Shown here: positions 1 to 64,000 of the stretch, one piece after another
Layout: every line of letters begins with the position of its first letter
How positions within the stretch are numbered: the stretch's first letter is position 1
IMG/VR virus record: IMGVR_UViG_3300031669_000001
Span: 186,001 to 250,000 of that record
Strand: one strand, 5' to 3'
DNA: 64,000 nt
Made by a program: the position numbers and the translations under genes
The notes under the pieces: model-generated
What the model was told of the DNA's origin: nothing
What the model saw: the letters and a program-made list of their open reading frames with translations, nothing else
The model's database searches: none

Positions 1-17
1 AAATATAAGCTGGTCCT

Positions 18-497
18 TTATATCGCGCTTCTCAATGTATCTCTTGCTCTGTTGATTGCCTCTCCAAGCCAATTTGTACCCTTCCACTTCGACTTATCAA
101 GAGCATCTGCGTCATCTTCGTGAAGACCAATACCCCAGATGTTGTCAACTGGAGAAGCTTCAACAAATTCTACGTCACCAAAGCTCATCAGCTTTTCTTC
201 TAGAACTGGATCACTGAATTTTGCTAAGTTGGCGCGATATACTACATCTCTACAAACTTTATTCCATTCCGTAGCATCAAAGTTCTTGATCAGCCTACCT
301 AGTCGTTTTTGATCTCTTGGCGTCTTAGCTTCCATGATCAACGCTAAAGCTTCTTCGTCGTTGAAGAGTCGAGCCTTCTCAGCCATCATGTACTGCTCAC
401 AACAGTTGTACTTAATTCCATCGATGACCATGTCGTGCATGTGCCACTGACTGAAGATTCCACTCCAAAAGAGCACCATTCCATTTGCTTGTTTCAT
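18..497 (-). CDS. NADAR/YbiA family protein (ADP-ribose/N-glycosidase)
   Basis: FSQW, EQYMMAEKA..F.D, K.LGR, EASP.D.IWGIG, G.NWLG motifs. Confidence 0.9.
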   Translation of the reverse strand: MKQANGMVLFWSGIFSQWHMHDMVIDGIKYNCCEQYMMAEKARLFNDEEALALIMEAKTPRDQKRLGRLIKNFDATEWNKVCRDVVYRANLAKFSDPVLEEKLMSFGDVEFVEASPVDNIWGIGLHEDDADALDKSKWKGTNWLGEAINRARDTLRSAI

Positions 498-799
498 ACT
501 TCTATCCTCTCTATTACCTTCATGTCTTTACCGAGATACCACAGTCCACCTTGACTCTCTGGTCTAACGATGGTATCTAACAAATTGAACTCTACCTTAC
601 ACCAAACTCTATCCTTCTTTGAAAGATGTGGCGCTTCAGGCTTGCTACAAATGTGCCAACCTGGACGGAATGCAAAACCTTTGGTACGATGTTCTTCCAT
701 CTTGTACCAATGACCTTGAGTTATCCTTAACTTACGATTGATAAACAACGGCCCGAATGTACCATCCTTACGAAGTCTGAAAAGTTTGTAGCCAATCAT
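494..799 (-). CDS. hypothetical phage protein
   Basis: 101 aa ORF overlapping neighbours (coupled). Confidence 0.7.
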   Translation of the reverse strand: MIGYKLFRLRKDGTFGPLFINRKLRITQGHWYKMEEHRTKGFAFRPGWHICSKPEAPHLSKKDRVWCKVEFNLLDTIVRPESQGGLWYLGKDMKVIERIEV

Positions 800-1857
800 C
801 AGAATTGTAGTAGGTTACTAGTTTGCTTTGGCTCTTCAACGATAACTTTCTGCTCTTCCTTCGGCTTCTCGCCTTTTAGGAATCGTTGATTGTTCGCAAA
901 CATCTCAACGAAGCGCATCGCTTCTTCACTAACCTTCTGAAGCTTGTATTCACCGAGGAATCGAAGGAAGTGGAAATGCGAGTATGTACCTGTTATCTCA
1001 ACCTGCTGCTTAACGGTTTCTTCAAGAGTTTTCCTCAGATCTGGCGGTTGCTTGGTGAGGTCCATCAAGATGATGTTCTTTTCAAAGAGATCACCAACTC
1101 GATGAGTGATGGTCTCCGTAACATTCTGACCACTTGCATCTTCTCTTAGAACATCCTGCTTCCATACCTCATTCATGAAGTTGAGGCGTTCGTATTGATC
1201 TTCGTACGCCTTCTTGATGCGAGTCTCTCTAACTCGTGGATACGCGGATGGAACGCTGTCACCAGCATCTCCACGAACACACTTCTTGAACATCCAATAC
1301 TCCAGGTCAGGCTCATACTGCTTGTCATTTGGAGTGTTGCGTGGAACTCCATTGTCAGGGTTGATCAGTTGAACGTTCGGAAGACTTAACAATTGCGTAA
1401 AGTCCCTGTCACCAGAGATGATGATGATCTCATGTTCAGGCGAGGCGTAAAGTTGACAGTAAGCTGCGATACAATCATCCGCTTCCATCTTCTCTACGCA
1501 GAGGCAACAGATGGAAGTGTGTGAGGTGATCGTGTGTCTGAAAGCTTCAATGAGTTGATAGAAGTGCTTCATCTCAGGATCGATGATTCGACCGCTCTTG
1601 TAATTGACGACGGCATTTTCTTCTCTCGTGAATGTCTTACGCCAATTGTTAGCACCTTCAAACGCAAAGACTACGAAGTCAGGCTTGAACTTGTTGTACC
1701 ACTTGAAGATAGAGTAGAGCGAAATGTGCATGCACAGTCCGACAAGTTCATCAGTAGAAGAATCTCTAGCGTATGGACTACCCTTCTGCATAGCTGACAC
1801 TCGAAATAGAATGTTCGATACATCGACTACCAGCGATTTATTCGGGATTTTTTTCAT
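799..1857 (-). CDS. rnh: T4 Rnh-like RNase H / 5'-3' exonuclease
   Basis: VVD.SN, EADD.IA, SGDRDF.QL, GD.GD.VP motifs of the FEN/PIN 5' nuclease family. Confidence 0.88.
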   Translation of the reverse strand: MKKIPNKSLVVDVSNILFRVSAMQKGSPYARDSSTDELVGLCMHISLYSIFKWYNKFKPDFVVFAFEGANNWRKTFTREENAVVNYKSGRIIDPEMKHFYQLIEAFRHTITSHTSICCLCVEKMEADDCIAAYCQLYASPEHEIIIISGDRDFTQLLSLPNVQLINPDNGVPRNTPNDKQYEPDLEYWMFKKCVRGDAGDSVPSAYPRVRETRIKKAYEDQYERLNFMNEVWKQDVLREDASGQNVTETITHRVGDLFEKNIILMDLTKQPPDLRKTLEETVKQQVEITGTYSHFHFLRFLGEYKLQKVSEEAMRFVEMFANNQRFLKGEKPKEEQKVIVEEPKQTSNLLQF

Positions 1858-2120
1858 TTTGCTGCATAACCTCTAATCACGATAAAATTACAATCCTCTG
1901 GTTCATGAACTTGATAAAATGCAAATTCTTTCCAATCAGTTTTTTCTAATATGATTTTTAGGTCTTCGACGTTCATCTTAGATTTTTCTAACTTGAAAGA
2001 TGACGCTATAATAGGGTGCCCTCTATGTCTGCCTACAGGCATGGTCATATCAGGCAAAATTTTCAACCCGCTTTCTTCGAAGAGCTTTTTAATTTTTGAG
2101 ATCATATTCCAACAACGCAT
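1854..2120 (-). CDS. hypothetical protein
   Basis: ORF in operon; start uncertain. Confidence 0.55.
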   Translation of the reverse strand: MRCWNMISKIKKLFEESGLKILPDMTMPVGRHRGHPIIASSFKLEKSKMNVEDLKIILEKTDWKEFAFYQVHEPEDCNFIVIRGYAAK

Positions 2121-2271
2121 TCAGTGATTATCTTCAGTTTGATGGCTATGATTTCTGTAATTGGAATTCCACTATTCAAGATTGCGCTGTTGATGTCAAA
2201 CGCTTGAACTTCAAATTGTTGAATTTTAGGGATGCTGTAAGGCGTAAGCTTGTAAATTATCCAAGTTTCCA

Positions 2272-2454
2272 TTATTTGATCACTAGCTCTGCGCGCTTCT
2301 CTTTAACCCATTTGACTTTTGCTTCATCCCAACCTTTAGCCCAATCCAAATAAGATATAGAAAATTGGGTGAAGGGGTTTGATGATCTCGGTTTTCCGAG
2401 TATGAATGCATTACGACCCATAACTAGTGAAGAAACGTTTAGCATTTTAGTCAA
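2272..2454 (-). CDS. hypothetical protein
   Basis: 60 aa ORF with coupled overlaps. Confidence 0.55.
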   Translation of the reverse strand: MTKMLNVSSLVMGRNAFILGKPRSSNPFTQFSISYLDWAKGWDEAKVKWVKEKRAELVIK

Positions 2455-2607
2455 TCAGGATTTGTGGTGTTTGTTGAGATTCAACGATGCGTTTCTTGAA
2501 AGCTTCAACGATCTCTTTGATTTGATCTGGCGTCAAGTTGTCATCGACTTCTATATTGAACACTTTCCTACCATCCTTGGTGTCCATCTTGATTTCTTTC
2601 TTCATAG

Positions 2608-3174
2608 TTAATCCCTTTGTGTACTTTTAGTTGTGCGACGACGAGGAACCTTACGACTCTTCTTGATCGCAGTTGCACGCTCTTCAACCTGTCTTGCAGC
2701 TTCTGCAAGTTCAGCTGCAGCTTCATCGTCAAGATCATGGAATGCAGCGTCAACATCTTCCTTTGAAAGCATCGCTGGAGTGATGTCATCTGCAGCTTGA
2801 TGCGTGAGCAGTGATAGATACATCTGAACTGCTTCCTCTTCTGACTCTGCTTCGATTCCATTCTCAGCTAAGTGCCGAATGAAAGCCGTGTTCCAATCTA
2901 ACTCCATCTTGATGCGACCATCGTTGTCTATTCCAGAGTGAACCACGTCTAGACGTGGTTCTTCAAGCTCAACGTTTTCACGACCGCTGAAGAGGTCAAC
3001 GACAGCTTGATCATTCAGACCGTCTGTCAGGTCACCCATCTTCAACTTTATATTTTCAACGAAAGCTTTATTGTAGGATTTAACTTGAATCTTACCTGAA
3101 ATGATGTTGACATCTGCCCAAGGTTCTTTCTTACCACCTAGATATTTGTGCCAAAGTGAAGTAAAGAAGCTCAT
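2608..3174 (-). CDS. hypothetical protein
   Basis: 188 aa ORF with SD, acidic helical C-terminus. Confidence 0.75.
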   Translation of the reverse strand: MSFFTSLWHKYLGGKKEPWADVNIISGKIQVKSYNKAFVENIKLKMGDLTDGLNDQAVVDLFSGRENVELEEPRLDVVHSGIDNDGRIKMELDWNTAFIRHLAENGIEAESEEEAVQMYLSLLTHQAADDITPAMLSKEDVDAAFHDLDDEAAAELAEAARQVEERATAIKKSRKVPRRRTTKSTQRD

Positions 3175-3316
3175 TCAGCTTTCTCCTTTTGAAGAACTTG
3201 TGCTACAATTTCCATCGCCCAATAGACAACATCAACAACTTTCTCTGCTGTCTCGTCATCCACTTTGAGAGCTTTGATCTTGAGCATCAGATTAAGATTG
3301 AAGTCGACTGGCATGT

Positions 3317-4048
3317 TCATTGTGTCGGGAGGATGAAAAAGTCAAGGCCATTGACCTTGAAGGAGAAGATTCCACCTTCACCTAATTGCATTGGAAGAGG
3401 ATCGCAAGTCTTGAGAGCTTCTTTGAGAAGTGACACCAACGTTTTAGCTGGATACTTGTGACAGAAGGAACCATTGACAGAAGGTGCTTCTTCACCAATC
3501 CAAAGCGCATCATCTGGAAGTTCTGTAGAGAATACGTCTCTGTTTGCATCAACGAGTTCAATAGAAACGGTTGTACCATTCTTTGAAGCTATCGTTACTG
3601 CTTCTGCACCCATGGCGCTTACAGCTTGGTTGATGATGGGCAAACTTGCAGCACCGACCTTGATTTCCCAAACTAATGTGTCTGCGACATTCTTCGGAAC
3701 ACCTTTGACTGCTTCAACAGAAGCGCACCTGAATTGTGCCTTGACCTTGCCAGAAGACAGATCTAGAAGAGAGATGTCAGTGTTATTTGCAGCTTCAGTT
3801 GCAACGATGTCCAAAGTACCTTGATTCTTTACAAGGTTAAGACGCTGTCCGAGCTGATCGATTCGATTGATACCGATTTGTTTGCCGCCGAAGTCAGGAA
3901 CGTTTGCAGTTGTGATTATGACGACTTGTTGCTTCTCATCTATACCGCGGATCTTGCCGCCTTCGATGACAAGCTTCTTGATTCCTGCAACCATCGCGGT
4001 CTGCACTAGAGAATCGAGGGTCTTGATTGAGTCTGTTGAAAGTTTCAT
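3317..4048 (-). CDS. putative DNA polymerase sliding clamp (gp45-like)
   Basis: 243 aa, MKLS start as in gp45, alpha/beta pattern, next to the DNA polymerase. Confidence 0.6.
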   Translation of the reverse strand: MKLSTDSIKTLDSLVQTAMVAGIKKLVIEGGKIRGIDEKQQVVIITTANVPDFGGKQIGINRIDQLGQRLNLVKNQGTLDIVATEAANNTDISLLDLSSGKVKAQFRCASVEAVKGVPKNVADTLVWEIKVGAASLPIINQAVSAMGAEAVTIASKNGTTVSIELVDANRDVFSTELPDDALWIGEEAPSVNGSFCHKYPAKTLVSLLKEALKTCDPLPMQLGEGGIFSFKVNGLDFFILPTQ

Positions 4049-4109
4049 TTGGTCTCCGAGAGATTGATTTGGTCTATTTTATATTAGGTGTGGGAGTTTG
4101 TATATTTTG

Positions 4110-4358
4110 TCATTTCTTTATACACTCAATGATGTTCAGCTTTCTATTATATGCACGGTCTTCTGTCAACGCGATAACATACTGAACGCCATTTATTGTT
4201 TCAGAATATCCATTGCCAAGATCTTTAACCCTAGCTTCATATTTGTTAACTTTTGCGCATGCGGCATAAAAAGTTTGTTGTTTCTTTTCATAGTCACTTT
4301 TTAACTTCAACATACCTTCTATGGTCGCCGGCTTTGCTCTGCTCTTTCTTGTTGCCAT
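4110..4358 (-). CDS. hypothetical protein
   Basis: 82 aa ORF with SD. Confidence 0.6.
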   Translation of the reverse strand: MATRKSRAKPATIEGMLKLKSDYEKKQQTFYAACAKVNKYEARVKDLGNGYSETINGVQYVIALTEDRAYNRKLNIIECIKK

Positions 4359-4361
4359 GAT

Positions 4362-7163
4362 TTACTCCTCGTCAAAATTCAGTAGCTTGTTAACAACTAC
4401 CGTGTGTTCAGTTGGGACTTCCCAACCAATCGGTTCAAAGATGTTGCTGATCTTCTTGTCGATCAACTTTAACTCTGTGAGTCGAACATCAATCTCAAAA
4501 TTGTCAGTGAACCACTTTGGCAGTTCTTCTGTGTCAGAGTCGAACGCCATGCTTTTGAAGTCGTGTTCATTCTTCTTGAGCCACACGATCTTAATCTTTG
4601 ATCCAGAGATTATCTGACGAGTGTTCTGATCACCAAACATCTCAATGCATAAGTTATGGTTGATTGCTGGACGGACGTTGCCTGGAAGCTTTGCGTTTCC
4701 AAATCCAGGCTTCTCGATGCGCAACCACTTCTCATAGTAGTCTTCAAGGTTCTTGACAGAGGTTGTTGTCGCATAATCCAACGGCTTGACGTCATCCTTG
4801 TTGAAGTTTCTGCGGAATTCTATGATCTCATCATTGATCTTCTTCTTCGGTTTTTCTGTCAAGACATCCAACAGAACCTTCTTCAGCATTGTACGAATAG
4901 CTTCTGGAGTTGAGGAGATCTTGATGTCACTACCTTGAGACTTGAGCGCCTTCTTGTCATCGACGTCAATCTTAACTCCTTCAATGTCCTTCGCCAACAG
5001 GATGTACTTCTTCTTGGCGCTGAAGATACCTGCCGAAGCTACAATTTCACGGTTTGCCTTGATGAGAGTATCAAAACCTGGCTGACAGAAGAAGGCTTCA
5101 CGAACGAATGGTGCAAAGGATTCATTGACAGCCGCAGCGATCGCGTCAGCGCATTGAATTGCATCCTCGACGTTATCTTTGACTAGCTGTTCCATCACGA
5201 AGTAACAGCTATCAGTATCAGAGTAGATAGGACCGATGCCATGTGGAACATCCAACGTGTAAGCATTTTCAAATTCTCGCTTGCTGTTTTTAGTTTGCTT
5301 TGCCTTCGTTACTGTCTTGACAAGCTTAGGAGCACCTTCACCCATCAGATTGACCGCTACGGTATTGATCATGTGCGTGGTGATTTGACGACCAGAACCT
5401 GTTGTCGATGCACCAAGTCTTGGATCGTGGAACCTACAGAATTCATTCAAGGTTGCACCGTAAGTAGAGTTCAACAGAACTTTACGAACACCTTGCAACA
5501 TGTCGTAATACTCTGAAAGATCGCTGAGCCTTATGTACTCAGGATCTGTCTTGTCACCACAGACTTCCAGCCTTTCTGCAGCCATCTTGGCGTGCTTCTT
5601 CTTGAGGCCTTGCAGTTCCTTACGACCGTTGAACCAGTAGGTCAAGACCGCTGGGATAAGTCCTTCACCATTACCTTGATCAAGGATGGTGCCGTAAGCT
5701 GTAAGAGCGTACTTGTTATCCTTCAGGAAGTTGATCATATTTCCAGCGGTGATCTGAAGACCTGCATCTACAGGTTCTCCATCCTCGTCTAGAGGGTTGG
5801 TTCCTTCTGGAATGATCGTCACAGTTGCGTTCTGGGCTTCTTCATCCTCAGGGTGGAGGTTTGCGTAGTAGACTCTCTTCCAACCTTCCTCATACTCTTC
5901 AAGCTGTCCAACGATCTTTTCAGGTGACAGGTTTAACGTCCGGTACGTACTGGGGTACAGGGATGCCAAGTCAATAGATCCTATCATCTTGTGCAAGCCG
6001 ATCTTCGGTGTCATCACCAGAGCACCCTCTACGTACGATGAAGGCTTATGTGTCTTATCAAAGACAATTTCATTGCGGATTGAATGACTAAAGTTTATGA
6101 TAGCTGTATCGATCAGCTGCACCGAACCAAAGATGGCGGAGAAGTTTACCGTCGCCTCATGGACCATGGTGTTGGCAAGCTGAATGTACTTGAACTTCTT
6201 GTCGAGATCCAAGATACAGGTAACGTCGTGTCTATTGTACTTTAGGAAGTGGATGAAGTCATTGCGGTAGAGCTCGTAGAGGGTGCCTTCATAGTGCAGC
6301 TTAGGGACGTCTAACTCTTCTTCAGTGATAGCTGCTAGAGAGAATGATTGACGACCACCGAGGGTGAATTTCTTGAAGAGACCCATGTAATCGAGGTGGA
6401 CTCTGCTGAGAAGATCGATGACGATTTCCTTTTCCTTCGAACCCTTGAAGCGAAACTTTTCACCCCATCTAGGAGTAGGACCACCTTCAAAAGCTAGGTG
6501 GCGAAGTGCATGCTTACCAAATAAAAGTTCGATCCTCTTCGCGATGTACGGCATATCAAAGAATTCAGAGTTCCAACCTGACAGAATATCAATGTCTTGA
6601 ATGAGATCAATGAACGTTTGTAGAAGCTCTCGCTCACTGTTAAACAACCAATAGTTGTCATCGTGCATATCTTGAGGAAGAAGCGCACTTATTGGAATTC
6701 CAGCTTCCTTAGCGTTATTGATCCAGGTTTCTGGAGGAAGAGCTAAAGTGAAGTATGCTTTGACGGCGGTGTTGTAGACCGTGATCGCATTGATAGGCGC
6801 ATAGGGATTTGAGGCTCTAGGCCAACCAATTGCTGGATCGTAATCAACTTCTATATCCAAGAATCCGACTGAAACTACTGGGATCTTCTTCCCAAAGTAG
6901 CTCATCATAACCTTCTCTTGAGGGTGAAGATCGCTCTCGAATCGCTTTGGATGAGAACGACAGCCTGCGTCAAACTCACTTCTAGAGCTGAACTCCAGAA
7001 GCTTTAGCTTTTCACCTGTGATCGCCTTGAATGTTCCTTCTTCATCAGGAACGTAGAAATTGTATGGACTGTCGTATTCGCGCAGGTTGCGCTTGCCTGA
7101 TTCGGTCTTTTCCCAAACGAGAACCTTATCACGCCCACGTTCGTGGTATGAGGATATAAACAA
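4362..7163 (-). CDS. family B DNA polymerase (gp43-like), TTG start
   Basis: Exo motifs DIEVD, GWN..FD, YN..D; polymerase motifs DLASLYPS, K..LNS.YG, YSDTDS, KKKY. Confidence 0.97.
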   Translation of the reverse strand: MFISSYHERGRDKVLVWEKTESGKRNLREYDSPYNFYVPDEEGTFKAITGEKLKLLEFSSRSEFDAGCRSHPKRFESDLHPQEKVMMSYFGKKIPVVSVGFLDIEVDYDPAIGWPRASNPYAPINAITVYNTAVKAYFTLALPPETWINNAKEAGIPISALLPQDMHDDNYWLFNSERELLQTFIDLIQDIDILSGWNSEFFDMPYIAKRIELLFGKHALRHLAFEGGPTPRWGEKFRFKGSKEKEIVIDLLSRVHLDYMGLFKKFTLGGRQSFSLAAITEEELDVPKLHYEGTLYELYRNDFIHFLKYNRHDVTCILDLDKKFKYIQLANTMVHEATVNFSAIFGSVQLIDTAIINFSHSIRNEIVFDKTHKPSSYVEGALVMTPKIGLHKMIGSIDLASLYPSTYRTLNLSPEKIVGQLEEYEEGWKRVYYANLHPEDEEAQNATVTIIPEGTNPLDEDGEPVDAGLQITAGNMINFLKDNKYALTAYGTILDQGNGEGLIPAVLTYWFNGRKELQGLKKKHAKMAAERLEVCGDKTDPEYIRLSDLSEYYDMLQGVRKVLLNSTYGATLNEFCRFHDPRLGASTTGSGRQITTHMINTVAVNLMGEGAPKLVKTVTKAKQTKNSKREFENAYTLDVPHGIGPIYSDTDSCYFVMEQLVKDNVEDAIQCADAIAAAVNESFAPFVREAFFCQPGFDTLIKANREIVASAGIFSAKKKYILLAKDIEGVKIDVDDKKALKSQGSDIKISSTPEAIRTMLKKVLLDVLTEKPKKKINDEIIEFRRNFNKDDVKPLDYATTTSVKNLEDYYEKWLRIEKPGFGNAKLPGNVRPAINHNLCIEMFGDQNTRQIISGSKIKIVWLKKNEHDFKSMAFDSDTEELPKWFTDNFEIDVRLTELKLIDKKISNIFEPIGWEVPTEHTVVVNKLLNFDEE

Positions 7164-7181
7164 AATGACTCCTAAGAGTTA

Positions 7182-7216
7182 CGGCTTTTTATCTGTCAGA
7201 GCACGCCAGGCTCTGA
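7182..7216 (-). promoter_or_regulatory. hairpin/pseudoknot just upstream of the DNA polymerase SD (possible translational operator)
   Basis: TCAGAGC-CTGGCGT-GCTCTGA; loop TGGC can pair with GCCG after an A-rich linker. Confidence 0.45.
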
Positions 7217-7255
7217 TCAGGTTTTCAACTTACAGAGGATTTATAAAGTCTACGC

Positions 7256-7480
7256 TTAGAACTGATAGAGTAACGCACGTACCCTGTAATAAGCCTTTTC
7301 TGACTTATCAAACTCTACGAGACCCTTGGTAGCTAGGCGACCAAGAACAGATACTGGAGTGCGATTGAGGTGAGTAGCGATGAGATCGATAGCTGCGCCT
7401 GCTGCGTAGTTGACCAGAACATACTCATCGTCTGCTTCTGTCCAACGCTTTTGGTGATTTGCTGGTTTTTTGTCTGCCAT
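7256..7480 (-). CDS. small HTH-like protein
   Basis: KRWT..DD, IA.HLNRT..SV.GRL pattern. Confidence 0.6.
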   Translation of the reverse strand: MADKKPANHQKRWTEADDEYVLVNYAAGAAIDLIATHLNRTPVSVLGRLATKGLVEFDKSEKAYYRVRALLYQF

Positions 7481-7485
7481 GATTA

Positions 7486-7773
7486 CTACTCCTTAATGCC
7501 GAGACCAACTGCAAGATCGCTGATCTCTTCTATGTCGTGCTGTTGTTGATCGATAGTTCCTGGATTTATCTTTTCGGCAATCAATCCATTGAGAACTCTT
7601 GGTGGTATTCCAATGCTATTCTTTGCATCGACTAAGATGTCTTTGATTCCAAGCTGGTGTGTTTTCATTTTACTGCGATGAAGAACGATTTCTTCAATGA
7701 AGCCTTCGAGCTGCTTCTTTGTGACTGGGTTGTTGACGATAGTGTCGAGGTTGAAGGTTGCTGACTTTGCCAT
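7486..7773 (-). CDS. putative DsbA-like dsDNA-binding protein
   Basis: IKDI...AK...GI pattern, size and position near the polymerase. Confidence 0.55.
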   Translation of the reverse strand: MAKSATFNLDTIVNNPVTKKQLEGFIEEIVLHRSKMKTHQLGIKDILVDAKNSIGIPPRVLNGLIAEKINPGTIDQQQHDIEEISDLAVGLGIKE

Positions 7774-7820
7774 TTGGTATGTCTCCGAGTTGATAAGCTA
7801 TAATAGACATTGTAACATAC

Positions 7821-8138
7821 TCAGGTAGAAAGAACATTATCCCCCTGTTCATACTCTTTGAAGAGTTGCTGTACTAACTCTTCAAACTCACCAGACTCCA
7901 TCACCTTGATAATTTTTACGGGTTTATCTTCTACTTCATCTTCAATGAAGAATCTAGTGACTTCGACGCTGATATTATTCTTCACGTCAAACGTGGCGAA
8001 GACTATGTGACTGTCTGTCATGTCGTAATCACTGAAAAATGGTATCGACGGGTTCATCAACGTACCATTCCCCGTTAGAGGGAACATGTGAAGTTCGTCG
8101 TGTATCCTGACGATGACGATATTTGGTTTGGCAGTCAT
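7821..8138 (-). CDS. hypothetical protein
   Basis: ORF in operon. Confidence 0.65.
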   Translation of the reverse strand: MTAKPNIVIVRIHDELHMFPLTGNGTLMNPSIPFFSDYDMTDSHIVFATFDVKNNISVEVTRFFIEDEVEDKPVKIIKVMESGEFEELVQQLFKEYEQGDNVLST

Positions 8139-8632
8139 CAGTGATAAGACGATGTGAACGAATTGTGTGGAACGTTGATTGGAGAAAACACAAAGTCACC
8201 GTTGCCTGATAACTCGATGGCATCTTCTGTGAACATCACTTCATACTTGAACATCCATGAATTAGGGCTAAGCTCTGTTTCGTCATCGCCATCTGGATTG
8301 TCTGCAAAGAATATCACGCTGCAGCAATTTTCATCCCAGTCGCTCAAGAAATTTCCACCGTACTTGTTCGCCAACTCCTGCATAAGGTCATTGCTTTGAC
8401 CTAGTATCGCTGGATTTGCTACTGAGAACTGACTTACCTGATGTTCTTCTTTATCAGGGAAAATGGCTTCAAGCTTCTTGTCAAAGTCATCTATCGCGCC
8501 ATTCTTAGCTTCAGAATACGAGAGATACAGCTTCGAGCGAAGCTTAAAGTCTATCATCAAGCCTGTCATGGCTGTAACCTTCTGACGATCTAACATAGAC
8601 TTTACACGTGGATTTGTCAGGTTAAATGACAC
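8138..8632 (-). CDS. hypothetical protein
   Basis: 164 aa ORF. Confidence 0.65.
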   Translation of the reverse strand: MSFNLTNPRVKSMLDRQKVTAMTGLMIDFKLRSKLYLSYSEAKNGAIDDFDKKLEAIFPDKEEHQVSQFSVANPAILGQSNDLMQELANKYGGNFLSDWDENCCSVIFFADNPDGDDETELSPNSWMFKYEVMFTEDAIELSGNGDFVFSPINVPHNSFTSSYH

Positions 8633-8664
8633 TACGTAGTAAAAGTTTCTAATTTTAATTCTCC

Positions 8665-10095
8665 TTAAGTTGGACCGATGATGTAAGAATGCTTAAGACC
8701 TGCAGGTGCAGTGGTGGCACCTGCGGTCGATTGAGTCGCTAAAAGAGTTGCAGGTATTTTTTCGCTTGGAATTAAAGGTTGTAAAAGTTGCGTTAGCGTT
8801 GATTGTAAAGTTGTGAATTTATAAATTCCCGTTAATTGATCTTGACTAAACGTAAATGAGAAGCTGGTCGATGTAAATTCAGATCCACTCAAGAAAGCAT
8901 TTAGCTCTTTGTCCTTAAAGTCATAAGGATCTTTCGCTAACAATAAATTGGCTTCACTCAACTTGACGGGGAGTGGGGCTGTAGTGGTTACTTGGCCATT
9001 ACCTGATACGCCAGGACTGGTATTGATTGCTACAAAAACTGTTCCTATCGTAAATCCTATTGGAGCTCCATATAATTCCCAAGGAGTAGTTCCTAACGTT
9101 GAGATGGTGTATGTAGTGCCATCTACCATGCTTGTAGCCGCAATTGGTGAACCTGTTATGACTGTGATAGAATCTATTCCGTAACTTATGTCCTTTAGGA
9201 GGGTTGATAAATTCGTACAGTGCATCAAATAACGGATGCCGACCCCTGGAATGTTAGCCGCGTAATAATCACCCCAAGCACATTCATTTAAGAATGCTAC
9301 GTCAGATATAAATGGGAATGATACTCCATTAACAGATGGATTCAGCGTGTCAAATTCAAGAGCTATGATGCTACTTTGAGATACGTTTGCAGCCAAATCA
9401 TTGTATACGATAATTTCTATGACATTATTTTGCTCATAGATCGTTGGAGTAAATGTGATGCTTTGGTCCGGTATCGAAACGATGTAAGCTGACGGACTTA
9501 ATTCTATTCCATTTGAATAAACGCTGATGTTGTTTGTTGCATCGAATCTCAATGTGTTGGCATCAGGGCTGTTATCTGCACCGCTTATAACGTTGACTTC
9601 ACCAGTTTTGAGGTAAGTGTATAACGTAGATTGCAAAACGCTCGGTGAGATTGGGAAGATGTTCAACAAGATCTTTACGTTCTGTGGAAGAGCAACAGCA
9701 TCTACCTGAGTGTCCACTATTATTTGTGAACCTGTGGGATCTAATATAGAAAATTGATGACTTCCAATAGATGGAGTATCTGCAGTTCTCTTCAAGATCG
9801 CCATCGACAGCATACCAGCTCCGCCGCTAGTGTTGAGAGATACGCTTGGATCAGTTGGAAGAACAAGCGCAGGGTTGATCACCGTTCCACGTTGAATGTA
9901 ATCTTGAAGACCAGAAACCGGTGGAGTGAATAAGAATTTTTTTCCTGAGCTCTCACCAATTCTTGATAACTTACCTCTACACTTGTAAGTTATGATGCAG
10001 CGAATAGGATCTACCCGCTGACCACTGATCTGTAGCTCAGTCTGACGCTTGCAGGTATCGCATTGAAAGATGATGTATTTGTTGAGTGTGCTCAT
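8665..10095 (-). CDS. putative virion structural protein
   Basis: 476 aa, T/S/I/P rich, beta-rich, N-terminal CxxC, late-promoter-like GTAAATA upstream. Confidence 0.55.
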   Translation of the reverse strand: MSTLNKYIIFQCDTCKRQTELQISGQRVDPIRCIITYKCRGKLSRIGESSGKKFLFTPPVSGLQDYIQRGTVINPALVLPTDPSVSLNTSGGAGMLSMAILKRTADTPSIGSHQFSILDPTGSQIIVDTQVDAVALPQNVKILLNIFPISPSVLQSTLYTYLKTGEVNVISGADNSPDANTLRFDATNNISVYSNGIELSPSAYIVSIPDQSITFTPTIYEQNNVIEIIVYNDLAANVSQSSIIALEFDTLNPSVNGVSFPFISDVAFLNECAWGDYYAANIPGVGIRYLMHCTNLSTLLKDISYGIDSITVITGSPIAATSMVDGTTYTISTLGTTPWELYGAPIGFTIGTVFVAINTSPGVSGNGQVTTTAPLPVKLSEANLLLAKDPYDFKDKELNAFLSGSEFTSTSFSFTFSQDQLTGIYKFTTLQSTLTQLLQPLIPSEKIPATLLATQSTAGATTAPAGLKHSYIIGPT

Positions 10096-10260
10096 GTCTT
10101 ATTTACATCGATTTCACTTTAATTCGATCACTCCACGGCCACCAACTATTGCAAGCCAAACATTCACCGCTCTTTTGATTGATGAAAAAGTGCTTGAATC
10201 TGTGAATGTTGGGGCTATTACATTTAGGACAGAGATATTCTCTCTTGCCACCAGGACTTT

Positions 10261-10500
10261 TCATTGAACGTTGACTACAACATATTTTCGCAACGTCACA
10301 TCTTTATCTTGGCAGGTGTAACCGTCACCGTTTTTGAAGTTGATAACTTTGACGCACGTTCCGTCCTGACCTACGTAGACGTCAGGAAGGTCTAGATAAT
10401 TGAACAGGATGTGAATCAACAACATGCATGACACAACTAGAATGATGATAGAAGAAACGCTTACAGCCAATTGCTTGTTAGAGATCATTTGATACGACAT
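10261..10500 (-). CDS. small membrane-anchored protein
   Basis: N-terminal TM helix, two Cys. Confidence 0.6.
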   Translation of the reverse strand: MSYQMISNKQLAVSVSSIIILVVSCMLLIHILFNYLDLPDVYVGQDGTCVKVINFKNGDGYTCQDKDVTLRKYVVVNVQ

Positions 10501-10557
10501 GATTCTACTCCTATGATAAAAATTTATTCTATCATAAAGCGTAATGGAAGTAAACTT

Positions 10558-11157
10558 TTAAAGAGAGGCAGCAACACCAGTGATAAAATACTCTTTCATC
10601 TTCTTGACGGCTGCAAGAGTGTGTTGAATGTCCTCTAGCGAGTTGTGAATGCCGCGAGCAGGCAAACCGAGAGTTTTAAAGATGTCTTCTGAGAAGGTAA
10701 GCTCAAGAAGAACCGTTGCCATGGAGCAACTGTCTAAGATGGTAGGATGATAGTTGAATTCCATTCCAGCTGCATCCATCAATTGAATTGTAAAAGCTTT
10801 GTCAAAGAGAACTCTATGTCCTAACAACATGACGCTGTCAGTTCCAAGATACTTATTGACGAGGGCTGCAAGGTGCAGAGCACCTTCTTCCTGTGAAATT
10901 CCATGAGCTTCGAGATGCTCTCTGGTAATTCCGTGAACTGCTTGAGCTCCAGCTTCCCACTTGTAGATAGAGTTGAACTTTATCTCGTGATAGATACTTT
11001 CGACGGGTTCAAGAGTTTTGACGTCAAAGATGATAGCACCGTAGGAGATGCCTTGGTGCTTTGACGCATAATTTGGTAGTGAGTAGCCTGTAGTTTCCCA
11101 GTCTATCGCCAGTCCCCAAATAGGTAAATCATTTAACGCCATAATAAATACTCCCAA
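10558..11157 (-). CDS. DEDDh 3'-5' exonuclease (DnaQ/RNase T-like)
   Basis: IDWETTG, HGI, GH...FD, HNSLED motifs. Confidence 0.88.
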   Translation of the reverse strand: MGVFIMALNDLPIWGLAIDWETTGYSLPNYASKHQGISYGAIIFDVKTLEPVESIYHEIKFNSIYKWEAGAQAVHGITREHLEAHGISQEEGALHLAALVNKYLGTDSVMLLGHRVLFDKAFTIQLMDAAGMEFNYHPTILDSCSMATVLLELTFSEDIFKTLGLPARGIHNSLEDIQHTLAAVKKMKEYFITGVAASL

Positions 11158-11251
11158 TCAATAGGTGAAAACATGAATTTTATTCCAACTTGTCAAAAAC
11201 TCAATTGACTAAAAAATTCTACTGTGGCTATCAAGTTTTGGACAAGAAATA

Positions 11252-11476
11252 TTACTTCCTGTTTCTACGACGAGAAGCGGCTGCAATCTTTGCTTTACGT
11301 TTGGCTTTCGCCCATTGAGATAGCTTTCCACCAGACGTTAAGCTGACGTAAGCTTCCTTCTTTCCAGCGAGCTTAACTTTCGCTGCGTGATTAAGGCTTT
11401 CTGGTAGCTGAACGTAATCACTCGGTAAAGCTACATTTGGATTAAATTCCATCAAATGACCGGTGTTTGGATTCAT
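11252..11476 (-). CDS. hypothetical basic protein
   Basis: 74 aa, K/R-rich C-terminus. Confidence 0.65.
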   Translation of the reverse strand: MNPNTGHLMEFNPNVALPSDYVQLPESLNHAAKVKLAGKKEAYVSLTSGGKLSQWAKAKRKAKIAAASRRRNRK

Positions 11477-11775
11477 TTTGATTCTCCAGCGTCTCGCTCT
11501 TCCGTTTGGTTCTTCAGGGCTGCGATCAAACGACTAACGATGCTCGTTGCCTTGTCAAACATTTTACCTTGCATGTATGCTGGGCACTGATCGATGTCAT
11601 TGAGCGCGTATGCAAAGGCGACTTCAAAGTTGTAACGCTCTGATCCCTTGCGATTGTTTGTGCCGAAGTTCTTGATGAGCCTGCTAAAGCGCTCATTGAG
11701 TTCTTTCATGTGAAGTTCAGCGTTGAAGTAGGGTATTGGTGCCGAATGTTTTGTTGCCATTTTGTATATTCCCAT
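11473..11775 (-). CDS. hypothetical protein
   Basis: ORF coupled to the next gene. Confidence 0.6.
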   Translation of the reverse strand: MGIYKMATKHSAPIPYFNAELHMKELNERFSRLIKNFGTNNRKGSERYNFEVAFAYALNDIDQCPAYMQGKMFDKATSIVSRLIAALKNQTEERDAGESK

Positions 11776-11849
11776 TACGTTTATCGGAGAAGCCTCTGTA
11801 GTTTTCTAGACTACAGAAGCATTATATCTCTCGTGTAACAGGAAGTATA

Positions 11850-12536
11850 TTATTGACCGGGACCGTCTAAGTGACGAAGAATCTTCTCGATGAGTGGGTT
11901 ACGAACTATATCGCGCGCTGAGAATTCTGTTACACCGATGTCACCGGTGATACCTTTCAATCTATTTGTAGACCAAACCATTCCATTCTCCTGAACACCT
12001 TGAAGGTCAGATTGAGCAGTGTCACCTGTAATTACGATCTTGGAGTTGTAACCAATTCGAGTCAAGAACATCTTCATCTGTTCTTTAGTTGTATTCTGAG
12101 CTTCATCTAGAATCATGAATGACCTGTTCAGGCTTCGACCCCTCATGTAAGCAAGCGGAAGAATCTCGATTCGATTGTCTGCAAAGAGCTGTTTGGATCT
12201 GACGATGCCTATGTGATATTCGATAGCGTCAAACAGCGGCATGAGGTAAGGCGCGATCTTTTCATCCATGGTGCCTGGAAGGTAACCGATATCCTCAGTA
12301 GCAACAAGCGGTCTAGTGAGAATGATCTTATCAACTTCGTTTGAAAGCAATGCTTCGAGTGCTACGTATGTTGCAAGGTAAGTTTTACCAGTACCTGCGG
12401 GTCCTAGACAAAATGTAATCGTTGATTCTTTCATCATGCTCACGTAGAATTCTTGAGCAGAATTTAAGAGGGTTAGGGGTTTGATGAAGGTGTCTGATTG
12501 GACGAGGGACTTTTGGTAGCGCAGCTTCTTTGCCAT
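11850..12536 (-). CDS. phoH: PhoH family ATPase
   Basis: GPAGTGKT, LAYMRGRS, DEAQN, GD..QSD, RNPL. Confidence 0.95.
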   Translation of the reverse strand: MAKKLRYQKSLVQSDTFIKPLTLLNSAQEFYVSMMKESTITFCLGPAGTGKTYLATYVALEALLSNEVDKIILTRPLVATEDIGYLPGTMDEKIAPYLMPLFDAIEYHIGIVRSKQLFADNRIEILPLAYMRGRSLNRSFMILDEAQNTTKEQMKMFLTRIGYNSKIVITGDTAQSDLQGVQENGMVWSTNRLKGITGDIGVTEFSARDIVRNPLIEKILRHLDGPGQ

Positions 12537-12565
12537 TTAATGCTCCTGGTTGGTTATTTGGATGC

Positions 12566-12596
12566 AAAAAAGGCACCTAACGTAAAGTTAGGTGCC
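12566..12596 (-). terminator. intrinsic terminator
   Basis: 10-bp stem GGCACCTAAC/GTTAGGTGCC followed by a U run. Confidence 0.75.
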
Positions 12597-12618
12597 CTTT
12601 GTTTTGGGAAAACAGTTG

Positions 12619-12972
12619 TTACTCAAGATCTGGTACGTCGTCGCTTGCGTCAATTGCTGATTCAGGTATGGCAGAGTCTCTGATTTTGGTGACCTTTTTG
12701 TTCTTGTCTATCTTGAACCAATTTGTTGCGCCCGTACCGTCTGACCATTCTATCGTGAAGCTTCCAAAAAAGCTACCAGTCTTAGGATCATAGAGCCACT
12801 CGTCTACTTGAGCGTCATCTCCATCGTCTATGCTAAACTGGAATTTTTTATCGGTCTTTGAAAGATTTTCGATATGATCGTTGAATGGTTTGTACGCAGC
12901 TTTTCCTAGCTTTAATCTATTTGAAGTCACAGCTTCAGACAGAACTAAGAGTTTTTGCAGAATTTTAGTCAT
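12619..12972 (-). CDS. hypothetical protein (possible internal head protein)
   Basis: N-terminus ends L-S-E; late operon. Confidence 0.6.
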   Translation of the reverse strand: MTKILQKLLVLSEAVTSNRLKLGKAAYKPFNDHIENLSKTDKKFQFSIDDGDDAQVDEWLYDPKTGSFFGSFTIEWSDGTGATNWFKIDKNKKVTKIRDSAIPESAIDASDDVPDLE

Positions 12973-13354
12973 TAGCTTCGCGTGATGTAAACAGTTTCAG
13001 CCATTCAAGGTACTCTTGAGTAGGATTAGCATAAGCGTACAGAGCATCACGATCTTTGATCTGGAGCAACTCCCAGAGCTTTGATGCAATAGCCATCATC
13101 TCTGCTGGTGGGAGTGCTCTGAGGTGATCCAGTACTTCCTTAGAGGTTGAGATGTTACCATCGAACAGTGGGTTAGAGTTCTTGTAGAATTCGCCAAGCT
13201 TGAGCAGCTGCAGGAGGCGAGCCACAACCATGAATTCAAAGTGATTGTCCGCGTGTCCGCGACGAATGATGTTAGCAACAGACATCATAAGGTTCGGTTC
13301 AACGAAGCCGCCTTCATTGAACATTGTTGGTTTAGAAATTTCGTAGAGTTTCAT
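12965..13354 (-). CDS. hypothetical protein (MKLYEI N-terminus)
   Basis: Late promoter GATAAATA near 13381. Confidence 0.65.
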   Translation of the reverse strand: MKLYEISKPTMFNEGGFVEPNLMMSVANIIRRGHADNHFEFMVVARLLQLLKLGEFYKNSNPLFDGNISTSKEVLDHLRALPPAEMMAIASKLWELLQIKDRDALYAYANPTQEYLEWLKLFTSREAND

Positions 13355-13379
13355 GTTATCCCCAGTAGGACGATTTCAA

Positions 13380-13760
13380 TTATTTATCACTTACCTGCTT
13401 GTAAAGCAGATTATCATCGATTTTGATGTGATTAACTTCTGGATTCTTGGAGATGTAATAATATCCTCTTGGAGCTTTTACCGCCAATGATACGTATTCA
13501 AACAATCTTCCATCCTTCAGTCTGATCTGACTAGGAATTTCCTTACTATCGTAGAGGCCGAGACAACCAATGCGTTCAACGATAGTCAAATTGTCCTGCT
13601 CTTCCCTGTGTCTCTTGACCTCTTCATAGATGCTTGCGATAAATTGCTGCTCACGAAGATACTCTTCAAGTTCATATTGCTTGTATGCGGCGTACGCTAT
13701 AAAAATATTATAGCAAAGGTACGCGATCAGGGCGATGATGACGATTATCCAAAAATCCAT
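13380..13760 (-). CDS. membrane-anchored hypothetical protein
   Basis: N-terminal TM helix. Confidence 0.65.
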   Translation of the reverse strand: MDFWIIVIIALIAYLCYNIFIAYAAYKQYELEEYLREQQFIASIYEEVKRHREEQDNLTIVERIGCLGLYDSKEIPSQIRLKDGRLFEYVSLAVKAPRGYYYISKNPEVNHIKIDDNLLYKQVSDK

Positions 13761-13761
13761 T

Positions 13762-14352
13762 TTAGCTCCAAGGATCTTTTACAACGTCACATATCCCAAA
13801 TTTTAGCGCTTCTTTCGCGGAGATCCAACGATCGGCTGAGCTCAAAAGAATGTCATTGATCTGCTTTTCGTTCATCTTAGTATGACGTAGGAAGTGCTGT
13901 ACGAATCTTGACTGAAGATCATCTTCATGTTCTCTCTGCGCCACAAATTCGTGGTATCTGCCTTGTTGTTCTTGGCTAAATTGATGAGTCATGATGAAAG
14001 AATTCTTTGACATCAACCTCTTACCTTTTGTTCCACAGGTAAATAACAAGGCTGCCATTGAAGCTATCATTCCTATTCCGACAGTGTGAATTTCTAACTT
14101 ACTACTCTCCATGAGGTCAATGACGCCGAACGCATCATAGACACCACCACCTGGAGAATTGATGAGCAACGTAAGTGGCTGCTCTGGCGGAAAAATGTAA
14201 TTTGCCTTAATGATAAATTCGCAGAGATCTTCTGCAGATTCTTCATCTATATGCTTGAACAGCATGTAAGCACCAATCGATTGAAGAGAGAAGTTATCCA
14301 TCGTAACATCTTCTTTTGCATTTACAACTACGGTTTGTTGTTTTGCTGTCAT
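13762..14352 (-). CDS. clpP: ClpP-family protease
   Basis: INSPGG, G..ASMA, MTHQ, D.W.SA.EA...G..D. Confidence 0.9.
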   Translation of the reverse strand: MTAKQQTVVVNAKEDVTMDNFSLQSIGAYMLFKHIDEESAEDLCEFIIKANYIFPPEQPLTLLINSPGGGVYDAFGVIDLMESSKLEIHTVGIGMIASMAALLFTCGTKGKRLMSKNSFIMTHQFSQEQQGRYHEFVAQREHEDDLQSRFVQHFLRHTKMNEKQINDILLSSADRWISAKEALKFGICDVVKDPWS

Positions 14353-14395
14353 GAGTCTGCCTTGATTTTTGATGCCGTGAATCCGTTAACGGATG

Positions 14396-14998
14396 TTAAA
14401 TCAAACTTATGAGATAGATTCTATCAAAATCTTTCGTCTTGCTGCCTTTCTTACCATACTCGGTTCTTATGGAATATAGAGTCTTGTACATCTCTTCATT
14501 GTCATTACTTAACGCCAATTGAAATCGAATTTCATCTTTATCTCGAACGATCTTGAACCAAGGGGTTGCACGACCTTTCTTTTCAACTCTGAAGATTTCA
14601 TTCCATTGATGTGTGACATCTTTAATCGAGTTTTCACCTTCATCCAATATGGACTTTACTATCAGATCACGCTCTTCTGGCTTGTAAAGCATTGGAATTT
14701 TTACAGATGGAGATACTTCTGTTGGTTCACGATTTCTAGATGAGGTAACTTTCTCATCTTTCGATTCTACAGATAGCTCTGTTGAAGCTTTTGGATTTTG
14801 AAACAGTGCAAGTTGAACATCTTCTTCATCTAACTTGTATCTTTTAGACAGGGAGTTTGTTATTCTTGTCCAATCTTTTTCAAGCTGTTTTTTTAAGTCG
14901 AGAAGAATCTGCGTGTTGTAACGCTCTTGATAAAGAAGAAATCTTTCAGCTAGTTCGCCGCGAAGATCTTCTTGAATGATGAAGATTTGTAATGACAT
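14396..14998 (-). CDS. hypothetical protein
   Basis: 200 aa ORF. Confidence 0.65.
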   Translation of the reverse strand: MSLQIFIIQEDLRGELAERFLLYQERYNTQILLDLKKQLEKDWTRITNSLSKRYKLDEEDVQLALFQNPKASTELSVESKDEKVTSSRNREPTEVSPSVKIPMLYKPEERDLIVKSILDEGENSIKDVTHQWNEIFRVEKKGRATPWFKIVRDKDEIRFQLALSNDNEEMYKTLYSIRTEYGKKGSKTKDFDRIYLISLI

Positions 14999-15501
14999 CA
15001 GTTTTTTCTTTTCATGCCTGTGGGCAAGTAGTCGCTATAATACTTTTTGAATCGATCTTCATTATAAGGTTCATTCCATCCTTGATGAATGACATCTTTT
15101 AGATCAGCGATAGAAAACTCACCTTCTTTTGTGATGACTAACATTCCTCTACCAGCACCGTACTTTTTTGAATTGAGACGCAATCCTGTTACAATCAACT
15201 CTTCAAGCTCATCGCTATAAGAAACGTCTATGAGCTTAACCTTGATCGTATCTTTTGGTTGTGGTAGATTATATTTACGACGCAGTGGTCCTAGAGAGTT
15301 AAAGACTTTGCTATTGACATCATATTCAACGCTTACATTATTGATTTCGATTATATCAGAAAAGTAGACATATTGATCAGTACCAGACGGCTTAACATAG
15401 ACAGCAGGTTCATCTTTTAATGATGAGAATGAACTAACCTTCTGGACGTCACCGCTGTCCTTTGTTTTTATTCTATCTCCAGTTACTGGAACTACAAACA
15501 T
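14998..15501 (-). CDS. hypothetical protein
   Basis: 167 aa ORF. Confidence 0.65.
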   Translation of the reverse strand: MFVVPVTGDRIKTKDSGDVQKVSSFSSLKDEPAVYVKPSGTDQYVYFSDIIEINNVSVEYDVNSKVFNSLGPLRRKYNLPQPKDTIKVKLIDVSYSDELEELIVTGLRLNSKKYGAGRGMLVITKEGEFSIADLKDVIHQGWNEPYNEDRFKKYYSDYLPTGMKRKN

Positions 15502-15510
15502 TTGATGTCC

Positions 15511-15747
15511 TTAGGTTGCATCTGCATTTGCAGCAGCTTCTGCTTCAGCGGCTTCAGCAGCTTCAGCAGCTTCTGCTTCTTGACGTGCAGTGATTTCTTC
15601 TTCAGTTTCTACGTGTGGTGGATTAACACGATCGCGCATCTTTGCGCCTAATGCATCGTGAAAATTTGCTTTGGCAGCGTCCGGTTCATCCTTGATGAAG
15701 TTAGTGATCAAGTCCTTCAAGGTAGCTTTCATTTCGTCCTTATCCAT
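15511..15747 (-). CDS. putative prohead core/scaffold-like small protein
   Basis: Acidic EA-rich tail; TATAAATA late promoter near 15793-15800. Confidence 0.45.
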   Translation of the reverse strand: MDKDEMKATLKDLITNFIKDEPDAAKANFHDALGAKMRDRVNPPHVETEEEITARQEAEAAEAAEAAEAEAAANADAT

Positions 15748-15884
15748 TTTGATTTCCTTTGATTTAGTTGTTATCGCAATACAGCGATCTTGATATTTAT
15801 AGCGAGGGGCCGTATTCAGTTTTCAGAAACTAAAATGGCTCTTCTAAGAGAGCCATTCTATCATACTGTGAAGGTTGTTGATAT

Positions 15885-16901
15885 TTACGGGAACACGTAA
15901 AGCTTCTTCGTAAAGTGATCGCCGATCGTTTCGAGAATGATTGTCTCGATGATCTTCCAGTTGCCACCTGCAAGACCAGCGCCAATCATTGGGAAGATGA
16001 TGTCTAGCTTGCGACCATTGCTCTCTTCGACTATTTCAGCAAGCTTTTTCACCTTCTCAAAGCATTTGGCGATAGCTTCATAATCCACGTAGCGTTTATC
16101 ACCGCCACAGCTGTATTGAGTATTGGCATTTACGATGAATTTGAATGGAGAAACTTCGGCAAAAGATATTTCGCCGAGTCTAAGGCCGTCAAAGTCGCCG
16201 TGACCTGATCCACCAGCAGTAGAACTTTGATACTGGTCAATGTAGGCATCGTACGCAGTTGGGAATCTGCGTGCAACTTGTAGAGCGATGCCAGCACCCA
16301 TCACGCCTTGACAATTGCAGCCGTGAACGATGATACCCGTTTGTGGTGATAGGGCATCACCACTGAACTGCAAATAGTTTCTTCCTTGACCTTCTGGTGT
16401 AAATGCGCCTATCATTGCTTTGCTCCAATCAAAATTTACGTTATGATCAACATCTCTCACCAGTTGATCAGGGAGGTTTATCTTCGGCTGCCAATCATAC
16501 TGACGGCCGATTGTGATGTGCATTCTGTAATCTAGACGCAGTCCAAGTTCACGTCGAATCTCAATCAGACGATTAGATTCCACGGTGATAGACCAGAACT
16601 GCCAGTGGCGCTCGATACGAGTCGGATCATACTCGATTTCTACGGTATGACCTTGATACTTCTTCCACAGATCAATCTTGTCTTTGCCAATGCGCTCATC
16701 GCCCTTGACTACGGTGCAGTGAAGACCAAACATAGGACGCTGCAGAGTTAGCCACTGTCCAAACTTCTGGCGAAGGAACCACTGATAGTAGAGATCAAGT
16801 TGATCGCGCGGGAGCTCCACTATGAGAGTACGCTGTTTGTGCAGCTTCTTGAAGTCAGGACGAACAGGGTCATAGACCAACTTACCCTTTACTTTTATCA
16901 T
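15885..16901 (-). CDS. 2H phosphoesterase-like domain fused to a macrodomain
   Basis: Two HxT motifs (HCT, HIT) in the N-half; macro motifs HGCNC.G.MGAGIA, NA.TQ, P.IGAGLAGG.W. Confidence 0.8.
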   Translation of the reverse strand: MIKVKGKLVYDPVRPDFKKLHKQRTLIVELPRDQLDLYYQWFLRQKFGQWLTLQRPMFGLHCTVVKGDERIGKDKIDLWKKYQGHTVEIEYDPTRIERHWQFWSITVESNRLIEIRRELGLRLDYRMHITIGRQYDWQPKINLPDQLVRDVDHNVNFDWSKAMIGAFTPEGQGRNYLQFSGDALSPQTGIIVHGCNCQGVMGAGIALQVARRFPTAYDAYIDQYQSSTAGGSGHGDFDGLRLGEISFAEVSPFKFIVNANTQYSCGGDKRYVDYEAIAKCFEKVKKLAEIVEESNGRKLDIIFPMIGAGLAGGNWKIIETIILETIGDHFTKKLYVFP

Positions 16902-16916
16902 TGATCAACTCCTAAT

Positions 16917-16992
16917 TGGTCGCCCTGGAGGGATTCGAACCCTCGATCGCGATTTTAGAGATCGCAGCTTTACCGCTAAGCATTACAAGGCG
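16917..16992 (-). tRNA. amber suppressor tRNA (anticodon CTA)
   Basis: Acceptor CGCCTTG/CAGGGCG-A-CCA, anticodon arm GCGAT-CTCTAAA-ATCGC, T arm GAGGG-TTCGAAT-CCCTC. Confidence 0.88.
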
Positions 16993-17130
16993 TTTGGTTT
17001 AATTACAAGCTTCTAAATCTTTCCATTGACGACGAACTACTTGTCCTAAAAGAGCTTTACGAACGCGGCGCCGAGCTTTACGACCTGAGGCACCATGACC
17101 TAAATACATACGCTTAGAAACTGCTGACAT

Positions 17131-17334
17131 TTAAGCTCCTATCTCCATGCAATGTGCGTGATATTCTGCATCGCTGTTTTCAGCATCGTAAAGCCATGCG
17201 TGCTCTGCAGCTTGCTCAGCAGCTTGCAGACCCGGATCGCCTTCATCGAACCAATAATTTGCTTCATCTTCAGGAACACCTTTAGCTACCTCAGCCGCAA
17301 CGTAAGCTGCACGACCATCTTCATAATTAGCCAT
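17131..17334 (-). CDS. hypothetical acidic protein
   Basis: 67 aa ORF with SD. Confidence 0.6.
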   Translation of the reverse strand: MANYEDGRAAYVAAEVAKGVPEDEANYWFDEGDPGLQAAEQAAEHAWLYDAENSDAEYHAHCMEIGA

Positions 17335-17474
17335 TTTTCCTCCGAAGTTTTTCAGTGTATCGTTTCTCTTCTGCTTGAACTTTGCGAAGCCTTTTCAATC
17401 CAGGATCTATCGCTCTCATCTTTTTCATGATCTCAGCCTCGGCTTTTTTAGCCTTAACTGGATCATAGACGTGA

Positions 17475-17591
17475 TTAGTCAAAGTTCACGCTCTTGTTGC
17501 GCTTGAAGGATCCTTTTCCCTTCTTGGAGCGTACAATTTGAAGCTTGTACTTTGGTGTGCGGCAATCTTTGTGAACGATGGATGCTTTCAT
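17475..17591 (-). CDS. arfA: ArfA-like ribosome rescue peptide (38 aa; not in ORF track)
   Basis: MKASIVHKDCRTPKYKLQIVRSKKGKGSFKRNKSVNFD carries the KKGKGS(Y/F).R signature; SD and early promoter upstream. Confidence 0.75.
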   Translation of the reverse strand: MKASIVHKDCRTPKYKLQIVRSKKGKGSFKRNKSVNFD

Positions 17592-17616
17592 GATGTTTCC
17601 TTGATTTGATGGAGTA

Positions 17617-17646
17617 ATTATATCAAAGATTTATATGAAAGTAAAC
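17617..17646 (-). promoter_or_regulatory. T4-like early promoter (representative copy)
   Basis: GTTTACTTT...TGATATAAT; similar copies near 22380, 29490, 33380, 34517, 35483, 38780, 42392, 46893, 48410, 51518, 58134, 60831 (minus) and 49218 (plus). Confidence 0.8.
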
Positions 17647-17659
17647 TATTTTTGCACGT

Positions 17660-17938
17660 TTATCGCAAATAAACAGCGAAACTCGTTGCATCCTTCTTCA
17701 AACAGGTCGCTTTTCCGAGAAGCCCAGGTCTGCGAGTACCTCGATACTTGATGCTGATAGGAAGAATCTTGTTGATCTTTTTCATGACGTGCAGCATCTC
17801 AGGAGTAGCTGGAATCCCCTTCGCTATGGAAGATTCTGTGTTGGGGGATTTGTACAGGCACAGAGTAGCTAGCCCATTTGGTTCCAAGATGAACAAGGAA
17901 TTCGCTATCATCTTCTTGGATATCAGATCTACGTGCAT
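17660..17938 (-). CDS. hypothetical protein
   Basis: 92 aa ORF with SD. Confidence 0.6.
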   Translation of the reverse strand: MHVDLISKKMIANSLFILEPNGLATLCLYKSPNTESSIAKGIPATPEMLHVMKKINKILPISIKYRGTRRPGLLGKATCLKKDATSFAVYLR

Positions 17939-17939
17939 T

Positions 17940-18728
17940 TTATTCTCCTATAGTTGCAGTTTTTTTGAACATGAAAGTAGGGCTTATCGAGATCATGTCA
18001 GGCATGTCGATGAGCTTTACAGGTTTACGAGTTACCTTCTCTGAAGTCCTGTGCTTCTCTGGAATCTTTTCCAGCTCGTCAGTAGTCAGAGGACGAGTTT
18101 CTTCTACTCGCATGAAGTACGATCCTTTGCGGTAACAAGCATCGTATTCTTCCCAAGGATCACCAATATCACGAAGCATAGACTTCTTGATGTCACCATT
18201 GACGTTCTGCAGATCCTTGTGAGAGAAGTGAGACAGAGCTACCATCGTGATAGAATTTTTGATGGCATCCTTTTCTCTCCAGAGCAGGCAGAGATAAGCT
18301 TCGCGAATAGACGGAACTTGCCACACTCTTGCATCGAATATGGGAAGCCATTCCTTCTTAGACGGGAGATATTTTTCAAGATTTCTATTGAAGAACGCCG
18401 TAGCTGTTGCAGCTAGAACTGAACAGAGTTTTTGGTAACGTCCGTCAAACAGGTATTGAGAAGCGCTTGACTCAGGAAGATACCAGATCAGAGTTATCTC
18501 ATCTGATTGAGTGTAGCCTACGAGAGCGTTGGTTTCTTCTGTCAAGAAGCGAGTAGTTTCCTGCATCAGCTTTGTAAGATTCTCGTCGAAAGGTCGCTTC
18601 AGACCGCTTGTGAATGTGTGAAAAGCTCTTCCATCTAGCCGAGCTATCATCGGCATGCCTTTGGAGGCGCGCCGATCTGTTTCAACACCTTCAAGATTCT
18701 TCATGAGATCGCCTAAAGTATCAGCCAT
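17940..18728 (-). CDS. tRNA(His) guanylyltransferase Thg1-like
   Basis: RLDGRAFHTFT, YTQSDEI, FDGR.QK, FDARV, WRE.DA..NS; start set to MADTLG. Confidence 0.93.
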   Translation of the reverse strand: MADTLGDLMKNLEGVETDRRASKGMPMIARLDGRAFHTFTSGLKRPFDENLTKLMQETTRFLTEETNALVGYTQSDEITLIWYLPESSASQYLFDGRYQKLCSVLAATATAFFNRNLEKYLPSKKEWLPIFDARVWQVPSIREAYLCLLWREKDAIKNSITMVALSHFSHKDLQNVNGDIKKSMLRDIGDPWEEYDACYRKGSYFMRVEETRPLTTDELEKIPEKHRTSEKVTRKPVKLIDMPDMISISPTFMFKKTATIGE

Positions 18729-18818
18729 TTTGTAACACCTCGTTAACATTAGATGTTGAATTATAACATACTTTAGCCGACAAATAAATAGAAAGATTAA
18801 CTTTTTAAGGAATTTCTC

Positions 18819-19931
18819 ATGAAGAAAAACGTTAGGGCTCTTTTCATCCTCAAGAGGAGACAAGACTATAGCACTGATCTAGTGAACTTCACCAACTTTA
18901 CGGTGTCCACTGGAATGTATAACTCTGCGTCCTTCGTGAGCGATATGCTTAGCGAACACGGCGTCGAGTCAAAAGTAGTTGTGGTGATAGACAACAATGA
19001 CATCGATCGTGAAGTTAGAGATTTCAATCCAACTCACGTGTTTATAGAAGGCTACTGGGTAGTTCCAGAAAAATTTGACGTTCTCAAACCTCTTCATCCT
19101 TCTGTTACTTGGGTAATTCGTTGCCACAGTGAGCTTCCATTCTTAGCACAAGAAGGTATTGCAATTCAATGGACGTTTGATTATCTAGCAAGAGGTGTTA
19201 CTGTTTCTGGCAACAGTCCTCGTATCAACCGAGAGCTAAGAGTCATGGCGGCAGCTGTAGGTATAAGTCACGAAGTTATTGAAAGACAGATTCCTCTGCT
19301 CACAAACTTCTACCCTGTATCTGAGAATGTAGCTGTTCAACCTAGAATTGTTGGAGATACGATCAATGTTGGATGTTTTGGTTCACATCGTCCACTGAAG
19401 AATCATTTGATCCAAGCTCTAGCAGCTATCGAGTACGCAAATCAACGCGGCCTCAAGTTACGCTTTCACGTTAACTCTGGCCGCGTTGAGATGAATGGTA
19501 GCAATGGTTTGAAGAACTTGAAAGCTTTGTTCGCGAACATAAAAACCCACGAGCTGGTTGAACATCCATGGGCTTCTCATGAAGACTTCTTGGAAACAGT
19601 TCGCTCTATGGATCTTTGTCTTCAAGTTTCTTTCACAGAGACATTCAATATCGTCACTGCCGATGCAGTCAACTCTGGAGTTCCAGTCGTAGTGTCCGAC
19701 GAGATTCTCTGGGTTGAGGGACCATTTGCTGATCCTACCTCAACCACAGATATTGTCGAAACTATGAGTGAAGTGATGGCTAAACGTCATTACTTAATCG
19801 AGACTAATCGTCGCAACTTGAAAGCTTATTCCAAGCTAACTAAAAAGCATTGGATTGATTATCTCGAAGAAGTAAGTCCTCGTCACGGATTGAATCTTAT
19901 CATCCTAAACTTCAAGAACCTGTTCTTTTAG
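18819..19931 (+). CDS. glycosyltransferase (GT-B/GT4-like)
   Basis: R..KN, S..ETFNIV.ADA...GVPVV; late promoter ATAAATA upstream. Confidence 0.8.
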   Translation: MKKNVRALFILKRRQDYSTDLVNFTNFTVSTGMYNSASFVSDMLSEHGVESKVVVVIDNNDIDREVRDFNPTHVFIEGYWVVPEKFDVLKPLHPSVTWVIRCHSELPFLAQEGIAIQWTFDYLARGVTVSGNSPRINRELRVMAAAVGISHEVIERQIPLLTNFYPVSENVAVQPRIVGDTINVGCFGSHRPLKNHLIQALAAIEYANQRGLKLRFHVNSGRVEMNGSNGLKNLKALFANIKTHELVEHPWASHEDFLETVRSMDLCLQVSFTETFNIVTADAVNSGVPVVVSDEILWVEGPFADPTSTTDIVETMSEVMAKRHYLIETNRRNLKAYSKLTKKHWIDYLEEVSPRHGLNLIILNFKNLFF

Positions 19932-20443
19932 AACTTGTAACCCACGCCAGCGGTGAACACATCAGCATCGCCCCTGGCGTAGACCCTCAAGTCATTCCCA
20001 GAGTATAGAGCGTGCCACCAGCTAGCTTCGACATTCCAGTGATTCGTCACAGAATACTTGATAGAAGCTTTAGCCAGTAGGTCAGTTCGATACGTATCTT
20101 TGTAAGAGACTCCGTCAGTAGCAGTCACCGTAGTCGCTGTGAAGTAAGGTCCAATGGCAAAGGAAGTCCTTAACAGTGAGTTGAGAGCAAATTGGGCATC
20201 GATCATCGCGTAGATGCCATCACGCTTGTCAACACCTTGATGTCCTTCATTTAAGTAACCGAAGTCCCAACGGCCAAACTTTGTAGGTGTTTCTTGATAC
20301 ACACCCCAAGCGTTTGACTTTACGTCAGTTATAGAATTGGAAACTGCTCGGCCTCCAAAGACCCATAGAGTGGCAGTGTCAGCGCTTGCCACGGTTGTGA
20401 ACAACAATGATGCAACGAGCATCAACGATTGTAAAAATTTCAT
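19928..20443 (-). CDS. outer-membrane beta-barrel protein
   Basis: Signal peptide (ASA), alternating beta strands, C-terminal GVGYKF beta-signal. Confidence 0.75.
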   Translation of the reverse strand: MKFLQSLMLVASLLFTTVASADTATLWVFGGRAVSNSITDVKSNAWGVYQETPTKFGRWDFGYLNEGHQGVDKRDGIYAMIDAQFALNSLLRTSFAIGPYFTATTVTATDGVSYKDTYRTDLLAKASIKYSVTNHWNVEASWWHALYSGNDLRVYARGDADVFTAGVGYKF

Positions 20444-20485
20444 GTTACTAACTCCCCCGAATCAATTTTGAGGAAAACCCTCGTA

Positions 20486-21043
20486 CTACGCTTTTATCCA
20501 ACCCTTGTCTTCAAGGATTTGAATTATTTTGCCGGCACAATCACGACCAAATTTCATTCTTTGATAGCCTGTAGATCTTTCATCAAGCAGCTTCAAAATT
20601 TTATTGTCAAGCTCGATAGCTTCTTCTTTCGTTTGGCTTCTTCCAGTTGGATCATAAGACCTACCACGATCAATAAAGATGTCCAAGTTATCGTATTGAG
20701 CGTAAGCTTCATATACCACGCCCTTCAACGATTGCATCGGCCACTGTGGAGTGATGTACGCCAAGCTCATCAAGATTGGACTGTCTGTGATGACAAGTTC
20801 AACCTCATCTACAACGTTAGCTAGCCTAAAGTGCTGCTTGCCGAAGATGTATTCTTGCGCGCGAAACAGCTTGTTGCCACGCTTTTCCCAAGTAGCATCC
20901 TTTGCATACTCGAGAATTTCTTCTACTGATTTCTCCTGAAACTTCAGCTCAGCAAACGTTGCTGCTCTGATTGTGCTTTTACCAGCGCCAGGCCCACCGT
21001 ACAGATTGATCACTCTTGGTTTTTGAACGTATAGTCCTGTCAT
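20486..21043 (-). CDS. P-loop nucleotide kinase (NadR/AAA_28-like)
   Basis: GGPGAGKST, EYAKD, ITDSP, GR.Q. Confidence 0.8.
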   Translation of the reverse strand: MTGLYVQKPRVINLYGGPGAGKSTIRAATFAELKFQEKSVEEILEYAKDATWEKRGNKLFRAQEYIFGKQHFRLANVVDEVELVITDSPILMSLAYITPQWPMQSLKGVVYEAYAQYDNLDIFIDRGRSYDPTGRSQTKEEAIELDNKILKLLDERSTGYQRMKFGRDCAGKIIQILEDKGWIKA

Positions 21044-22374
21044 TCTTCTCTCTCATTCCATTTAGTTATTGCATCACCCATAACAAGACCAGTGTTGGAT
21101 CCAATCATGTAAGGTACTGATGGTCCTTGCGCTCCGCATTCACAAGTAACGTACACACGAACGGCAGGTTGACCATCGTAACCTATTCCAGTCGGTTGTT
21201 CACCACAGAACGGGCACAGTTCCAGTTGAGGATCACTCAACGCTTTCTTGACGGTAGCCTTCTTCGTATCATTTACAAAATCTTTGATTTCAGAAGGCTT
21301 CATGCCTTTGACAGCTTCTGTAAAGTCCAACTGTAACAAACGTGACACAGCGTGCTCCAATTGGATCAAAAATTTCTTCGAGCGCTTCATGTGAGTTTGA
21401 GTCATCGAGTTGATGAACTTTGAAACTTCTCTCAGCTTAACGCTCTTAACTTCTTCTCTGAACGAATTGACAACGTTGACGATCGGTTGTAGCAGAGGAT
21501 CTTCTTTGATCTTCAAGTCAGACTCGAACAATTCATTGATGAAGACACAGTTGTAGATCGCCTCGATGAACTTGCATTCACGAACGACATTAGTTGGAAC
21601 CCTAAAGGTTTCCAATTCTTTGTGAGTGAGATTTGTTACGTTCAAGCTCAAGAACATCTTCTGAACTGGAGTTAACGTAGATTCGATGTCATGCTCAAAT
21701 TCACTGAAATCGTGTTGACGATCCTTGACCAGACCACGTAGACGATTTACTTTATGTATCGCACCGATCTTCGACAAGAAATTCAAGCCTATGCTTGAAT
21801 GCTTCTCGGAAAATAATTTTTCCAATTCACCCCAGATGCGATCAGCAGACAGCGCGTCCAGTTCACCAGCGTTCACCAAATTTCTGCACAGCTCAATGGT
21901 GTCAGAGTGAATCAAGAAGCCGTAGCGAGCTGCGAAGCGAGCAACTCTCATGACGCGCAGAGGGTCTTCAGCGAACGCATCGCTGACGTGGCGGATGATA
22001 CCATTCTTCAGGTCTTCCATGCCGTTGAAAGGATCGATGTACTGATTGCCGTGACTCATTGCGATTGAATTTATCGTCAGATCACGACGAGACAGATCCT
22101 CTTCCAATGTAACGTCAGGGCTGAATTCAACTTCAAAGCCATGGTAGCCAGCAGCGACTTTCTTTTCGCGGCGAGCTAAAGCGTATTCTGAACCGTTTTC
22201 AGGGTGAAGGAAGACTGGAAAAGCGGCACCGACCTGCTTGTAACCTCGTTCAAGCATCCACTCAGGACTAGCACCGACTACAACGTAGTCGAAGTCCTTC
22301 GGAATGTTGCCGAGGATCAGGTCTCGAACGGCACCACCAACGAGATAAATTTGAGGATTCATTTCAGTTTTCAT
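21040..22374 (-). CDS. cca: tRNA nucleotidyltransferase (CCA-adding) with C-terminal CPFCG zinc-ribbon
   Basis: VGGAVRD, D.D, EEDL.RRDLTIN, EDPLR..R.ARF. Confidence 0.92.
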   Translation of the reverse strand: MKTEMNPQIYLVGGAVRDLILGNIPKDFDYVVVGASPEWMLERGYKQVGAAFPVFLHPENGSEYALARREKKVAAGYHGFEVEFSPDVTLEEDLSRRDLTINSIAMSHGNQYIDPFNGMEDLKNGIIRHVSDAFAEDPLRVMRVARFAARYGFLIHSDTIELCRNLVNAGELDALSADRIWGELEKLFSEKHSSIGLNFLSKIGAIHKVNRLRGLVKDRQHDFSEFEHDIESTLTPVQKMFLSLNVTNLTHKELETFRVPTNVVRECKFIEAIYNCVFINELFESDLKIKEDPLLQPIVNVVNSFREEVKSVKLREVSKFINSMTQTHMKRSKKFLIQLEHAVSRLLQLDFTEAVKGMKPSEIKDFVNDTKKATVKKALSDPQLELCPFCGEQPTGIGYDGQPAVRVYVTCECGAQGPSVPYMIGSNTGLVMGDAITKWNEREE

Positions 22375-22559
22375 GAGATGAATTATAACACAGTTCTCAC
22401 GAAAAGTATACGCTTATTGACACTTGATGCTCGTATTTGTCTTCGCAGCTTCATAACATGCAATCTTAATTTGGCCTTTTTCATAATCACTAAGTGCCAT
22501 TCCACCAAAAACGGCGATGAAAAAAGCACACATGATAACGACAACAGCAGTATTTGAAT

Positions 22560-23489
22560 TCATCTTGGAGTTCCTGGTAAGTGGTGCCAATTTAACTTCT
22601 CGGCGAGGGTGTTGTAGTAGCTATAAGTTAACTCTTTCATCTTTGGATGGATGAACTCTACCTTGCGATCAGCTCTCGTCACTTCAACGTTTTCACCGGG
22701 TTTAATTTCTAAGAAGAGATTACCATCGACGTAGATTTCAGCATCTCCGCTTACAAGTTCAAACTCAACGTTTGAAGTGTCAGTGATGATGAGTGGACGA
22801 GTAGACAGAGACTGAGCCATGATTGGCAGAATTTCAATCACTCTCGCGGTGGGGTGAATGATAGGGCCACCACCGGACAACGCGTAAGCGGTAGAGCCAG
22901 TTGGAGTTGTTACCATCAGACCATCTCCACGCGCGGTGTAGGCATATTCTCCGTCAACGCTTACCTTAAACTCAATGATTTTACCTGTTGAACGAGAGAT
23001 CACAACATCGTTCAACGCTGCCTTCCAGCCAATGATCCCTGGACGAAGAGGTCCACGTAGCGCTAACATCGTACGCTTCTCTATAGTGTACTCAACCTTT
23101 TCCAGCATCGTGATGATTCTATCTGAATCAAAATCGAAAGGAACATCAGTGATGAAGCCGACTCTTCCTAAGTTAATACCGAGGATTGGAATTCCAGCAT
23201 TACCGTCTGCAAGTGATTTTGCAGCATTCAACATCGTACCATCTCCACCCATCACGATGCAAACATCTGCTTTTTGAACAATTTCTCTCGAAGTTTTGAT
23301 ATGAATGGTCTCTTCGTGGGCCTTGAAAAAGTCTGTCCCGATGATCAGATTTAGCATTGTCTCTTCGTCAAAGATAGGTTCATGATCTCGTTTATAGATA
23401 GTCTCGGCGAAGTTTATCAGCATTCCGCTCAAATTTTTATGTGCAGAATCTGATTGCCCATTCTTTCGGCCTATCAGCGCGATCTTCAT
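22560..23489 (-). CDS. nadK: NAD(+) kinase
   Basis: GGDGT, GINLGRVGF, LND, DGL..TPTGSTAY.LS.GGP. Confidence 0.93.
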   Translation of the reverse strand: MKIALIGRKNGQSDSAHKNLSGMLINFAETIYKRDHEPIFDEETMLNLIIGTDFFKAHEETIHIKTSREIVQKADVCIVMGGDGTMLNAAKSLADGNAGIPILGINLGRVGFITDVPFDFDSDRIITMLEKVEYTIEKRTMLALRGPLRPGIIGWKAALNDVVISRSTGKIIEFKVSVDGEYAYTARGDGLMVTTPTGSTAYALSGGGPIIHPTARVIEILPIMAQSLSTRPLIITDTSNVEFELVSGDAEIYVDGNLFLEIKPGENVEVTRADRKVEFIHPKMKELTYSYYNTLAEKLNWHHLPGTPR

Positions 23490-23637
23490 TGGTTTCCTGC
23501 CTCAATGACAAAATCTAACACCGAATCGCCGGCATCTTCTTCGCCGGCGATTTGACAGCATATACAGATGATCGCAGCAAAAGGCAACGCGATCAATCTA
23601 AATGGCATCAACACGATTCTAACTGGTAAAGGTAATT

Positions 23638-24138
23638 TCATAACTTTTTCACTCCATCAAGGTCAACGCCGTTACGAATCAACTTTCGAAGCTTCATGAG
23701 ACGACTACAAAATTCATTTTGAGTAAGAACAGTTTCCATCTCACTTGAACGACCAATGTGATGCGTCAAGATCAAATCCTTGGTGTCCAGCAAAGCTTGT
23801 CTGTACTTTTCATTTGCTTTAGCAAGTTCGATGTAAGCTCTGTCCAATAGTCGTTGATACTCGACAGATTTTCTTGGGAAGAATTCACCTTTCCACCAAA
23901 GACCGAGCTTCAACTTCCAGTTATTATTGCGCTCTTTACCGCGCTGTTTAGCTTTGATTCCAGTGAGCTTACAAACTTCAACTTGAATGTGTTCCTTGTC
24001 AAATTTCAGCGCTTGCAGAAAGCCTTCCATTGAAGCGCATTCTACATCATCAAGGATAAACTTGAAAGATGTAAAGTTGCTCAAGTCCCCCGCTGGGTAG
24101 CTGCTCTTTGATCCTACGTCAAGCATGTTAACTGCCAT
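23638..24138 (-). CDS. T4 gp30.3-like (NADAR superfamily) protein
   Basis: LSNF, SMEGFLQ.LK, LL.T....LTH, TVLT..EF. Confidence 0.75.
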   Translation of the reverse strand: MAVNMLDVGSKSSYPAGDLSNFTSFKFILDDVECASMEGFLQALKFDKEHIQVEVCKLTGIKAKQRGKERNNNWKLKLGLWWKGEFFPRKSVEYQRLLDRAYIELAKANEKYRQALLDTKDLILTHHIGRSSEMETVLTQNEFCSRLMKLRKLIRNGVDLDGVKKL

Positions 24139-24616
24139 TTTTTACCTTTTCAAAGAGTTCTACCAACTCTATCCAATTCTCAACGTAATTATCATTGATC
24201 TTCTCTCCGCCAAACTTAATGACTGTTCCTGCAAAGTTATGCGCGTTCGCCCATTCAGGGTGATCATCAAGCAAAAAGTCTCGCTCCGTTCCAACGCAAC
24301 CCTTATCAGGGCTGATGATGATGTAATCTTTCATTCTTGGAAGATGTTCGTATAGCCAGAAGATCTTCTCAGATGCAGAGTATGGATTCTCAGAAGGAAT
24401 CTTTGTGAGCATCATGACGAAGATTCCCATGTCCAGCAACTTGTTTATTCCATCAATCGCGCCTGGAATAGGTTTCATGTTGCGGTATGCGCCGGGAATT
24501 ACTTTCAACTCCTTAGCCGTCAACATGAATTCACTCATTGAGCGTTCAAAGTCAACTGCGACCCCATCCATGTCAACGTAAATTCTTGGAACATCTGGGT
24601 AATCTCTAACGCTCAT
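24128..24616 (-). CDS. 5'(3')-deoxyribonucleotidase (HAD)
   Basis: YVDMDGV..DF, K..W, LLDD. Confidence 0.85.
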   Translation of the reverse strand: MSVRDYPDVPRIYVDMDGVAVDFERSMSEFMLTAKELKVIPGAYRNMKPIPGAIDGINKLLDMGIFVMMLTKIPSENPYSASEKIFWLYEHLPRMKDYIIISPDKGCVGTERDFLLDDHPEWANAHNFAGTVIKFGGEKINDNYVENWIELVELFEKVKNGS

Positions 24617-25065
24617 AGCACTTCCTTTGTATATTTGTCAAGAGCTCGTTTGAGTTCTGCCTTCTTTTCTGGAGACCAAGGTACGTGCATTCCAGGGAAT
24701 GGCGCGCATATTTTTAAGTGATGCTTGATAGGCTCTGGCTCCAGAGTGGTCGCATTGATTATAGCTTCAATCTTTGGATCGAGCTTCTGCGTTCCGTCCT
24801 TGAAGAGTCTCTCAATATCTTCATCGCTATTGATCTCGTAAGTTTTTATAGCTCCAGATTCTACTCCCTCAAACAACTTAACAAACTCGTCAGCCGTTAT
24901 GTCGAGAGCAGCTTCTTTTTCTGGTCCAGCTGGAATAGCGTCTATCTTTGACAGATGATCTTCGTTCCAGGTGATGTGGACATCCTTGATGCCACGCAGG
25001 GCTAACCTGTGGTACAGATCAACCCTGAGTTCTACAAATCCAAATAGTGGTGGAAAATTTAACAT
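24613..25065 (-). CDS. hypothetical protein
   Basis: 150 aa ORF. Confidence 0.6.
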   Translation of the reverse strand: MLNFPPLFGFVELRVDLYHRLALRGIKDVHITWNEDHLSKIDAIPAGPEKEAALDITADEFVKLFEGVESGAIKTYEINSDEDIERLFKDGTQKLDPKIEAIINATTLEPEPIKHHLKICAPFPGMHVPWSPEKKAELKRALDKYTKEVL

Positions 25066-25105
25066 GGAGACATTTTAACACAGTCAGGTCAAAATGTAAA
25101 CAGAA

Positions 25106-25756
25106 TTATGCGATCTTGCAAACTTCATTGTAGAATTTGAGGTCAAGCTCATTAAGAGCGTTGAGTTTTTCGAAAATTGCTGGAGAAACAACCCCTATCT
25201 GAGTATCATTTACCACAGGAATAGAAGATTGAATTGGAATGTTTACGAGCTTAGCTATCTTTTCCAAGAATTCTGGAAACTCTGCGTATATTCCGATGAT
25301 GGTGTATTGCTTGATGAAGGTGAGAGCGTCTTCCAAGATCTTGTCTTCTTCAGTTGCGTCACTCGTGCAAAAGTGTTTAACTTGTGCGTTAGTTATTGAA
25401 TCTAAAAAGTCTTGGTTGCTTTCTTCACCATCGCTGTTGAAGAATAAATTTGCACCTTCTTTGAGAGCTTTCACGTTTGGAAACATGGGTGGAATGCCAC
25501 CCATAGTGTAAAACATCCAAGATATTGCTCGGTCTACAGGTTCTCTGATACACGTAATGTACTGATAATCAGGATTTAACTTTTCACCTAGAGAAAAATC
25601 GATGTGAGCACAGATAATCTCATCAGAATGCTGTAGCAATTCAGAATGAGATTTTAGTAGATGATTGTCAGACACTTTGTCCTTCAATTCACCTGCCAAC
25701 CAATTATTGAGAGCTTGTCCAGCTGTCTTGGGAATATGATCAATGATTATTTTCAT
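25106..25756 (-). CDS. sulfotransferase family protein
   Basis: HIPKTAG (5'-PSB loop) and REP.DR..S (3'-PB). Confidence 0.85.
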   Translation of the reverse strand: MKIIIDHIPKTAGQALNNWLAGELKDKVSDNHLLKSHSELLQHSDEIICAHIDFSLGEKLNPDYQYITCIREPVDRAISWMFYTMGGIPPMFPNVKALKEGANLFFNSDGEESNQDFLDSITNAQVKHFCTSDATEEDKILEDALTFIKQYTIIGIYAEFPEFLEKIAKLVNIPIQSSIPVVNDTQIGVVSPAIFEKLNALNELDLKFYNEVCKIA

Positions 25757-25982
25757 TCTGAAGCTTCAGCCCTCTTGGTAGATGAGCGCTTTTTGTAGTT
25801 CAGGAAAGACTGATAAGCTTCAAACATGGAGATTCTGCACGCCCTCGTTTGATTCATTGTTGCAATCTTGAGCCACTTAGGGCATTTGAAGTGTTTATCT
25901 AACTTTGACATACTATTCCTTTATGTGATGGTTGATACTGAGTGAGCTTCAGGTTAACTGTTTGTCATTGCAAATATGTATC

Positions 25983-26234
25983 TTAGTCTGCTGCTGTGAT
26001 GAATGCACCAGCGATTGCAGTACATACCCAAAATGTTACAGCGCCTGTGAATCCTGCGAACATCATCTTGAGAACTCCAAAGCCTACGTCAGATACGACT
26101 GTGACTGGAGCCTTGATAGCGTTGATGATTTCTATTAGACCTCCAACGAACATCAACCAAAATCCTACGTAAATTCCAAGGCCAATGCCTGCTAGGAAAA
26201 GTAAAATTCCAATGACGAATAGTATAAGTTTCAT
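25983..26234 (-). CDS. membrane protein
   Basis: Two hydrophobic helices; start MKLIL with SD. Confidence 0.6.
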   Translation of the reverse strand: MKLILFVIGILLFLAGIGLGIYVGFWLMFVGGLIEIINAIKAPVTVVSDVGFGVLKMMFAGFTGAVTFWVCTAIAGAFITAAD

Positions 26235-26377
26235 TTTTAACTCCTTATGGGTGCTGAAAATTGCTTCTCTAGCGTACAACGTTCCTTACAGACCGGACAT
26301 ATTTTGGGTGGTACTTTGGTTCTCTTTTCAATAATTGCTTTACAGCACAGACATTTGAAAGAATAAACCACCATAGG

Positions 26378-26818
26378 TCAGGCCATATCGATAGCTGCGA
26401 TTATAGTGCGTTCAAGATCATGGAAGACAGGTACAGAGTATCTGTCAGCGAGCGCGTGTAGATACTTCATCTTTGGGGCATCTTTTGGATACCCTAATAC
26501 AACTCTTCCATCCTTTACGTAATGTCCAAACTCAATGTTTGTTGTCATCGCTGGCATCTTGTTGAGTTCACGAGGAACCCAAAAGACGATAGCAGTTGAC
26601 ACCTCAAGAGCCAACCACTCCCAGTTTACTTGAGCGTCGTATTCATAGCCGTCAGTGTAAACTCTATTTTCAGGAACGTAAACTGTGCCTTCAAAGTCAT
26701 GAAGCTCTAAAATTTTAAGAGCCTCGGGTCTCCATGATTCTGTTTTTGGGTCACGTGGTGTAGGACCTGCTAAGAAGATAGCAGGTGTGATTGACTCGCG
26801 AGCGTAAATGACATTCAT
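26378..26818 (-). CDS. nucleoside 2-deoxyribosyltransferase-like protein
   Basis: IFLAGP, W...A, Q..WE, FW.PR, T..EFG. Confidence 0.8.
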   Translation of the reverse strand: MNVIYARESITPAIFLAGPTPRDPKTESWRPEALKILELHDFEGTVYVPENRVYTDGYEYDAQVNWEWLALEVSTAIVFWVPRELNKMPAMTTNIEFGHYVKDGRVVLGYPKDAPKMKYLHALADRYSVPVFHDLERTIIAAIDMA

Positions 26819-26952
26819 GGTACACCTAGGCAGTTTTGAGCTACCGTCTTCCAATTGGGCTTACAAAATTATGCCAATTGAACGCTTTGACATTAAGCTA
26901 TAGGTGATTAGGTTTCCATTATATTACATCACTTTTAGAAAGTACAATTATT

Positions 26953-27630
26953 TTACATCCACATCTGTTCAAGCTTACCCTGACGAACATCTCTCAGACG
27001 CATCTTGACTTCACTGCGGTGATCTGTAACTTGATCGTCACGTTCTCTGTAAGTTCTAACCTTATCTCCACGCATTCCAGAGCCTCGATCTTCCTTACGC
27101 TTCTTGTCGAGAGCTTCATACTTTTGAGCGTCGTAGAATCTCTTCACTCGAGTTTCAAGCATCTCGCGCGCTGTCTTCTTGTTGTTGTACTGGCTTTTTG
27201 TAGAAGCTTTAGCCTCTATCCCAGTTGGAAGGTGACGCATGATCACGCAACTTTCAGTCTTGTTGCGGTGTTGACCACCTGGACCAGTATCTTTCGTTGT
27301 GAACATCAAGATGTCTTTCTCGTTGAGACTCCATTCACTTTCTTCAGGCACAACCATGGCCACTACTGTTACCGTTGAAGTGTGAACTCTACCTTTTCGT
27401 TCTGTTGGAGGGATTCTTTGCCACCGATGACCACCGCTTTCTTGCAGTAGCCTATTGACGAGATTGTCCGGCCCGTCGACCGTTAGATTGATTCAACCGT
27501 GCTCGGTTTCAACCTCAACGCCAGCACGAACGCGCTCGGCGAACTTACAATAGATCGCAGCTTGATCGCTGACGAGCAACTTTGCATCTTCTCCACCTTC
27601 ACCAGGTCGGATTTCCAATAACACTTTCAC
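26953..27630 (-). CDS. RF1-type peptide chain release factor lacking domain 1, with in-frame TGA at codon 46 (27493-27495)
   Basis: SD AAGGAG + GTG start; LEIRPGEGGEDA...EHG*...ESGGHRWQRIPPTERKGRVHTST...GPGGQHRNKTES...RGDKVRTY all in one frame. Confidence 0.88.
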
Positions 27631-27733
27631 TTTACTCTCCTTTTATTTCGATTAACCTTCACTGTAATGGCAATGCAAATTATCGTGCCAATTACGCACA
27701 AAACAGATAACACGTTGAATATGTCTGCAATCA

Positions 27734-27976
27734 TCAATAATTCTTCCTACCTCTGTTTTGATCTTGCCATGAACCTACCTGTGCATAGGTACATGAGCCT
27801 TTCGTTCCATCAGGATTCTCAAATTCAAGCTTCTGATTCTTCCTGTCATGATACGAAACTTTTCTGGCTGCAGTTTCACCAGGTTTAAGGGTTAAACCTT
27901 CAGGCCAAATCCAATCTCCAGCCTGAATGTTGCGGGCTTGGTTGGGATCCATCTCAAATAGTTGCTTTAGTTTCAT
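27734..27976 (-). CDS. hypothetical protein (MKLKQLFE N-terminus)
   Basis: Late promoter CATAAATA immediately upstream. Confidence 0.65.
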   Translation of the reverse strand: MKLKQLFEMDPNQARNIQAGDWIWPEGLTLKPGETAARKVSYHDRKNQKLEFENPDGTKGSCTYAQVGSWQDQNRGRKNY

Positions 27977-27984
27977 GCAACTAT

Positions 27985-28200
27985 TTATGTGACTGGATCC
28001 TTATCTGCTCTGAAGAGCGCGCACAAACAGCAGTGAAAGTCTTCGCAATATTCATGAGGGTCTGATTCTTCTTGGTTCAAGTTACAGTAACCGTCACCTG
28101 TATATCGTCCTTGATCGTCTCCATTGAAGGAGTAGTGCTTGCAAAAATCACAGCATGCACCACTAGCACCGTCTTCCACACAACCATTACAAAATATCAT
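27985..28200 (-). CDS. Cys-rich small protein
   Basis: Multiple CxxC motifs. Confidence 0.6.
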   Translation of the reverse strand: MIFCNGCVEDGASGACCDFCKHYSFNGDDQGRYTGDGYCNLNQEESDPHEYCEDFHCCLCALFRADKDPVT

Positions 28201-28317
28201 TTACGTTCCTTTAGTCGAACAACTTGAGATGACGAACGATTAGGTAGGTGCCCAATCCAGCGCAGAGCAAGACGACGGGATTTGTCGCCGCTATAGCACA
28301 AGCGTGCCAAAAGCTTA

Positions 28318-29073
28318 TCATACGATGAATAACTCCTTCGTTTTAAATGTACCAGCGTCTTTAACGTGAGGCCAATGGTTGATAACGTCCTGTATCAAAT
28401 TGAGAGCTCCGAGAAAATCGGCGTTCAAAGATTGCAGACCAGAGTTGTAGCAATTCGGGTCACCTTCTTCGGCGATGAAGGTGACATCTTCTTCTTTATT
28501 TGCAAACGTAAACATAATCCTGCCGCACATCGTGTAGGTGCGAAGAGTTGTAGGACCAAATTCTCCACTCATTCCACGTTGGTCAACGGCCGTGATCATG
28601 TCAAACATTCCTTGACGATACACTTGCCGTAAAAATTTATCAAAAGTTTGCTGTAGCACGATGCCTTGTGCGTTGCAATACGATTCAACCTGGTTGGAGA
28701 TGTATTTGTCATCTTCGAGAACGTCGGCGAGTAAAAATCCAATAGTCGTCTGCACAGCAGACTGGCGCTGGAACATGTTGCTCTCGCCAATATCAAGAAC
28801 ATTTGGAACAGAATGTTCAGTTTCCTTCTCGTACATCTTACGAAATTCTAACGTCTTATCACAAGTACCAGTTCGCAGCTCTTCGAAAGCGTCTACGCAA
28901 ATGTCATGAAGGAATGGTTCTATACGCCAGAAGTCATACTCGTCATCTTCAGGAATGCTTAAGTTTTCTAGATAATGCGCCAAGAACGCGGTAAATGTTC
29001 GCTGACCCTTCCAACGAAAGTCAAAGTTAGCGTGATGTACCTTGAGCTTTGAGATTAGTTCATTCTTGTGCAT
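28318..29073 (-). CDS. hypothetical protein
   Basis: 251 aa ORF. Confidence 0.7.
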   Translation of the reverse strand: MHKNELISKLKVHHANFDFRWKGQRTFTAFLAHYLENLSIPEDDEYDFWRIEPFLHDICVDAFEELRTGTCDKTLEFRKMYEKETEHSVPNVLDIGESNMFQRQSAVQTTIGFLLADVLEDDKYISNQVESYCNAQGIVLQQTFDKFLRQVYRQGMFDMITAVDQRGMSGEFGPTTLRTYTMCGRIMFTFANKEEDVTFIAEEGDPNCYNSGLQSLNADFLGALNLIQDVINHWPHVKDAGTFKTKELFIV

Positions 29074-29076
29074 TGT

Positions 29077-29460
29077 TTACACCGTTGCAGGTGCTTTTGC
29101 GAACCATTCTTTCGCATCTTCTGTTTCGCAGCGGAATTGTTTGCCAGGACGTTTTGGGTCTGTGAAGACGAAATTTGCACGGTGGCAACGTGGGAGATAA
29201 CCAACCAACTTGCGGCCGCGAGTACCTTCAGTTTGCAGGTTGTACAAGTTCATGTAGAACTTGAGTTGCTTGTCTTCACGAGATTCTGCACCTTCGATCT
29301 TCGCGGTAAGCTTTGTGTGAAACTCACCAGAGGAAAAGCTGATGTTACCAATTTCGAAGTTGATACCAACTTTGTCTCCGTACGCTTTCATTGCAGCATT
29401 GAGACCGGCGCGAATTGCTTTAAAATCAGTGTCTTTGGTGAAAGTTGTGATTTTAGCCAT
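29077..29460 (-). CDS. early hypothetical protein
   Basis: Directly after an early promoter, with SD. Confidence 0.7.
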   Translation of the reverse strand: MAKITTFTKDTDFKAIRAGLNAAMKAYGDKVGINFEIGNISFSSGEFHTKLTAKIEGAESREDKQLKFYMNLYNLQTEGTRGRKLVGYLPRCHRANFVFTDPKRPGKQFRCETEDAKEWFAKAPATV

Positions 29461-29678
29461 GATTACCTCTTAGTTGATTGATGATAGAGTAATTATATCA
29501 CAGCCAACTAAAAAGTACACAGTTATTTTAGGGGATTGATGAGAAAACTGCAAATTGTTCAGCTTGACCCTTACATTGCTTCAACTTTAAAACGGCCGGG
29601 GAATCTGGGTTCTGACGAATGTATTCTGTCATCGCTAGAACGAGTTCATACTGATTGAGTCTTTCGGTAGGTTCTTTC

Positions 29679-29911
29679 TTAGTTTGCTGATTCATTTTGT
29701 TCCTTTGATTTATTGATCACTTCGAGATGCTTGCGGATGTAACGCATGAACATCATGGCTTTGTCCTCTGGTAGGAAAGTAGCAGTTCCTGTATCAGCGA
29801 TGGGGACTGGGAATCAAAGCCACATTCTGTAGCGTACCACAGTTCACTCTGTCTGAAGTAAATGAAGCGAACTACCTTACCACCAGATACCATATCTTTG
29901 ATGCTGTTCAT
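29679..29911 (-). pseudogene. small phage gene with a 1-nt frameshift near 29813
   Basis: MNSIKDMV...ELWYATECGF continues in a shifted frame as FPVPIADTGTATFLPEDKAMMFMRYIRKHL. Confidence 0.6.
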
Positions 29912-30141
29912 TGCTTGACGCCATTCGGGCAATACATTTCATTTGCTACAACGACTACAGGAGGCGCTATCAACTCAAAGAACAATATCCCAACAACGAG
30001 GTTGAGCGCGCTGATCTTGTAAGTCAATTTAGGGTTTTGAGTTTCACCAACGCCGACGCAAGGGCCAAACTGTGTGCTATTTTCACAGCCTGATAGGAGC
30101 AGCGTTAATGCACAGACGGTGATTATGAACATTCTTTTCAT
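29908..30141 (-). CDS. lipoprotein
   Basis: Lipobox LLSGC. Confidence 0.7.
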   Translation of the reverse strand: MKRMFIITVCALTLLLSGCENSTQFGPCVGVGETQNPKLTYKISALNLVVGILFFELIAPPVVVVANEMYCPNGVKQ

Positions 30142-30508
30142 GATGCTTCCTCCAAAAGAAACATTGTATCTCTTTTGGTTGAGGATGTAAATTTATTCGT
30201 CGTTGAAGATCTTGACGATGAAGCCTGTGCCGTTGCATGATCCACAAGGTGGACTACCATCATCATCGTAGTAACCAGTACCATTGCATGCGATGCAAAT
30301 TTCTTCCTTGCTGTCTTCTTCAAGCTTCTTACCAAGCTCGATAGCGTTCTTGAGTGTCTTGTTCATTTCAGGAAAGACAAGATAAAGACCAATATAGTTA
30401 GGAACGTCCAAAGGTTTCCGCGGAAACGGCCAAGTGGATTGCTAGATGCATACCATATTTGTGCCATTATAAAGAACATACACATCACGATTAGATAGTG
30501 AATTTCCA

Positions 30509-30853
30509 TTATTTGTCCAGTAGATTGAGATCGAAGATAGACCATGGGGTTTTGAACTGTGAAGCCAAACCCTTCTCCATGATCACTCCAGGAGATGTAG
30601 CCCAACCGATAGAAGGAATGATGATCATCCCACTACATTTCATGAGAAGAGCTTCACAGTAGTTCTTCCAGTACTCGAGAGTGTTTGGAATTCCTAGTCC
30701 AGCAGATGCAAGGAAATGCTTGTACATTGGAGATACAGTGAGGATTCCGCGATGCGTTAGGTAAGCATCAACCTCAAGGAAGATCCTCATACGTTCCTCG
30801 ATCACTCTAGGATCATCGCTGCTGTATGGAGATGCAAGGTATATAAGACTCAT
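30509..30853 (-). CDS. DUF1937-like (deoxyribosyltransferase fold) protein
   Basis: IYLASPYS, SP..H, W..S.GV..E. Confidence 0.7.
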   Translation of the reverse strand: MSLIYLASPYSSDDPRVIEERMRIFLEVDAYLTHRGILTVSPMYKHFLASAGLGIPNTLEYWKNYCEALLMKCSGMIIIPSIGWATSPGVIMEKGLASQFKTPWSIFDLNLLDK

Positions 30854-31080
30854 ATATCCTCCAAGTAAGCGCTATCTTTAAGCACCATGATAGCAATCTT
30901 TTGAAGAGCTGTAGGTTCTCCTCCTTCAAGCATGAGCTCCAATGGAAGTCTTTCAAGCTCATTGATGGCGTCATCTATGAGATCAGTTTTGACGTAAGTT
31001 GCAGGCTTTAAGTGCAATCTCACTAGAGGCTTAGTCCCAAGAGGCACCAGGCGCTCTCGTAAAGTTTTGATGATGTCCAT
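30850..31080 (-). CDS. hypothetical protein
   Basis: Coupled ORF. Confidence 0.55.
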   Translation of the reverse strand: MDIIKTLRERLVPLGTKPLVRLHLKPATYVKTDLIDDAINELERLPLELMLEGGEPTALQKIAIMVLKDSAYLEDI

Positions 31081-31081
31081 G

Positions 31082-31300
31082 TTATCCTAACTTCCAGGTC
31101 CAAACGTCAAGACCTAAATCTTTGCAAAAGAGATCAATCTCCGCCATCTCCAAGCTGCCGCTGACAGTCCACCCACGTCGATGAATCATCTTTGCAGCTT
31201 GACGAAGCTTCTTGTTTTCCTCTGTTAATCGCAGAATCTCTGCAACGTCAGGAGCTCGTTCTCGCTGTAATTCTTCTTGCCTCAATTCTGTATAGTTCAT
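31082..31300 (-). CDS. hypothetical protein
   Basis: Coupled ORF. Confidence 0.55.
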   Translation of the reverse strand: MNYTELRQEELQRERAPDVAEILRLTEENKKLRQAAKMIHRRGWTVSGSLEMAEIDLFCKDLGLDVWTWKLG

Positions 31301-31686
31301 CCTAACCGGCTCCTGTTTAATCTACGTGCAAAACGGAGATTATCACCTGACCACTGTCCGAAGTTTGATTCTTTTCTTAACTTTTGAAACTTGACAGTAG
31401 CAGCTCCTTTTACTCGTGGATCGTTTATGTTGACACCAAGTTCTAGCGCAACTTCATTGCGTAGCTTCCTAAACGCTAGACGGAATGCATTGCGGCCATT
31501 GCCGAACTGTTTGCTGGCTTTGGCTAGCTTCACTCGATTCGATTTCTTTTTGCGAACTTCAACCTCAGACTCGCCTGACAATTGCATAAGCCTGCGGAGT
31601 TCCTTCGCTTCTTCCTTGTTAGGAATGTGGGCGCCTGTAACAGTGGCCGCGTGGTATTTTCTTCCTGATAAGTATCCGCAAGTCAT
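31297..31686 (-). CDS. hypothetical basic protein
   Basis: Coupled ORF. Confidence 0.6.
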   Translation of the reverse strand: MTCGYLSGRKYHAATVTGAHIPNKEEAKELRRLMQLSGESEVEVRKKKSNRVKLAKASKQFGNGRNAFRLAFRKLRNEVALELGVNINDPRVKGAATVKFQKLRKESNFGQWSGDNLRFARRLNRSRLG

Positions 31687-31867
31687 ATTTTCTCCAATTT
31701 ACAACGTCCAGCTAAAGGCAACCAGCGATATCCTTGAACTCTCATCCAGAGATATTCTGTACTGCGCGTTTGAATGCACCCGCAGTTAGAACATTTTCGC
31801 ATTGGCTCTGAGATGAAGCGTTCAGCTATTGACTGTTCAGGTGGATGATATTCTGACCATTCATGTT

Positions 31868-33346
31868 TCATTTGTCTGCAGGAACCAAGATCAGTTGAGT
31901 CTTGGCGCGCGTAGCTGCTACGTAGCAGAGGTTGGTTTCTTGATCCAGCTCCCAGTCTTTACGAGCCCATTTAGAAGGACCAGTTTGCAACCAGTAAACA
32001 TTTGTCCATTCACGTCCTTTGGACTTGTGAATCGAAGACAGAAGAACACTTTCGTCACCAACGTTGTCAGTGAAGATCTTGTCGATCTCGGTGCAGAGGG
32101 CTTCAACTGGATCAGTGTACTTCACTTTGGAAGCTTGTACACGAGTGATCAGCAGCTTCAAGCAGTTTACGCGGTCTTCAACAGCAACAGATTTGCTTTC
32201 TTGTTCCTTGGCGCGGTACTTTGCAGACTCACGTTCAAGGTGAGTGTCCAGGTGATTCAACAGAGCGTCGAAGCTCTTTGATTTCCAGCGGCGTGCGAGA
32301 GTCTTCAGACCTGTACCGATTTCGCGACCTTCAACCTTGGCAGGTATTCCAGCAGCGATGAATTGGTAGGCCATCTTCACGATTGGAGCGTTGAAGCGGC
32401 AGAGAATTGCATCACCAGGTTTTGCAACCGTTGTGATTTCAACTTCAGGTGCCAGATTCACTACTGCACCTTCAGGAGCAGACTCATGAGCTGTGATGTG
32501 AGATACGTATTTGCGTGCATACTCAACGACAGCTTTCGGGCAACGGTAAGTCACCGTCAGAGGAAGACGTTTCGCACTTACTGCAGCTGCGATCAGATCG
32601 AGAGCATCTGCGTCAGCACCTGTGAAGCCGTAGATCGCTTGATGACGATCACCTACAGCAACCAGACGGCCACCGCGTTTCAGCATCATCAGAGACAGAG
32701 CTCTACGAGCTGCGTTTGTGTCCTGTGCTTCATCAATCAGAACCCAGTCATATTCGTAAGCTTTGACTTTGTGAACCAATGGAGCGTAGATCATGTCGTC
32801 GAAGTCGATGACCTTCATGTCTTGCTCGATGGAACGTTGAAGAGTTTTCTTCGCGAGAGAGATGACAAGAGCGTCATTTTCGACTGTGTCGATGTCGAAG
32901 TGCTCGATCAGATCAAGCCAAGCTTGATTGTCGTCAGCGGAAGAGATCGCACCGATTGCAGCTTGCTTGGCGTAGGACACCAACTGCAGGACTTGCGTTT
33001 CGAAAGGAGCGTATTGAGGATTGCGACCAGCTGCATCGCGGAAGATCGTACGGCATTTTGCATTGTCGACCTTCACTGAACCTGCTACACGACGCCACAT
33101 GCCGAAACCGGCTGCATGCATCGTGGAGATAAACAGTTTTGCTTTTTGAGGAGCGCGAGTTTTGATTTCCTCGGCGATCTTCTTATTGTAAGCACCAAAG
33201 AAGATAGAACCTGTCATCAACTCCAGAGCTTTAATCAGAGTGGTAGTTTTTCCCGCACCAGCTACAGCTTCCAAAACACAGGAACCTTCACCATCTGTAA
33301 TCCAGCCGAAGAATGTTGCTTGTTGAGGGGATGCGATAAACGGCAT
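31868..33346 (-). CDS. UvrD/Rep-like SF1 helicase
   Basis: AVAGAGKTT, DEAQD, GD..QAIYGF, YRCP, SIHKSKGREW, YVAATRA. Confidence 0.95.
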   Translation of the reverse strand: MPFIASPQQATFFGWITDGEGSCVLEAVAGAGKTTTLIKALELMTGSIFFGAYNKKIAEEIKTRAPQKAKLFISTMHAAGFGMWRRVAGSVKVDNAKCRTIFRDAAGRNPQYAPFETQVLQLVSYAKQAAIGAISSADDNQAWLDLIEHFDIDTVENDALVISLAKKTLQRSIEQDMKVIDFDDMIYAPLVHKVKAYEYDWVLIDEAQDTNAARRALSLMMLKRGGRLVAVGDRHQAIYGFTGADADALDLIAAAVSAKRLPLTVTYRCPKAVVEYARKYVSHITAHESAPEGAVVNLAPEVEITTVAKPGDAILCRFNAPIVKMAYQFIAAGIPAKVEGREIGTGLKTLARRWKSKSFDALLNHLDTHLERESAKYRAKEQESKSVAVEDRVNCLKLLITRVQASKVKYTDPVEALCTEIDKIFTDNVGDESVLLSSIHKSKGREWTNVYWLQTGPSKWARKDWELDQETNLCYVAATRAKTQLILVPADK

Positions 33347-33425
33347 TTTTGCGTTCCTTACAATTATACAGTAAGATAATTATATCACAGCCATCAAAAA
33401 AGTACACACTTTCGTGCAAAAACTA

Positions 33426-34190
33426 TCATAGAACCTTCACGTCAACGCCACGTTCAGTGAGATAAGAGATCACGTCGGCGTGACGTGGATTTTCACCAGC
33501 GTTAAATTCAAACTCTACATGCTTGATGCCAGCTGCGACTATCGCCTCGCTATAATCAAACATCTGAGGAACATCTATTCCTGTCGTGTAGACGTAGACC
33601 ACCTTTCCACCGTTCTCGATGAACTTCCTGAAGATCTTCGTCAGAGCTTCGACGTTATAATTTCGAAGGTTTAGCACGTACGAGAAGTTTTTGTCTTTCT
33701 GGGACAGATAATCAATCGTGTGTTTCTCGAGCTTTGGATCGTTCTCCAAGTTGATGTACTTAGTGTACGATCTGACGACTGATGTATCTTCTCGCGAGTA
33801 AACGTATTCACGTTCGCTCAGAATCGTGTGGTAAGATGGCATGAAGTAGCAATAACCACCATTCTCATTTACAAGAACGGTTTCTCCGTTCTCGATAAAG
33901 TCAAAAAACCTTTTGATCTTTCCACTGACCAGCGCCGGGATTTCAAATAGAGGGTTTGACTCGTTCACGTAGGCGGTAGCCATCGCACCGTGGAATACTC
34001 CACCTCCATCTCCCGTCATGCGAAGGTGATCCCACTTATCAACTGGAATGTCACTGGTGACCAGCTTGTGGACTACATTCGATACTTCTTCATCGAGCAT
34101 CGCGCCGTAATCCATGACATCTCGTATGGTTTTCAGGGCTATATAATCGTGCTCTTGACCGAATTTGTCTTTGATGTGAACTGTTTTCAT
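33426..34190 (-). CDS. hypothetical protein
   Basis: 254 aa ORF. Confidence 0.7.
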   Translation of the reverse strand: MKTVHIKDKFGQEHDYIALKTIRDVMDYGAMLDEEVSNVVHKLVTSDIPVDKWDHLRMTGDGGGVFHGAMATAYVNESNPLFEIPALVSGKIKRFFDFIENGETVLVNENGGYCYFMPSYHTILSEREYVYSREDTSVVRSYTKYINLENDPKLEKHTIDYLSQKDKNFSYVLNLRNYNVEALTKIFRKFIENGGKVVYVYTTGIDVPQMFDYSEAIVAAGIKHVEFEFNAGENPRHADVISYLTERGVDVKVL

Positions 34191-34212
34191 GTTATCCTTT
34201 GTACTGTCATGC

Positions 34213-34464
34213 TTAAGATTTGATGGAGTAGGTCATAACTGGGAACGACCAGCCTCGTGAAGGACTTTCATTCCAACCTACAGCTTTGCCATTTGTTAAA
34301 AGCACCCAAGCGTAAACATTCTTATGCTTTCCTGGCCACTGTTGACCATATTTTGTCGAATCAAATTCTTGAACCACTTCAACATCTTTCAATTTGTACG
34401 CGGGAGTGTCATTGTACTCGCCTGTTGTGATGCCGTGGAATACGTCTTTCAAAGTAGTACTCAT
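34213..34464 (-). CDS. hypothetical protein
   Basis: SD GGAGG. Confidence 0.65.
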   Translation of the reverse strand: MSTTLKDVFHGITTGEYNDTPAYKLKDVEVVQEFDSTKYGQQWPGKHKNVYAWVLLTNGKAVGWNESPSRGWSFPVMTYSIKS

Positions 34465-34678
34465 GCTGCCTCCAAGAAGTAAATTTTAGGAATGTTAGTC
34501 CTTGATTTGATGGAGTAATTATATCACAGGTGTGAAGAAAGTAAACAATTTTGTGAGATTTTAATCAAGTTTTGTGCGATTCGAGCGAATCCTTGACGAT
34601 TTTGAAGCGATGGTGTAACGAGGTTGGAACTAAACTGTTCTCGCAGAGTACCATTTAATGGTATCCAGCGAGAACAGT

Positions 34679-35077
34679 TTACTTGAAGTTTGCAGCGTAT
34701 GTAAGAATTACTATCACTTGAGATAGCAGAGCATCAGCATCTATCTTCTTACCAGGTTTGATCAGCGATGATGCTATAGGACCTGCAAAGAATCCTTCAT
34801 CTGTAACCTTGAGAGCTCCGCTATGTGAACTCATGAAGTCCTTCAGATCTCTGGTGAGGCTGTCAAACTCGCTACGATCTTCCTTGCAGTCTGCTAGAAA
34901 GTGGTTGATCTTAACGGTGACGGTAACTTCAGATTTTCCTGTTGAACTAACTGACAATTCGTAGGTTTTATTCTTAAACGCTGTTGTGAATTCTTTCTTG
35001 AACTTATTGGCTGCATTAGTTGCATCCTTTAAGATAGAGTCTTCAGCTTCTAGGAATAAATTGAGATTTGTTTTCAT
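34679..35077 (-). CDS. hypothetical protein (MKTNLNLFLE N-terminus)
   Basis: Start reset because the longer ORF overlaps a tRNA; CATAAATA upstream. Confidence 0.65.
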   Translation of the reverse strand: MKTNLNLFLEAEDSILKDATNAANKFKKEFTTAFKNKTYELSVSSTGKSEVTVTVKINHFLADCKEDRSEFDSLTRDLKDFMSSHSGALKVTDEGFFAGPIASSLIKPGKKIDADALLSQVIVILTYAANFK

Positions 35078-35091
35078 GTCTTTATTTATGC

Positions 35092-35164
35092 GGGAACCCT
35101 CGAGCAGAGTCGAACTGCAACTACCAAGCTTAGGAGGCCTAGCGCTGATTCCGTCAGCGAGGGT
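35092..35164 (-). tRNA. tRNA-Arg(CCT), non-canonical short D arm, no encoded CCA
   Basis: ACCCTCG/CGAGGGT, loop CTCCTAA. Confidence 0.7.
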
Positions 35165-35256
35165 TAAGATGTGGTCTATGCTGATCCTAGACAAGAGAAG
35201 TTGCTCGCGGGACACCTCATCGGTTGATCGTCTCATCTCTTACAGTCATTCACACC

Positions 35257-35329
35257 GGGAACCCTCGAGAGGAGTTGAACCTCACCTACCAAGCTTCGGA
35301 GGCCTGACGCTAGTTCCGCTAGCGAGGGT
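35257..35329 (-). tRNA. tRNA-Arg(CCG), paralogue of the previous tRNA
   Basis: ACCCTCG/CGAGGGT, loop CTCCGAA. Confidence 0.7.
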
Positions 35330-35513
35330 GTAAAACGGCAAAGGACCCGCGGGTCCTTTGCTTTGGCAGTGTAATAGGAGTTAAGTCCTGCCTCTGATTG
35401 CTCCAGCCGGGGATGACTAGAGGTCTCCAGGGTTTTTGGAAAACCCAATCACTTTATTTTAGACTTCTTAACTTGAATGATCATTATAACACAGGTTTCC
35501 AGATAGTACACAT

Positions 35514-36128
35514 TTATTCGCCGTCTTCCGGGAGACCTTGGCTAAACAGTCTATCGTAGTACTCTTTCGTCTTGATCTTAACCATAAAGTCATCACCTTT
35601 AGCGATGACACCTTCGAAGACTGGGTACTTGCCTTCGCGAACGTCATTGATGAATGACTTATTGAGGTTGCCCTCGTATATCACTTCAGCAGTTTCCGGC
35701 ATTGAGCCGTAGATGTCAACGAATTGTTTAGGAGGAACGAATCCCTTCTTAAACAGAAAAACGTCAAACAGCTTCAACTCCTTCGCTTCACCCTCGACGT
35801 GCTTTCCGGCAAAGCTTGACGGACCAAAAAGCTCGGTAAACGCTGTGATGCGCTCGGGCTTCTTGACTATCTGAGTCGTGCGGTAAACTATTTCATCTGC
35901 TAACTTTTCCATGAATATCGGAATTGCTTCGCAGAAGATTGGAGCGGAAGCGTCAAACATTTGGCGCCTGGTGCCGAATTTGTTCCAACCTTTCTTAGGA
36001 GACCACTCCCAGCGAAGGTTAGAACCGTCATACTTGTAGAAAGCGATGCATGATTTACCTAATGGAGCTTTTGAAGCACCTAAAATAGTTGGATATTGTA
36101 ACATTTTGATGCCTTTCATGTGGGTCAT
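35514..36128 (-). CDS. ATP-dependent RNA ligase-like nucleotidyltransferase
   Basis: KYDGSN (motif I), ELFG, LFDV, EGVIAK, KIK. Confidence 0.8.
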   Translation of the reverse strand: MTHMKGIKMLQYPTILGASKAPLGKSCIAFYKYDGSNLRWEWSPKKGWNKFGTRRQMFDASAPIFCEAIPIFMEKLADEIVYRTTQIVKKPERITAFTELFGPSSFAGKHVEGEAKELKLFDVFLFKKGFVPPKQFVDIYGSMPETAEVIYEGNLNKSFINDVREGKYPVFEGVIAKGDDFMVKIKTKEYYDRLFSQGLPEDGE

Positions 36129-36135
36129 GAAAGCA

Positions 36136-36369
36136 TTACAATGGATTCTTTATGACGAAATCGAGGAAATCGCCTCTTTCAAGAGATGCCATGAAATCGA
36201 GATAAGCCTGAGACTACTTAACATCGTTCAAACTGTCTTCAGTCTCGAACAAGTGCAGCGCTGAAATCTCTAGGACTCTTTTCTTCACGTCAGCCATCGC
36301 TTTTGCTTCCAGAGAGTGATTAACTTCTGTGCTTGCGACTTGCTTTAATTGCGAGTTAATGACTTCCAT
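36136..36369 (-). CDS. small protein of 51 aa; in-frame TAG (36214-36216) then a 25-aa open extension
   Basis: SD AGGAG; MEVINSQ...NDVK*SQAYLDFMASLERGDFLDFVIKNPL. Confidence 0.55.
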
Positions 36370-36393
36370 GATGGTGATCTCCTATGTTATGTT

Positions 36394-36468
36394 TGGTGCA
36401 ATATGTTGGAATCGAACCAACCTTCCTGCAGTGTAGGTGCAGACGACAGCCACTCTCTTCAATATTGC
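36394..36468 (-). tRNA. tRNA-Val(TAC), C33
   Basis: CTGCA-CCTACAC-TGCAG, CCA. Confidence 0.75.
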
Positions 36469-36471
36469 GTG

Positions 36472-37196
36472 TGGTGCCCTCGGACGAGAATCGAACTGTC
36501 GACCTAATTGCCTTATCATTCGGCTAACGGTGCAATATATTCTTTATTGATTTGATTCAATGAGACTATTTTCAAATCAACACTGTTCTGTAATATAACT
36601 AATTCTATTTTCCTCGCATCAATCTTGGCAAGATAATCATTTTTCGTATCAAAATATTTGTCTCCAACTTTAAAATCAGGATAATATTTATGATCTATTC
36701 CATTATCGTCTATCCAAGGTAGCGGTGCAGGTCGTTCCCATATAATATTCAATTCTTCTAGAATCTGAGCAAATTTAATTTCATAAGAACTCTGAAGATA
36801 CACCTCAGTCCCGTCATTTTTCCTAAAATATAATTTCAGTTTAGATGTATGTCCACCTAAACCATTAGCTTTAGCTTTCTTAGATAAGTTGGCTTTAGAT
36901 TCATTTGTATGTATAGTACGCGTATGACCTTTTAACTTCTTACTACTTGCAAGACCATATTTAGTAACACGAGGGTCAGATTTATCTAATCCTTTATTCC
37001 ATGCTGACTTACCAGTCATACCATTTGTATACTTACGATCTGGGTTATCTTTGCATAGTCTTTCATGATTCCGTTGTGAATTAGTATTTTTACTCTCTTT
37101 ATTACAAAATTTACAAAATAGCATAAGTTTTCTCCTTAATACTATTTATAAATTATTTCTCAAAGTGAATTGCTCTACCGACTGAGCTACAAGGGC
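36472..37196 (-). pseudogene. tRNA (probably Thr) split by an endonuclease gene
   Basis: 5' half GCCCTTG-TA-GCTC..GAGC at about 37165-37196; 3' half T arm-CGAGGGC-A-CCA at 36472-36510. Confidence 0.75.
36516..37124 (-). CDS. putative homing endonuclease (zinc finger + PD-(D/E)xK domain)
   Basis: CxxC..H...C, AWNKG repeat, S.YE, YYPDF, DTK; TATAAATA upstream. Confidence 0.75.
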   Translation of the reverse strand: MLFCKFCNKESKNTNSQRNHERLCKDNPDRKYTNGMTGKSAWNKGLDKSDPRVTKYGLASSKKLKGHTRTIHTNESKANLSKKAKANGLGGHTSKLKLYFRKNDGTEVYLQSSYEIKFAQILEELNIIWERPAPLPWIDDNGIDHKYYPDFKVGDKYFDTKNDYLAKIDARKIELVILQNSVDLKIVSLNQINKEYIAPLAE

Positions 37197-37201
37197 GTTG
37201 A

Positions 37202-37276
37202 TGGTGCTCTGTGCTGGATTCGAACCAACTTCCACTTACTTACAAGGCAAGGCTTCACCGTCAAAGTTTACAGAGC
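37202..37276 (-). tRNA. tRNA-Thr(TGT)
   Basis: Cloverleaf, loop CTTGTAA, CCA. Confidence 0.85.
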
Positions 37277-37280
37277 ATCC

Positions 37281-37356
37281 AGGGGTGTCCAGACGGTTTC
37301 GAACCGTCACTACTCACTTCACAGGCGAGGGTGCAGACCACTACACTATGGACACC
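37281..37356 (-). tRNA. tRNA-His(GTG) with encoded G-1
   Basis: Loop CTGTGAA, C73. Confidence 0.85.
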
Positions 37357-37364
37357 ATTGATCT

Positions 37365-37472
37365 TACCCAAAGTAGGATTTGAACCTACATCTCCCCTTT
37401 TCTGTCTTCACGTGGTTTCCCATGCTCGCAAAGCTCTTACATAGAGTGCTCTACCATTGAAGCTATTCAGGT
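37365..37472 (-). ncRNA. tRNA-like RNA with an about 40-nt expanded anticodon region
   Basis: Acceptor ACCTGAA/TTTGGGT, canonical D arm and T arm, no CCA. Confidence 0.6.
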
Positions 37473-37545
37473 GGTGCTCCCACGAGGAATCGAACCTCGG
37501 ACTCTTGATTACGAAACAAGCATAAGACCACTTTACTATAGGAGC
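37472..37545 (-). tRNA. tRNA-Thr(CGT)
   Basis: Loop TTCGTAA, CCA. Confidence 0.85.
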
Positions 37546-37668
37546 AAATAACGAGACTTCCCAGCCCCGGCCTTGAAGGAGTCTGTTGATCAGAACTTAC
37601 TAAGCTCTAGTCTGGATGGACATTACGGAGCTGTTGGGTTTCAACGGGGAATTCTAGGCGTATCCCAT

Positions 37669-37742
37669 AGGAGCAGGTAACGGGAATCGAACCCGTGACT
37701 AAACATTGGCAATGTTTGATGATACCACTTCACTACACCCGG
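37669..37742 (-). tRNA. tRNA-Gly(GCC)
   Basis: Loop TTGCCAA, U73; 5' end overlaps the neighbouring tRNA. Confidence 0.75.
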
Positions 37743-37814
37743 TGCCCAAGGGGAGAATCGAACTCCCGTTCCATACTTACCAAGTATGAGTAATGACCAT
37801 TATACTACAAGGGC
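37740..37814 (-). tRNA. tRNA-Thr(GGT)
   Basis: Loop TTGGTAA. Confidence 0.85.
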
Positions 37815-37821
37815 TTGCATT

Positions 37822-37901
37822 TGGTGGGTCCCGCCAGATTCGAACTGAGCTCTCTCCCGATTATGAGTCGGACGCTTATACCAGATTTAAGCTTGAGACC
37901 C
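37822..37901 (-). tRNA. tRNA(CAT), Ile2 or Met
   Basis: Loop CTCATAA, CCA. Confidence 0.8.
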
Positions 37902-37974
37902 GGTAACTCCTAACAGAATCGAACTGTTGTGTCTGTCGAGTCAGGACAGTGCTCTACCATTGAGCTAAGGAGTT
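37901..37974 (-). tRNA. tRNA-Val(GAC)
   Basis: Loop CTGACTC. Confidence 0.8.
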
Positions 37975-38178
37975 GAAAAGAGCTACGTTGCAATACAGCG
38001 GTCGGGGAGACCTTGCAATGAAGTAGCTTAAAATTCAATCTTTGATGCGCGGAATGACTTGTGATTCTTTACGAACAGCTTGAACTTACGAGCCTTTCCA
38101 GCGTAAGCTCTCAGTACAACACAACCATGATAAGTGCGAACGGAACCGTATGCTTTCATTTTGGCCTCTTAAAATTAT

Positions 38179-38254
38179 TGGAGTCGCGTGTGGGAATCGA
38201 ACCCGACGTCTACGGTTTTGCAGACCGTTGCATGAACCACTCTACGAACGCGAC
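38179..38254 (-). tRNA. tRNA-Cys(GCA)
   Basis: Loop CTGCAAA, U73, CCA. Confidence 0.85.
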
Positions 38255-38277
38255 TTGGTTGGTGCCCAGTTAGAGCA

Positions 38278-38772
38278 CTATTTCTTTCTTGATACCTTCT
38301 TAACTCCACCGTCTGTGAAGATCAACTTGTGACCTTTTGCAAGGTTACAAGGTTGACACATAGTCTGCATATTGTCAACAGAGTTTGCTCCACCGTGATA
38401 CTTAGGCAGACGATGATCTGCATTCATCAAGATTTCCTTGCCATCTTCGTTGATGGCGTAGAGATTCATGATGACAGGTTTTCCAGGCTCAGCATCGTTA
38501 ATTTCAACAGCGAAGAATGAGCCTTCAATTCCACAACAACGACACTTTGTACCGTGAATCAAGAAAGTTCTCAGCTTGACGTTGTGAACGTTGATCAAGG
38601 TGTTGAACGCTTCCATCTCAACAGAAGGTGAGCTGCTATGAGGGAGTGAATCAATTTCTTTCATCGCGTCCAAGACACCGTCAACAGACAGGATTCCTAA
38701 CCGACGAAAGTTACGATGCTTCGCGACTAAAAAGTCGTCCATGAAAGAAGAGATTTTTGATATGTTCAACAT
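38278..38772 (-). CDS. HNH endonuclease family protein
   Basis: CxCC, DH..P...GG.N...N.Q..C..CN..K; start uncertain. Confidence 0.8.
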   Translation of the reverse strand: MLNISKISSFMDDFLVAKHRNFRRLGILSVDGVLDAMKEIDSLPHSSSPSVEMEAFNTLINVHNVKLRTFLIHGTKCRCCGIEGSFFAVEINDAEPGKPVIMNLYAINEDGKEILMNADHRLPKYHGGANSVDNMQTMCQPCNLAKGHKLIFTDGGVKKVSRKK

Positions 38773-38881
38773 TTGAGTAATTATATCACTGTTCATGTTG
38801 AAAGTAAACACAATTTGGTAGTACTCCACGGTTACGATCCGTGCCGTTGCAGCCCATCTGACCACTCTCCAGAGGATATGT

Positions 38882-38981
38882 TGGTAGTCCCGCTCGGACT
38901 CGAACCGAGAATGTGCGCTAATCTGGCGCCACAGAGTGCCACTTTATAAGGGTGGTGTTTTACCAATTAAACTACAGGACC
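38882..38981 (-). tRNA. tRNA-Ile(TAT) with long variable arm
   Basis: GGTCCTG/CGGGACT, loop CTTATAA, CCA. Confidence 0.8.
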
Positions 38982-39634
38982 AGTAATTCTATAAATTCTT
39001 CATTGATTAAGTCATTTGAAAGAACAACCACTTTGATGTTGTTCATTTTCATTGCAGATTTAATCTTTCGTTCATCTTTCTTGATCAGATAATCATTTTT
39101 TGGATCAAGAAAGATGTTTTGTTTTGGTAAATAAAAGTCTGGTATATATCTTCGTTTCTTACCGTTATCGTTCCAAATATATCCTTGTCGAACTTTAATC
39201 CACTCAATATTAAGTGAGTCTAAAATTTCAGCAACTCTAACCTCGTATGAAGACTCCAAAATTACTCCAGGCTTATACTCGACGTTCTTAGAATACTTTG
39301 AATGTTTTGTTAACCGTTTGCAAGCAATGATTGAAAGTTTTTCCTTCGTTTCTTCACAATGTGGATGGGAAAATATATAACCCTCTTTTTCCATTTGCCT
39401 TTTTCTTTCATTTCCCCTTGCGCCTGCTATTCTTTGCTGTTCTGGATTATGAGATCTACTTTTATGACCAGCGCATCCTTGAGATGACGAAAATTCCTTA
39501 GAGCAAATTTCACATACCCATTTTGTTTTCTTCTCTACTTGTCCCTTACATACAGCAACATGCTTGTTAAAATTAGGAACACTAATTTGCCGAGAACATT
39601 TAGGGCAATCTTTTTTCTGTTTAGAACCGTGCAT
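38972..39634 (-). CDS. putative homing endonuclease (C2H2 zinc fingers + PD-(D/E)xK)
   Basis: CPKC..H...C, CEIC...H....H, SSYE, YIPDF, DPKNDY. Confidence 0.75.
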   Translation of the reverse strand: MHGSKQKKDCPKCSRQISVPNFNKHVAVCKGQVEKKTKWVCEICSKEFSSSQGCAGHKSRSHNPEQQRIAGARGNERKRQMEKEGYIFSHPHCEETKEKLSIIACKRLTKHSKYSKNVEYKPGVILESSYEVRVAEILDSLNIEWIKVRQGYIWNDNGKKRRYIPDFYLPKQNIFLDPKNDYLIKKDERKIKSAMKMNNIKVVVLSNDLINEEFIELLVL

Positions 39635-39902
39635 AATACAAAGATCCCGCCGCTCACCAAAGCTGAGTACTAACGTTATTTCTTCTGCGCATTTTCTCGA
39701 GATTGTCGTAAAGCATTAAATCTCGGAAAAGTATTAATGCTGGAACTGGAAGATTTCAGCGTTTCATTCAATAACGCGTTCTCTTCCTCTCGTGTGAAAG
39801 GTTTACCTTTCATATATGCTTCTTCTTTAGTTGTGAATTTCATTGGGTAATCTCCTTAAAGATGAATAATATCATCCTTTTTGAGATAAGTACATTATTC
39901 TC

Positions 39903-39978
39903 TGGTCCCTCCCCGCGGGATCGAACCGCATCCTCTGGATTTTCAGTCCAGCGTACACACCAGTTATACGAAAGAGGG
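39903..39978 (-). tRNA. tRNA-Phe(GAA)
   Basis: Loop CTGAAAA, CCA. Confidence 0.85.
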
Positions 39979-39982
39979 ATGT

Positions 39983-40058
39983 TGGCAGGAGGTGTGAGAA
40001 TCGAACTCGACTAACCTTGCTTCAAAGGCAAGTATGCATACCATTGCATATACCTCCA
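39983..40058 (-). tRNA. tRNA-Gln(TTG)
   Basis: Loop CTTTGAA, G73, CCA. Confidence 0.75.
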
Positions 40059-40247
40059 ACATTCATTTGTGTTCTGGTCGTAACTCCAGCAGCTGATATT
40101 AGCCTCAATCTCCTGTTCCACGCTTCCAGCTTGCAAACCTTTCACGCTTCGACCTCAGAGGCACATGCCATGTTCTATAACGCTTCATTCGCGACTTCCA
40201 CGTTACGTCAGCCAGACATTCGATAACTTGCACTTGCTACACAAATT

Positions 40248-40321
40248 TGGCAGCCCCCGCTGGAATCGAACCAGCGTCTTCGGAGTCAGAGTCCGACACC
40301 CTACCATTAGACCAGGGGGCA
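40248..40321 (-). tRNA. tRNA-Gln(CTG)
   Basis: Loop CTCTGAC, CCA. Confidence 0.85.
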
Positions 40322-40330
40322 ATTGTTGTG

Positions 40331-40399
40331 CGGCCCAGGAAGGAGTCGAACCCTCTGCAGTCTGACTCAAAATCAAACGCGTATCCGATACACCAGGCA
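40331..40399 (-). tRNA. tRNA-Gln(TTG), miniature D arm
   Basis: Loop TTTTGAG, T arm intact, no CCA. Confidence 0.6.
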
Positions 40400-40430
40400 A
40401 TCTGGAGTTTTTGAAACTCCAGTTTAAAAC

Positions 40431-41195
40431 TTAACTTCTTAAATCCGCCATTAACTCTTCAAGTTCTTGAAGAGTCAAGTTCAACGGGGTTTTACCCGTC
40501 GTTTCAATCCATGACTTATCCACTATAGCGTACACTTCATCTGTGTACCTTGAGAAGAATTCCCAAGTCATCTTGTACTTTTTACCCCAAGATACGCAAG
40601 TAGGTCCTTGATCGTCATAAGCAATCAAGATGATAGCGTGACCACCTTCTGTAGCAGCAAGGTTAGGATCTTGACTCACCGTCCAAACTTGAGGAGGTTC
40701 ACCTGCCGCAAACATACTATTTGGGACGTTGAAGCCGATGTAAGCTAGACCGAATTCTGCGATAGTAAGCTTCACATCGTTGATGTTATTGTGATCGACT
40801 TCCATGAAGCCTAAGATCTTGTCACGAGTTCCATCACCTAACGGAATTCCTTCATTCAACAGGTACTGTAAAACGTACTGCTCAACTCCGCCTTGATCAG
40901 TTGCAGGATTCTGTGGGTTGTAACCTGTAGCAGCCTCGTAAAGATTCAAGACGCATCTGTCAGGTTCTGTTTGCTCTGTCAGCGTGTTAGCTGTCCAGAT
41001 CTGTCTTGCATGATAGACCGCAGCGCAGGTGCAATCTCCCAATCTATCATTGAGCATAACACCAAAGTCTGTGATGTTGTGCGACCAGTCAATAGCGGCT
41101 GGTGGGGTCGGTAGCGGTTTACCGTAAACTGCCCGCATATTTTTTATTTTAGGATTGAACGCTCTTGCCTGACGGCCGAGTTTCATCTTCATCAT
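40431..41195 (-). CDS. papain-fold cysteine peptidase-like protein
   Basis: GDCTCAA, GGHA.....YD, SWG; late promoter upstream. Confidence 0.75.
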   Translation of the reverse strand: MMKMKLGRQARAFNPKIKNMRAVYGKPLPTPPAAIDWSHNITDFGVMLNDRLGDCTCAAVYHARQIWTANTLTEQTEPDRCVLNLYEAATGYNPQNPATDQGGVEQYVLQYLLNEGIPLGDGTRDKILGFMEVDHNNINDVKLTIAEFGLAYIGFNVPNSMFAAGEPPQVWTVSQDPNLAATEGGHAIILIAYDDQGPTCVSWGKKYKMTWEFFSRYTDEVYAIVDKSWIETTGKTPLNLTLQELEELMADLRS

Positions 41196-41245
41196 AATAC
41201 CTCCTTGAAAGATTACTGGAGATATTTATGGACAAACTTGTATGG

Positions 41246-41316
41246 TAGCAGAGAATAAAACGTCGATGGGTATGGTTTCATTGTGAGCGAAGTAACCCGT
41301 GACTGCGCAGCTGCTA
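41246..41316 (-). ncRNA. Y-RNA-like handle family, copy 1 (minimal)
   Basis: TAGCA-GCTGCG...GTTACTTCG...TTATTCTC-TGCTA. Confidence 0.7.
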
Positions 41317-41390
41317 TGGTCCTTTCTGCAAGAATCGGACTTGCATCTATCGATTATCGGTCGATTGCTCTACCACTGAGCTAAGAAAGG
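41317..41390 (-). tRNA. tRNA-Ile(GAT), C33
   Basis: Loop CCGATAA, CCA. Confidence 0.8.
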
Positions 41391-41535
41391 ATTTGATCCT
41401 TGGCATCTTCTAAACCTTTGAAGAAGGCTTCGTTTGTGCCAGTGAATTCTATTCGTATAACTTTCATCTTCAAAACTTCCTGAAGGTACTTATCTTATAT
41501 CGAACCGCTTCTTTCGTGTTATGCTAAATGTACAG

Positions 41536-41612
41536 TGGGGTGAGCGACGGGAATTGAACCCGCTCTAAAAGCTTCACAGGCTTCGTTGCTGAACCATTAC
41601 AATACGCCCACC
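41536..41612 (-). tRNA. tRNA-His(GTG)
   Basis: Loop CTGTGAA, G-1, CCCA. Confidence 0.85.
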
Positions 41613-41630
41613 CCGATGTACACTTTAATT

Positions 41631-41704
41631 TGGTAGTCCCGGTCGGAATCGAACCGACGTGTTTCGCTAATCGGGCGAACACCTTACCATTAGATGACAG
41701 GACT
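41631..41704 (-). tRNA. tRNA-Ile(GAT), C33/U37
   Basis: Loop CCGATTA, CCA. Confidence 0.75.
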
Positions 41705-41716
41705 ACAACGATTGAA

Positions 41717-41787
41717 CGACATACGGGGAATCGAACCCGCGATCTCCGGCGTGAAGGCCAGGGTTTTGTCCGTTAAACTACACATCT
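41717..41787 (-). tRNA. Glu-like tRNA with a 6-nt anticodon loop (CTTCAC), no CCA
   Basis: D and T arms intact; stem CTGGC/GCCGG. Confidence 0.5.
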
Positions 41788-41870
41788 CAGATCTTTTTTC
41801 AAAACTTGCTGGAATCGATTAAAATCTGTCAATCGTGATCATATCCACGGCAGCAACCGCTTCAATAATT

Positions 41871-41945
41871 TGGCCGATTCGGTTGGATTTTCACCAACAC
41901 CTTCCCACCTTGTAGTGGGCCCTCTAAGAATTGAACTACGAATCG
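41871..41945 (-). tRNA. atypical tRNA of undetermined anticodon
   Basis: CGATTCG/CGAATCG-G-CCA; CCCAC-TACAAG-GTGGG; T loop TGAAAAT. Confidence 0.5.
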
Positions 41946-41949
41946 ATTA

Positions 41950-42025
41950 TGGTGGGTACCGTGGGATTCGAACCCACATCTTACGGATTAAGAGTCCGCC
42001 GTAATAGCCATTATACTAGATACCC
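41950..42025 (-). tRNA. tRNA-Lys(CTT)
   Basis: Loop CTCTTAA, CCA. Confidence 0.88.
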
Positions 42026-42122
42026 AAATAAGATCGTGTGGATTCGAACCACCACCGCGCTTAGAGCAGCACTCATCACGCTCTTATGGATTTTACCGGG
42101 AGCCATACCGGAAGTACGATCT

Positions 42123-42199
42123 TGGTCGGAATGGAGGGATTCGAACTCTCGACATCTTGCTCCCAAAGCAAGCGCACTACCAGGCTGTGCTACATTCCG
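42123..42199 (-). tRNA. tRNA-Pro(TGG)
   Basis: Loop TTTGGGA, CCA. Confidence 0.9.
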
Positions 42200-42267
42200 A
42201 TGTGCAACTCTCATCTAAGGTTGAATCATCCTGTCACCAGACCTGACCAATCCGAAAAGTTGTTGCA

Positions 42268-42342
42268 TGGTACACCCAACCGGATTCGAACCGGTATTTC
42301 CTGATTGAGGGTCAAGCGACCTAGCCGTTAGTCGATGAGTGT
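42268..42342 (-). tRNA. tRNA-Glu(CTC), C33
   Basis: Loop CCCTCAA, CCA. Confidence 0.8.
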
Positions 42343-42361
42343 AAAGTGTTTCTCATTATAG

Positions 42362-42420
42362 TCAATTCCTTTTGTTTGAATCGATAAAAGCATTATAACA
42401 CGATCTACAGAAAAGTACAC
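42362..42420 (-). repeat. about 60-bp early promoter/SD cassette, near-identical at 48379-48438 and partial at 46881-46919
   Basis: Shared GTTTGAATCGATAAAAGCATTATAACA.GATCTACAGAAAAGTACAC. Confidence 0.85.
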
Positions 42421-42540
42421 AACTATTTAAGTGAAAACGAAATTATTTTTGATAAACTCTGCAGTCGAATCTTCATTCGTGTACAACTTGAACTCGTTAG
42501 CGCCCATGTTGAAGTTCAATGTATCACCTAGTGTACATTT

Positions 42541-42618
42541 TGGTCAGGATGGTCGGATTCGAACCGACGGTCTCTCACTTCCGAGGCGAGTGGATTAGCC
42601 AGACTTTCCCACACCCTG
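42541..42618 (-). tRNA. tRNA-Pro(CGG)
   Basis: Loop CTCGGAA, CCA. Confidence 0.85.
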
Positions 42619-42620
42619 AT

Positions 42621-42742
42621 TGGTGGACATCACGAGAATCGAACTCGCTATCTTCAGGCGAAGCATATACCAAAGTTTACACTCATCCAGAGACCCCCAT
42701 TTGGTGGAGATTACGGGAATCGAACCCGCATACCTGATGCCC
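42621..42742 (-). ncRNA. two tandem tRNA-Ala-like pieces with swapped acceptor strands
   Basis: Two T arms and two ACCA ends; GGGCATC pairs 7/7 with the distal GATGTCC. Confidence 0.6.
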
Positions 42743-42744
42743 AT

Positions 42745-42819
42745 TGGTGGAGGCCGAGGGAGTTGAACCCTTCTAGACAAGATACTTGCAAGGCATCTCC
42801 GCAGCCCGCTGCTGCCCCC
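42745..42819 (-). tRNA. tRNA-Ala(TGC), atypical D arm
   Basis: G3:U70, loop CTTGCAA, CCA. Confidence 0.75.
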
Positions 42820-42829
42820 ATGAAACAAG

Positions 42830-42902
42830 TCCGATGTCCTAAGCCACTATGACGACCTCCAGCATTACCCGCTAGGCCGGGATTCGAACCCGGGTTTTCG
42901 GA
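42830..42902 (-). ncRNA. circularly permuted tRNA mimic
   Basis: TCCGA-T arm-closed acceptor-D arm-TCGGA. Confidence 0.7.
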
Positions 42903-42978
42903 AGGTGGAGGATGGGAGGTTCGAACTCCCGACCTATAGCTTGCAAAGCTACCGCTCTCCCAGCTGAGCTAATCCCCC
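42903..42978 (-). tRNA. tRNA-Ala(TGC)
   Basis: G3:U70, loop TTTGCAA. Confidence 0.9.
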
Positions 42979-42983
42979 ATCGT

Positions 42984-43051
42984 GACGGTGCTTTCCCACT
43001 AAGCTACTACCGATTTCTCAGTAGACAGGATTTGAACCATGTGTCTCCGCC
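42984..43051 (-). ncRNA. circularly permuted tRNA mimic
   Basis: GGCGG-T arm-CTACTGA GAAA TCGGTAG-TA-D arm-CCGTC. Confidence 0.75.
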
Positions 43052-43125
43052 GGTGCCCCCACACGGAATCGAACCGCGGTATCCTGATTACAAAACAGGT
43101 GTAATGACCATTATACGACAGGGGC
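43051..43125 (-). tRNA. tRNA-Thr(TGT)
   Basis: Loop TTTGTAA. Confidence 0.85.
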
Positions 43126-43131
43126 TTTATT

Positions 43132-43207
43132 TGGTACAGACGATTGGGATCGAACCAATATCCTCGGGGTTTCAAGCCGATACATGAACCATCATTGTTA
43201 CGTCTGC
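43132..43207 (-). tRNA. tRNA-Phe(GAA)
   Basis: Loop TTGAAAC, CCA. Confidence 0.75.
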
Positions 43208-43210
43208 ATT

Positions 43211-43319
43211 AAGTAGAGTAAAAGTTGTTTAGAGCTATTGCCACCTTGGCACCCCTGCTCTTGAAGAGCAGGGGATTAGAATCGAACTAACGAAGTATCT
43301 CTTAACATTGCAACTACTT
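43211..43319 (-). ncRNA. Y-RNA-like handle family, copy 2 (T-acceptor-D module)
   Basis: AAGTA-GTTGCA...GATACTTCG, T loop TTCGATT, 10-bp closed stem, TTTTACTC-TACTT. Confidence 0.75.
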
Positions 43320-43392
43320 GGTGGTGAGTGAAGGTATCGATCCTTCGTCTAAGCCTTATGAGAGCCTTGTTCTACCTTTGAACTAAATCACC
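43319..43392 (-). tRNA. tRNA-Met(CAT)
   Basis: Loop CTCATAA, CCA. Confidence 0.8.
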
Positions 43393-43416
43393 ACGATAGC
43401 TTTACCTATCGGAATA

Positions 43417-43492
43417 CGGTGGGTGCACTCGGTGTCGAACCGAAACTCTTAGGGTAAAAGCCTAATGTGCAGAGCCGCTACACTATACACCC
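43417..43492 (-). tRNA. tRNA-Lys(TTT)
   Basis: Loop CTTTTAC. Confidence 0.82.
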
Positions 43493-43499
43493 AAACTTC

Positions 43500-43591
43500 G
43501 GGTGGGACTGGTGGGATTCGAACCCACGATGTGAGCTTTCGCATGTACCGGATTAAAAGTCCGGTGTCTTCAACCTCTTGACTACAGACCC
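43500..43591 (-). tRNA. tRNA-Lys(TTT) with long variable arm
   Basis: Loop CTTTTAA, about 20-nt variable region. Confidence 0.78.
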
Positions 43592-43681
43592 ATTAAACAG
43601 CTTTGGAATCAGAGGTTGATTTACCAAAGCCATGGGTAGAAAATCGTTCCATGGCACATACTCCTTTTGTTGAAATTAAAT

Positions 43682-43756
43682 TGGTCCGCCCACGTGGAAT
43701 CGAACCACGGACCGGAGTTTAGAAGACTCCTGTTATATCCACTTAACTATGGGCAG
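43682..43756 (-). tRNA. tRNA-Arg(TCT)
   Basis: Loop CTTCTAA, CCA; 5' end overlaps the endonuclease stop codon. Confidence 0.88.
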
Positions 43757-44379
43757 AAACATTTTCTTCCTTTTGACCACCCTTGATCTAGGTAAGTCTG
43801 AAGAATATCTTTCTTGATCTTGATGGTTTTCTGTTGCTTTTCTGAGAAGATCCAGCAAGATCCAAATTGAGAGTTTCTATCACCGGATTGAGCAGATCTC
43901 ATTTTAGCTTTCGTATCTTCAGAGTGAGTCTTTCCGAACATCGGATTAGAGTCTGCTGAATTCAAATCGCTTAATTTTGCTCTTGATTCATATGAATGAG
44001 ATTTCCCTTGGAATTTTCCCTTGCCCATATTTGATTTTCTTGCAGCATTACTTGCATTGGACTCTATGCAGAACCCATTTCTTCTAATCTTTGTGATGTA
44101 TTCAAATCCACCGGTGCCGCCTCTTCTGAGGTTGTAGACATCATCACGAGAAAGAAACTCATCACTAACAATTTCTTTCTCCCTCGCATACATAGCTTCC
44201 GAATTCTCGAAAGTCTCAAGTATGACTTTTTCAAAGTTTTCGATCCCGTATCTTTTGATAGCACGACCGATAACTTTTCCAGAGCCCATGTACCCATCAT
44301 CAAAATTCTTGGTCTTATGAACTCCAACGTAGATTTTTCCATTCACCATGTTGGTGATTTGATAGATGCAATATTTCAT
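43747..44379 (-). CDS. GIY-YIG homing endonuclease (Seg-like) with NUMOD3 repeats
   Basis: CIY.ITN..NGKIYVG, YMGSG, YNL..GG.GG, GK.HS repeats. Confidence 0.9.
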   Translation of the reverse strand: MKYCIYQITNMVNGKIYVGVHKTKNFDDGYMGSGKVIGRAIKRYGIENFEKVILETFENSEAMYAREKEIVSDEFLSRDDVYNLRRGGTGGFEYITKIRRNGFCIESNASNAARKSNMGKGKFQGKSHSYESRAKLSDLNSADSNPMFGKTHSEDTKAKMRSAQSGDRNSQFGSCWIFSEKQQKTIKIKKDILQTYLDQGWSKGRKCFCP

Positions 44380-44408
44380 GCTTCTATTTATGGAGAATCC
44401 ACAACGTG

Positions 44409-44477
44409 TTGCGAACCCGGAATCGAACCGGCCTGATGGGTTATGAGCCCAACATGCGCCACTACATCTTTATCGCG
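44409..44477 (-). tRNA. initiator-like tRNA(CAT), atypical, no CCA
   Basis: C1xA72 mismatch, GGG/CCC anticodon stem. Confidence 0.6.
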
Positions 44478-44550
44478 GTCTCTCCGGCTGGACTCGAACC
44501 AGCATCGTCTGCGTTCCAAACACAGTGAACAACCTTTATCCCACAGAGAG
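44476..44550 (-). tRNA. tRNA-Pro(TGG)
   Basis: Loop TTTGGAA. Confidence 0.8.
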
Positions 44551-44565
44551 AAGGGTACTACTAAT

Positions 44566-44643
44566 TGGCCCTGTTGAATGGGTTCACACCATTATCACGC
44601 CGCCTAGGTGGCAGCTAGCATTGTAGTTTATGCTTACAACAGG
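44566..44643 (-). tRNA. atypical tRNA, nominally Arg(CCT), A33
   Basis: CCTGTTG/CAACAGG-G-CCA, loop CACCTAG, T loop TGTGAAC. Confidence 0.55.
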
Positions 44644-44647
44644 ATTG

Positions 44648-44723
44648 TGGCGTTCGCGGAGGGGATTGAACCCTCTTCTGGAGATTGAAAGTCTCCTGTC
44701 CTAACCATGTAGACGACGCGAAC
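44648..44723 (-). tRNA. tRNA-Glu(TTC)
   Basis: Loop CTTTCAA, CCA. Confidence 0.87.
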
Positions 44724-44918
44724 ATGAATGTAGCCTAAGCACCGACAGATAGGTTGCGATCCTACCCTGTTGCTCGAGTATGACACTGTCGTGGCATTCT
44801 CTTCTTCACAAGAGACCTCAGTTGTGACTTACGATCTCTTGATCATCTACATTGAGACTTCGTTACACTCGTACACCGAGCAATGACCGACGAGATAAAC
44901 TCGACGATCACCGAAGTC

Positions 44919-44992
44919 TGGCGGGCCAGAGGGGTGTCGAACCCCCGCGTGAAAATAGACAGTTTTCCATACTACCGTTATATGACTGACCC
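44919..44992 (-). tRNA. tRNA-Asp(GTC)
   Basis: Loop CTGTCTA, G73, CCA. Confidence 0.83.
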
Positions 44993-45046
44993 GTGGGATG
45001 CTTCAATTTTTATAGACGCGGAAGCAAAGGTCGCGCCATTGTTTGG

Positions 45047-45131
45047 AGTCAGAGAAGATGTCGGCAAGAGTGACTGGGCGATGCCCAAGTTTTCCATAAA
45101 CGAAGTAACTCTCATTCCTATGCAACTGACT
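45047..45131 (-). ncRNA. Y-RNA-like handle family, copy 3 (single hairpin payload)
   Basis: AGTCA-GTTGCATAG...GTTACTTCG...TCTTCTC-TGACT. Confidence 0.72.
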
Positions 45132-45206
45132 TGGTACACCTGCAGGGAATCGAACCCTGTATTCCAGCTTGAAGGGCTGGCCACTCAACCAATTGTATTC
45201 AGGTGT
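45132..45206 (-). tRNA. tRNA-Glu(TTC), C33
   Basis: Loop CCTTCAA, CCA. Confidence 0.8.
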
Positions 45207-45209
45207 GCA

Positions 45210-45284
45210 AGGCTCCCCAGGCTGGATTCGAACCAACGACCAAGTGATTAACAGTCACCTACTCTACCACTGAGCTACTAGGGA
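45210..45284 (-). tRNA. tRNA-Asn(GTT)
   Basis: Loop CTGTTAA; overlaps the endonuclease stop codon. Confidence 0.88.
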
Positions 45285-45880
45285 ATTGTTACAAAATCTT
45301 TTGCTATTTGAATCCACTGTTTTGGATCTTTGTACATCTTTTGCCATTCTATTCTAAGTACTTTCCATCCAAAATCTTTCAAAAATTTATCTTTTCGTTC
45401 ATCACGTTCTCGATATTCTTGAAATCGTTTGTGTTGTTCACCGTCGATCTCAATGCAGAGACTTTTATGAACCCAGGCAAAGTCAAGAGAGAAGTTGCCT
45501 AAGGAATATTCGCGAACATAATTTTTATCTTCAAACTCGTTTTCGATAACTTTCATGAAAAACTTTTCTGGATAACTTGGCATGTTGTTCCACCGAGATT
45601 TACCAATATTCCAAGCTCGTCCTTCAGAATGAGCTTTCTTCATTGATTCGCTTGTTAGCTGTTTAGTTTTGGAAGAAGGAATATGACCAGGTTTTCCCTT
45701 AAGTGCGATAGAAATTTTATTGGACATCTTCCAGATTCTTGGATCAGATTTATTCAAACCTTTAGTCCAAGAATCTTTACCAGCAAAGGGTTTATGATCT
45801 TTACCAGAACCGTGTGTTCTCCAAATATGAGTTCCAATACCCATTTTAGAAAATTCTTTATCGCAAAATGTACATTTCAT
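45278..45880 (-). CDS. putative homing endonuclease (zinc finger + DUF559/Vsr-like domain)
   Basis: CxxC..H....H, S.PE, DFAW, IEIDG.QH, RD..KD, GW.VLR; start set to MKCTFC. Confidence 0.8.
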   Translation of the reverse strand: MKCTFCDKEFSKMGIGTHIWRTHGSGKDHKPFAGKDSWTKGLNKSDPRIWKMSNKISIALKGKPGHIPSSKTKQLTSESMKKAHSEGRAWNIGKSRWNNMPSYPEKFFMKVIENEFEDKNYVREYSLGNFSLDFAWVHKSLCIEIDGEQHKRFQEYRERDERKDKFLKDFGWKVLRIEWQKMYKDPKQWIQIAKDFVTIP

Positions 45881-45917
45881 GTTGAATTGTAACACAGTTG
45901 AGAAAATAAGAACATTA

Positions 45918-46011
45918 TGGCTCCCCCAGCAGGATTCGAACCTGCATACCGTTCGCGACGGACTACGAGTGGTTAACAGCCACTTCACTTGCCAGTTATG
46001 TGTACGGGGGA
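45918..46011 (-). tRNA. tRNA-Asn(GTT) with long variable arm
   Basis: Loop CTGTTAA, variable hairpin CCGT/ACGG, CCA. Confidence 0.8.
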
Positions 46012-46016
46012 ATGTT

Positions 46017-46091
46017 TGGCGGTGTTCAGAGGAGTTGAACCTCAATCAAAAGGCCTCGGTGGCCTCCGTGCTAACGTTACACTAAAACACC
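46017..46091 (-). tRNA. tRNA-Arg(CCG), A33
   Basis: Loop CACCGAG, CCA. Confidence 0.65.
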
Positions 46092-46093
46092 AT

Positions 46094-46168
46094 GGGACCC
46101 CCGCACTGGAATCGAACCAGTATCTAAACGTTCGTAGCGTTTCGTCGTGTCCATTGGACTAACGGGAG
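46094..46168 (-). tRNA. tRNA-Arg(ACG)
   Basis: Loop CTACGAA. Confidence 0.85.
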
Positions 46169-46170
46169 TT

Positions 46171-46246
46171 TGGTGCACGGTGAAGGACTCGAACCTTCAT
46201 AATCAATCTTGTAAGGATTGCGGCTGACCTCTCACACCAACCGTGC
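46171..46246 (-). tRNA. tRNA-Val(TAC)
   Basis: Loop CTTACAA, CCA. Confidence 0.82.
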
Positions 46247-46451
46247 ATTGAGCAGTGGACAACTTCATCCACTGCACGTGGCTAGATGAACTACTCTGCC
46301 ATGTAAGCGGTCGTTTTTTCACTCCACAAGAGGAGCTTCATCCCGATTAATGTAACGGCAACCGTTACAAGCCACGCCCTCATTCGTCTAATTTTAAAGT
46401 GCCGACAGCGATCGCGTTCCGCATTGCACTTTTTACTGCTTTGAAAACAAC

Positions 46452-46474
46452 CGAGGAACCTTGAAGGTTCCTCG
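46452..46474 (-). terminator. terminator-like hairpin in front of the tRNA array
   Basis: CGAGGAACCTT/AAGGTTCCTCG followed by GTTGTTTT. Confidence 0.6.
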
Positions 46475-46500
46475 CTTTTGGATTACTAATTTAGGTTCTC

Positions 46501-46632
46501 TTAGTTCTGAGTTCCTGCTCCAATTACGAGGTTCTTTACTCTTTCATTCACGGCTGGCTGATTTACCTCACGGTTAATCCTGCAATCGCGTGCATGTTGT
46601 GTAAAGGGTTTCATTGTTATGGTAGTTTTCAT
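46501..46632 (-). CDS. 43-aa leader-like peptide
   Basis: Starts just after TATAAATA (46638-46645) and ends just before the hairpin. Confidence 0.4.
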   Translation of the reverse strand: MKTTITMKPFTQHARDCRINREVNQPAVNERVKNLVIGAGTQN

Positions 46633-46942
46633 GATTTTATTTATATGACAGCAAAAAATTCCAAATAAGTTAAGGTTCAAAGAACCATTAAGAGTGCTGC
46701 TTAGTTTTCAGCTTTGTAGTGAAAGTACATCACTGATCTTCAGACTAGCACTTTTAATGTTTCCTTCAAAGAAGCATTAAGGATGATTTTAAGTATCTTA
46801 GCTCTGAATCAGTAATCCACTTTAGCGTGGAACTTTATTCATCGTCAGGGTTACATACGATCATCTTTAATGTTTCCTCATCGATAAAAGCATTATAACA
46901 CGCTCTTCCAAAAAGTACATTACTTTGTGCAACTATTTTCAA

Positions 46943-47092
46943 AAGTACTCTGCAGGATAATCTCTCCGCTCTACCATTTGAGCTACCCAGCAGCGTTTGG
47001 CTACCGAGGCTGGATTCGAACCAACATCTGACTATGATCAATGATCCCATGCACGGAGGTCATTGACTGCAAAATTATCCTGCAAAGTACTT
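46943..47092 (-). ncRNA. permuted tRNA mimic closed by a 19-bp terminal stem
   Basis: T arm GTTGG-TTCGAAT-CCAGC, stem CTCGGTAGC/GCTGCTGGG, TA, D arm GCTC-AAATGGTA-GAGC. Confidence 0.7.
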
Positions 47093-47096
47093 GAGG

Positions 47097-47308
47097 TGGC
47101 GCTCTCGCAAGGATTCGAACCTCGACCTTGATGCCATTCACACGTGTTCGATAGGAAGTGGTAGACACATACGTGTCACTAACTACTAACGTGCTATCTT
47201 CATCAACATTACCCCGTGCCTTACCAATGCCTTTGATATTACGTTTGCACAACTCGTTTGACCCACAACAGTTCGCACGAGAATCTCAGGTTAGTCGGAT
47301 ACGAGAGC
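47097..47308 (-). ncRNA. 212-nt RNA with tRNA-like acceptor stem, T arm and CCA
   Basis: GCTCTCG/CGAGAGC-G-CCA; CGAGG-TTCGAAT-CCTTG. Confidence 0.7.
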
Positions 47309-47969
47309 GTAACCTCAAGTACTTTGCAGAAGAAACTCGTCTGAGGATTCGAACCTCTTAAGAGTGTGCGCACACCATACACCGAAATGTACCCCGTATA
47401 TCCACCACGGGCAAAGCTCTTTGATAAAACGGCTGCAGACCGGTAAATCTAGAGTAAGTTTCTTCAGCAAAGCACTTCAAATTTTATCTAACGGAGGTAG
47501 TTCGTCCGTTAGGGTAACTCATTTGAGTTACCTTTTAGCTCCAGAGGTAATTCGTCTGGACGGCAAGGGTGGTTAATCCCTTCTGTTCAAATTCTCTTTC
47601 GTCGACGGTCTGAGGATTCGAATCTCAGATTTGCCGCTCCGATGGCGCCATCTCGGCGAAAAAGAACTTTGTGAGGCTGCTTCAGCGAACGTTGTAGTGC
47701 ATGCGCTCAACATCCGACTTCCAGGATCCGTGCATCGCATGCGAGCCGATGCCTGGTATGCTTTTACATTACAAAAGCAGCTTTACAAAAGACGCCGTCA
47801 CGAACATTATACCGAAGAAAACCCATCCAACAAACGCGTCTTCCTTGTCGGTTTCCATAATCAACTGTCCAAGCAAAAAACCTGCTTACTAACCTAAATA
47901 GCACCAAGAGTTTCTCTGCCAAGCCATTGTAAAAATTGAATTATTTCTCTCATGCTTTACTCGTTGCAT

Positions 47970-48311
47970 CTACTGACAAACAGAAACAGTTGAGCACTTT
48001 TTGATAATTTCTTCAGTATTAATTGCGTCTACGTTACCTTTTGCTTGCGCGACCTGATCTTCATGATCTCCCCCCAGCTTACTTGCTGGAATGAGGAACA
48101 AGAAAACGGTAGCTGCATCAACATTTGCAGAATGATCCTGTGCAGCAGACGATACAGCAAGTTGCGTCTTTGCATTACACATAGCAGTTGATAACTCAGA
48201 GCACGAAAGGTTCGTGTATTTCTGCGGCGATACATAATCTGCATGAATACTCTCGGGACGAGTGGCACAACCAGCTAATAAAATTGCTGCTATAACTAAA
48301 ATCTTTTTCAT
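47970..48311 (-). CDS. lipoprotein
   Basis: Lipobox LLAGC. Confidence 0.8.
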   Translation of the reverse strand: MKKILVIAAILLAGCATRPESIHADYVSPQKYTNLSCSELSTAMCNAKTQLAVSSAAQDHSANVDAATVFLFLIPASKLGGDHEDQVAQAKGNVDAINTEEIIKKCSTVSVCQ

Positions 48312-48440
48312 TAAATTTTCCTTTAAAATTGAATTATTTCGCGCACTTCTTAGCGACTGCGAATCTAACCTTTCAAATCAATTCCTTTGTTGTTTGAATC
48401 GATAAAAGCATTATAACATGATCTACAGAAAAGTACACTA

Positions 48441-48650
48441 CTATTTACGAACTATTTGCACTATTTCACGGGAAGTAATGATCCTGCACTTTGATTCGAT
48501 CTCAGCGATTCGTTTCTTTGGGATGTCGTAATGATCTTTGTGGAACCAACAGGGCTTTATGTCGAGCTGTCGAGCCATCTCGTGAAGATTCTCGATAGAG
48601 TATGGAAGGCAGATAAGATGACGTGAACCGTCTGTAAGATATTCTAGCAT
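48441..48650 (-). CDS. DUF4031-like small protein
   Basis: HL......LH..A..L.I...WF...HYD. Confidence 0.65.
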   Translation of the reverse strand: MLEYLTDGSRHLICLPYSIENLHEMARQLDIKPCWFHKDHYDIPKKRIAEIESKCRIITSREIVQIVRK

Positions 48651-48682
48651 GTGACATTATATCACAAGTTTAGAGAGAAGTG

Positions 48683-48967
48683 TTAACCGAATTTCTTGCT
48701 TGTAACCTTACCAGTCTTATCATCGACCATGTAAGCTGTCATAGAAGGTTCTCCATCTTTGATGAATTGTTTGACGATCTTGATGTTCTTCTCTTCTTGA
48801 CCTCTATGGATGTAACCTGGAGAGTCAGTCCAAAATCCGTTCTTACGCTTTTCTACTCTACGCTGAGCTTCAGGTTCTTTCTTGTCACCAAACTTTGTGA
48901 CGTCGAACGCTCCTCCACTGATCTTCTTTACAACGTAGGTCGGTTCAAAGATTTCAAAAAGCTTCAA
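48683..48967 (-). CDS. hypothetical protein (MKLFEIFE N-terminus)
   Basis: TTG start with SD. Confidence 0.6.
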   Translation of the reverse strand: MKLFEIFEPTYVVKKISGGAFDVTKFGDKKEPEAQRRVEKRKNGFWTDSPGYIHRGQEEKNIKIVKQFIKDGEPSMTAYMVDDKTGKVTSKKFG

Positions 48968-49051
48968 GATAGATTTCCTTCGGCGTATCCTTTACCCCAA
49001 TCGATATAGAAGCGAGTAGGTTCTTCAATAATGGTGCTGATGGGTTCATTT

Positions 49052-49141
49052 TGACTCTTGTCGTCTGTCTAGGGCTTCTAATGACTCTTGTCGTCTGTCT
49101 AGGGCTTCTAATGACCCTTGTCGTCTGTCTAGGGCTTCTAA
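49052..49141. repeat. 3 x 30-bp tandem repeat inside a small minus-strand ORF (49046-49153; LEALDRRQES repeats)
   Basis: TGACTCTTGTCGTCTGTCTAGGGCTTCTAA x3 with one mismatch. Confidence 0.92.
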
Positions 49142-49289
49142 GTTGTCTACCATGTTTCGTTATCCGTGAAAAGATTGTTAAAACTATTTATGAAGATTAA
49201 CTTGTTATACTTCTCGTGTGTACTTTTCAGGCTGGTGTGATATAATAGCTCAAATAAATAAAAACGAAACATTAACTTAGGAGAATATT

Positions 49290-49520
49290 ATGAGTAAACC
49301 TCAATATGTATGCAAGGATTGTGGAACTGTAGGACCACGAGTAACTGTGGTTAAAGGTCACTTTGTCGTAGAGTTGCTTTTGTGGTGCTGCTTCGGCGTC
49401 CCTGGTTTGATCTATACTACTTGGCGAGTATTAACAAAGACGAATGGATGTGGATCGTGTGGATCGAAGAACATGATCAGCGTAAGTTCACCGATGGCTA
49501 AGAATTTTATGGAATCATGA
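49290..49520 (+). CDS. small zinc-ribbon membrane protein
   Basis: CxxC - hydrophobic hairpin - CxxC; own early promoter and SD. Confidence 0.7.
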   Translation: MSKPQYVCKDCGTVGPRVTVVKGHFVVELLLWCCFGVPGLIYTTWRVLTKTNGCGSCGSKNMISVSSPMAKNFMES

Positions 49521-49611
49521 ACATCTTCAAAGACGCTAAGCTCTTTAAGCTTCATAGATATTTGTCATCTCTTTGATTGACAACCAATGTTGATAAACTC
49601 CTGCACCAGTT

Positions 49612-49935
49612 TCATTTTGTAGAGTCCATGGATTTATTGATGCGATCTTGAATTTCTTGATACTGACGAGTGTAGCGTTCTAGCATAGCCTCGTCAATTG
49701 CGCTTAGCTTTCCGCCTTGCTGATTCTTCTTCAATTGAAGAGCAAAGATCTTATCGTCAAGGTCAGACGCTCTGTCTTGACTAATCTGGATTGAAAAGTT
49801 CTTCTGCACAGTTTGAAGATCTGCGGCTGTTGCGTAGTGAGAATCAAAAGCCCAAAATGCTCCAAGAATTGCTATGACTGCAGATACAGTTGCACTCGCT
49901 GTTGCAAGTGGTTTTTCTTTTATAAATTCCATCAT
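49612..49935 (-). CDS. membrane-anchored coiled-coil protein
   Basis: N-terminal TM helix. Confidence 0.6.
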   Translation of the reverse strand: MMEFIKEKPLATASATVSAVIAILGAFWAFDSHYATAADLQTVQKNFSIQISQDRASDLDDKIFALQLKKNQQGGKLSAIDEAMLERYTRQYQEIQDRINKSMDSTK

Positions 49936-49938
49936 GAT

Positions 49939-50367
49939 TTAGTCCTTCATATCCGTGATCGTAATGTTGAAGAAGACTTCGTCATTACGATTCTTTGCTT
50001 GTTTTATTGCATTCTTTACGCCTAACAGATTGCTATTTTTCTCAACGAGAGGGTTAACTGTTAGATCCATGATCTTGACGCTAGTACCAGAACGAACGGC
50101 TGCAAAGATAGCGTTCATTCCATCCTCTTCAACTATCGTAAGCATAGAGATGCGGCCTTCTGTAAAACGCTTGAAGGCTTTGCTTGGATCGTTAGATTGA
50201 TTTGATTGCTGGTGTTGGAGAAGCGTAAGTCTCTCAGAACTGAGATCAACTCCGATTGCGTTGCCGATCGATTCGAAGACGGTATCAAGTTGATCTAGCG
50301 GAACTCCCTGTGATCCGTCCGTAAAGAACTGATCGATCAAACTTGTTTTGATTTCTGATAACTTCAT
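49939..50367 (-). CDS. hypothetical protein (MKLSEI N-terminus)
   Basis: GATAAATA upstream. Confidence 0.65.
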   Translation of the reverse strand: MKLSEIKTSLIDQFFTDGSQGVPLDQLDTVFESIGNAIGVDLSSERLTLLQHQQSNQSNDPSKAFKRFTEGRISMLTIVEEDGMNAIFAAVRSGTSVKIMDLTVNPLVEKNSNLLGVKNAIKQAKNRNDEVFFNITITDMKD

Positions 50368-50434
50368 TGGATAAACCTTTCGAAAATAGCATTGCTCGAA
50401 AGTATTTATCGTTATTGATTCGAATTAGTTTCTA

Positions 50435-51496
50435 TTATCGTCGAATGACAGTTGTACCTTCGCTAAACGTGTCAGGCCTAAAGTTTGCAAGGTCGAGAGT
50501 TGAGATCCCGAGGGCAACTGTTACATCATACAGAATGGCTGTGACCTCTGCGGCGCTAAGTTTTCCTACCTTCATGTATTCTAGCAAGGCATCTGAGGTT
50601 TTGCAGTAAGCTATCAGGTTTTGGTTTGGCACCTGCTTTATTTTGGATTCTAGATGTGCTATCTGCTTTAAAGCTTCTTCAACATTCTCTGTATTTTGAA
50701 TCGTGAGAAATTCGATCTTAGAGTTCAACGATTCATTAGCTTTTTCGAGAGCTGTTATCTGATCGAGGGCTTCAGTTAAACCGTCATTGGCAGCTCGCAT
50801 AGTGCTGACAAATTGTTTTGTCATCTTGATCTGATGCTTCATTCGAAGCATGATCGTTTGATACGCGTGTTGGTACTCAGGGAACAACTTCATCGCGGTC
50901 TTCAACATAGACAAGAATATCGTCTCTGCTTCTGACCCGTACTGATCCATCTTGTCGACGGTGAACACATCGATCATGTGTTCAAGGTTATCGCATCGAT
51001 CAAGACCCTTAACGATAGATGCCGCTATCAGTTTCGCGATGTCTCTGATGTAAGTTTCTTTGTTCTTGTGTTCACCAGCGAATTTTTTGGTCAGCGCCCA
51101 GGTGTTTACGCTTACCTTTTCACCAAAGATTTGTGTGATCTGCTCGGTGGGTACGTCGTGATCTTCTTGAGAATCGTGAAGGAGCGCGATGACGATGCAA
51201 AGTTCTTCAATGTCGTCTGGAAGACCTTTGAGTTGAGTGACAGATAGGGCGATGCGGACTTGATGATGAAGGCTCGGAGTTACCTTGTCCTTGCGGAATC
51301 GCTGTTCAGCTGGAAGTCTGAACTCCAACTGCTCTATGAATCCAAGCGCTCGAATGCCTTGGACGTAGCCTTTGCCGAGCATGTAATACTTGAGCGCAGT
51401 CTTCTCTCGTTGAAACTGAAGTGCGTGTCGTTGTAAAACAGCTTTCATTGAATCAACGTCAGCGCCAGATTGATCGAGTATGTTAAAGTCAGTCAT
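50435..51496 (-). CDS. RelA/SpoT-type HD hydrolase with coiled-coil C-terminus
   Basis: RKD..TP...H, ALLHD..ED, LTK, K..DR.DN. Confidence 0.8.
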   Translation of the reverse strand: MTDFNILDQSGADVDSMKAVLQRHALQFQREKTALKYYMLGKGYVQGIRALGFIEQLEFRLPAEQRFRKDKVTPSLHHQVRIALSVTQLKGLPDDIEELCIVIALLHDSQEDHDVPTEQITQIFGEKVSVNTWALTKKFAGEHKNKETYIRDIAKLIAASIVKGLDRCDNLEHMIDVFTVDKMDQYGSEAETIFLSMLKTAMKLFPEYQHAYQTIMLRMKHQIKMTKQFVSTMRAANDGLTEALDQITALEKANESLNSKIEFLTIQNTENVEEALKQIAHLESKIKQVPNQNLIAYCKTSDALLEYMKVGKLSAAEVTAILYDVTVALGISTLDLANFRPDTFSEGTTVIRR

Positions 51497-51549
51497 AGAT
51501 TCTCCAATAGATGAATCATTATAACACACTTTATACAGAAAGGAAACAG

Positions 51550-51574
51550 AAAAAGGGGAGATTTCTCTCCCCTT
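51550..51574 (-). terminator. intrinsic terminator
   Basis: AAGGGGAGA/TCTCCCCTT plus U run. Confidence 0.7.
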
Positions 51575-51593
51575 ATGAAACTCCGGTGAACCC

Positions 51594-52319
51594 TTATTTC
51601 TTGTCAGATGGTGTGTTTGCGGTCACTGACTTATTTTTGATGTCATCATAAAGCTTAGACATGTCTACTCCAGCCGCTGCAGAGCACGCTCCGTCTGCGT
51701 AGTTGAATGAAGCTCCGCGCATCGATGAAGTTGCAAAGTTCACAGCTGTCATCGCGTCTAAAGTTCCAGTCTTGGTGTAGTCAAACGTCACTGAGTTGCT
51801 AGCCTTGATCCCCATTGAGGTTCCAACTGAACGAGCATCCATGTTGGTTCCTAGAAACAGAACTTCCCAGCCGTGTTCACCTTCAACGCCGCTGATCAAT
51901 TCCTTAACCTTAGCGTAGGTGTATTCTTTGCTGGCGTTCTCTTGTCCATCGGTCAAGATAGCTACGATCGTCTTCGTGTTCTTTGGATTTTCATCCTTGA
52001 ACGTGGAGATAGTTCTACCAACAGCGTCATAGAGAGCTGTGTAACCACGCGGTTGGAATGTGCTTGCATTTAGATCAGGCACGTTTTCGAGAGGAACGTT
52101 GTCGTGAACGACAAGATACTCATGGTCGAATTGAACCAACGATACTGTTACCTTACCTGGAACTTCCTTCTGACCTGCCAAGAAGGCATTGAACCCGCCG
52201 ATCGTTTCTTCCTTGATAGAGCTCATTGAACCCGAGCGATCGAGAATGAAGAAGATGCGAGCGTTAGCAGGCTTTTTGGATTTGGATTTTTTCTTTGGGG
52301 TTATCATTTTGTCTGTCAT
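51594..52319 (-). CDS. vWA domain protein
   Basis: DRSGSM, T.LYDA, LTDG.ENAS. Confidence 0.88.
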   Translation of the reverse strand: MTDKMITPKKKSKSKKPANARIFFILDRSGSMSSIKEETIGGFNAFLAGQKEVPGKVTVSLVQFDHEYLVVHDNVPLENVPDLNASTFQPRGYTALYDAVGRTISTFKDENPKNTKTIVAILTDGQENASKEYTYAKVKELISGVEGEHGWEVLFLGTNMDARSVGTSMGIKASNSVTFDYTKTGTLDAMTAVNFATSSMRGASFNYADGACSAAAGVDMSKLYDDIKNKSVTANTPSDKK

Positions 52320-52329
52320 TTTGTTCTCC

Positions 52330-53115
52330 TTAATAGATGATTTGTAGTGACGCGCCGCAGTTGGAACAGAATTTAGCGGAGGTTGATTTGCTGAGATATC
52401 CACACGAGTCGCATTCTGTCTTGCTGCGGGTGGTGACTGCGTTAGAAACGGATTTTCCTAGATGTTCTCCAAGCAGACGTAAGATCATCACGTGCTTGTG
52501 AGGTTCAAGTGCAAAGTTAGCAACCGAATTGAACTCCTGATCTGATACAGATCCAGGGGCTGTAATTCCAACACAGTTAGTGTATGCTCCAGGTATAGCA
52601 GCTGTGGAATTACTTGCTCCTATCGCACTGCTGTTTGCGCAAAAACCTCTAGCCATCAACGGGGATGGATCTCCAGTTGAACCGGCTGAATTCCAGAACG
52701 GAGGATAATTCGGTGGGGGATAAGGTTGATGCCAATTTGGAGTTACAGTCGTGATCGTTTGGATCACCTTTTCAAATTGAAACTCAACTCGAACTAAGCC
52801 ATCATCGACTCTGATACCTCGATGCTTTTCTATCGCTGAATTGCGCGCGATAAATTTGAATCGATTTCCTCGATCTAGATTGCCGTTCTTGATGAACCGT
52901 TCTAACTCTATTTCATCGTTAGGATCAACGACTAAAGATACTCCCTGCGTCGCATCGACTCCATCAATCTCGATCTTAACAGAAGCCCTGACAGAGTTCT
53001 TGTTCTTGATAAAGATGCTGTATTCGGTTTGAAATGGGAGGTAAACCTGATCTTCGAATTCTCGAAGTGCTTTGCCGTTAGCCTTGATGGCCACAGCGAG
53101 TTTATTGCTGTACAT
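52330..53115 (-). CDS. hypothetical protein with C-terminal double zinc ribbon
   Basis: CxxCG...KFCxxCG. Confidence 0.75.
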   Translation of the reverse strand: MYSNKLAVAIKANGKALREFEDQVYLPFQTEYSIFIKNKNSVRASVKIEIDGVDATQGVSLVVDPNDEIELERFIKNGNLDRGNRFKFIARNSAIEKHRGIRVDDGLVRVEFQFEKVIQTITTVTPNWHQPYPPPNYPPFWNSAGSTGDPSPLMARGFCANSSAIGASNSTAAIPGAYTNCVGITAPGSVSDQEFNSVANFALEPHKHVMILRLLGEHLGKSVSNAVTTRSKTECDSCGYLSKSTSAKFCSNCGASLQIIY

Positions 53116-53216
53116 AATGCTTCTCCTGCTGGGCGACTGACTGGCGTCCAATTACATAAGTCAGTTAAGCTCTTGATAAATTACACACCGAGCCAAGTTG
53201 TGTTCTGTACTTCTAT

Positions 53217-53510
53217 TTATACTCTCATCGCGCTTCCAGAAATCATTCCTGATAGCACGCTATCTAACCACCAACGTGGAAACTTTTCATCTTGATATAA
53301 TTCAAACTTGAACAAATTTCCTAACTCGATGTCTTCTTTCCACATCTCGACGTTCAAGTTCAACATCTTCTTACCGTGCATGAAGCCGTTGTTTTGACGG
53401 CATTTCGATCCACCATAAGATTCAAAGTTGTAAAGCTCGATCAAACATTCATCAGAAAAATCTAAGACATGTTCCCATTCTAAGGCGAACATTCTGTAAA
53501 TCTCAGTCAT
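53217..53510 (-). CDS. hypothetical protein
   Basis: 97 aa ORF. Confidence 0.6.
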   Translation of the reverse strand: MTEIYRMFALEWEHVLDFSDECLIELYNFESYGGSKCRQNNGFMHGKKMLNLNVEMWKEDIELGNLFKFELYQDEKFPRWWLDSVLSGMISGSAMRV

Positions 53511-53721
53511 TCGCAGAAACTTCGGCGAACAGCCTTTTACTGAGTGTCGTGGAATCCCATTTTGGTTGCCGCGTTTAGCATGTACATTTGACCTCTTACT
53601 TAAACAAGCGGCTCATTACCGCTGTCATTTTATCAATCCAACCTAACAGCAGACACACCAGAAACAGGATTACTCCAATGAGCATTCCAATTCCGAGGGC
53701 GGCTGCTGTCGAATTCATCGC

Positions 53722-53910
53722 TTAGATGAGGGTGGAAGCCTTGTAGCCCATGCTGTTCCACAGGATACGAGTCTTGCCGGCCGAGGTTGTTTGTTGTGCA
53801 CGAACTGTTACTTTCGAAGTGCGCTTTTGGATTGCTGTTTTGCCTTCGCGATAAACGCGAGTTCCTGCAGCGATCGAGATTTTCTTACCTACGAGATTTG
53901 TCTTTGACAT
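53722..53910 (-). CDS. small basic protein
   Basis: SD, 62 aa. Confidence 0.6.
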   Translation of the reverse strand: MSKTNLVGKKISIAAGTRVYREGKTAIQKRTSKVTVRAQQTTSAGKTRILWNSMGYKASTLI

Positions 53911-53970
53911 AATGAATTTCCTTATGAGTATGTTATGAAAAGAGGAATCAAATGATTCCTCGTTTGCTAC

Positions 53971-54174
53971 TTAAACAGCTTGGATATTGGAAGCTTGTGC
54001 TCCCTTTTGTCCTTGAGTCACGTCAAAGGAAACCTTCTGGCCTTCTTTGAGAGATTTGAAACCGCTCATGTTGATCGCAGAGAAGTGTGCGAACAAATCG
54101 TCACTACCTACATCTGGGGTAATGAAGCCAAAACCTTTAGCGTCATTGAACCACTTTACTGTACCTGTTGCCAT
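53971..54174 (-). CDS. cspA: cold-shock protein
   Basis: [21 protein letters not shown]. Confidence 0.96.
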
Positions 54175-54227
54175 TCTTATTTCTTTCTAAATTGAACAAT
54201 CACCGAAATTGATGATTGGGTAAAACA

Positions 54228-54568
54228 ATAAACTAGAGATGAGGGCAGATTATGCTCTTACCAAGCCTTTCGGCCGTCTTCCCTTTCGGGGTCGACATGG
54301 TAGCTTGAATTAACCATCCTCAAGCTTAGGACCACCTAACCGCACATGATCGGACATGCGCAACCAGCATGTTAAGCACCTAGTTTAGTCCAGGCTACGA
54401 CCCAGTTTATCGTCTGGGAACTATTCTGTGATCACCACAGACAGTGGGTAAACTATTTTCACACTCTTGCTTGGTTAGGTCGAGTGCTATCTTAAAGTTG
54501 CCCTTAAGAAGTAGTTCCATCAGCTTCACAAGTTGTCGAAGTATCACAATCTAATGCAGCTAGTTTAT
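54228..54568 (-). ncRNA. Y-RNA-like handle family, copy 4 (about 280-nt structured payload)
   Basis: ATAAACTA-GCTGCATTAGATTGT-GATACTTCG...ATAATCT-GCCCTCATCTC-TAGTTTAT. Confidence 0.7.
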
Positions 54569-54640
54569 CGGTAGCAGCAGGTGGAGTCGAACCACCGGAG
54601 ATAGGCTTATGAGACCTATTTGAATCCCATTCTCACTGCA
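54569..54640 (-). tRNA. tRNA(CAT), miniature D arm
   Basis: Loop CTCATAA, T arm intact. Confidence 0.6.
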
Positions 54641-54641
54641 A

Positions 54642-54766
54642 CATTGATGAGAAAAAGTTGATAGAGGCTTTTTGTGGCGGCTGTCCTACCACTGGACGAC
54701 TAGTCAGGAATCGAACCTGAGTTCGCTGCTTTGGGCGAAGTAACTCTTATCTACGCAACATCAATG
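54642..54766 (-). ncRNA. Y-RNA-like handle family, copy 5 (T arm then D arm)
   Basis: CATTGAT-GTTGCGTAG...GTTACTTCG, TCAGG-TTCGATT-CCTGA, GTCC-AGTGGTA-GGAC, TTTTTCTC-ATCAATG. Confidence 0.78.
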
Positions 54767-54916
54767 GTGCCATACAATCAGAGTCAACCAACTGCATGAC
54801 ATTTCAGCATTTTACCGGAGCTACCCGGCTTTCCTTCGAGGATCTTTAATACCGCCCTTTCGGGTGATGGTACAAGAATTGCTGAACCCCTAGTGGAAGT
54901 GCCCTTCCACACCGTT

Positions 54917-54990
54917 TGGAGCGGGTAGAGGGAATCGAACCCTCCACTGAACCTTGGCAAGGTTCCGAGTTACCACTACACCACACCCGC
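54917..54990 (-). tRNA. tRNA-Gly(GCC)
   Basis: Loop TTGCCAA, CCA. Confidence 0.88.
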
Positions 54991-55105
54991 TAGATGAACA
55001 TTCAAAGAATGTCATCCGTCTCCACCATCTAATGATCAGCTCCACTAGAAGAGTTACCACCTAAGGTACCATCCAATGATCGGCTCCATTGGAAGAGTTA
55101 TAAGT

Positions 55106-55236
55106 TGAATCGAGAAAGAGGCGAAAAGAGAGATTTTAGGGTTTTGCCATTAAACTATACCCACTAGGGGCAGCCGGAATCGAACCGACGTCACTCGTTT
55201 AAGAGACGAAGTAACTCTTTTCTGTGCAACGATTCA
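55106..55236 (-). ncRNA. Y-RNA-like handle family, copy 6 (T-acceptor-D module)
   Basis: GTCGG-TTCGATT-CCGGC, TGCCC/GGGTA, TA, GTTT-AATGGCA-AAAC inside the handle. Confidence 0.8.
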
Positions 55237-55311
55237 GGTGCGGGATGAGAGAATCGAACTCTACTATTCCTGGGTGGAAGCCAGGCGTGTAACCAATGAC
55301 ACCTATCACGC
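55236..55311 (-). tRNA. tRNA-Gly(TCC)
   Basis: Loop CTTCCAC. Confidence 0.75.
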
Positions 55312-55316
55312 AAAGG

Positions 55317-55402
55317 GATGGAGAAAAAGTCGGTAAGGGAGACTGGCCGAAGCCAAGGTTAACAAAAAGTAAACGAAGTAGCCCTAATCCTATGCAACCA
55401 TC
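55317..55402 (-). ncRNA. Y-RNA-like handle family, copy 7
   Basis: GATG-GTTGCATAG...GCTACTTCG...TTTTTCTC-CATC. Confidence 0.72.
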
Positions 55403-55403
55403 T

Positions 55404-55477
55404 TGGAGCGGGTGAAGAGAATCGAACTCTCGTCATAAGTTTGGAAAACTTCAGCTCTACCATTGAGCTACACCCGC
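55404..55477 (-). tRNA. tRNA-Gly(TCC)
   Basis: Loop TTTCCAA, CCA. Confidence 0.88.
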
Positions 55478-55579
55478 GTTGCTTTACTGCAATTTCAGCC
55501 ATAATAACATAACTTTCTGAGAAAGTACAATATTATTTGCAGCGGTAATTATTTATGACTGGGCAATTTTTATGAAAAG

Positions 55580-56167
55580 TTAAGTTTTTCTACTTGTATT
55601 CGCATTCATAATCCATTGATAGTTGAAGTCAAAGTCATCTTGATCTCCGACTGTAGCCATCTCTCCACTAGGAAGAAACTTCCCGATAACGAGAACATCA
55701 CCAGCATCTACCTTGTTCAAGAGACGGTACAGTCTCTTGTTTGCGCCAGACGCATTAGCGTAATCACCTTCAACCTGACCATAAAGGTCGGCATTATACT
55801 TTTCAGAGATGAATTTTGCAACAGCTGCAGAACGACTTACCCCTGCATGACAATGAACTATAACCCGCTCACACGTTATCCTATTCAAAAAATCTATGAT
55901 TGCTTTTGCATGATTTGCATCAGGCAGGCGTAGGTTGTGCCACAGAACTGGACCATCAGGGTCAGCGTCAGGGACGGCACCCAAAGGTTCATGAATAGTT
56001 TCTTCTTCCAGATCATCAAAGCTCAGCCTTAGGATCGAGAAAAAGCCATCATTTATCAAGGCTTTAGGATCTCCAGGGGAAGTAATTGAGATTATAGCGG
56101 TGTCAGAGCGTACAACTTCTCGATGTTCCATCCAACGCTGACTAACGAATTTAACGGTTTTGATCAT
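55580..56167 (-). CDS. protein tyrosine/dual-specificity phosphatase family
   Basis: VHCHAGVSRS (CX5R), F.D. Confidence 0.88.
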   Translation of the reverse strand: MIKTVKFVSQRWMEHREVVRSDTAIISITSPGDPKALINDGFFSILRLSFDDLEEETIHEPLGAVPDADPDGPVLWHNLRLPDANHAKAIIDFLNRITCERVIVHCHAGVSRSAAVAKFISEKYNADLYGQVEGDYANASGANKRLYRLLNKVDAGDVLVIGKFLPSGEMATVGDQDDFDFNYQWIMNANTSRKT

Positions 56168-56290
56168 AAGGCATTGTAACACAAACAATCAAGAAAGTAA
56201 AATAAACTTAGGAGAGGTGTTATCCTCTCCTAATATGGTACTATGTCTAAGAGGCTTCAGGCTACCCGTGAGCATCCTGAAGCACGTAGA

Positions 56291-56650
56291 TCACTCGTAG
56301 TTGATCTTGCTGATTCTATCCTTCACGTCTGCAACGTCGAGTCCAGAGAGTTCGATGAGTTTCTTCTCCATCGAGCTGTCCTTTCTATTGTACCAGAACA
56401 GTAAAGAACTGGCAGCTGCTTCAAGACCTTGCCATTTCCTGCCGCCGTTTGCGAGCTTGTTCTTATTTGTGATTGGAGAGAACGCTCCTTTCTTGGGATC
56501 ACGACCGAGAATGAGATCGTGAAGTAAGAAAAATCGAGAGTCGAGCTTTGCATTATCCTTGGTGATGCTCTTCCAGTAAGCGAAGTACTCAGACATATCG
56601 CGACGAGCTTCGATTTCGGTGGCTGGTTTTTCCATAGTCATTGTTTCCAT
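56291..56650 (-). CDS. hypothetical protein
   Basis: SD; FSPITN.NKL.NG motif. Confidence 0.7.
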   Translation of the reverse strand: METMTMEKPATEIEARRDMSEYFAYWKSITKDNAKLDSRFFLLHDLILGRDPKKGAFSPITNKNKLANGGRKWQGLEAAASSLLFWYNRKDSSMEKKLIELSGLDVADVKDRISKINYE

Positions 56651-56662
56651 TTTGATTCTCCT

Positions 56663-57115
56663 TTAAAATTTAAGTTGTGAGAGTGCAGAAGATACTTTTT
56701 CTTGCACGTGTTTTGATATTGCCTGGTTACTGTAAGTGCTTACTTCACGCTTGATGCTACTTTCAAGGTAATGCTTTTGAAGTTCAACTGCTTCTGTAGC
56801 AGCTTTCCTAACCAATTGAGAAAATTCTCGAGCAATAAGATCTTTCACTGACTGTTTGATCTCATCACTTATTGCATTGTTAAGCGTGAATTTTGAGTTC
56901 CACCCACCAGAATGTGAGCCATACTTTTTCGCAAGATTTAATTTCTCGGCATTTGCGGCAGTTTGAACTGCAAGTTGGATTTCAGAATCGACGCCTTTGA
57001 CGTACCGTTGTGCTATGTTTGCTATCACAGCGCCTTGAACCTGAATCAAAAATTCAGGATCTTTCTCGATGATAGAGGCGAGGGCGTTTGTATCTAAGCT
57101 GATTTTGACTGTCAT
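56663..57115 (-). CDS. hypothetical protein
   Basis: SD, helical. Confidence 0.7.
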   Translation of the reverse strand: MTVKISLDTNALASIIEKDPEFLIQVQGAVIANIAQRYVKGVDSEIQLAVQTAANAEKLNLAKKYGSHSGGWNSKFTLNNAISDEIKQSVKDLIAREFSQLVRKAATEAVELQKHYLESSIKREVSTYSNQAISKHVQEKVSSALSQLKF

Positions 57116-57116
57116 G

Positions 57117-57596
57117 TTATTCTCCTTTGGTTTGAAAATCGTCTGTTAAGTTGCAAGATTGCGGGTGAAGACAATGACCTACATCGCTACAGCATTCACA
57201 GACTGTTAGCTCATCGATTTGGTCTTGTAAAAATTTCTTGCGATTGTCTATGTCTGCAAGTTCAGCTTTAAAATTTGCAAGCTTCTCTTTTCGTTCTTCA
57301 CGTTCCTCTTCAGCTTTTTTCAGCTGTTTTTCAAGAGCGTAACGTTCGTTGATAAGTCTGATGATCTCTGTTTCGCGAGGATGACTGCGAATGATCGTGC
57401 AACCATCAGAATGCTCGATCAAGTTGATGTCTTTGATCTCAAATCCATCTCCAAATTCTTCAGCACTTCGCATATCATCGAGACAATCAGTGATGAGAGC
57501 TTCCTCAGTGTCATAACGTCTCTTGATTTCCCACGATTGACCGCAGCAAGAACAACGATAGCCGTTGTCACCACGAGCTATTAGCTGTATGCTCAT
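57117..57596 (-). CDS. hypothetical protein
   Basis: SD, Cys motifs, coiled coil. Confidence 0.7.
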   Translation of the reverse strand: MSIQLIARGDNGYRCSCCGQSWEIKRRYDTEEALITDCLDDMRSAEEFGDGFEIKDINLIEHSDGCTIIRSHPRETEIIRLINERYALEKQLKKAEEEREERKEKLANFKAELADIDNRKKFLQDQIDELTVCECCSDVGHCLHPQSCNLTDDFQTKGE

Positions 57597-57970
57597 TTTG
57601 ATTCTCCTTTAGTTGATTTGAAAAGACGATACTTTTTGAAGTGATGACGATGCTCTTGTGTAATCGGGAGAGTCGCAAGGGCTGTGTGGCTTGGGGAATA
57701 GCCAAGGTTATCGTCAGGCTCGTAGAAGAGCGCGCAGTCGATACCTAAGGTAGTTACGTGTTGGTAAGCTTTGAGAAGGTGTTCTTCGCTGTTAGCTTCG
57801 AGAAGAACGAGTGAAGTTGTCTCGTCAAACGTTGTGCCGGCGTGGCCAGCCTTGAGACCTGCTTCGAATGTTGCGTGAGCCGCCTGAACGATCTGCTGTT
57901 CGAGGGGTAGATCCTTGCGGATGAAGGTGTAGCAGTACGACTTTGGTTGAACCTACAGAGCTGCTTTCAT
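57593..57970 (-). CDS. Pth2-like peptidyl-tRNA hydrolase with in-frame TAG at codon 6 (57953-57955); not in ORF track
   Basis: MKAAL*VQPKSYCYTFIRKDLPLEQQIVQAAHA...LVLLEA.SEE.L...FYEPD...TALAT.P...FKKYRLF; alternative in-frame start at 58102. Confidence 0.75.
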
Positions 57971-58354
57971 GATGCTTCCTTTCAGTTTGTTGCGGGATTG
58001 ATAAACTGCTTTGCGATAATCTTTCAGCTTTTTCTCAATGAGAGCTTGATCGTAGATACCACGAACGATTCCTTCTTCTCTTTTGTTTTCAGCTTTGATC
58101 ATTTCGCCTTATTTATAAAATTTCAGAGGATTCATTATAACATAAACACCCAGAAAGTAAACTGTTTTAATCAAAAAGTTGAGCAACAGTCAGCTACAAC
58201 TTTACACAATTTTGTTCAACTGGAAGAGTCATGTCACCATTTTCCAGTTGATAGGCAAGAACTTCAAGGACGCTGGCCTCGTAAGTCAAACCCACAAGAG
58301 TCAATTCAACGGCGAATTCAGTTGCCTTCTTCGCGATTTCTACAGCGCCTTTTG

Positions 58355-58612
58355 TCATGATGCACGCTCGAGATTTGGTTTGATTTCGACGTCAAATTTC
58401 ATCTGCGCGATTTCTCGAAGCGTTGGGGCTTTGCTAGGATCAAAATCAACCTTTGTAGCTCCAACATCGGCGCTGAGATCGATGTCCAACTGTAGTTGTC
58501 GACCAGTGTGGAATCCTTTAGCGTAACCAAGTTGAAGCTGAGGTGTCGCTTGATCCCACTTAACTTCAAAATCTTTTTCGAATGATGCTCGCATTGCCTG
58601 ATTATTCCTCAT
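58355..58612 (-). CDS. hypothetical protein
   Basis: SD before MRNN. Confidence 0.55.
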   Translation of the reverse strand: MRNNQAMRASFEKDFEVKWDQATPQLQLGYAKGFHTGRQLQLDIDLSADVGATKVDFDPSKAPTLREIAQMKFDVEIKPNLERAS

Positions 58613-59345
58613 CTTGTTCTCCTGAGAGTTTAGCGGAAGCTTTTTGAACGATTTCAAATATTTGGTGATAATTGTAAGGAGATTTAACGTAAGTATCTTT
58701 CGGTGGTTCCTGCAGAGGCCTCCAATACGTTATGTGATCTGCACTTACCGTACCAATTGGACTTCCATTTGGTGAGAACAGCTGACACGCCAAGATCCAG
58801 TGATCACCTAGCTCTTCTGAAAAACCGACTTCCATTACCCAGCCATGAATTACCTTTTGATCGGGATGCTTCTCACCAATCTTCATCGCTGCTAGGCTAT
58901 TGCGAATATCTTCATCCTGTGTTCCACGAACATCCTTGACAAACAGGATTTCTTCACCCTCATCAGGGAGATGTTTACCATCACGAACCAAGAACCAGCC
59001 ATCATCTGTTGGGAAGTGTGTCTTTGGAAGATCTTTTGCTTCGGGGAAGATGTACTTACCTTCATGACTGACAGGAATTCCATCCTCGTAGTACGCGATT
59101 TCGCATGAACCTACAAATTCACCATCTGCCCGGTGCACATCGCCGGTTCCATCACAATCGCCACAGGTTTCATATCGATGTTTGAATGCACATGGAGTTG
59201 GACCTGATACATGTCCAGGGCAAGGCGCTGGCATGTCATACTCAAACTGGCACCCGGCGCATTCTTCGTGCGTTCTGCTTGTCTTTTGCCAAGCTAACAG
59301 CTCTTTGTCAGTATAACCATAGATGTTGAATTTATTTGACATATT
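58602..59345 (-). CDS. hypothetical protein
   Basis: Cys-rich N-half, ITYW.PL..PP (DUF551-like) C-terminus. Confidence 0.6.
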   Translation of the reverse strand, partial: NMSNKFNIYGYTDKELLAWQKTSRTHEECAGCQFEYDMPAPCPGHVSGPTPCAFKHRYETCGDCDGTGDVHRADGEFVGSCEIAYYEDGIPVSHEGKYIFPEAKDLPKTHFPTDDGWFLVRDGKHLPDEGEEILFVKDVRGTQDEDIRNSLAAMKIGEKHPDQKVIHGWVMEVGFSEELGDHWILACQLFSPNGSPIGTVSADHITYWRPLQEPPKDTYVKSPYNYHQIFEIVQKASAKLSGEQDEE

Positions 59346-59658
59346 TTCCATCCGGTAAGAGATATTCTTTTTCATAACTGTCGAAGCCAGATTTGACTTG
59401 ACCCACGCGGCCTTGAACTGAACACCAATCAGGAAGTTTCTTCAAGTGTTCTTCTAGAGAATCTCTGAAGTGAACCTTTTGACATGCATCACAGTACCAT
59501 CCCATATCACTAGAAGCTTGTCTGCACAGGTGATTGTAACCGCGAGCCCAACGGCTGCTGATAGAATCATCCTTGATCATAGCACCACAATTTGGGCAAT
59601 CGTGAACTTTCATCTTCGTGTAGAAGAAGCTCTTTATTTTTTTCACGATTTGTTTCAT
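59332..59658 (-). CDS. Cys-rich hypothetical protein
   Basis: CPNCG, CDAC. Confidence 0.55.
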   Translation of the reverse strand: MKQIVKKIKSFFYTKMKVHDCPNCGAMIKDDSISSRWARGYNHLCRQASSDMGWYCDACQKVHFRDSLEEHLKKLPDWCSVQGRVGQVKSGFDSYEKEYLLPDGKYVK

Positions 59659-59836
59659 TTGGAGAGCCTCACCAACGGCACACATTCTGCCTTGTCTTCA
59701 TCAATTCGAGAACCGTTTCCATGCTTTCTCTTTTCTATCAAACATGCATCCCAGCTAGGAAACTCGACTGCATACTGTGGAGTCCAATCACACATTCTTC
59801 CAGAACATATGTAGACGATCAAAACAACGCTCATGT

Positions 59837-60151
59837 TCATTCTGAGTCCTTTATATTTGCAATGTATTCACCAGTTTCAGCAAATGTTATTAAGAATGGT
59901 AAAAGTTGTTTCACCATCGACTGAGTCAAGTGCATTCTCGACTTAACATTTTCATTCCCCATCTGAGGACCTGTATTGTCAACCCCGAACCAAATTGCTG
60001 CTTCAGTTGCCAAACTACTATCCTGCAAGGAGCAAGTTTGTCCATATCTGTCATCAAATTTAATGTGGCCTAAACCTCGGCCTCCAATGCTGCGTTCGAG
60101 GATAGTTTCAGTCTGCTCATAATCATTGACAATTGACGTTTTAGTTGGCAT
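59837..60151 (-). CDS. conserved phage hypothetical protein
   Basis: CSLQ.SSLATE..IW.G, RMHLT. Confidence 0.65.
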   Translation of the reverse strand: MPTKTSIVNDYEQTETILERSIGGRGLGHIKFDDRYGQTCSLQDSSLATEAAIWFGVDNTGPQMGNENVKSRMHLTQSMVKQLLPFLITFAETGEYIANIKDSE

Positions 60152-60355
60152 TCTTGACTCCTTTTGCTGTCTTTTCAATCCTCAGTTCTTCCAATAACTG
60201 TGAAATTCTTTCACCCTTCATAAACTGATCAGACGGGTCACATGCAGCCATAGCAAAGGGATCTGTACCATCATCCCATGCAGCGGAGGAAGCTTCGATT
60301 TCTCGTTCGAGCTCCTCTATCTCTGCAAGAATCTGAAGAATCTTTGAGTTACACA

Positions 60356-60802
60356 TTATCGCAATCCCAAAGCTTTTGCTTCTTCATCTGTGAGCTTTGC
60401 ACGAGCTGTAACTCGAATAGCTTCGATACGTTTTTCTTCTGCAACTCGCTCGTAGTACGCTTTGACTTCAGCTTCTGCCTCTTCTAGATTGTAAAGATCA
60501 TCCATGATCTTAGGAACAACCGTTATAGTAAGACGCTTGTCATAATCTCCGTTGCGCGCGTAATGGTTGAGCAAAAGCTTTCCAGGGAACAGACTTTCAT
60601 TCCTATCAATGCTAAAGTCCTCAATAGTTGCATACTCGATGATGACAGTCAATAGACGATCTTTATAGTTTACTGTGGCAGCTGCGAATTGTTCGGCTTG
60701 CTCTCTTAGATACTTTTCGCGAGCTGCAACTTGTGCGGCCTCACGAGCTGCTTTTTTCGCTGCTGCAATTTCACGTTTTTGTTCTTTGCTGAGTTCGGCC
60801 AT
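60356..60802 (-). CDS. early hypothetical protein
   Basis: Follows an early promoter; ends KLT.EE..ALG. Confidence 0.65.
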   Translation of the reverse strand: MAELSKEQKREIAAAKKAAREAAQVAAREKYLREQAEQFAAATVNYKDRLLTVIIEYATIEDFSIDRNESLFPGKLLLNHYARNGDYDKRLTITVVPKIMDDLYNLEEAEAEVKAYYERVAEEKRIEAIRVTARAKLTDEEAKALGLR

Positions 60803-60875
60803 GTTTGTCTCTTGTTTGATCGATGAAGTAATTATAACACATCCATCAAAAAAGTACACACTTTTGTGACGAAAC

Positions 60876-60906
60876 AAAGGGGAATCTATAAAATAGATTC
60901 CCCTTT
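60876..60906. terminator. terminator hairpin
   Basis: AAAGGGGAATCTAT/ATAGATTCCCCTTT. Confidence 0.7.
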
Positions 60907-60921
60907 TGAGTACTTAGGCTA

Positions 60922-61629
60922 TTAGAACTTGCCGAAGGTTGCTTTGGACAGCTTATCAAAAGTTCCACCAAAGAGTGAAACAAATCGTTCTATCAGTTGC
61001 TTGATAACGCGTGACAGTAGCAGCAAGATCAAGGTGATAGGCCAAGAGCATCCTGCGCCGACGATGAAGTATTTGCAAGCTGCAAATCGTGGAGGCAAGA
61101 TTTCGTTGACTTGTGCATCCAGCTGTTCCTTGTTGACATTTGCCTGCTTGCTTTCGCTACGAAGAAGATCCGTGTCTTTTAGATGGATTCCTAGTGAACC
61201 GTTGGGGTCATCGAATATGTCATTGATAGCATAATGATCATCTAGAGTGTTGTACTTACGAATAGACAGTTGAACATCTTCAGGAAGGTCGGCTGCCCAA
61301 TCAGGAACAGTTTCTTTGTTGAGTCGACGATCAAATCTTTCCTTAGCTTTCCAGTTATAGAAGATCCAATACACAAATGACGTTACTAGACCCGCGATGA
61401 TGTAAGCTGCGATGAGGTAGAGAATTGTAGTTGTGGCACCGTGATTCACGATCAGCGGGTTTATGTCACCCCTAAAGTAGATGTAGGCTAGAACAGCAGA
61501 TACAGTCATCCAAAATGTAGAGCCGCTAAAGCTCTTTTCGTTGTTAAAAGCGAACGCTGGTACGATGCTGACAAGTGCTCCAATTGGAACAAGCCAAATA
61601 AGAGCAAAGTCTAAAATTGCTTCAAGCAT
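60922..61629 (-). CDS. multi-pass membrane protein
   Basis: Four hydrophobic segments. Confidence 0.7.
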   Translation of the reverse strand: MLEAILDFALIWLVPIGALVSIVPAFAFNNEKSFSGSTFWMTVSAVLAYIYFRGDINPLIVNHGATTTILYLIAAYIIAGLVTSFVYWIFYNWKAKERFDRRLNKETVPDWAADLPEDVQLSIRKYNTLDDHYAINDIFDDPNGSLGIHLKDTDLLRSESKQANVNKEQLDAQVNEILPPRFAACKYFIVGAGCSWPITLILLLLSRVIKQLIERFVSLFGGTFDKLSKATFGKF

Positions 61630-61674
61630 GATTTTTCCTTTGAAAGAGGGAGAGGAATTCCTCTCCCAGTTGAA

Positions 61675-62472
61675 TTATGCCAGTACTGCGTCTTGGGCGA
61701 CAGGAGCCTTCATCCAATCCAGAAGCTCTTGAGAGATCAAACGCTCGTTCAATTGATCGTCAGGCAGATTGACGAATTCTTTGTAGTCGCCGACGTGATC
61801 GAAGTACACGTTGCTGTACTTGTCTGCGAGACTTTGAATGTAATTGAACTGACTGACATTTTTGTTCACGCCGAGGAAGATGATGTACATTTGATCGCCG
61901 CGGGCTTCAGACTCTGCAAGCAGACGAGAAGTTTCAGAACGATCGCTGTTTTCACCATCTGTCACGAACAACACCAGGCTCTTGCGCTTGTTGGCCTTGA
62001 ATGCTTCTGCTGGTTTGCGACCAAGCAGGCGGCTGAAGAAGCCTTTGCTTTCAGTTGCAGGAGCATCATCTTCAGGCAGGTAGCCGAAGAGTTGAAGTGC
62101 TTGACGAAGAGCTGGAGCATACTGAGTGCCACCATCCCATGGACCGCAACCGACGACGTTCTTGGCGATGAAGTTTGTGTAGTTCTTTTCAGTGACGGAA
62201 CCGACGTGTTCGCTGCTATTTGCAAATGCGATAGTGTCCAGTTTCTTGTCAGGATCAAACAGCATACCCCATGGAGTCAGACGCTCCAGAAGTAGCTCAG
62301 TGATCGCAGGTTCACTACGGTGAGACTGGTGTGCGTCGACAAATGATCCACTCACATCAAGGATAAAGCACAGCTCCATGACTGGTGGTGTAGTGATGCC
62401 GGCTTTGGCCAGGCAGAGAGTGAGAGACTTCTTAGTCTCGTTCAGTTTTTCGAGGTTGAGTTGTAGTGCCAT
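61675..62472 (-). CDS. vWA (TerF-associated) domain protein
   Basis: LDVSGS, GGT.Y, FVTDGEN, E...W; Ter context. Confidence 0.82.
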   Translation of the reverse strand: MALQLNLEKLNETKKSLTLCLAKAGITTPPVMELCFILDVSGSFVDAHQSHRSEPAITELLLERLTPWGMLFDPDKKLDTIAFANSSEHVGSVTEKNYTNFIAKNVVGCGPWDGGTQYAPALRQALQLFGYLPEDDAPATESKGFFSRLLGRKPAEAFKANKRKSLVLFVTDGENSDRSETSRLLAESEARGDQMYIIFLGVNKNVSQFNYIQSLADKYSNVYFDHVGDYKEFVNLPDDQLNERLISQELLDWMKAPVAQDAVLA

Positions 62473-62474
62473 GA

Positions 62475-63473
62475 TTAAATTGCTCCTTTTGATGTTGCAC
62501 GAATTTCTTCAAGCTTGTTTTTGGCGAGGATCCTGTTAGACTCATCATTTAGATAATTCAGAGTCGTTACGGAGATCCAACTGGGTATGGTAGTCAAGAC
62601 GGTATCAATCAACAATGCATTGATATTCTTCATAGACTGAACTACCGTTGAAGACATTAACTTCATCTCCAACAAATTGTTCCAGCTCTTAGTTAGGGAC
62701 ACTAACCTCATATCGATCATGTCACGTTCATCCTGAGGACGAATCCTCGAGAGAATGTTGTTTGCCAAGATCAAAATTCTAACGTTGTTCTCAGTTTCAA
62801 GAATTTTGTTAACGAGATCAGACATCTCTTTTGTGGCTGGTTCTAATTGCGTACTTACCGTTCTTAAAATTGTTACACACTTCTCCAACTGGTTTACATT
62901 ATCTTCAAACTTCGTATCGCTATGCATGAAGTTGAAGATGCCCTTTGATTCAAACCACTCATACAACCGGTCAATCAGTTCATTGACGCGGTTTAACATA
63001 GATCTTGCATCGACGAAAGCTCTTGTTTTAGAAAGCTCCATGAATTGCGAAGCTAACCGTGCGGCCTCTTTTTGCTCATCGATACCAAAATCACTCCAAT
63101 CCCTGGATGCACCTTTTGCTGGAAGATTTCTTACTAACAACTCTCTCGCAGCGTTTAGATCTTTATCATCAGAAGTTGGATCTGCAAGCTTCAACTCTGC
63201 TAATGTTGGAATATCAACTACTACACGTTCACCTTTTAAAGCATTGGCTGGAGCAAAAGAAGTTGGAGCTGCTTGCTTTCTTTCTACCGGCGCGACAGGA
63301 TCCTTTTTCGGCGCAGTTTTTGGCAACGCGTTGGGTTTGAAAGATGGTCCCGTCGAAGAACCTACAATCGTAGGACTACTAGATCCAGTATAACCTATAG
63401 AGGTAGGACCAATCTGTGGTCCTACCGGTGCAGATTTTACCGCTCCAGCCAATGATGTAGGTTTGAAATCCAC
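62475..63473 (-). CDS. TelA-like toxic anion resistance protein
   Basis: Pro-rich N-terminus, long helical region, TTIP.W; between terD-like and vWA genes. Confidence 0.55.
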   Translation of the reverse strand: MDFKPTSLAGAVKSAPVGPQIGPTSIGYTGSSSPTIVGSSTGPSFKPNALPKTAPKKDPVAPVERKQAAPTSFAPANALKGERVVVDIPTLAELKLADPTSDDKDLNAARELLVRNLPAKGASRDWSDFGIDEQKEAARLASQFMELSKTRAFVDARSMLNRVNELIDRLYEWFESKGIFNFMHSDTKFEDNVNQLEKCVTILRTVSTQLEPATKEMSDLVNKILETENNVRILILANNILSRIRPQDERDMIDMRLVSLTKSWNNLLEMKLMSSTVVQSMKNINALLIDTVLTTIPSWISVTTLNYLNDESNRILAKNKLEEIRATSKGAI

Positions 63474-63475
63474 GT

Positions 63476-64000
63476 TTAGGAGAAGTGACCAAGTACTTCG
63501 TTGAAGTCTTGGTCGAAGCCGACCGCCATTGGGTAGAACGAGATGGTGTTTGTTGGATCGATGATGATGGATCCCATTTGCACACCGACAAACTCGCCGA
63601 ATTGAGCAGACAGATTAGCGTCAAACACTGACTTGCCGTCGCCATCCTCGATGATAACGCGAGGGTTGGTAACATGCTTGAACTTGCTGGTACCACTTTG
63701 TGGGTGGATCATCGCGATCAGCGGGATTTCGATGGCGCTGTTGGCCTTTGGAGTCAGCTTTGATGGATCGATCAGGACGAATTCGTCATCTTCACCGTCA
63801 TCATCACCACCTTCGAGAGCATCCGCGCTGTGGATCAGAGCGCCGCCGTGAATTTGGAATGTGCCATCAGCTGCTTTGTCCAAGGTACCGACGATGTCGC
63901 CTTTGATCTTTCGCTTGACATTGTACGTGGAAAGGATGTCATCGAAGCTTTCAACTGTAGCGGCGGTGCCGTCATTTGTGCACAGGAATGCATGGAGATC
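63476..64000 (-). CDS. TerD/TerZ family stress protein (5' end outside the window)
   Basis: DLHAF, HS.D...G...G.DDE, F.PM.VG. Confidence 0.8.
   Translation of the reverse strand, partial: DLHAFLCTNDGTAATVESFDDILSTYNVKRKIKGDIVGTLDKAADGTFQIHGGALIHSADALEGGDDDGEDDEFVLIDPSKLTPKANSAIEIPLIAMIHPQSGTSKFKHVTNPRVIIEDGDGKSVFDANLSAQFGEFVGVQMGSIIIDPTNTISFYPMAVGFDQDFNEVLGHFS

What the first reader, a model, noticed from the sequence alone, without database searches (positions are those of the whole stretch)
16917..57970. Candidate stop-codon-gated translation-rescue circuit (opal-gated RF, amber-gated Pth, amber tRNA, mini-ArfA)
Seen: both genes that hydrolyse peptidyl-tRNA have one early in-frame stop with intact motifs downstream (RF1-type factor: TGA; Pth2-like: TAG). 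The same genome encodes a CUA tRNA and an ArfA-like peptide. Other genes use TAA, TGA and occasionally TAG as ordinary stops, so this is not global recoding. Established: RF1 reads UAA/UAG, RF2 reads UAA/UGA, ArfA recruits RF2, and prfB uses an internal UGA as an RF2 sensor. Inference: the phage senses termination capacity through readthrough. Low or sequestered RF2 would switch on the phage RF1-type factor. Low RF1 or amber tRNA expression would switch on Pth. The phage RF would then close the amber gate again. This would counter host defences that attack translation.
Basis: partly seen in the sequence, partly recalled or inferred. Interest (0 to 1): 0.92.

Follow-up and report, generated by a model that had tools for sequence, protein, structure and literature searches.

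The report
Stop-codon-gated phage release factor and Pth2
A huge soil phage carries a shortened RF1-type release factor gene interrupted by an early UGA and a Pth2-like hydrolase gene interrupted by an early UAG; both interruptions are kept across many distant phages, so they look like deliberate translational switches rather than broken genes, a feature I found no paper describing.

Summary
They are an RF1-type factor lacking domain 1 (26953-27630, minus strand) with TGA at codon 46, a Pth2-fold gene (57593-57970, minus) with TAG at codon 6, a tRNA(CUA) (16917-16992, minus), and a 38-aa ArfA-like peptide (17475-17591, minus). The genome uses the standard code.

The main new result is comparative.
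- **RF gate:** All 80 nearest IMG/VR relatives of the RF carry exactly one early in-frame stop: 79 TGA and 1 TAG. In the distant clade the TGA replaces the conserved Trp codon of RF1. One relative instead has a canonical prfB-type cassette (GAGGT-AGT-CTT-TGA-C, +1 frameshift).
- **Selection:** dN/dS is 0.12-0.25 on both sides of the stop.
- **Pth2 gate:** The Pth2-like family has TAG at codons 3-6 in 5 of 7 lineages, never TGA or TAA.

So both gates are real, selected and codon-specific. The RF gate most likely makes synthesis depend inversely on host RF2 activity, through Trp readthrough. The Pth2 gate most likely needs the phage amber suppressor.

The mini-ArfA belongs to a widespread phage peptide family that is not linked to the RF in other phages. 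Searchable papers report no recoding in RF1-type genes.

The parts
26953..27630 (-). Domain-1-less RF1-type class I release factor gene (225 codons including the gate), with PPT and GGQ motifs
27493..27495 (-). In-frame TGA gate, codon 46, context GGT TGA A
   Evidence: same place in L002/L008, L003/L012 and L009-L011
57593..57970 (-). Pth2-fold (PTRHD1/Pth2-like) gene starting at ATG 57970
57953..57955 (-). In-frame TAG gate, codon 6 from ATG 57970; it is also the stop of an upstream in-frame 49-codon ORF
57956..58102 (-). Upstream in-frame 49-codon ORF that ends at the TAG. It is absent in relative L006/L091, so it is not needed for the gate.
16917..16992 (-). tRNA with anticodon CUA (amber suppressor candidate). 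It has C1-G72, A73, an encoded CCA, and an unusual 4-nt connector before the D stem (read by eye).
17475..17591 (-). 38-aa ArfA-like peptide (mini-ArfA) with a TAA stop
17617..17645 (-). Sigma-70-like promoter match (TTTACT-17-TATAAT, TG extended) upstream of the mini-ArfA. Downstream on the same strand lie three small ORFs, the tRNA(CUA) and the 2H/Macro gene.
   Evidence: a consensus match only
26818..26907 (-). tRNA-like element directly after the RF gene, with a long anticodon arm. Its CCA overlaps the ATG of the next gene.

Best explanation
The window holds two independent, evolutionarily maintained stop-codon gates in a standard-code huge phage from soil.

(1) RF gate. The phage encodes a class I release factor of RF1 specificity that lacks domain 1. 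Its mRNA carries an early UGA, a codon the factor itself should not read. Full-length protein is made only when a ribosome reads through that UGA. In the larger clade the UGA sits on the conserved Trp codon, so the inserted residue is most likely Trp from near-cognate tRNA-Trp. One lineage instead shifts +1 on CUU UGA C, exactly as in prfB. Host RF2 is the factor that terminates at UGA, so output of the phage factor should rise when RF2 activity falls. This is cross-regulation, not the autoregulation of prfB.

(2) Pth2 gate. A Pth2-fold protein has UAG at codons 3-6. Its synthesis needs amber suppression, and the phage's own tRNA(CUA) is the natural candidate. UAG is read by RF1-type factors, so output should fall when RF1 activity is high; that includes the phage factor.

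Shown: the anatomy, the conservation, the codon specificity, purifying selection on both sides, and the standard code. Inferred: Trp insertion, RF2 sensing, decoding by tRNA(CUA), and any coupling between the two gates or with the mini-ArfA.
For: RF gate:
- 80 of 80 nearest IMG/VR relatives carry one early in-frame stop (79 TGA, 1 TAG), at two different positions in two clades.
- Three Al-Shayeb huge phages at 34-38% identity have one or two early TGAs.
- Among the best 120 protein clusters, 104 are fragments called after the stop. The tested full-length ones translate only with TGA=W or TAG=Q, and one is truly ungated.
- The clade-2 TGA aligns with the W of the KGW motif in solved RF1.
- L004/L014 has GAGGT-AGT-CTT-TGA-C with the downstream frame at +1.
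- dN/dS is 0.15-0.25 before the stop and 0.12-0.23 after it; for window versus L008 it is 0.12 and 0.06.
- The base after the stop is never T in 77 unique genes.
- Flanks of the relatives are 83-88% open under code 11, with no special gain if TGA is read as sense.

Pth2 gate:
- TAG sits at codons 3-6 in the window, L091, L092, L093 and L095. All five early stops are TAG although TAG is the rarest stop, and each is followed by A or G.
- L093 has a second in-frame TAG inside the domain.
- dN/dS is 0.12.
- Fold search gives Pth2 and PTRHD1 with TM 0.65-0.76.

Other: a tRNA(CUA) is present in the window, and only these two genes in the window are gated.
Against: - No expression, mass-spectrometry or ribosome-profiling data exist for any of these genes.
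- No conserved RNA structure follows the UGA, so readthrough may be only basal leak. The gate could then be a fixed attenuator rather than a sensor.
- An opal suppressor tRNA elsewhere in the 345-kb genome cannot be excluded, because only 64 kb were read.
- The tRNA(CUA) has an atypical connector and an unknown amino acid identity. Its presence in the contigs of the TAG-gated Pth2 relatives could not be checked.
- In 4 of 5 cases the TAG is followed by ATT, which leaves room for reinitiation at AUU.
- The Pth2-like protein has Gln where Pth2 has the Lys of its GKGK motif.
Confidence: 0.6

Rival explanations
1. Fixed attenuators. The stops only hold two potentially toxic peptidyl-tRNA hydrolases at about 1% of the expression their mRNAs would otherwise give. 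They do not sense RF levels.
For: No conserved stimulatory RNA structure follows the UGA. RF overexpression is harmful in bacteria (PMC12421855). UGA is known to be the leakiest stop (own knowledge).
Against: A weak ribosome-binding site would do the same job, yet both genes keep strong Shine-Dalgarno sequences. Codon choice is strict: UGA for the RF1-type gene and UAG for the Pth2-like gene. One lineage swapped readthrough for the RF2-titrated prfB cassette. Any stop read by a titratable factor is a sensor to some degree.
Confidence: 0.2
2. Suppressor-tRNA timer, as in recoded phages (Borges et al.). Both gates are opened at a set time by phage suppressor tRNAs: CUA for the Pth2-like gene, and an unseen UCA tRNA or an overexpressed phage tRNA-Trp for the RF. 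Host RF levels play no part.
For: A tRNA(CUA) is in the window. Suppressor tRNAs are common in related phage contigs, including a UUA tRNA next to an ungated Pth2 homologue. tRNA-Trp genes lie near the RF in L011. L093 has two TAGs in one gene.
Against: No UCA tRNA is found among the 45 tRNAs of the window. The odd 6-nt-loop tRNA at 41716-41789 fails the Rfam threshold. The prfB-type variant needs no suppressor. The published 'code change modules' are themselves written in standard code.
Confidence: 0.25
3. The Pth2-like gene is not read through. A 2-5 codon mini-ORF ends at the TAG and ribosomes reinitiate at the next codon (ATT; GTT in the window).
For: ATT follows the TAG in 4 of 5 lineages. 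The mini-ORFs are very short and have good Shine-Dalgarno sequences.
Against: All five stops are TAG, the rarest stop. The window has GTT, which is not a known start. L093 has a second TAG inside the domain. A purine after UAG is the classical context for efficient amber suppression (own knowledge).
Confidence: 0.12
4. The genes are pseudogenes, or the stops are assembly errors or signs of a different genetic code.
For: None beyond the presence of the stops.
Against: The source run covers the site at 193x with no variant. The stops recur in 80 or more independent assemblies. dN/dS is well below 1 on both sides. Stop usage and ORF structure fit the standard code.
Confidence: 0.02

Closest known systems
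prfB (RF2) programmed +1 frameshift autoregulation
   Same: Both have an early in-frame UGA inside a class I release factor gene, so output depends on RF2 activity at that codon. Relative L004/L014 carries the full cassette: an SD-like GAGGT six nucleotides before the stop, then CTT TGA C (motif as described in PMC12421855).
   Different: The gene is RF1-type (PPT, Gln/Thr recognition residues) and lacks domain 1, so it should not read its own gate; this is cross-regulation rather than autoregulation. In 78 of 80 cases the frame continues in phase, which means readthrough, not frameshift. The site lies in domain 2, not at codon 26 of domain 1. PMC12421855 reports no programmed recoding for bacterial prfA.
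Phage 'code change modules' (suppressor tRNA plus RF plus aaRS) of stop-codon-recoded phages (Borges et al., 10.1101/2021.08.26.457843)
   Same: Both involve a phage-encoded suppressor tRNA and release factor, with in-frame stops used to delay or condition expression.
   Different: Here the genome is not recoded; only two genes in 64 kb are gated. The RF gene itself carries the stop, whereas the published modules are said to be encoded in standard code. An RF1-type factor sits beside an amber suppressor, the opposite of the published pairing.
ArfA-RF2 ribosome rescue
   Same: The 38-aa peptide aligns with ArfA residues 20-42, including KKGKGS(Y/F)xR. It is about the size of the active truncated ArfA.
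   Different: It lacks the first 10 or so residues, scores below the Pfam cut-off, and has an ordinary TAA stop instead of a non-stop mRNA. It belongs to a large phage family (consensus NPIAKEVRTPKYKxRVVKxKKGKGSFKR) that is not linked to the phage RF.
Pth2 / PTRHD1 peptidyl-tRNA hydrolases
   Same: The fold matches (TM 0.65-0.76, probability 1.0) and the R-x-D-L ... Q-x-x-H-A motif is shared.
   Different: The Lys of the GKGK motif is an invariant Gln. The protein scores below the NCBIfam Pth2 cut-off (18.6 against 126), and its activity is unknown.
Plant eRF1 readthrough autoregulation (PMC5397192)
   Same: In both, release factor expression is controlled by readthrough of a stop codon in its own mRNA (abstract).
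   Different: The plant case is eukaryotic, coupled to NMD and autoregulatory. Here the system is bacterial or viral and cross-regulatory.

Membership tests
Bacterial class I release factor RF1 (prfA) | GGQ catalytic motif | tested here: met
   GPGGQHRNK is present and invariant in relatives.
Bacterial class I release factor RF1 (prfA) | PxT tripeptide with the flanking Gln and Thr that give UAA/UAG specificity | tested here: met
   The sequence is QRIPPTERKGRVHTS. NCBIfam prfA scores 193 bits against 110 for prfB. Solved RF1 structures are the best PDB matches.
Bacterial class I release factor RF1 (prfA) | N-terminal domain 1 (about 105 residues) | tested here: not met
   The match covers model positions 105-334 of 347. 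Only 0-49 open codons lie upstream in 80 loci.
Bacterial class I release factor RF1 (prfA) | Equivalog score cut-off | tested here: not met
   193 bits against a cut-off of 400.
Bacterial class I release factor RF1 (prfA) | Peptide release at UAA/UAG but not at UGA | not testable with these tools
   Needs an in vitro release assay.
prfB-type programmed recoding | Conserved early in-frame UGA in the RF gene | tested here: met
   79 of 80 relatives have TGA.
prfB-type programmed recoding | CUU UGA C shift site with an SD-like element six nucleotides upstream and the downstream frame at +1 | tested here: not met
   The window has GGT TGA A and the frame continues in phase. The feature is met only in L004/L014.
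prfB-type programmed recoding | The product reads its own gate codon (autoregulation) | not testable with these tools
   The sequence predicts RF1 specificity, so probably not. The exceptions with a TAG gate are L013 and P0043.
Pth2 peptidyl-tRNA hydrolase | Pfam PTH2 gathering score | tested here: met
   26.6 bits against 23.
Pth2 peptidyl-tRNA hydrolase | Pth2 fold | tested here: met
   Model pLDDT is 82. Foldseek finds 15 Pth2 chains at probability 1.0.
Pth2 peptidyl-tRNA hydrolase | Conserved Lys of the GKGK motif and the acidic residue of the DAG motif | tested here: inconclusive
   Lys aligns with an invariant Gln (QQIVQAAHA). An invariant EPD stands in the second motif. The NCBIfam Pth2 score is 18.6 against 126.
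ArfA | Pfam ArfA gathering score | tested here: not met
   22.2 bits against 25.5, E 9.4e-5.
ArfA | C-terminal KGKGS motif and the preceding strand | tested here: met
   Residues 10-32 align with ArfA 20-42. 81 of 100 Atlas hits are ArfA clusters.
ArfA | Recruits RF2 to non-stop ribosomes | not testable with these tools
   The complex prediction with the phage RF gave no answer.
Amber suppressor tRNA | Cloverleaf with a CUA anticodon in a 7-nt loop, a canonical T loop and a CCA end | tested here: met
   ARAGORN and Rfam at 44 bits.
Amber suppressor tRNA | Is charged and decodes UAG | not testable with these tools
   The amino acid identity is unknown. It is no more than 72% identical to any tRNA in the window. 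Its C1-G72/A73 differs from the G1-C72/G73 of other phage CUA tRNAs.
Stop-codon-recoded phage (code 4 or 15) | Many genes with in-frame TGA or TAG, and low coding density under code 11 | tested here: not met

The most novel reading that the evidence does not exclude
A large, previously unrecognised family of phage-encoded, domain-1-less RF1-type release factors is switched on by failure of RF2-dependent termination at a conserved UGA (by Trp readthrough, or by a prfB-like +1 shift). In this phage it also forms a two-node termination-state circuit with an amber-gated Pth2-like hydrolase and a phage amber suppressor. The circuit would let the phage rebalance termination and ribosome rescue during infection or under translation-targeting defence.
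Probability: 0.3. Interest if true: 0.9.

Novelty: new variant of a known kind. Interest (0 to 1): 0.82.

Why it matters
Recoding that controls a release factor is a textbook case known only for prfB (RF2). A 2025 survey of 12,753 bacterial genomes found none for RF1 (PMC12421855). Here an RF1-type gene family, found in hundreds of phage contigs from soil, sediment and water, keeps an early UGA. It has reached this state at least three ways: two readthrough positions and one prfB-type frameshift.

This gives a natural, testable system for cross-talk between the two termination pathways. It also explains why gene callers split or mis-code these genes; some database entries exist only under TGA=W. 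And it shows that single-gene stop-codon gates exist in standard-code phages, a possible first step toward the genome-wide recoding seen in other phages.

The amber-gated Pth2-like family and the widespread phage mini-ArfA family add two more phage-encoded players in ribosome rescue that I found no paper describing.

Tried and rejected
- **Cultured relatives:** megablast of the RF region against cultured phages found nothing. tblastn there found only bacterial-type RFs and metagenomic huge phages.
- **Codon-usage scan:** a crude scan for in-frame stops was too noisy. A start-less downstream frame test replaced it.
- **Summed ORF length:** comparing this under alternative codes was uninformative, because removing any stop inflates it. 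Open-frame coverage replaced it.
- **tRNA(CUA) co-occurrence:** A specific pattern found ten contigs, none of them a Pth2 or RF relative. So co-occurrence of the amber tRNA with the TAG gate remains untested.
- **Odd tRNA at 41716-41789:** its 6-nt loop CUUCAC could read as UCA. It fails the Rfam threshold, has a defective T arm by eye, and matches no Glu tRNA closely, so I rejected it as an opal suppressor for lack of support.
- **Complex prediction:** the job with the two RF halves and the mini-ArfA gave no answer and is not evidence either way.
- **RNA structure:** consensus folding found no conserved structure 3' of the UGA. A local fold around the gate was not significant (z -1.0).
- **Selenocysteine:** rejected, because there is no downstream structure and the codon aligns with Trp.


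Full report
**What the window is**

The 64-kb window is part of a 345-kb viral contig, IMGVR_UViG_3300031669_000001. It comes from a soil metagenome, where it is covered at about 193x. Nearly all genes lie on the minus strand. ARAGORN finds 42 tRNA genes and Rfam adds three more plus one tRNA-like element. The window also encodes:
- a family B DNA polymerase
- a UvrD-type helicase
- a CCA-adding enzyme
- a Thg1-like enzyme
- a 2H-phosphoesterase/Macro protein
- ClpP
- an NAD kinase
- homing endonucleases inside the tRNA cluster

There is no close cultured relative.

**Check of the observation**

*Release factor.* The gene runs from 27630 to 26953 on the minus strand. It starts at a GTG behind AAGGAG and has TGA at codon 46 (27495-27493). 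After the stop it continues in the same frame through QRIPPTERKGRVHTS and GPGGQHRNK to a TAA. Pfam PCRF and RF-1 match on both sides of the stop. NCBIfam gives 193 bits to prfA and 110 to prfB, matching model positions 105-334 of 347. It is therefore an RF1-type factor without domain 1.

*Pth2-like gene.* It starts at ATG 57970 behind AAGGAAG, reads MKAAL, then TAG (57955-57953), then 119 codons with no possible start.

*The other two parts.* The tRNA(CUA) lies at 16917-16992. A 38-aa peptide with KKGKGSFKR lies at 17475-17591.

*Genetic code.* Minus-strand ORFs of 90 aa or more end in TAA 40 times, TGA 22 times and TAG 10 times. Reading TAG or TGA as sense does not lengthen the long ORFs. A search for stops followed by long start-less open frames finds only these two genes in the window. 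I read the stops as W or Q only to run searches; the genome uses the standard code.

**The RF gate is a family trait**

A profile scan of IMG/VR found 419 relatives, and the best 80 loci were kept. Every one has exactly one early in-frame stop: 79 TGA and one TAG.
- In the window's clade (52-81% identity) the stop is at codon 45-47, between two strands of domain 2.
- In the distant clade (40-45% identity) it is at codon 36. There it aligns with the tryptophan of the conserved KGW motif of solved RF1 structures.
- One relative (L004 = L014, 62% identity) has GAGGT AGT CTT TGA C at the same place, and the protein continues in the +1 frame. That is the prfB cassette as described in PMC12421855: an SD-like element six nucleotides before the stop, a CTT codon, then TGA.
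- Three huge phages from Al-Shayeb et al. (34-38% identity) have one or two TGAs in the first 55 codons.

The 5.8-billion-protein collection tells the same story. Of the best 120 clusters, 104 are C-terminal fragments that begin after the stop. Of the 16 full-length ones, 12 have W at the gate. The two I looked up translate only with TGA=W, one only with TAG=Q, and one is truly uninterrupted.

None of the 80 loci has room for a domain 1 upstream.

*Selection.* dN/dS is 0.15-0.25 before the stop and 0.12-0.23 after it. For the window against its 81% relative it is 0.12 and 0.06.

*Code in the relatives.* Their flanks are 83-88% open under code 11 and gain nothing special from reading TGA as sense.

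*Context.* The base after the stop is A 46 times, G 21 times, C 10 times and never T. I found no conserved RNA structure after the stop.

**The Pth2 gate**

Seven distinct lineages of the Pth2-like protein were recovered. Five have TAG at codons 3-6:

| Lineage | Reading at the gate |
|---|---|
| window | MKAAL-TAG |
| L091 | ML-TAG |
| L092 | MKMA-TAG |
| L093 | MKMS-TAG |
| L095 | MS-TAG |

Two lineages have no stop. All five stops are TAG, the rarest stop in this genome (10 of 72), and a purine follows each. L093 has a second TAG inside the conserved domain, which argues for decoding rather than reinitiation. dN/dS between the window and L091 is 0.12.

An AlphaFold model (pLDDT 82) matches archaeal Pth2, human Bit1/PTRH2 and PTRHD1 with TM 0.65-0.76 at probability 1.0. 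A profile alignment places an invariant Gln where Pth2 has the Lys of its GKGK motif. The fold is therefore certain, but the activity is not.

**The amber tRNA and the mini-ArfA**

*tRNA(CUA).* It folds as a cloverleaf with a canonical T loop and an encoded CCA. It resembles no other tRNA of the window closely. It differs from other phage CUA tRNAs in having C1-G72 and A73, and by eye it has four nucleotides before the D stem. Its amino acid is unknown.

*Mini-ArfA.* It aligns with E. coli ArfA residues 20-42 and scores just under the Pfam cut-off. In the ESM Atlas it falls among ArfA clusters of 38-40 aa. It has a sigma-70-like promoter match and a TAA stop. It lies on the same strand 480 nt upstream of the tRNA(CUA), with three small ORFs between them.

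A motif scan shows that such peptides (33-82 aa, consensus NPIAKEVRTPKYKxRVVKxKKGKGSFKR) occur in at least 120 viral contigs. None of those 935 kb of loci holds the RF or the Pth2-like gene. The mini-ArfA is thus a widespread phage family in its own right. Only its position in this genome ties it to the gates. A complex prediction with the RF gave no answer.

**How it most likely works**

*Shown:* two conserved, codon-specific gates, selected on both sides, in a standard-code genome.

*Inferred for the RF:* UGA is terminated by RF2, and the phage factor by its motifs should not read UGA. Full-length factor should therefore be made in inverse proportion to RF2 activity. Trp would be inserted by near-cognate tRNA-Trp; the codon replaces TGG in the larger clade. 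The prfB-type variant, whose mechanism is known to be titrated by RF2, supports this reading. A few lineages with a TAG gate (L013, P0043) would be autoregulatory instead.

*Inferred for the Pth2-like gene:* synthesis needs amber suppression, most simply by the phage tRNA(CUA). RF1-type activity, including the phage factor, opposes it.

*Possible link:* 40 of 72 phage genes here end in TAA. An extra RF1-type factor made when RF2 is scarce, for instance when RF2 is drawn to stalled ribosomes by ArfA-type peptides, would keep termination going. This link, and any role against host defences, is speculation.

**Comparison with what is known**

The closest system is prfB autoregulation, but this gene is RF1-type and would be cross-regulated. 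It mostly uses readthrough, the site is different, and the gene is viral. A 2025 survey found no programmed recoding in bacterial prfA and never TAG in the prfB motif. Borges et al. describe phage RFs and suppressor tRNAs as code-change modules written in standard code. Al-Shayeb et al. list RF1 and RF2 in huge phages without mentioning interruptions. My searches found no paper on in-frame stops in phage RF genes or on phage ArfA. A review of RF evolution does not mention phages. I rate this a new variant of a known kind.

**Verdict**

The gates are real and very likely regulatory. The four-part circuit is not shown.

Noticed in passing
window 26818-26907 (-); L002 about 3720-3810: A tRNA-like element (Rfam tRNA, 39.6 bits) lies 46 nt after the RF stop. 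It has a 7-8 bp anticodon stem and a loop of 12-15 nt. Its CCA end overlaps the ATG (26818) of the next gene, a nucleoside deoxyribosyltransferase-like protein. The 81% relative has an element at the same place with the same acceptor arm but a short anticodon arm (loop AUUCCA). It could be a processing signal or a non-decoding tRNA mimic.
   Followed up: partly
window 41716-41789 (-): ARAGORN calls a tRNA with a 6-nt anticodon loop CUUCAC. This reads as UCA if counted from U33, or as a Glu UUC loop minus one U. The T arm is irregular, it fails the Rfam gathering score, and it is not close to the window's Glu tRNAs.
   Followed up: partly
window 45135-45206, 41634-41704, 38885-38981, 43500-43592, 45918-46011 (all -): Rfam finds three tRNAs that ARAGORN missed. 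By eye two have C at position 33 (loops CCUUCAA and CCGAUUA). Several tRNAs are 93-97 nt long because of inserted stretches. Such anticodon-loop oddities may matter for escape from anticodon nucleases.
   Followed up: no
window 38278-38865, 43747-44379, 45278-46045 (-): HNH, GIY-YIG/NUMOD3 and DUF559 homing-type endonuclease genes sit between tRNA genes, and all three end in TAG. Adding the unannotated ORF 38972-39634, at least four of the ten TAG-terminated ORFs of the window lie in the tRNA cluster.
   Followed up: partly
window 15885-16901, 17940-18863, 21040-22374 (-): Around the tRNA(CUA) and mini-ArfA lie a 2H-phosphoesterase/Macro fusion, a Thg1-like tRNA-His guanylyltransferase, and a CCA-adding enzyme fused to a Lar-like domain. 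Together they look like a tRNA repair neighbourhood.
   Followed up: no
window about 27480-27600 (-), against L008: Third-codon-position identity between the window and its 81% relative is 0.80-0.90 over codons 11-50 of the RF gene, upstream of and across the gate. It falls to 0.14-0.6 further on. dS is 0.48 before the stop against 2.8 after it. This could be an RNA-level signal or a recent recombination. No significant fold was found.
   Followed up: partly
L094 261-336; L224 3874-4325: A tRNA with anticodon UUA (ochre suppressor type) lies 1.1 kb upstream of an ungated Pth2-like homologue. Another phage contig has a tmRNA 2 kb from its tRNA(CUA).
   Followed up: no
L230-L308 and L122 (IMG/VR contigs): Peptides of 33-82 aa with the consensus NPIAKEVRTPKYKxRVVKxKKGKGSFKR occur in at least 120 viral contigs, and the scan was saturated. 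This is a large phage ArfA-like family that I found no paper describing.
   Followed up: partly
P0001, P0010, P0043: Public protein collections hold 'full-length' versions of the gated RF that exist only because gene callers chose TGA=W or TAG=Q on short contigs. On longer contigs the same genes are called as C-terminal fragments. Automatic annotation has hidden the gate.
   Followed up: yes

What the first reader, a model, noticed from the sequence alone, without database searches (positions are those of the whole stretch)
16917..16992. Stand-alone amber suppressor tRNA in a standard-code phage
Seen: a full cloverleaf with a perfect anticodon stem, loop CT-CTA-AA and encoded CCA. It has C1:G72, A73, a short variable loop and an unusual 4-nt acceptor-to-D linker. 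It lies 18 kb from the tRNA arrays, downstream of the early promoter that drives the ArfA-like gene. Established: C1:G72/A73 are identity elements of bacterial tRNA-Pro and of archaeal/eukaryotic tRNA-Tyr. The charged amino acid cannot be deduced from sequence alone.
Basis: partly seen in the sequence, partly recalled or inferred. Interest (0 to 1): 0.75.

Follow-up and report, generated by a model that had tools for sequence, protein, structure and literature searches.

The report
Conserved phage nonsense-suppressor tRNA gene
A soil jumbo phage that uses the ordinary genetic code carries a real tRNA gene that reads the UAG stop codon; related phages keep a stop-reading tRNA at the same spot, just upstream of an RNA-repair-type gene, but what it is for is still unknown.

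Summary
Window 16917-16992 (minus strand) is a tRNA gene with anticodon CUA (ARAGORN; Rfam 44 bits). It has a 7-bp acceptor stem with C1:G72, A73, an encoded CCA, a 4-nt variable loop and two extra bases (AU) in the acceptor-to-D connector.

The 345-kb genome uses the standard code, and TAG ends about 12-14% of its ORFs. None of the six aminoacyl-tRNA synthetase families searched is present.

The kind is already known: CUA tRNAs are annotated in the standard-code jumbo phages XacN1, RsoM2USA, CBB and RAS14, with no known target.

What I add is synteny. In 13 of 15 related metagenomic lineages a stop-reading tRNA (CUA in 10, UUA in 3) lies 10-19 nt upstream of the same 2H-phosphoesterase gene, usually followed by a Macro gene. 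ArfA-like, Thg1, CCA-adding enzyme and ClpP genes are often nearby. Sixteen of the stem pairs show compensatory changes, while U35 and A36-A38 never change. That points to selection for stop-codon decoding.

C1:G72 and the AU insertion are not conserved, so the Pro/Tyr lead fails. The inserted amino acid is unknown (Lys or Gln are guesses). No dedicated read-through target was found. Verdict: new member of a known kind; the conserved context was not described in the papers I searched.

The parts
16917..16992 (-). tRNA gene with anticodon CUA (amber-reading), 76 nt, CCA encoded
   Evidence: ARAGORN; Rfam RF00005 at 44 bits; cloverleaf read from the sequence; 12 syntenic orthologues with compensatory stem changes
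16956..16958 (-). Anticodon CUA (tRNA positions 34-36). The surrounding loop is CU-CUA-AA, and A36-A37-A38 is invariant in the orthologues
   Evidence: Sequence; alignment A5
16982..16985 (-). 4-nt acceptor-to-D connector UAAU. The two extra bases (AU, 16982-16983) are found only in this phage's copy
   Evidence: Rfam alignment shows the insertion; all 12 orthologues have the usual UA; no indel variants at depth 193
17617..17645 (-). Sigma70-like promoter match with an extended -10, one of at least 22 near-identical sites in the genome. It is the presumed start of the operon
   Evidence: No terminator-like site was found on the minus strand between it and the tRNA
17475..17591 (-). ArfA-like 38-aa ORF with the KGKGSF motif, first gene of the operon
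   Evidence: Pfam ArfA E 9.4e-5, 22.2 bits, below the 25.5 cut-off; homologues in L044, L047, L059 and RsoM2USA
16999..17482 (-). Three small ORFs (51, 67 and 43 aa) between the ArfA-like gene and the tRNA. The 43-aa basic ORF ends 6 nt before the tRNA
   Evidence: The 43-aa ORF is 97% identical to its L038 counterpart despite synonymous differences
15885..16901 (-). Fused 2H-phosphoesterase + Macro domain gene. Its start codon lies 15 nt after the tRNA 3' end, with AGGAG in between
   Evidence: Pfam Macro 33 bits and 2H-SAK 17.8 bits, the latter below cut-off; two conserved HxT motifs; weak fold matches to LigT, Acb1 and the Appr>p CPDase
15831..15860 (-). Hairpin followed by a U-rich tract after the 2H-Macro stop codon; the likely end of the operon
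   Evidence: ViennaRNA fold. Similar hairpins follow the Macro gene in L038, L043 and L044. The consensus terminator scan did not call it
17940..18731 (-). Thg1-like tRNA 5'-end nucleotidyltransferase gene, immediately upstream of the operon
   Evidence: Pfam Thg1 103.7 bits; it directly precedes the suppressor tRNA in L058, L060 and L063

Best explanation
This is a functional nonsense-suppressor tRNA gene, one copy of a conserved phage gene pair: a stop-reading tRNA followed by a 2H phosphoesterase gene.

Proposed mechanism, with the status of each step:
1. Host RNA polymerase transcribes it from a sigma70-like promoter as part of a polycistronic RNA: ArfA-like gene, three small ORFs, tRNA, 2H-Macro (inferred).
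2. Host RNase P and 3' trimming release a tRNA that already carries CCA (inferred; the CCA is shown).
3. A host synthetase charges it, because the phage encodes none of the six families searched (inferred). The enzymes most likely to accept it are the ones that read U35. LysRS is the first guess, since A73 is kept in 11 of 13 orthologues. GlnRS is second.
4. The charged tRNA competes with release factor 1 at UAG codons and gives low-level, genome-wide read-through rather than decoding a recoded gene (inferred).
5. Read-through ribosomes that reach mRNA 3' ends are handled by the phage's own rescue kit: the ArfA-like protein in the same operon, a tmRNA and a GGQ-domain protein elsewhere in the genome (inferred).

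Shown here: the gene, its structure, its conservation, the standard code, and the absence of a recoded target. The benefit to the phage is not established.
For: - Real tRNA.
- Conserved position. A CUA (10) or UUA (3) tRNA lies 10-19 nt upstream of the orthologous 2H gene in 13 of 15 lineages. Their 2H proteins are 46-77% identical to the window's, where this was measured.
- Selection for tRNA structure and for stop decoding. All stem cells pair. Sixteen pairs carry compensatory changes. The covariation score is 0.76, against 0.25 for shuffles and at most 0.14 for slid registers. U35, A36, A37 and A38 are invariant, and position 34 is C or U only. By established knowledge, A36-A37-A38 is the determinant for MiaA modification of tRNAs that read U-initial codons, and that modification supports suppression.
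- Each related locus holds exactly this one tRNA.
- Operon placement: the promoter family; in L043 a TGATATAAT box sits about 20 nt before the tRNA; gene spacing is tight and all neighbouring genes end in TAA.
- An identical 183-nt contig covering 16861-17043 is present in a soil metatranscriptome.
- No phage synthetase of families PF00587, PF00749, PF00152, PF00579 or PF01409.
- No recoding, and no long open extensions after TAG: the maximum is 78 codons and the median 9, the same as for TAA and TGA.
- Rescue factors: ArfA-like, permuted tmRNA, GGQ protein.
- Published link: read-through by nonsense suppressor tRNAs creates non-stop stalls that tmRNA handles (Ueda 2002, cited in PMC3985003).
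- A C1:G72/A73/CUA tRNA is weakly lysylated in E. coli (PMC1483225).
Against: - There is no experimental evidence of charging or suppression.
- The RNA-library contig could be carried-over DNA. Contigs from both strands and from neighbouring genes appear at similar low depth.
- The window's copy is the most atypical of the family. It scores 44 bits against 58-71 for the orthologues, because of the AU insertion in the connector, so it could be impaired.
- The genome shows no adaptation to an active suppressor. TAG is not especially avoided (42 of 356 ORFs of at least 100 aa), and back-up stops after TAG are no more frequent than after the other stops.
- Three orthologues read UAA, the commonest stop codon. 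That is hard to reconcile with anything but weak suppression or a role not yet understood.
- Acceptor-end identity elements vary (1:72; A73 versus G73), so no single synthetase assignment is supported.
- The ArfA-like gene is absent from XacN1, CBB and RAS14, which also carry CUA tRNAs.
Confidence: 0.55

Rival explanations
1. Programmed read-through of one particular gene. The tRNA exists to extend or fuse a specific phage protein, and the best candidates are the genes directly downstream. Read-through of a TAG between the 2H and Macro genes would make the fused 2H-Macro protein that the window encodes as a single ORF.
For: - In L038 the 2H ORF ends in TAG, in frame with the Macro ORF three codons later. 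The window has one fused ORF at the same place.
- In L049 the 2H gene ends in TAG, in frame with the next ORF.
- The Macro gene is the only TAG-terminated gene in both L043 and L044.
Against: - With the larger sample, TAG ends 4 of 15 2H genes and 2 of 12 Macro genes. That is not clearly above the 12-14% background.
- L048, which lacks the tRNA, also has a 2H gene ending in TAG and in frame with the next ORF. In L060 a TGA-ending 2H gene is likewise in frame with its neighbour.
- The TAG in L038 overlaps a normal AGGAG ribosome-binding site for the Macro start.
- In the window, the downstream gene and all operon neighbours end in TAA.
- Genome-wide, no open extension after TAG exceeds 78 codons.
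- XacN1's authors found no target among 18 amber stops.
Confidence: 0.12
2. The tRNA marks a phage on the way to, or back from, TAG reassignment (code 15). In the published model, a suppressor tRNA is acquired before in-frame stop codons appear.
For: The Borges et al. preprint proposes loss of stop codons, then acquisition of a suppressor, then recoding of late genes. TAG is the rarest stop codon here.
Against: - There are no in-frame TAGs in conserved genes, and coding density is high under code 11.
- TAG still ends roughly 40-80 ORFs and marks true C-termini.
- GC content is 42.8%, not the low GC of the lineages in that model.
- The tRNA is conserved across deep divergence in phages whose loci also use TAG as a stop. 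Three lineages switched to UUA, which does not fit TAG-specific recoding.
- No full-length release factor 2 gene was found, only a 136-aa GGQ domain protein.
Confidence: 0.07
3. The RNA acts without decoding. It could be a processing signal: RNase P cleavage at the tRNA would give the 2H mRNA a defined, short 5' end. It could also be a substrate or decoy for tRNA-targeting host nucleases that the neighbouring repair enzymes then deal with.
For: - The distance from the tRNA 3' end to the 2H start is a constant 10-19 nt in 13 lineages.
- The neighbourhood is rich in tRNA-end maintenance genes: Thg1, CCA-adding enzyme, 2H and Macro.
- Jumbo-phage RNA-repair systems of this kind are described in PMC7824862.
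Against: - A pure processing signal would not need an invariant U35-A36-A37-A38 with only C or U at position 34. That pattern is exactly the set of anticodons that read UAG and UAA, and it is kept while every stem drifts.
- The acceptor end, the CCA, the T loop and the D loop stay those of a chargeable elongator tRNA.
Confidence: 0.12
4. In this particular phage the gene is decaying. The two-base insertion in the connector disables a tRNA that is functional in relatives.
For: The AU insertion is unique among the 13 orthologues, and the Rfam score is the lowest of the family (44 against 58-71 bits).
Against: - All four stems are perfect, apart from one G-U pair.
- U8, A14, G18G19, the T loop, the anticodon loop and the CCA are intact.
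- The population shows no variants at depth 193.
- The score still exceeds that of several other tRNAs in this genome.
Confidence: 0.12

Closest known systems
CUA 'suppressor' tRNAs annotated in standard-code jumbo phages: Xanthomonas phage XacN1, Ralstonia phage RsoM2USA, Pectobacterium phage CBB, Stenotrophomonas phage RAS14
   Same: - They are type-I tRNAs with anticodon CUA in very large tRNA-rich myovirus genomes that use TAG as a stop, and no target gene has been identified (PMC5852040 and PMC8504454; annotations).
- CBB's copy is 81% identical to the window's over 67 nt.
- By DNA polymerase, RsoM2USA is the window's nearest cultured relative, at 43% amino-acid identity.
   Different: - In those phages the tRNA is not next to a 2H gene. 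In RsoM2USA the 2H, Macro and suppressor genes lie at 43, 332 and 56 kb. XacN1 has none nearby.
- XacN1 carries two tandem copies that differ in acceptor stem and discriminator base.
- None of them has the AU insertion.
Suppressor tRNAs of alternative-code phages (code 15 crAss-like, Lak and related gut phages)
   Same: They are phage-encoded CUA tRNAs, presumably charged by host synthetases, and are often expressed before late genes (preprint 10.1101/2021.08.26.457843).
   Different: [quoted passage not shown] None of these applies here.
Classical E. coli nonsense suppressors (supE and supB from tRNA-Gln; the lysine ochre suppressors supG and supL; su7 from tRNA-Trp)
   Same: The loop CU-CUA-AA is one base away from the tRNA-Lys(CUU) loop (U36A) and from the tRNA-Trp(CCA) loop (C35U). 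The CUA/UUA alternation among orthologues mirrors amber/ochre pairs derived from Gln or Lys tRNAs. This rests on my own knowledge; the phage tRNA sequences are.
   Different: No sense tRNA in this genome or in RsoM2USA is a close parent. The suppressor tRNAs are each other's nearest neighbours, so this is an old family under selection, not a recent mutant.
tRNA-Pyl (the label ARAGORN prints)
   Same: Only the CUA anticodon.
   Different: The window tRNA has a 5-bp anticodon stem, G18G19, a canonical T loop, a 4-nt variable loop and a long connector rather than a 1-nt one. No PylRS-type catalytic domain is present in the genome.

Membership tests
Canonical elongator tRNA (Rfam RF00005) | Score above the curated threshold, with a cloverleaf that has a 7-bp acceptor stem, a 4-bp D stem, a 5-bp anticodon stem with a 7-nt loop, and a 5-bp T stem with a GTTCRAnnC loop | tested here: met
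   44 bits against a gathering score of 29; stems read directly from the sequence
Canonical elongator tRNA (Rfam RF00005) | Two-nucleotide connector (positions 8-9) between the acceptor and D stems | tested here: not met
   The connector is UAAU, 4 nt, or 3 nt plus a U.U pair in ARAGORN's drawing. All 12 orthologues have 2 nt
Nonsense (amber) suppressor tRNA | Anticodon complementary to UAG in an otherwise normal anticodon loop (U33, purine 37) | tested here: met
   Loop C32 U33 C34 U35 A36 A37 A38. CUA or UUA is kept in 13 syntenic lineages
Nonsense (amber) suppressor tRNA | The tRNA is aminoacylated and inserts an amino acid at UAG in vivo | not testable with these tools
   The only expression hint is an identical 183-nt contig in an RNA library, and DNA carry-over cannot be excluded
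Alternative-code (TAG-recoded) phage system | In-frame TAG codons in conserved genes, and low coding density under the standard code | tested here: not met
   Coding coverage is 82.5% to 91.8% under code 11. Reading TAG as sense adds no real coding sequence. The DNA polymerase and other large genes are intact
Bacterial tRNA-Pro | C1:G72 and A73 together with G35 and G36 in the anticodon | tested here: not met
   C1:G72 and A73 are present, but the anticodon is CUA. Five non-Pro tRNAs in this genome share C1:G72/A73. Most orthologues have G1:C72. ProRS did not charge a comparable tRNA (PMC1483225)
Archaeal/eukaryotic-type tRNA-Tyr with its own synthetase (an orthogonal pair) | C1:G72 and A73 conserved, plus a cognate TyrRS gene | tested here: not met
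   No PF00579 (TyrRS/TrpRS) match in the complete genome, while the control rang in 14 of 14 genomes. C1:G72 is not conserved among orthologues
tRNA-Pyl | 6-bp anticodon stem, 3-nt variable loop, 1-nt connector, a small D loop without G18G19, and PylRS present | tested here: not met
   Structure read from the sequence; no PF01409-type domain in the genome
Suppressor-tRNA / 2H-phosphoesterase gene pair (defined in this report) | A stop-reading tRNA 10-19 nt upstream of an orthologous 2H gene with two HxT motifs | tested here: met
   The gap in the window is 15 nt. 13 of 15 lineages have the pair

The most novel reading that the evidence does not exclude
The stop-reading tRNA may be a dedicated, selected component of a phage translation-maintenance module: ArfA-like rescue factor, Thg1, CCA-adding enzyme, 2H and Macro RNA/ADP-ribose end-processing enzymes, ClpP, and a tmRNA elsewhere in the genome. 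Its job would then not be to insert a particular amino acid. Instead it would keep ribosomes from idling at stop codons, or deliberately drive read-through. That could serve to blunt host A-site-directed abortive-infection toxins, or to channel host proteins into tmRNA/ClpP degradation. The free switching between CUA and UUA and the unconserved acceptor identity would fit a role in which the identity of the inserted residue does not matter.
Probability: 0.15. Interest if true: 0.8.

Novelty: new member of a known kind. Interest (0 to 1): 0.5.

Why it matters
Suppressor tRNAs in phages that do not recode stop codons have been noted repeatedly (XacN1 in 2018, RsoM2USA in 2021) and left unexplained. 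This locus does not solve the problem, but it makes it easier to attack.

- The tRNA is not a stray. It is the upstream half of a gene pair kept across at least 13 diverged jumbo-phage lineages.
- Its stop-reading anticodon is under selection, while the amino-acid identity elements at the acceptor end are not conserved.
- It sits in an operon with ribosome-rescue and tRNA-repair functions.

This gives concrete, testable genetics: delete the tRNA, change its anticodon, or uncouple it from the 2H gene, in a cultivable relative. If the link to ribosome rescue or anti-defence is real, it would be a new use of nonsense suppression by viruses. The family may also be of practical interest as natural amber and ochre suppressors with varied acceptor stems.

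Tried and rejected
- **Near-identical DNA in the phage collection.** No match.
- **Exact-pattern scan of IMG/VR for the D arm, CUA loop and T arm.** No match.
- **A parent sense tRNA in the genome.** No sense tRNA was closer than 68-72% crude identity, and no isotype stood out. Origin from Lys, Trp or Gln remains a guess.
- **Phage synthetases.** Six Pfam families were searched and all were negative. The Ile/Leu/Val/Met, Arg, Cys, Ala and Gly families were not searched.
- **KptA/Tpt1, as a partner for 2H and Macro.** Absent.
- **Long read-through products after TAG.** None found.
- **Back-up stops or avoidance of TAG.** No signal.
- **Enrichment of TAG stops on the downstream 2H and Macro genes.** It looked suggestive with 5 loci (4 of 9), but dissolved with 15 loci (6 of 27) and a counter-example that lacks the tRNA.
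- **Link between ArfA and suppressor tRNAs across jumbo phages.** Not general.
- **2H domain against PDB sequences.** No hit. The structure model is mediocre (pLDDT 70), and its fold matches to 2H enzymes are weak, with E about 0.1.
- **Expression.** Only assembled contigs of one small metatranscriptome were available, so the evidence is not decisive.
- **Complex prediction with host synthetases.** Not run. It gives no verdict for RNA partners and could not discriminate between synthetases.

Full report

Yes. ARAGORN finds a 76-nt tRNA on the minus strand at 16917-16992 with anticodon CUA. It prints 'tRNA-Pyl', which is simply its label for that anticodon. Rfam's tRNA model scores it at 44.0 bits against a gathering score of 29, with E 4.5e-6 for the whole window.

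Read from the sequence, the tRNA has:
- a 7-bp acceptor stem, C1:G72 to G7:C66, with one U-G pair;
- a D arm GCUU/AGCGGUA/AAGC, with A14 and G18G19;
- a perfect 5-bp anticodon stem and the loop CU-CUA-AA;
- a 4-nt variable loop, GAUC;
- a T arm GAGGG/UUCGAAU/CCCUC;
- A73 and an encoded CCA.

The one abnormality is the connector between the acceptor and D stems. It is UAAU instead of two bases, and the Rfam alignment shows 'au' as an insertion. The source metagenome covers the region at depth 193 without indel variants, so the insertion is real.

**2. The genome and its genetic code**

The window is bases 186001-250000 of a single 345,069-bp contig with direct terminal repeats, rated complete. 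It comes from a soil metagenome, contig Ga0307375_10000004. GC content is 42.8%. The genome carries 52 ARAGORN tRNAs and a permuted tmRNA.

By DNA polymerase the nearest cultured relatives are Ralstonia phage RsoM2USA (43% amino-acid identity), the Xanthomonas phages XacN1 and Xoo-sp13, and the Stenotrophomonas phages CM1 and RAS14.

The standard code fits:
- ORFs of at least 100 aa cover 82.5% of the genome, and a greedy gene set covers 91.8%.
- Reading TAG as sense adds the least of the three stop codons and fills no gaps.
- TAG ends 79 of 562 crude ORFs, and 42 of 356 ORFs of at least 100 aa.
- The TAG-terminated glycosyltransferase and AAA_28 genes next to the locus end within a few residues of where their homologues end in TAA or TGA.
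- Open frames after TAG are short (median 9 codons, maximum 78), no different from those after TAA or TGA. Back-up stops are not enriched.

**3. Local anatomy**

All of the following lie on the minus strand.
- A sigma70-like promoter match with an extended -10 sits at 17645-17617. It belongs to a family of at least 22 near-identical sites, GTGTACTTT-N-TGTGATATAATTACTCCATC.
- It is followed by a 38-aa ArfA-like ORF with the KGKGSF motif. Pfam ArfA gives E 9.4e-5, just under the cut-off.
- Three small ORFs follow.
- The tRNA starts 6 nt after the last of these ORFs.
- Fifteen nt after the tRNA, behind an AGGAG, begins a 338-aa ORF. It fuses a 2H-phosphoesterase-like domain with two HxT motifs to a Macro domain.
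- A strong hairpin with a U-rich tail follows its stop codon.
- The scan found no terminator-like site between the promoter and the tRNA.
- Every gene in this stretch ends in TAA, or TGA in one case.

Upstream lie a Thg1-like gene and, about 4 kb further, a CCA-adding enzyme. Downstream lies a ClpP homologue. Elsewhere in the window there is a 136-aa GGQ/RF-1-domain protein.

**4. Relatives: the main new result**

Searching with the 2H-Macro protein, and then with a stand-alone 2H homologue, found related metagenomic contigs. I fetched their contexts.

In 13 of 15 distinct lineages a tRNA lies 10-19 nt upstream of the 2H start codon, and in every case its anticodon reads a stop codon:
- CUA: the window, L038, L043, L044 (the same as L045 and L046), L057, L058, L059, L061, L062 and L063.
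- UUA: L047, L049 and L060.
- No tRNA: L048 and L064.

It is the only tRNA in each locus. Where I measured them, the 2H proteins are 46-77% identical to the window's, so these lineages are well diverged.

On the 13 tRNAs:
- Every stem cell forms a standard pair.
- Sixteen pairs carry compensatory changes.
- The covariation score is 0.76, against 0.25 for shuffled partners and at most 0.14 for slid registers.
- U35, A36, A37 and A38 are invariant, and position 34 is only C or U.

This is the pattern expected of a tRNA selected both to fold and to read UAG or UAA. By established knowledge, A36-A37-A38 is the recognition element for MiaA, whose modification of A37 supports decoding of U-initial codons.

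Context genes recur as well:
- ArfA-like in L044/L045, L047 and L059;
- Thg1 directly before the tRNA in L058, L060 and L063, and nearby in L043 and L047;
- the CCA-adding enzyme in L045/L046 and L047;
- ClpP in L043 and L044.

In L043 a TGATATAAT box lies about 20 nt before the tRNA.

**5. What is not conserved**

- C1:G72 is found only in the window, L049 and L059. Most orthologues have G1:C72, and L047 has A1:U72.
- The discriminator is A73 in 11 lineages. It is G73 in two of the three UUA lineages.
- The AU insertion is unique to the window, whose Rfam score (44 bits) is the lowest in the family (58-71 bits).
- Within this genome, C1:G72 with A73 also occurs in Phe, Ile, Arg and Leu tRNAs, as well as in all three Pro tRNAs.

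Published biochemistry points the same way. A C1:G72/A73/CUA tRNA (the yeast tRNA-Tyr suppressor) is not charged by E. coli ProRS or GluRS, is weakly charged by LysRS, and shifts toward GlnRS when pair 31:39 is changed (PMC1483225).

The genome has no match to the synthetase families for Pro/Thr/Ser/Gly/His, Glu/Gln, Lys/Asp/Asn, Tyr/Trp or Phe/Pyl. A host enzyme must therefore do the charging. Lys (from U35 plus A73) or Gln is the most reasonable guess, no more than that.

**6. Comparison with what is known**

CUA tRNAs in standard-code jumbo phages are already in the literature.
- XacN1 has two. Its authors read through all 18 amber stops in silico and found no target (PMC5852040).
- RsoM2USA has one (PMC8504454). 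I located it at 55744-55821.
- CBB and RAS14 are annotated with one each, and RAS14 also has a UUA tRNA.

These tRNAs and the window's family are each other's nearest neighbours, rather than being close to any sense tRNA. In those cultured phages, however, the tRNA is not adjacent to a 2H gene, and the ArfA-like gene is found only in RsoM2USA and the window's genome.

The review of jumbo-phage RNA repair systems describes the Thg1, CCA-adding, 2H and Macro functions, but does not mention suppressor tRNAs or ArfA (PMC7824862). I found no paper describing the tRNA-2H pairing. That is a limited search, not proof of novelty.

**7. How it most likely works**

The commitment and its rivals are set out in the structured fields. 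In short, this is a host-charged, early-transcribed, low-efficiency general suppressor.

A mechanistic reason for its company is documented. Read-through caused by nonsense suppressor tRNAs sends ribosomes to mRNA 3' ends and creates non-stop complexes, which tmRNA resolves (Ueda 2002, cited in PMC3985003). The phage supplies an ArfA-like factor in the same operon, a tmRNA, and a GGQ protein.

Why read-through itself would benefit the phage is not shown. A dedicated cis target (a TAG between or after the 2H and Macro genes) looked attractive in L038, L043, L044 and L049, but it did not survive the larger sample.

**8. Expression**

One small soil metatranscriptome contains an identical 183-nt contig spanning 16861-17043, along with four other identical pieces of the neighbourhood. 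This is compatible with transcription of a precursor. It cannot be told apart from DNA carried into the library.

**9. Verdict**

The gene is a new member of a known and still unexplained kind. The added value is the conserved gene pair and the evidence of selection on the anticodon. Interest is moderate: the kind is published, but the function remains an open question that this module makes testable.

Noticed in passing
window 26821-27363 (minus strand): A 136-aa protein made only of a release-factor GGQ (RF-1) domain (Pfam 76.6 bits). Immediately downstream is a tRNA-like element that only Rfam detects (39.6 bits), with an 18-nt insert in the anticodon loop.
   Followed up: partly
whole genome; e.g. 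window 17617-17645, 29517, 33404, 34543 (minus strand): At least 22 copies of a nearly identical sigma70-like promoter with an extended -10 and a conserved leader (GTGTACTTT-N-TGTGATATAATTACTCCATC). They probably define one temporal class of transcripts.
   Followed up: partly
Xanthomonas phage XacN1 (AP018399.1) 36047-36122 and 36130-36205: Two tandem CUA tRNAs share identical D, anticodon and T arms but have different acceptor stems and discriminators (A73 versus G73). They look as if built for two different synthetases.
   Followed up: no
window 16999-17130 (minus strand); L038 1-102: The 43-aa basic ORF just upstream of the tRNA is 97% identical in protein to its counterpart in L038, despite many synonymous differences. 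The adjacent 2H-Macro protein is only 65% identical. This is a strongly constrained small peptide of unknown function, absent from the more distant relatives.
   Followed up: no
window 15885-16901; L038 200-1210; L039; L043; L044: The 2H and Macro domains form one ORF in the window. In L038 they are split by an in-frame TAG that overlaps an AGGAG site. In other relatives they are separate genes, sometimes with an extra ORF between them.
   Followed up: yes
window 41716-41789, 38885-38981, 41634-41704, 45135-45206 (minus strand): Odd tRNAs in the main arrays: one that ARAGORN reads with a 2-nt anticodon, and three that only Rfam finds. One of the three is 97 nt long, with a UAU-type loop and a long insert.
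   Followed up: no
genome 306555-306937 (outside the window); RsoM2USA 331545-331953: Both phages encode a permuted (two-piece type) tmRNA. The tag peptide in this genome is ANDANGALALAA.
   Followed up: no
window 17300-17588: A salt-marsh metatranscriptome contig carries an ArfA-like gene about 96% identical over 114 nt. It is joined to the downstream sequence differently, skipping the 51-aa ORF, so a relative lives in a different habitat.
   Followed up: no
L059 387-461; L043 4456-4932: The suppressor tRNA closest to the window's (L059) has C33 in place of the near-universal U33. In L043 an HNH endonuclease gene is inserted between the Thg1 gene and the tRNA.
   Followed up: no

What the first reader, a model, noticed from the sequence alone, without database searches (positions are those of the whole stretch)
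17475..17591. Minimal early-expressed ArfA-like peptide
Seen: a 38-aa ORF, first after an early promoter, with VRSKKGKGSFKR. Established: E. coli ArfA carries KKGKGSY.R, and its active form lacks the C-terminal tail and is controlled by tmRNA tagging. Inference: this is a pre-truncated rescue factor with a normal stop codon, hence unregulated, or it is an RF2-titrating mimic.
Basis: partly seen in the sequence, partly recalled or inferred. Interest (0 to 1): 0.6.

Follow-up and report, generated by a model that had tools for sequence, protein, structure and literature searches.

The report
Phage-encoded minimal ArfA ribosome-rescue peptide
A 345-kb soil jumbo phage carries a real, conserved 38-residue gene that is a stripped-down homologue of the bacterial ribosome-rescue factor ArfA; it ends at its own stop codon, so it escapes the usual tmRNA control, and the phage also encodes its own tmRNA and a suppressor tRNA.

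Summary
Window 17591->17475 (minus strand) is a 38-aa ORF with a TAA stop. A near-consensus sigma-70 promoter and a Shine-Dalgarno site precede it, and it carries the ArfA signature.

**Homology**
- Pfam ArfA: E 9.4e-5, but 22.2 bits, below the 25.5-bit cut-off.
- A five-peptide phage profile hits only E. coli ArfA chains in the PDB, at about 1e-7.
- hhalign of the short family against canonical ArfAs: 98.1%, over 34 of 38 columns.
- The gene is under purifying selection (pN/pS 0.07-0.23).

**What is kept and lost**
- It corresponds to E. coli ArfA residues 11-48.
- Kept: the mRNA-channel tail, Pro23, the Phe25-type aromatic residue and the RF2-docking strand.
- Lost: residues 1-10, Ala18 (now Lys), two of the three hydrophobic-patch residues, the KH motif, and the C-terminal extension that makes bacterial arfA a tmRNA-gated non-stop message.

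**Distribution**
- It belongs to a large short-ArfA subfamily: 142 IMG/VR hits, cultured pelagiphages, and Ralstonia phage RsoM2USA (unannotated there).
- The same short form is a syntenic chromosomal gene in 47 of 61 sampled SAR11 genomes.

**Context and reading**
- The phage also encodes a permuted tmRNA, an amber-suppressor tRNA just downstream, and RNA-repair genes.
- Best reading: an ungated rescue factor that uses host RF2.
- Whether it activates RF2 or only recruits it is untested.

The parts
17475..17591 (-). 38-aa short-ArfA ORF (ATG 17591, TAA 17477-17475); equivalent to E. coli ArfA residues 11-48
   Evidence: the ORF. (Pfam PF03889: E 9.4e-5, 22.2 bits, residues 15-33). (profile against PDB ArfA, about 1e-7). 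(hhalign 98.1%). (pN/pS 0.07-0.23). (alignment).
17617..17645 (-). Sigma-70-type promoter: -35 TTTACT (17645-17640), 17-nt spacer with TG, -10 TATAAT (17622-17617); part of a cassette repeated five times in the genome
   Evidence: 10 of 12 matches, TG before the -10. (conserved in L008; TATAAT conserved in L009). (five copies in the genome, all before ORFs). (the same 26-28 nt seen at three other places in the source contig).
17597..17602 (-). Shine-Dalgarno AAGGAA, 5-6 nt upstream of the ATG
   Evidence: Read directly from the sequence. It is part of the conserved leader.
16917..16992 (-). Amber-suppressor-type tRNA (anticodon CUA, loop CTCTAAA, CCA encoded), same strand, about 480 nt downstream. 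Linked to the short-ArfA gene in relatives too.
   Evidence: The linkage is also seen in L008 (130 nt downstream), L010 and L011 and L044.
17940..18728 (-). Thg1-like tRNA-His guanylyltransferase (probable start is the internal ATG, giving 262 aa). An RNA-repair neighbour that is conserved next to the short-ArfA gene in relatives.
   Evidence: PF04446, E 1.3e-29. (Thg1 lies beside the gene in L008-L011 despite rearrangement).
15885..16901 (-). 2H-phosphoesterase + Macro domain fusion protein. An RNA-repair neighbour downstream of the tRNA-CUA.
   Evidence: Macro E 6e-8; 2H-SAK E 0.004, below cut-off. (2H-SAK and Macro genes lie near the gene in relatives).

Best explanation
The ORF encodes a minimal ArfA-type alternative ribosome-rescue factor that the phage expresses from a strong sigma-70 promoter.

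**Proposed mechanism**
- P13 sits at the decoding centre.
- Y15 and the L17-V20 strand dock onto the beta-sheet of the host's RF2. RF2 then hydrolyses the peptidyl-tRNA and frees the ribosome.
- The ORF ends at its own TAA, right after the functional core. Synthesis of the peptide therefore does not depend on failure of trans-translation, so it acts alongside tmRNA, including the phage's own tmRNA, and not as a gated back-up.

**Likely benefit**
It would keep ribosomes available during infection, when non-stop complexes rise. Sources of such complexes include mRNA and tRNA cleavage by host defences, host mRNA decay, and read-through by the phage's own suppressor tRNA.

**Shown:** homology, architecture, selection, genomic context.
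**Inferred:** binding to the ribosome and RF2, RF2 activation, early timing, the benefit.
For: **Homology over nearly the whole peptide**
- Pfam gives E 9.4e-5.
- Pfam scores for relatives are 29.6 bits for the 76%-identical relative, 25.7 for the RsoM2USA ORF and 33.3 for the CRP-212 ORF. All are above the 25.5-bit cut-off.
- The profile hits only ArfA chains in the PDB, at about 1e-7.
- hhalign gives 98.1% over 34 of 38 columns.

**Functional residues named in the literature are kept** (against the alignment)
- The KKGKGS[FY]xR tail.
- Pro23 = P13.
- Phe25 = Y15.
- The strand Q27-E30 = L17-V20.

**A real gene**
- pN/pS is 0.07-0.23, and similarity collapses right after the stop codon.

**The short form looks like a working cell factor, not a poison**
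- It is a single-copy, syntenic chromosomal gene in 47 of 61 sampled SAR11 genomes.
- No ArfB passed its cut-off in 61 of those genomes.

**The phage invests in rescue and translation repair**
- It has a permuted tmRNA (Rfam 84.5 bits against a gathering score of 47).
- It has 53 tRNAs.
- Thg1, 2H and Macro genes lie beside the ORF.
- Two other jumbo phages with the peptide also carry a permuted tmRNA over the gathering score, and a third scores just under it.

**Other support**
- Nonsense suppression is a known source of non-stop complexes (review text), and a tRNA-CUA is linked to the gene in four lineages.
- The pelagiphage homologue HTVC027P gp30 is transcribed early and late (PMC12753301).
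- Complex prediction with E. coli RF2 residues 105-365 gave weak support.
  - ipSAE was 0.58 (runs 0.57-0.59), and the best of 3 controls was 0.00.
  - Partner pLDDT was at least 58, and the runs agree in at least 66% of their contacts.
  - The tool's calibration: the mark was reached by 51 of 78 solved complexes and 2 of 108 mismatched pairs.
  - At 0.60 or under, it was reached by only 5 of those 78 solved complexes and by all 4 mismatches that passed (of 180).
  - The pass may simply reflect memory of the solved ArfA-RF2 complexes.
Against: **The window copy is below Pfam's gathering score** (22.2 against 25.5 bits).

**The N-terminal minidomain cannot form as in E. coli**
- Its folding is coupled to RF2 opening.
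- Residues 1-10 are absent, including Thr7 and Lys8, which contact h44 and H69.
- Ala18 is Lys, and that Lys is invariant in the short family. In E. coli even A18T abolishes release while RF2 is still recruited.
- Leu19 and Leu24 of the Trp319-binding patch are Asp and Lys here.

**Other gaps**
- The KH motif of the tail is absent from this copy.
- ArfA-RF2 pairs are reported to be species-adapted, and the host is unknown.
- No activity data exist for any short ArfA.
- The RNA evidence for this phage is only four small contigs in a soil metatranscriptome. The tool warns that these could be DNA carry-over.
Confidence: 0.6

Rival explanations
1. Recruit-but-not-activate mimic. The peptide occupies the empty mRNA channel and A site and docks RF2 in the closed state, as ArfA(A18T) does. 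This would block tmRNA-SmpB and host ArfA from non-stop ribosomes, or would tie up RF2. Lower RF2 activity would favour UGA read-through, for example of the phage's own UGA-interrupted RF gene.
For: - The elements tied to RF2 activation are missing or replaced: residues 1-10, Ala18 to Lys, Leu19 to Asp, Leu24 to Lys.
- A18T alone gives exactly this phenotype in E. coli.
- The phage RF1-type gene carries an in-frame TGA that is conserved in relatives. Its read-through would rise if RF2 were limiting.
- The strong promoter and SD suggest a high dose.
Against: - The same short form is a conserved, single-copy, syntenic chromosomal gene in most sampled SAR11 genomes. That is hard to reconcile with an inhibitor.
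- The phage and its relatives carry their own tmRNA, which a channel blocker would also obstruct.
- Complete phages with the peptide often have no RF gene, so the UGA circuit cannot be its general purpose.
Confidence: 0.2
2. The partner is the phage's own release factor. The peptide would recruit the phage-encoded RF1-type factor, which lacks domain 1, to stalled ribosomes. Together they would form a self-contained phage rescue pair.
For: - Both genes lie in the same 64-kb early-strand block, about 9.5 kb apart.
- ArfT shows that RF-dependent rescue factors can use RF1, and some RF1/RF2 chimeras accept ArfA (review text).
Against: - The phage factor scores as RF1 (162 bits against 100 for RF2 in NCBIfam; 123 against 66 bits in the PDB). 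It has a PxT-type motif.
- Its switch-loop region has no Trp, the residue that ArfA's hydrophobic patch binds in RF2.
- The two genes do not co-occur. RsoM2USA and two complete IMG/VR phages with the peptide have no RF domain. A complete RF-bearing phage has no peptide.
Confidence: 0.07
3. It is not a functional ArfA relative at all. The ORF would be a chance basic ORF, a leader peptide, or another small ribosome-binding or nucleic-acid-binding peptide that merely shares a Lys/Gly-rich motif.
For: - The protein is very short and of low complexity.
- The Pfam score is under the cut-off.
- Weak profile hits to eL32 and uS14 appear at E 0.07-0.3.
Against: - Similarity extends outside the basic motif (helix, Pro, aromatic residue, strand) over 34 of 38 columns.
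- Only ArfA chains are significant in the PDB.
- Relatives pass Pfam's cut-off.
- The gene is under purifying selection, with a conserved promoter, in three diverged phages.
Confidence: 0.05

Closest known systems
E. coli ArfA (YhdL), Pfam PF03889; structures 5MGP, 5MDV, 5U4I, 5H5U
   Same: - The core is homologous (E. coli residues 11-48).
- The KKGKGS[YF]xR channel tail, Pro23, the Phe25-type aromatic residue and the beta-strand that augments the RF2 sheet are all present.
- The peptide ends about where the ordered, active part of ArfA ends.
   Different: - There are no residues 1-10.
- Ala18 is Lys, Leu19 is Asp and Leu24 is Lys.
- There is no KH motif.
- There is no hydrophobic C-terminal extension, and no ORF continues beyond the core, so the message has a stop codon.
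- It is encoded by a phage.
- The Pfam score is 22.2 bits, against 89.5 for E. coli ArfA.
Short ArfA-domain proteins of marine phages: Pelagibacter phage HTVC027P gp30 (annotated ArfA, PMC12753301), HTVC034P gp63; unannotated ORFs in Ralstonia jumbo phage RsoM2USA and Roseobacter phage CRP-212
   Same: - They belong to the same subfamily (43-53% identity to the window peptide in the five-sequence alignment).
- They share the signature ...A-K-[DE]-[LV]-R-T-P-K-Y...KKGKGSFKR, and each has its own stop codon.
- RsoM2USA is the closest cultured relative of this phage (DNA polymerase 43% identical). There the ORF also lies just upstream of a tRNA cluster, and the phage also has a permuted tmRNA.
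   Different: - Pelagiphage copies often carry a 20-25-residue N-terminal extension and lie near terminase genes with no tRNAs nearby.
- The window copy lies in a tRNA and RNA-repair block next to a suppressor tRNA.
Chromosomal short ArfA of SAR11 (Pelagibacteraceae)
   Same: - It has the same 33-49-aa architecture (median 38) with its own stop codon, and begins at the same point of the ArfA core.
- It was found in 47 of 61 sampled genomes.
   Different: - It is a cellular gene in a syntenic housekeeping neighbourhood (PfkB kinase, HhH-GPD, DapB).
- Its tail ends even earlier, about 5 residues after the motif.
- The papers found here do not report it. A 2024 survey lists arfA in 0 of 2,376 Alphaproteobacteria.
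ArfA(A18T) mutant
   Same: The position equivalent to Ala18 carries a bulkier residue (Lys). An ordered N-terminal minidomain is unlikely, which is the condition under which E. coli ArfA recruits RF2 without activating it.
   Different: - A18T is a laboratory loss-of-function allele.
- Here the change is invariant in a large, selected natural family that also lacks the partner residue Ile11 and the whole N-terminal strand. The fold context therefore differs.
BrfA (Bacillus), ArfT (Francisella), SmpB C-terminal tail
   Same: All are small or tail-like basic elements that sense the empty mRNA channel. BrfA and ArfT also recruit a class-I release factor.
   Different: No sequence similarity to them was detected. 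Family scans and the PDB profile search returned only ArfA.

Membership tests
ArfA (Pfam PF03889) | Score at or above Pfam's gathering cut-off (25.5 bits) | tested here: not met
   - The window copy scores 22.2 bits, E 9.4e-5, with only residues 15-33 aligned.
- The 76%-identical relative scores 29.6, the RsoM2USA ORF 25.7, HTVC034P gp63 25.7, the CRP-212 ORF 33.3 and E. coli ArfA 89.5.
- I therefore file it as a truncated variant of the family, not as a canonical member.
ArfA (Pfam PF03889) | Statistically significant homology to canonical ArfA across the core | tested here: met
   - hhalign of 86 short-family sequences against 12 canonical ArfAs gives probability 98.1% and E 9.3e-14 over 34 of 38 columns.
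- A five-sequence profile hits only ArfA chains in the PDB, at 1.1e-7 to 3.1e-7. The next hit is at E 0.075.
ArfA (Pfam PF03889) | Basic C-terminal tail K-K-G-K-G-S-[YF]-x-R that lies in the vacant mRNA entry channel | tested here: met
   Residues 23-31 match E. coli residues 33-41, all but two of them identically. Occupancy of the channel itself cannot be tested here.
ArfA (Pfam PF03889) | RF2-docking elements: the Phe25 aromatic residue and the beta-strand 27-30; Pro23 at the decoding centre | tested here: met
   - Y15 is invariant in the five-sequence phage alignment.
- L17-V20 and P13 align to these positions.
- Complex prediction with E. coli RF2 gave ipSAE 0.58 against a best control of 0.00. 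The tool calls this weak support and warns it may be memory of the solved complex.
ArfA (Pfam PF03889) | N-terminal minidomain (residues 1 to about 20, Ile11/Ala18 core, Thr7/Lys8 rRNA contacts, Leu19/Leu24 patch for RF2 Trp319), whose folding opens RF2 | tested here: not met
   - Residues 1-10 are absent.
- The Ala18 equivalent is Lys (invariant in the short family), Leu19 is Asp and Leu24 is Lys (against the structural description).
ArfA (Pfam PF03889) | KH motif of the tail (E. coli Lys44-His45) | tested here: not met
   The window copy has Ser-Val at these positions. KH is present in canonical Alteromonadaceae ArfAs and in some jumbo-phage copies such as L034.
ArfA (Pfam PF03889) | Made from a non-stop mRNA (internal RNase III hairpin or terminator, dispensable hydrophobic C-terminus), so that tmRNA gates its level | tested here: not met
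   - The ORF ends with TAA at the equivalent of residue 48, so there is no C-terminal extension.
- The only strong predicted hairpin starts after the stop codon and is not conserved in relatives.
- All 80 viral and 79 SAR11 copies examined likewise stop 3-28 residues after the motif.
ArfA (Pfam PF03889) | RF2-dependent peptidyl-tRNA hydrolysis on non-stop ribosomes; synthetic lethality with ssrA | not testable with these tools
   This needs an in vitro release assay and genetics.
ArfB / class-I release-factor-like rescue factors | A GGQ catalytic domain | tested here: not met
   The 38-aa peptide has no RF-1 domain. The only RF-1 domain in the genome belongs to the separate RF1-type gene.

The most novel reading that the evidence does not exclude
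Short ArfA would be a natural minimal RF2 activator that works without the N-terminal minidomain currently thought to drive RF2 opening.
- Jumbo phages would deploy it, ungated, together with their own tmRNA and a suppressor tRNA, as a portable ribosome-rescue kit.
- The kit would offset the non-stop stalls caused by host RNA-cleaving defences and by the phage's own stop-codon read-through.
- The same module would be the missing alternative rescue factor of SAR11. That would extend ArfA to Alphaproteobacteria, where surveys report none.
Probability: 0.35. Interest if true: 0.7.

Novelty: new variant of a known kind. Interest (0 to 1): 0.5.

Why it matters
**For the ArfA field**
- ArfA is described as a tmRNA-gated back-up that is restricted to some beta- and gamma-proteobacteria.
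- Its N-terminal minidomain is described as the switch that opens RF2.
- A selected 35-40-residue form without that minidomain and without the gating would test both ideas directly. It is common in phages and near-universal in the ocean's most abundant bacterium.
- A 38-mer is easy to synthesise and to assay.

**For phage biology**
- It adds stalled-ribosome rescue (tmRNA plus ArfA) to the translation functions that jumbo phages carry.
- It suggests a functional link to phage suppressor tRNAs and RNA-repair genes.

**For annotation**
- The gene and the tmRNA are both missing from the record of the cultured relative RsoM2USA. There, an opposite-strand CDS is annotated over the ArfA ORF.

Tried and rejected
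**Searches that found nothing or little**
- Megablast of the region against GenBank phages found no match.
- NCBIfam has no model for the peptide, and PHROGs gave only E 0.35.
- I re-sent it as a 40-codon window reference that adds two upstream non-coding codons. It then found only two close relatives, so breadth came from pattern scans of IMG/VR and of genomes instead.
- The big representative search was not used, because no claim here rests on the absence of relatives.
- A sample of the class of an ArfA-bearing Alteromonadaceae genome had ArfA in only 1 of 61 genomes. A sample of its family (14 of 41) supplied the canonical set.

**Alternative genetic code: rejected**
- Same-frame neighbouring ORF pairs split by TAA, TGA or TAG number 42, 36 and 16. 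This follows ordinary stop-codon use of 150, 129 and 32.
- Table 11 was kept throughout.
- The in-frame TGA of the RF gene is described, not read through.

**Ideas tested and rejected**
- The phage RF as obligate partner was rejected.
- An arfA-like internal hairpin was not found.
- The genome has no SmpB and no Pth.

**Other**
- The first promoter-cassette search, with a 51-nt core, found only the site itself. A 28-nt core found five copies.
- Complex prediction was busy on the first attempt. The run gave only weak support.

Full report
**1. The observation**

The ORF is real and lies at the stated coordinates, but on the minus strand. The ATG is at 17591, the TAA at 17477-17475, and the product is 38 aa. 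Residues 20-31 carry the quoted motif.

A promoter-like site lies at 17645-17617 on the same strand: TTTACT, a 17-nt spacer with TG, then TATAAT. It matches 10 of 12 consensus positions. AAGGA lies 5-6 nt before the ATG, and no other start codon intervenes.

The -10/leader/SD cassette occurs five times in the phage genome. All copies are on the minus strand and each precedes an ORF. The promoter is conserved in a relative. The shape resembles T4-type early promoters, but early timing is inferred, not shown.

**2. The genome**

The window is bases 186,001-250,000 of a 345,069-bp virus record with direct terminal repeats. The record comes from a soil metagenome.

The closest cultured relative by DNA polymerase is Ralstonia jumbo phage RsoM2USA, at 43% identity. 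Xanthomonas and Stenotrophomonas jumbo phages follow.

ARAGORN finds 53 tRNAs and one tmRNA in the whole genome. Forty-two of the tRNAs are in the window.

There is no sign of stop-codon reassignment. Same-frame neighbouring ORF pairs split by TAA, TGA or TAG (42, 36, 16) follow ordinary stop-codon use (150, 129, 32). Table 11 was therefore used throughout.

**3. Homology**

- The Pfam ArfA model matches residues 15-33 at E 9.4e-5. The score of 22.2 bits is below the curated 25.5 bits.
- tblastn against GenBank phages found short relatives:
  - RsoM2USA, where the ORF is unannotated and an opposite-strand CDS is annotated over it;
  - Pelagibacter phages HTVC027P (gp30) and HTVC034P (gp63);
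  - Roseobacter phage CRP-212, where it is unannotated.
- A profile of these five sequences hits only E. coli ArfA chains in the PDB, at 1.1e-7 to 3.1e-7. The alignment covers ArfA residues 18-44, and the next hit is at E 0.075.
- Several relatives pass Pfam's cut-off: 29.6, 25.7, 25.7 and 33.3 bits.
- I fetched E. coli arfA by reference and 13 Alteromonadaceae ArfA loci, 11 of which yielded usable ORFs.
- hhalign of 86 short-family sequences against the 12 canonical ones gave probability 98.1% and E 9.3e-14 over 34 of 38 columns.

The peptide is therefore a true ArfA homologue along almost its whole length.

**4. A real gene**

Two close relatives exist in metagenomes, at 89% and 76% identity. 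Codon differences between them and the window copy are mostly synonymous:

- window against L008: 12 synonymous and 4 non-synonymous codons, pN/pS 0.07;
- the other two comparisons: pN/pS 0.18 and 0.23.

DNA similarity collapses immediately after the stop codon.

A soil metatranscriptome holds four small contigs identical to this region. One of them (17362-17534) covers the 3' half of the ORF. The tool warns that DNA can be present in such libraries, so this is only a hint of transcription. The pelagiphage homologue gp30 is reported as transcribed early and late in infection (PMC12753301).

**5. Anatomy against E. coli ArfA**

In the alignment, window residue n corresponds to E. coli residue n+10.

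Retained:
- the tail K33-R41 (window K23-R31), which lies in the mRNA channel;
- Pro23 (P13), which packs on A1492/A1493;
- Phe25 (Y15, invariant in the five-sequence phage alignment), which binds RF2 Val198, Phe217 and Trp319;
- the strand Q27-E30 (L17-V20), which augments the RF2 beta-sheet.

These roles are taken from PMC8012679 and PMC5378476.

Lost or changed:
- residues 1-10, including Thr7 and Lys8, which contact h44 and H69;
- Ala18 is Lys, and that Lys is invariant in the short family. In E. coli, A18T abolishes release but not RF2 recruitment;
- Leu19 is Asp and Leu24 is Lys;
- the KH motif is Ser-Val.

At the C-terminus the ORF stops at the equivalent of Arg48. E. coli ArfA is ordered to about residue 46. 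Its active form lacks the last 17-18 of 72 residues because the mRNA is cut or terminated inside the ORF, which makes synthesis dependent on tmRNA failure. The phage gene has no such extension. The one strong predicted hairpin lies after the stop codon and is not conserved.

So 'pre-truncated with a normal stop' is correct. The peptide is, in addition, truncated at the N-terminus, in the part that drives RF2 opening.

**6. A large subfamily**

- A pattern scan of IMG/VR found 142 viral contigs with relatives. The 80 kept encode proteins of 30-71 aa.
- The genome scan gave 223 hits. Of the best 80, 79 are Pelagibacteraceae (SAR11) and one is an Alteromonadaceae genome carrying a canonical long ArfA. 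The SAR11 ORFs are 33-49 aa, median 38, each with its own stop codon.
- In a sample of that family, 47 of 61 genomes have one copy.
- The SAR11 gene lies in a conserved housekeeping neighbourhood of PfkB kinase, an HhH-GPD glycosylase and DapB.
- No ArfB passed its cut-off in 61 of those genomes. The only hits were the GGQ domains of RF1 and RF2.
- Reviews state that ArfA is limited to some beta- and gamma-proteobacteria. A 2024 survey lists arfA in 0 of 2,376 Alphaproteobacteria.
- I found phage ArfA mentioned only as an annotation, in two papers. No functional work turned up.

**7. Genomic context in jumbo phages**

- In the window, the gene follows a Thg1-like gene. It precedes two small ORFs, a tRNA with anticodon CUA (16917-16992) and a 2H-phosphoesterase/Macro fusion.
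- In relatives the order is rearranged, but the gene stays beside Thg1, 2H, Macro and CCA-adding-enzyme genes.
- A tRNA-CUA lies within 0.13-1.8 kb in L008, L010, L011 and L044.
- In RsoM2USA the ORF ends 13 nt before a nine-tRNA cluster.
- Pelagiphage-type copies have no tRNAs nearby.
- Outside the window, the phage encodes a permuted tmRNA at genome 306,555-306,937, minus strand. It scores 84.5 bits against RF04321 (gathering score 47), E 3.8e-16, with tag A-N-D-A-N-G-A-L-A-L-A-A.
- The genome has no SmpB and no Pth.
- Permuted tmRNAs are also present in RsoM2USA (96.7 bits, unannotated there) and in a complete 199-kb phage that carries the peptide (84.4 bits).
- A 210-kb phage with the peptide scores just under the cut-off (44.1 bits), and a 78-kb phage with the peptide has none.
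- tmRNA genes in jumbo phages are reported in many papers.

**8. The phage release factor**

The RF gene (26953-27630, minus strand) lacks domain 1.

It is RF1-type:
- NCBIfam gives 162 bits for RF1 against 100 for RF2;
- the PDB search gives 123 against 66 bits;
- it has a PxT-type motif.

It has no Trp in the switch-loop region. It also carries one in-frame TGA, which is conserved at the same site in three relatives of 65-78% identity.

It does not co-occur with the peptide in other complete phages. It is therefore unlikely to be the peptide's partner. By the E. coli paradigm, the partner would be host RF2.

**9. Complex prediction**

The peptide was folded with E. coli RF2 residues 105-365.

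- ipSAE was 0.58 (runs 0.57-0.59), against a best control of 0.00 among 3 controls.
- Partner pLDDT was at least 58, and the runs agree in at least 66% of their contacts.
- The tool's verdict is weak support. The mark was reached by 51 of 78 solved complexes and 2 of 108 mismatched pairs.
- At 0.60 or under, it was reached by only 5 of those 78 solved complexes and by all 4 mismatches that passed (of 180).
- Because ArfA-RF2 complexes are solved, the pass may reflect likeness only.

**10. Interpretation**

The most likely reading (about 0.6) is an ungated, minimal ArfA-type rescue factor that uses host RF2. It would be expressed from a strong promoter as part of a phage kit that maintains translation: tRNAs, tRNA repair genes, tmRNA and ArfA.

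The link to a suppressor tRNA makes functional sense, because nonsense suppression sends ribosomes to mRNA 3' ends and creates non-stop complexes. That link is an inference.

The main rival (about 0.2) is a mimic that recruits RF2 without activating it or that blocks the channel. The loss of the minidomain and the change at Ala18 favour this rival. Three observations count against it:
- the housekeeping status of the same short form in SAR11;
- the phage's own tmRNA;
- the lack of any general linkage to the RF gene.

The function is untested for every member of the subfamily.

**11. Novelty and score**

I rate this as a new variant of a known kind. The family and the existence of phage 'ArfA' annotations are known. 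I did not find the following described:
- the short, ungated architecture without the minidomain;
- its breadth in phages;
- its presence in SAR11;
- its pairing with phage tmRNA and suppressor tRNA.

Interest is 0.5.

Noticed in passing
window 26953-27630 (minus); relatives L176-L178: - The phage release factor is RF1-type and lacks domain 1.
- It has a single in-frame TGA, after ...E-T-E-H-G and before I-N-L-T-V-D-G.
- Both halves match the PCRF domain.
- The TGA lies at the same site in three relatives of 65-78% identity. This suggests programmed read-through, that is, an RF1-like gene gated by the codon that only RF2 reads.
- More distant relatives (L179, L180) are arranged differently upstream.
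   Followed up: partly
window 41716-41789 (minus): ARAGORN reports a tRNA-like gene that it cannot assign. It has an anticodon stem CTGGC/GCCGG and a six-base loop CTTCAC, which would present UCA (reads UGA). It may be an opal suppressor, which would fit the in-frame TGA of the RF gene. The T arm also looks irregular, so it may be a pseudo-tRNA.
   Followed up: partly
G000 genome 306555-306937 minus (L195:1056-1438), outside the window: - The phage encodes a permuted (two-piece) tmRNA with tag A-N-D-A-N-G-A-L-A-L-A-A (Rfam RF04321, 84.5 bits).
- It also resembles the betaproteobacterial tmRNA model (63 bits, below that model's cut-off), which may hint at the host group.
- No SmpB gene is present in the phage.
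   Followed up: yes
L092-L171 (Pelagibacteraceae genomes), e.g. L150:1986-2105: - SAR11 chromosomes carry a 33-49-aa ArfA homologue with its own stop codon, in a syntenic housekeeping neighbourhood.
- It was found in 47 of 61 sampled genomes.
- No ArfB was found in the sample.
- Published surveys report no ArfA in Alphaproteobacteria.
   Followed up: partly
L172, L182, L184, L185, L188, L190-L194 (Alteromonadaceae arfA loci): Ten of the eleven canonical Alteromonadaceae ArfAs examined end, at a normal stop codon, in ...Y-L-[IML]-[AS]-A. This resembles the C-terminus of the ssrA degradation tag. It may be a built-in degron that replaces the non-stop/tmRNA gating of E. coli arfA.
   Followed up: no
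L004:2995-3117 (MG752970.1, about 111.85-111.97 kb) and L196 (about 331.7-331.9 kb); L007:1483-1608: - In RsoM2USA the short-ArfA ORF is unannotated, and a 120-aa opposite-strand CDS is annotated over it.
- The permuted tmRNA of RsoM2USA lies in an unannotated gap.
- In Roseobacter phage CRP-212 the ORF overlaps the 3' end of a 3.6-kb annotated CDS, in another frame.
   Followed up: partly
G000 genome minus strand at 220526, 203625, 57512, 32285, 26004: A repeated promoter/leader cassette occurs at five places: GT[TG]TACTTT, spacer, TGTGATATAAT, TACTCCATC.AA..AGGA. Each copy precedes an ORF. It is probably one temporal class of phage promoters with a shared 5' leader.
   Followed up: partly
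L013-L015, L028, L033, L042 and others (IMG/VR contigs): Many marine viral copies carry a conserved 20-25-residue N-terminal extension (M-P-G-K-W-D-G-[KR]-S-R...F-[DN]-R-I-F) in front of the short-ArfA core. It is unrelated to the canonical ArfA N-terminus.
   Followed up: no
window 18819-19931 (plus): A GT4 glycosyltransferase of the 'conflict systems' type (PF20706, 26.9 bits) is one of the few long plus-strand ORFs in this mostly minus-strand region. It is conserved beside Thg1 in relative L008.
   Followed up: no
window 35258-55477 (minus): A dense array of 41 tRNA genes lies on one strand, interspersed with ORFs of about 200 aa. Several isoacceptors are duplicated.
   Followed up: no
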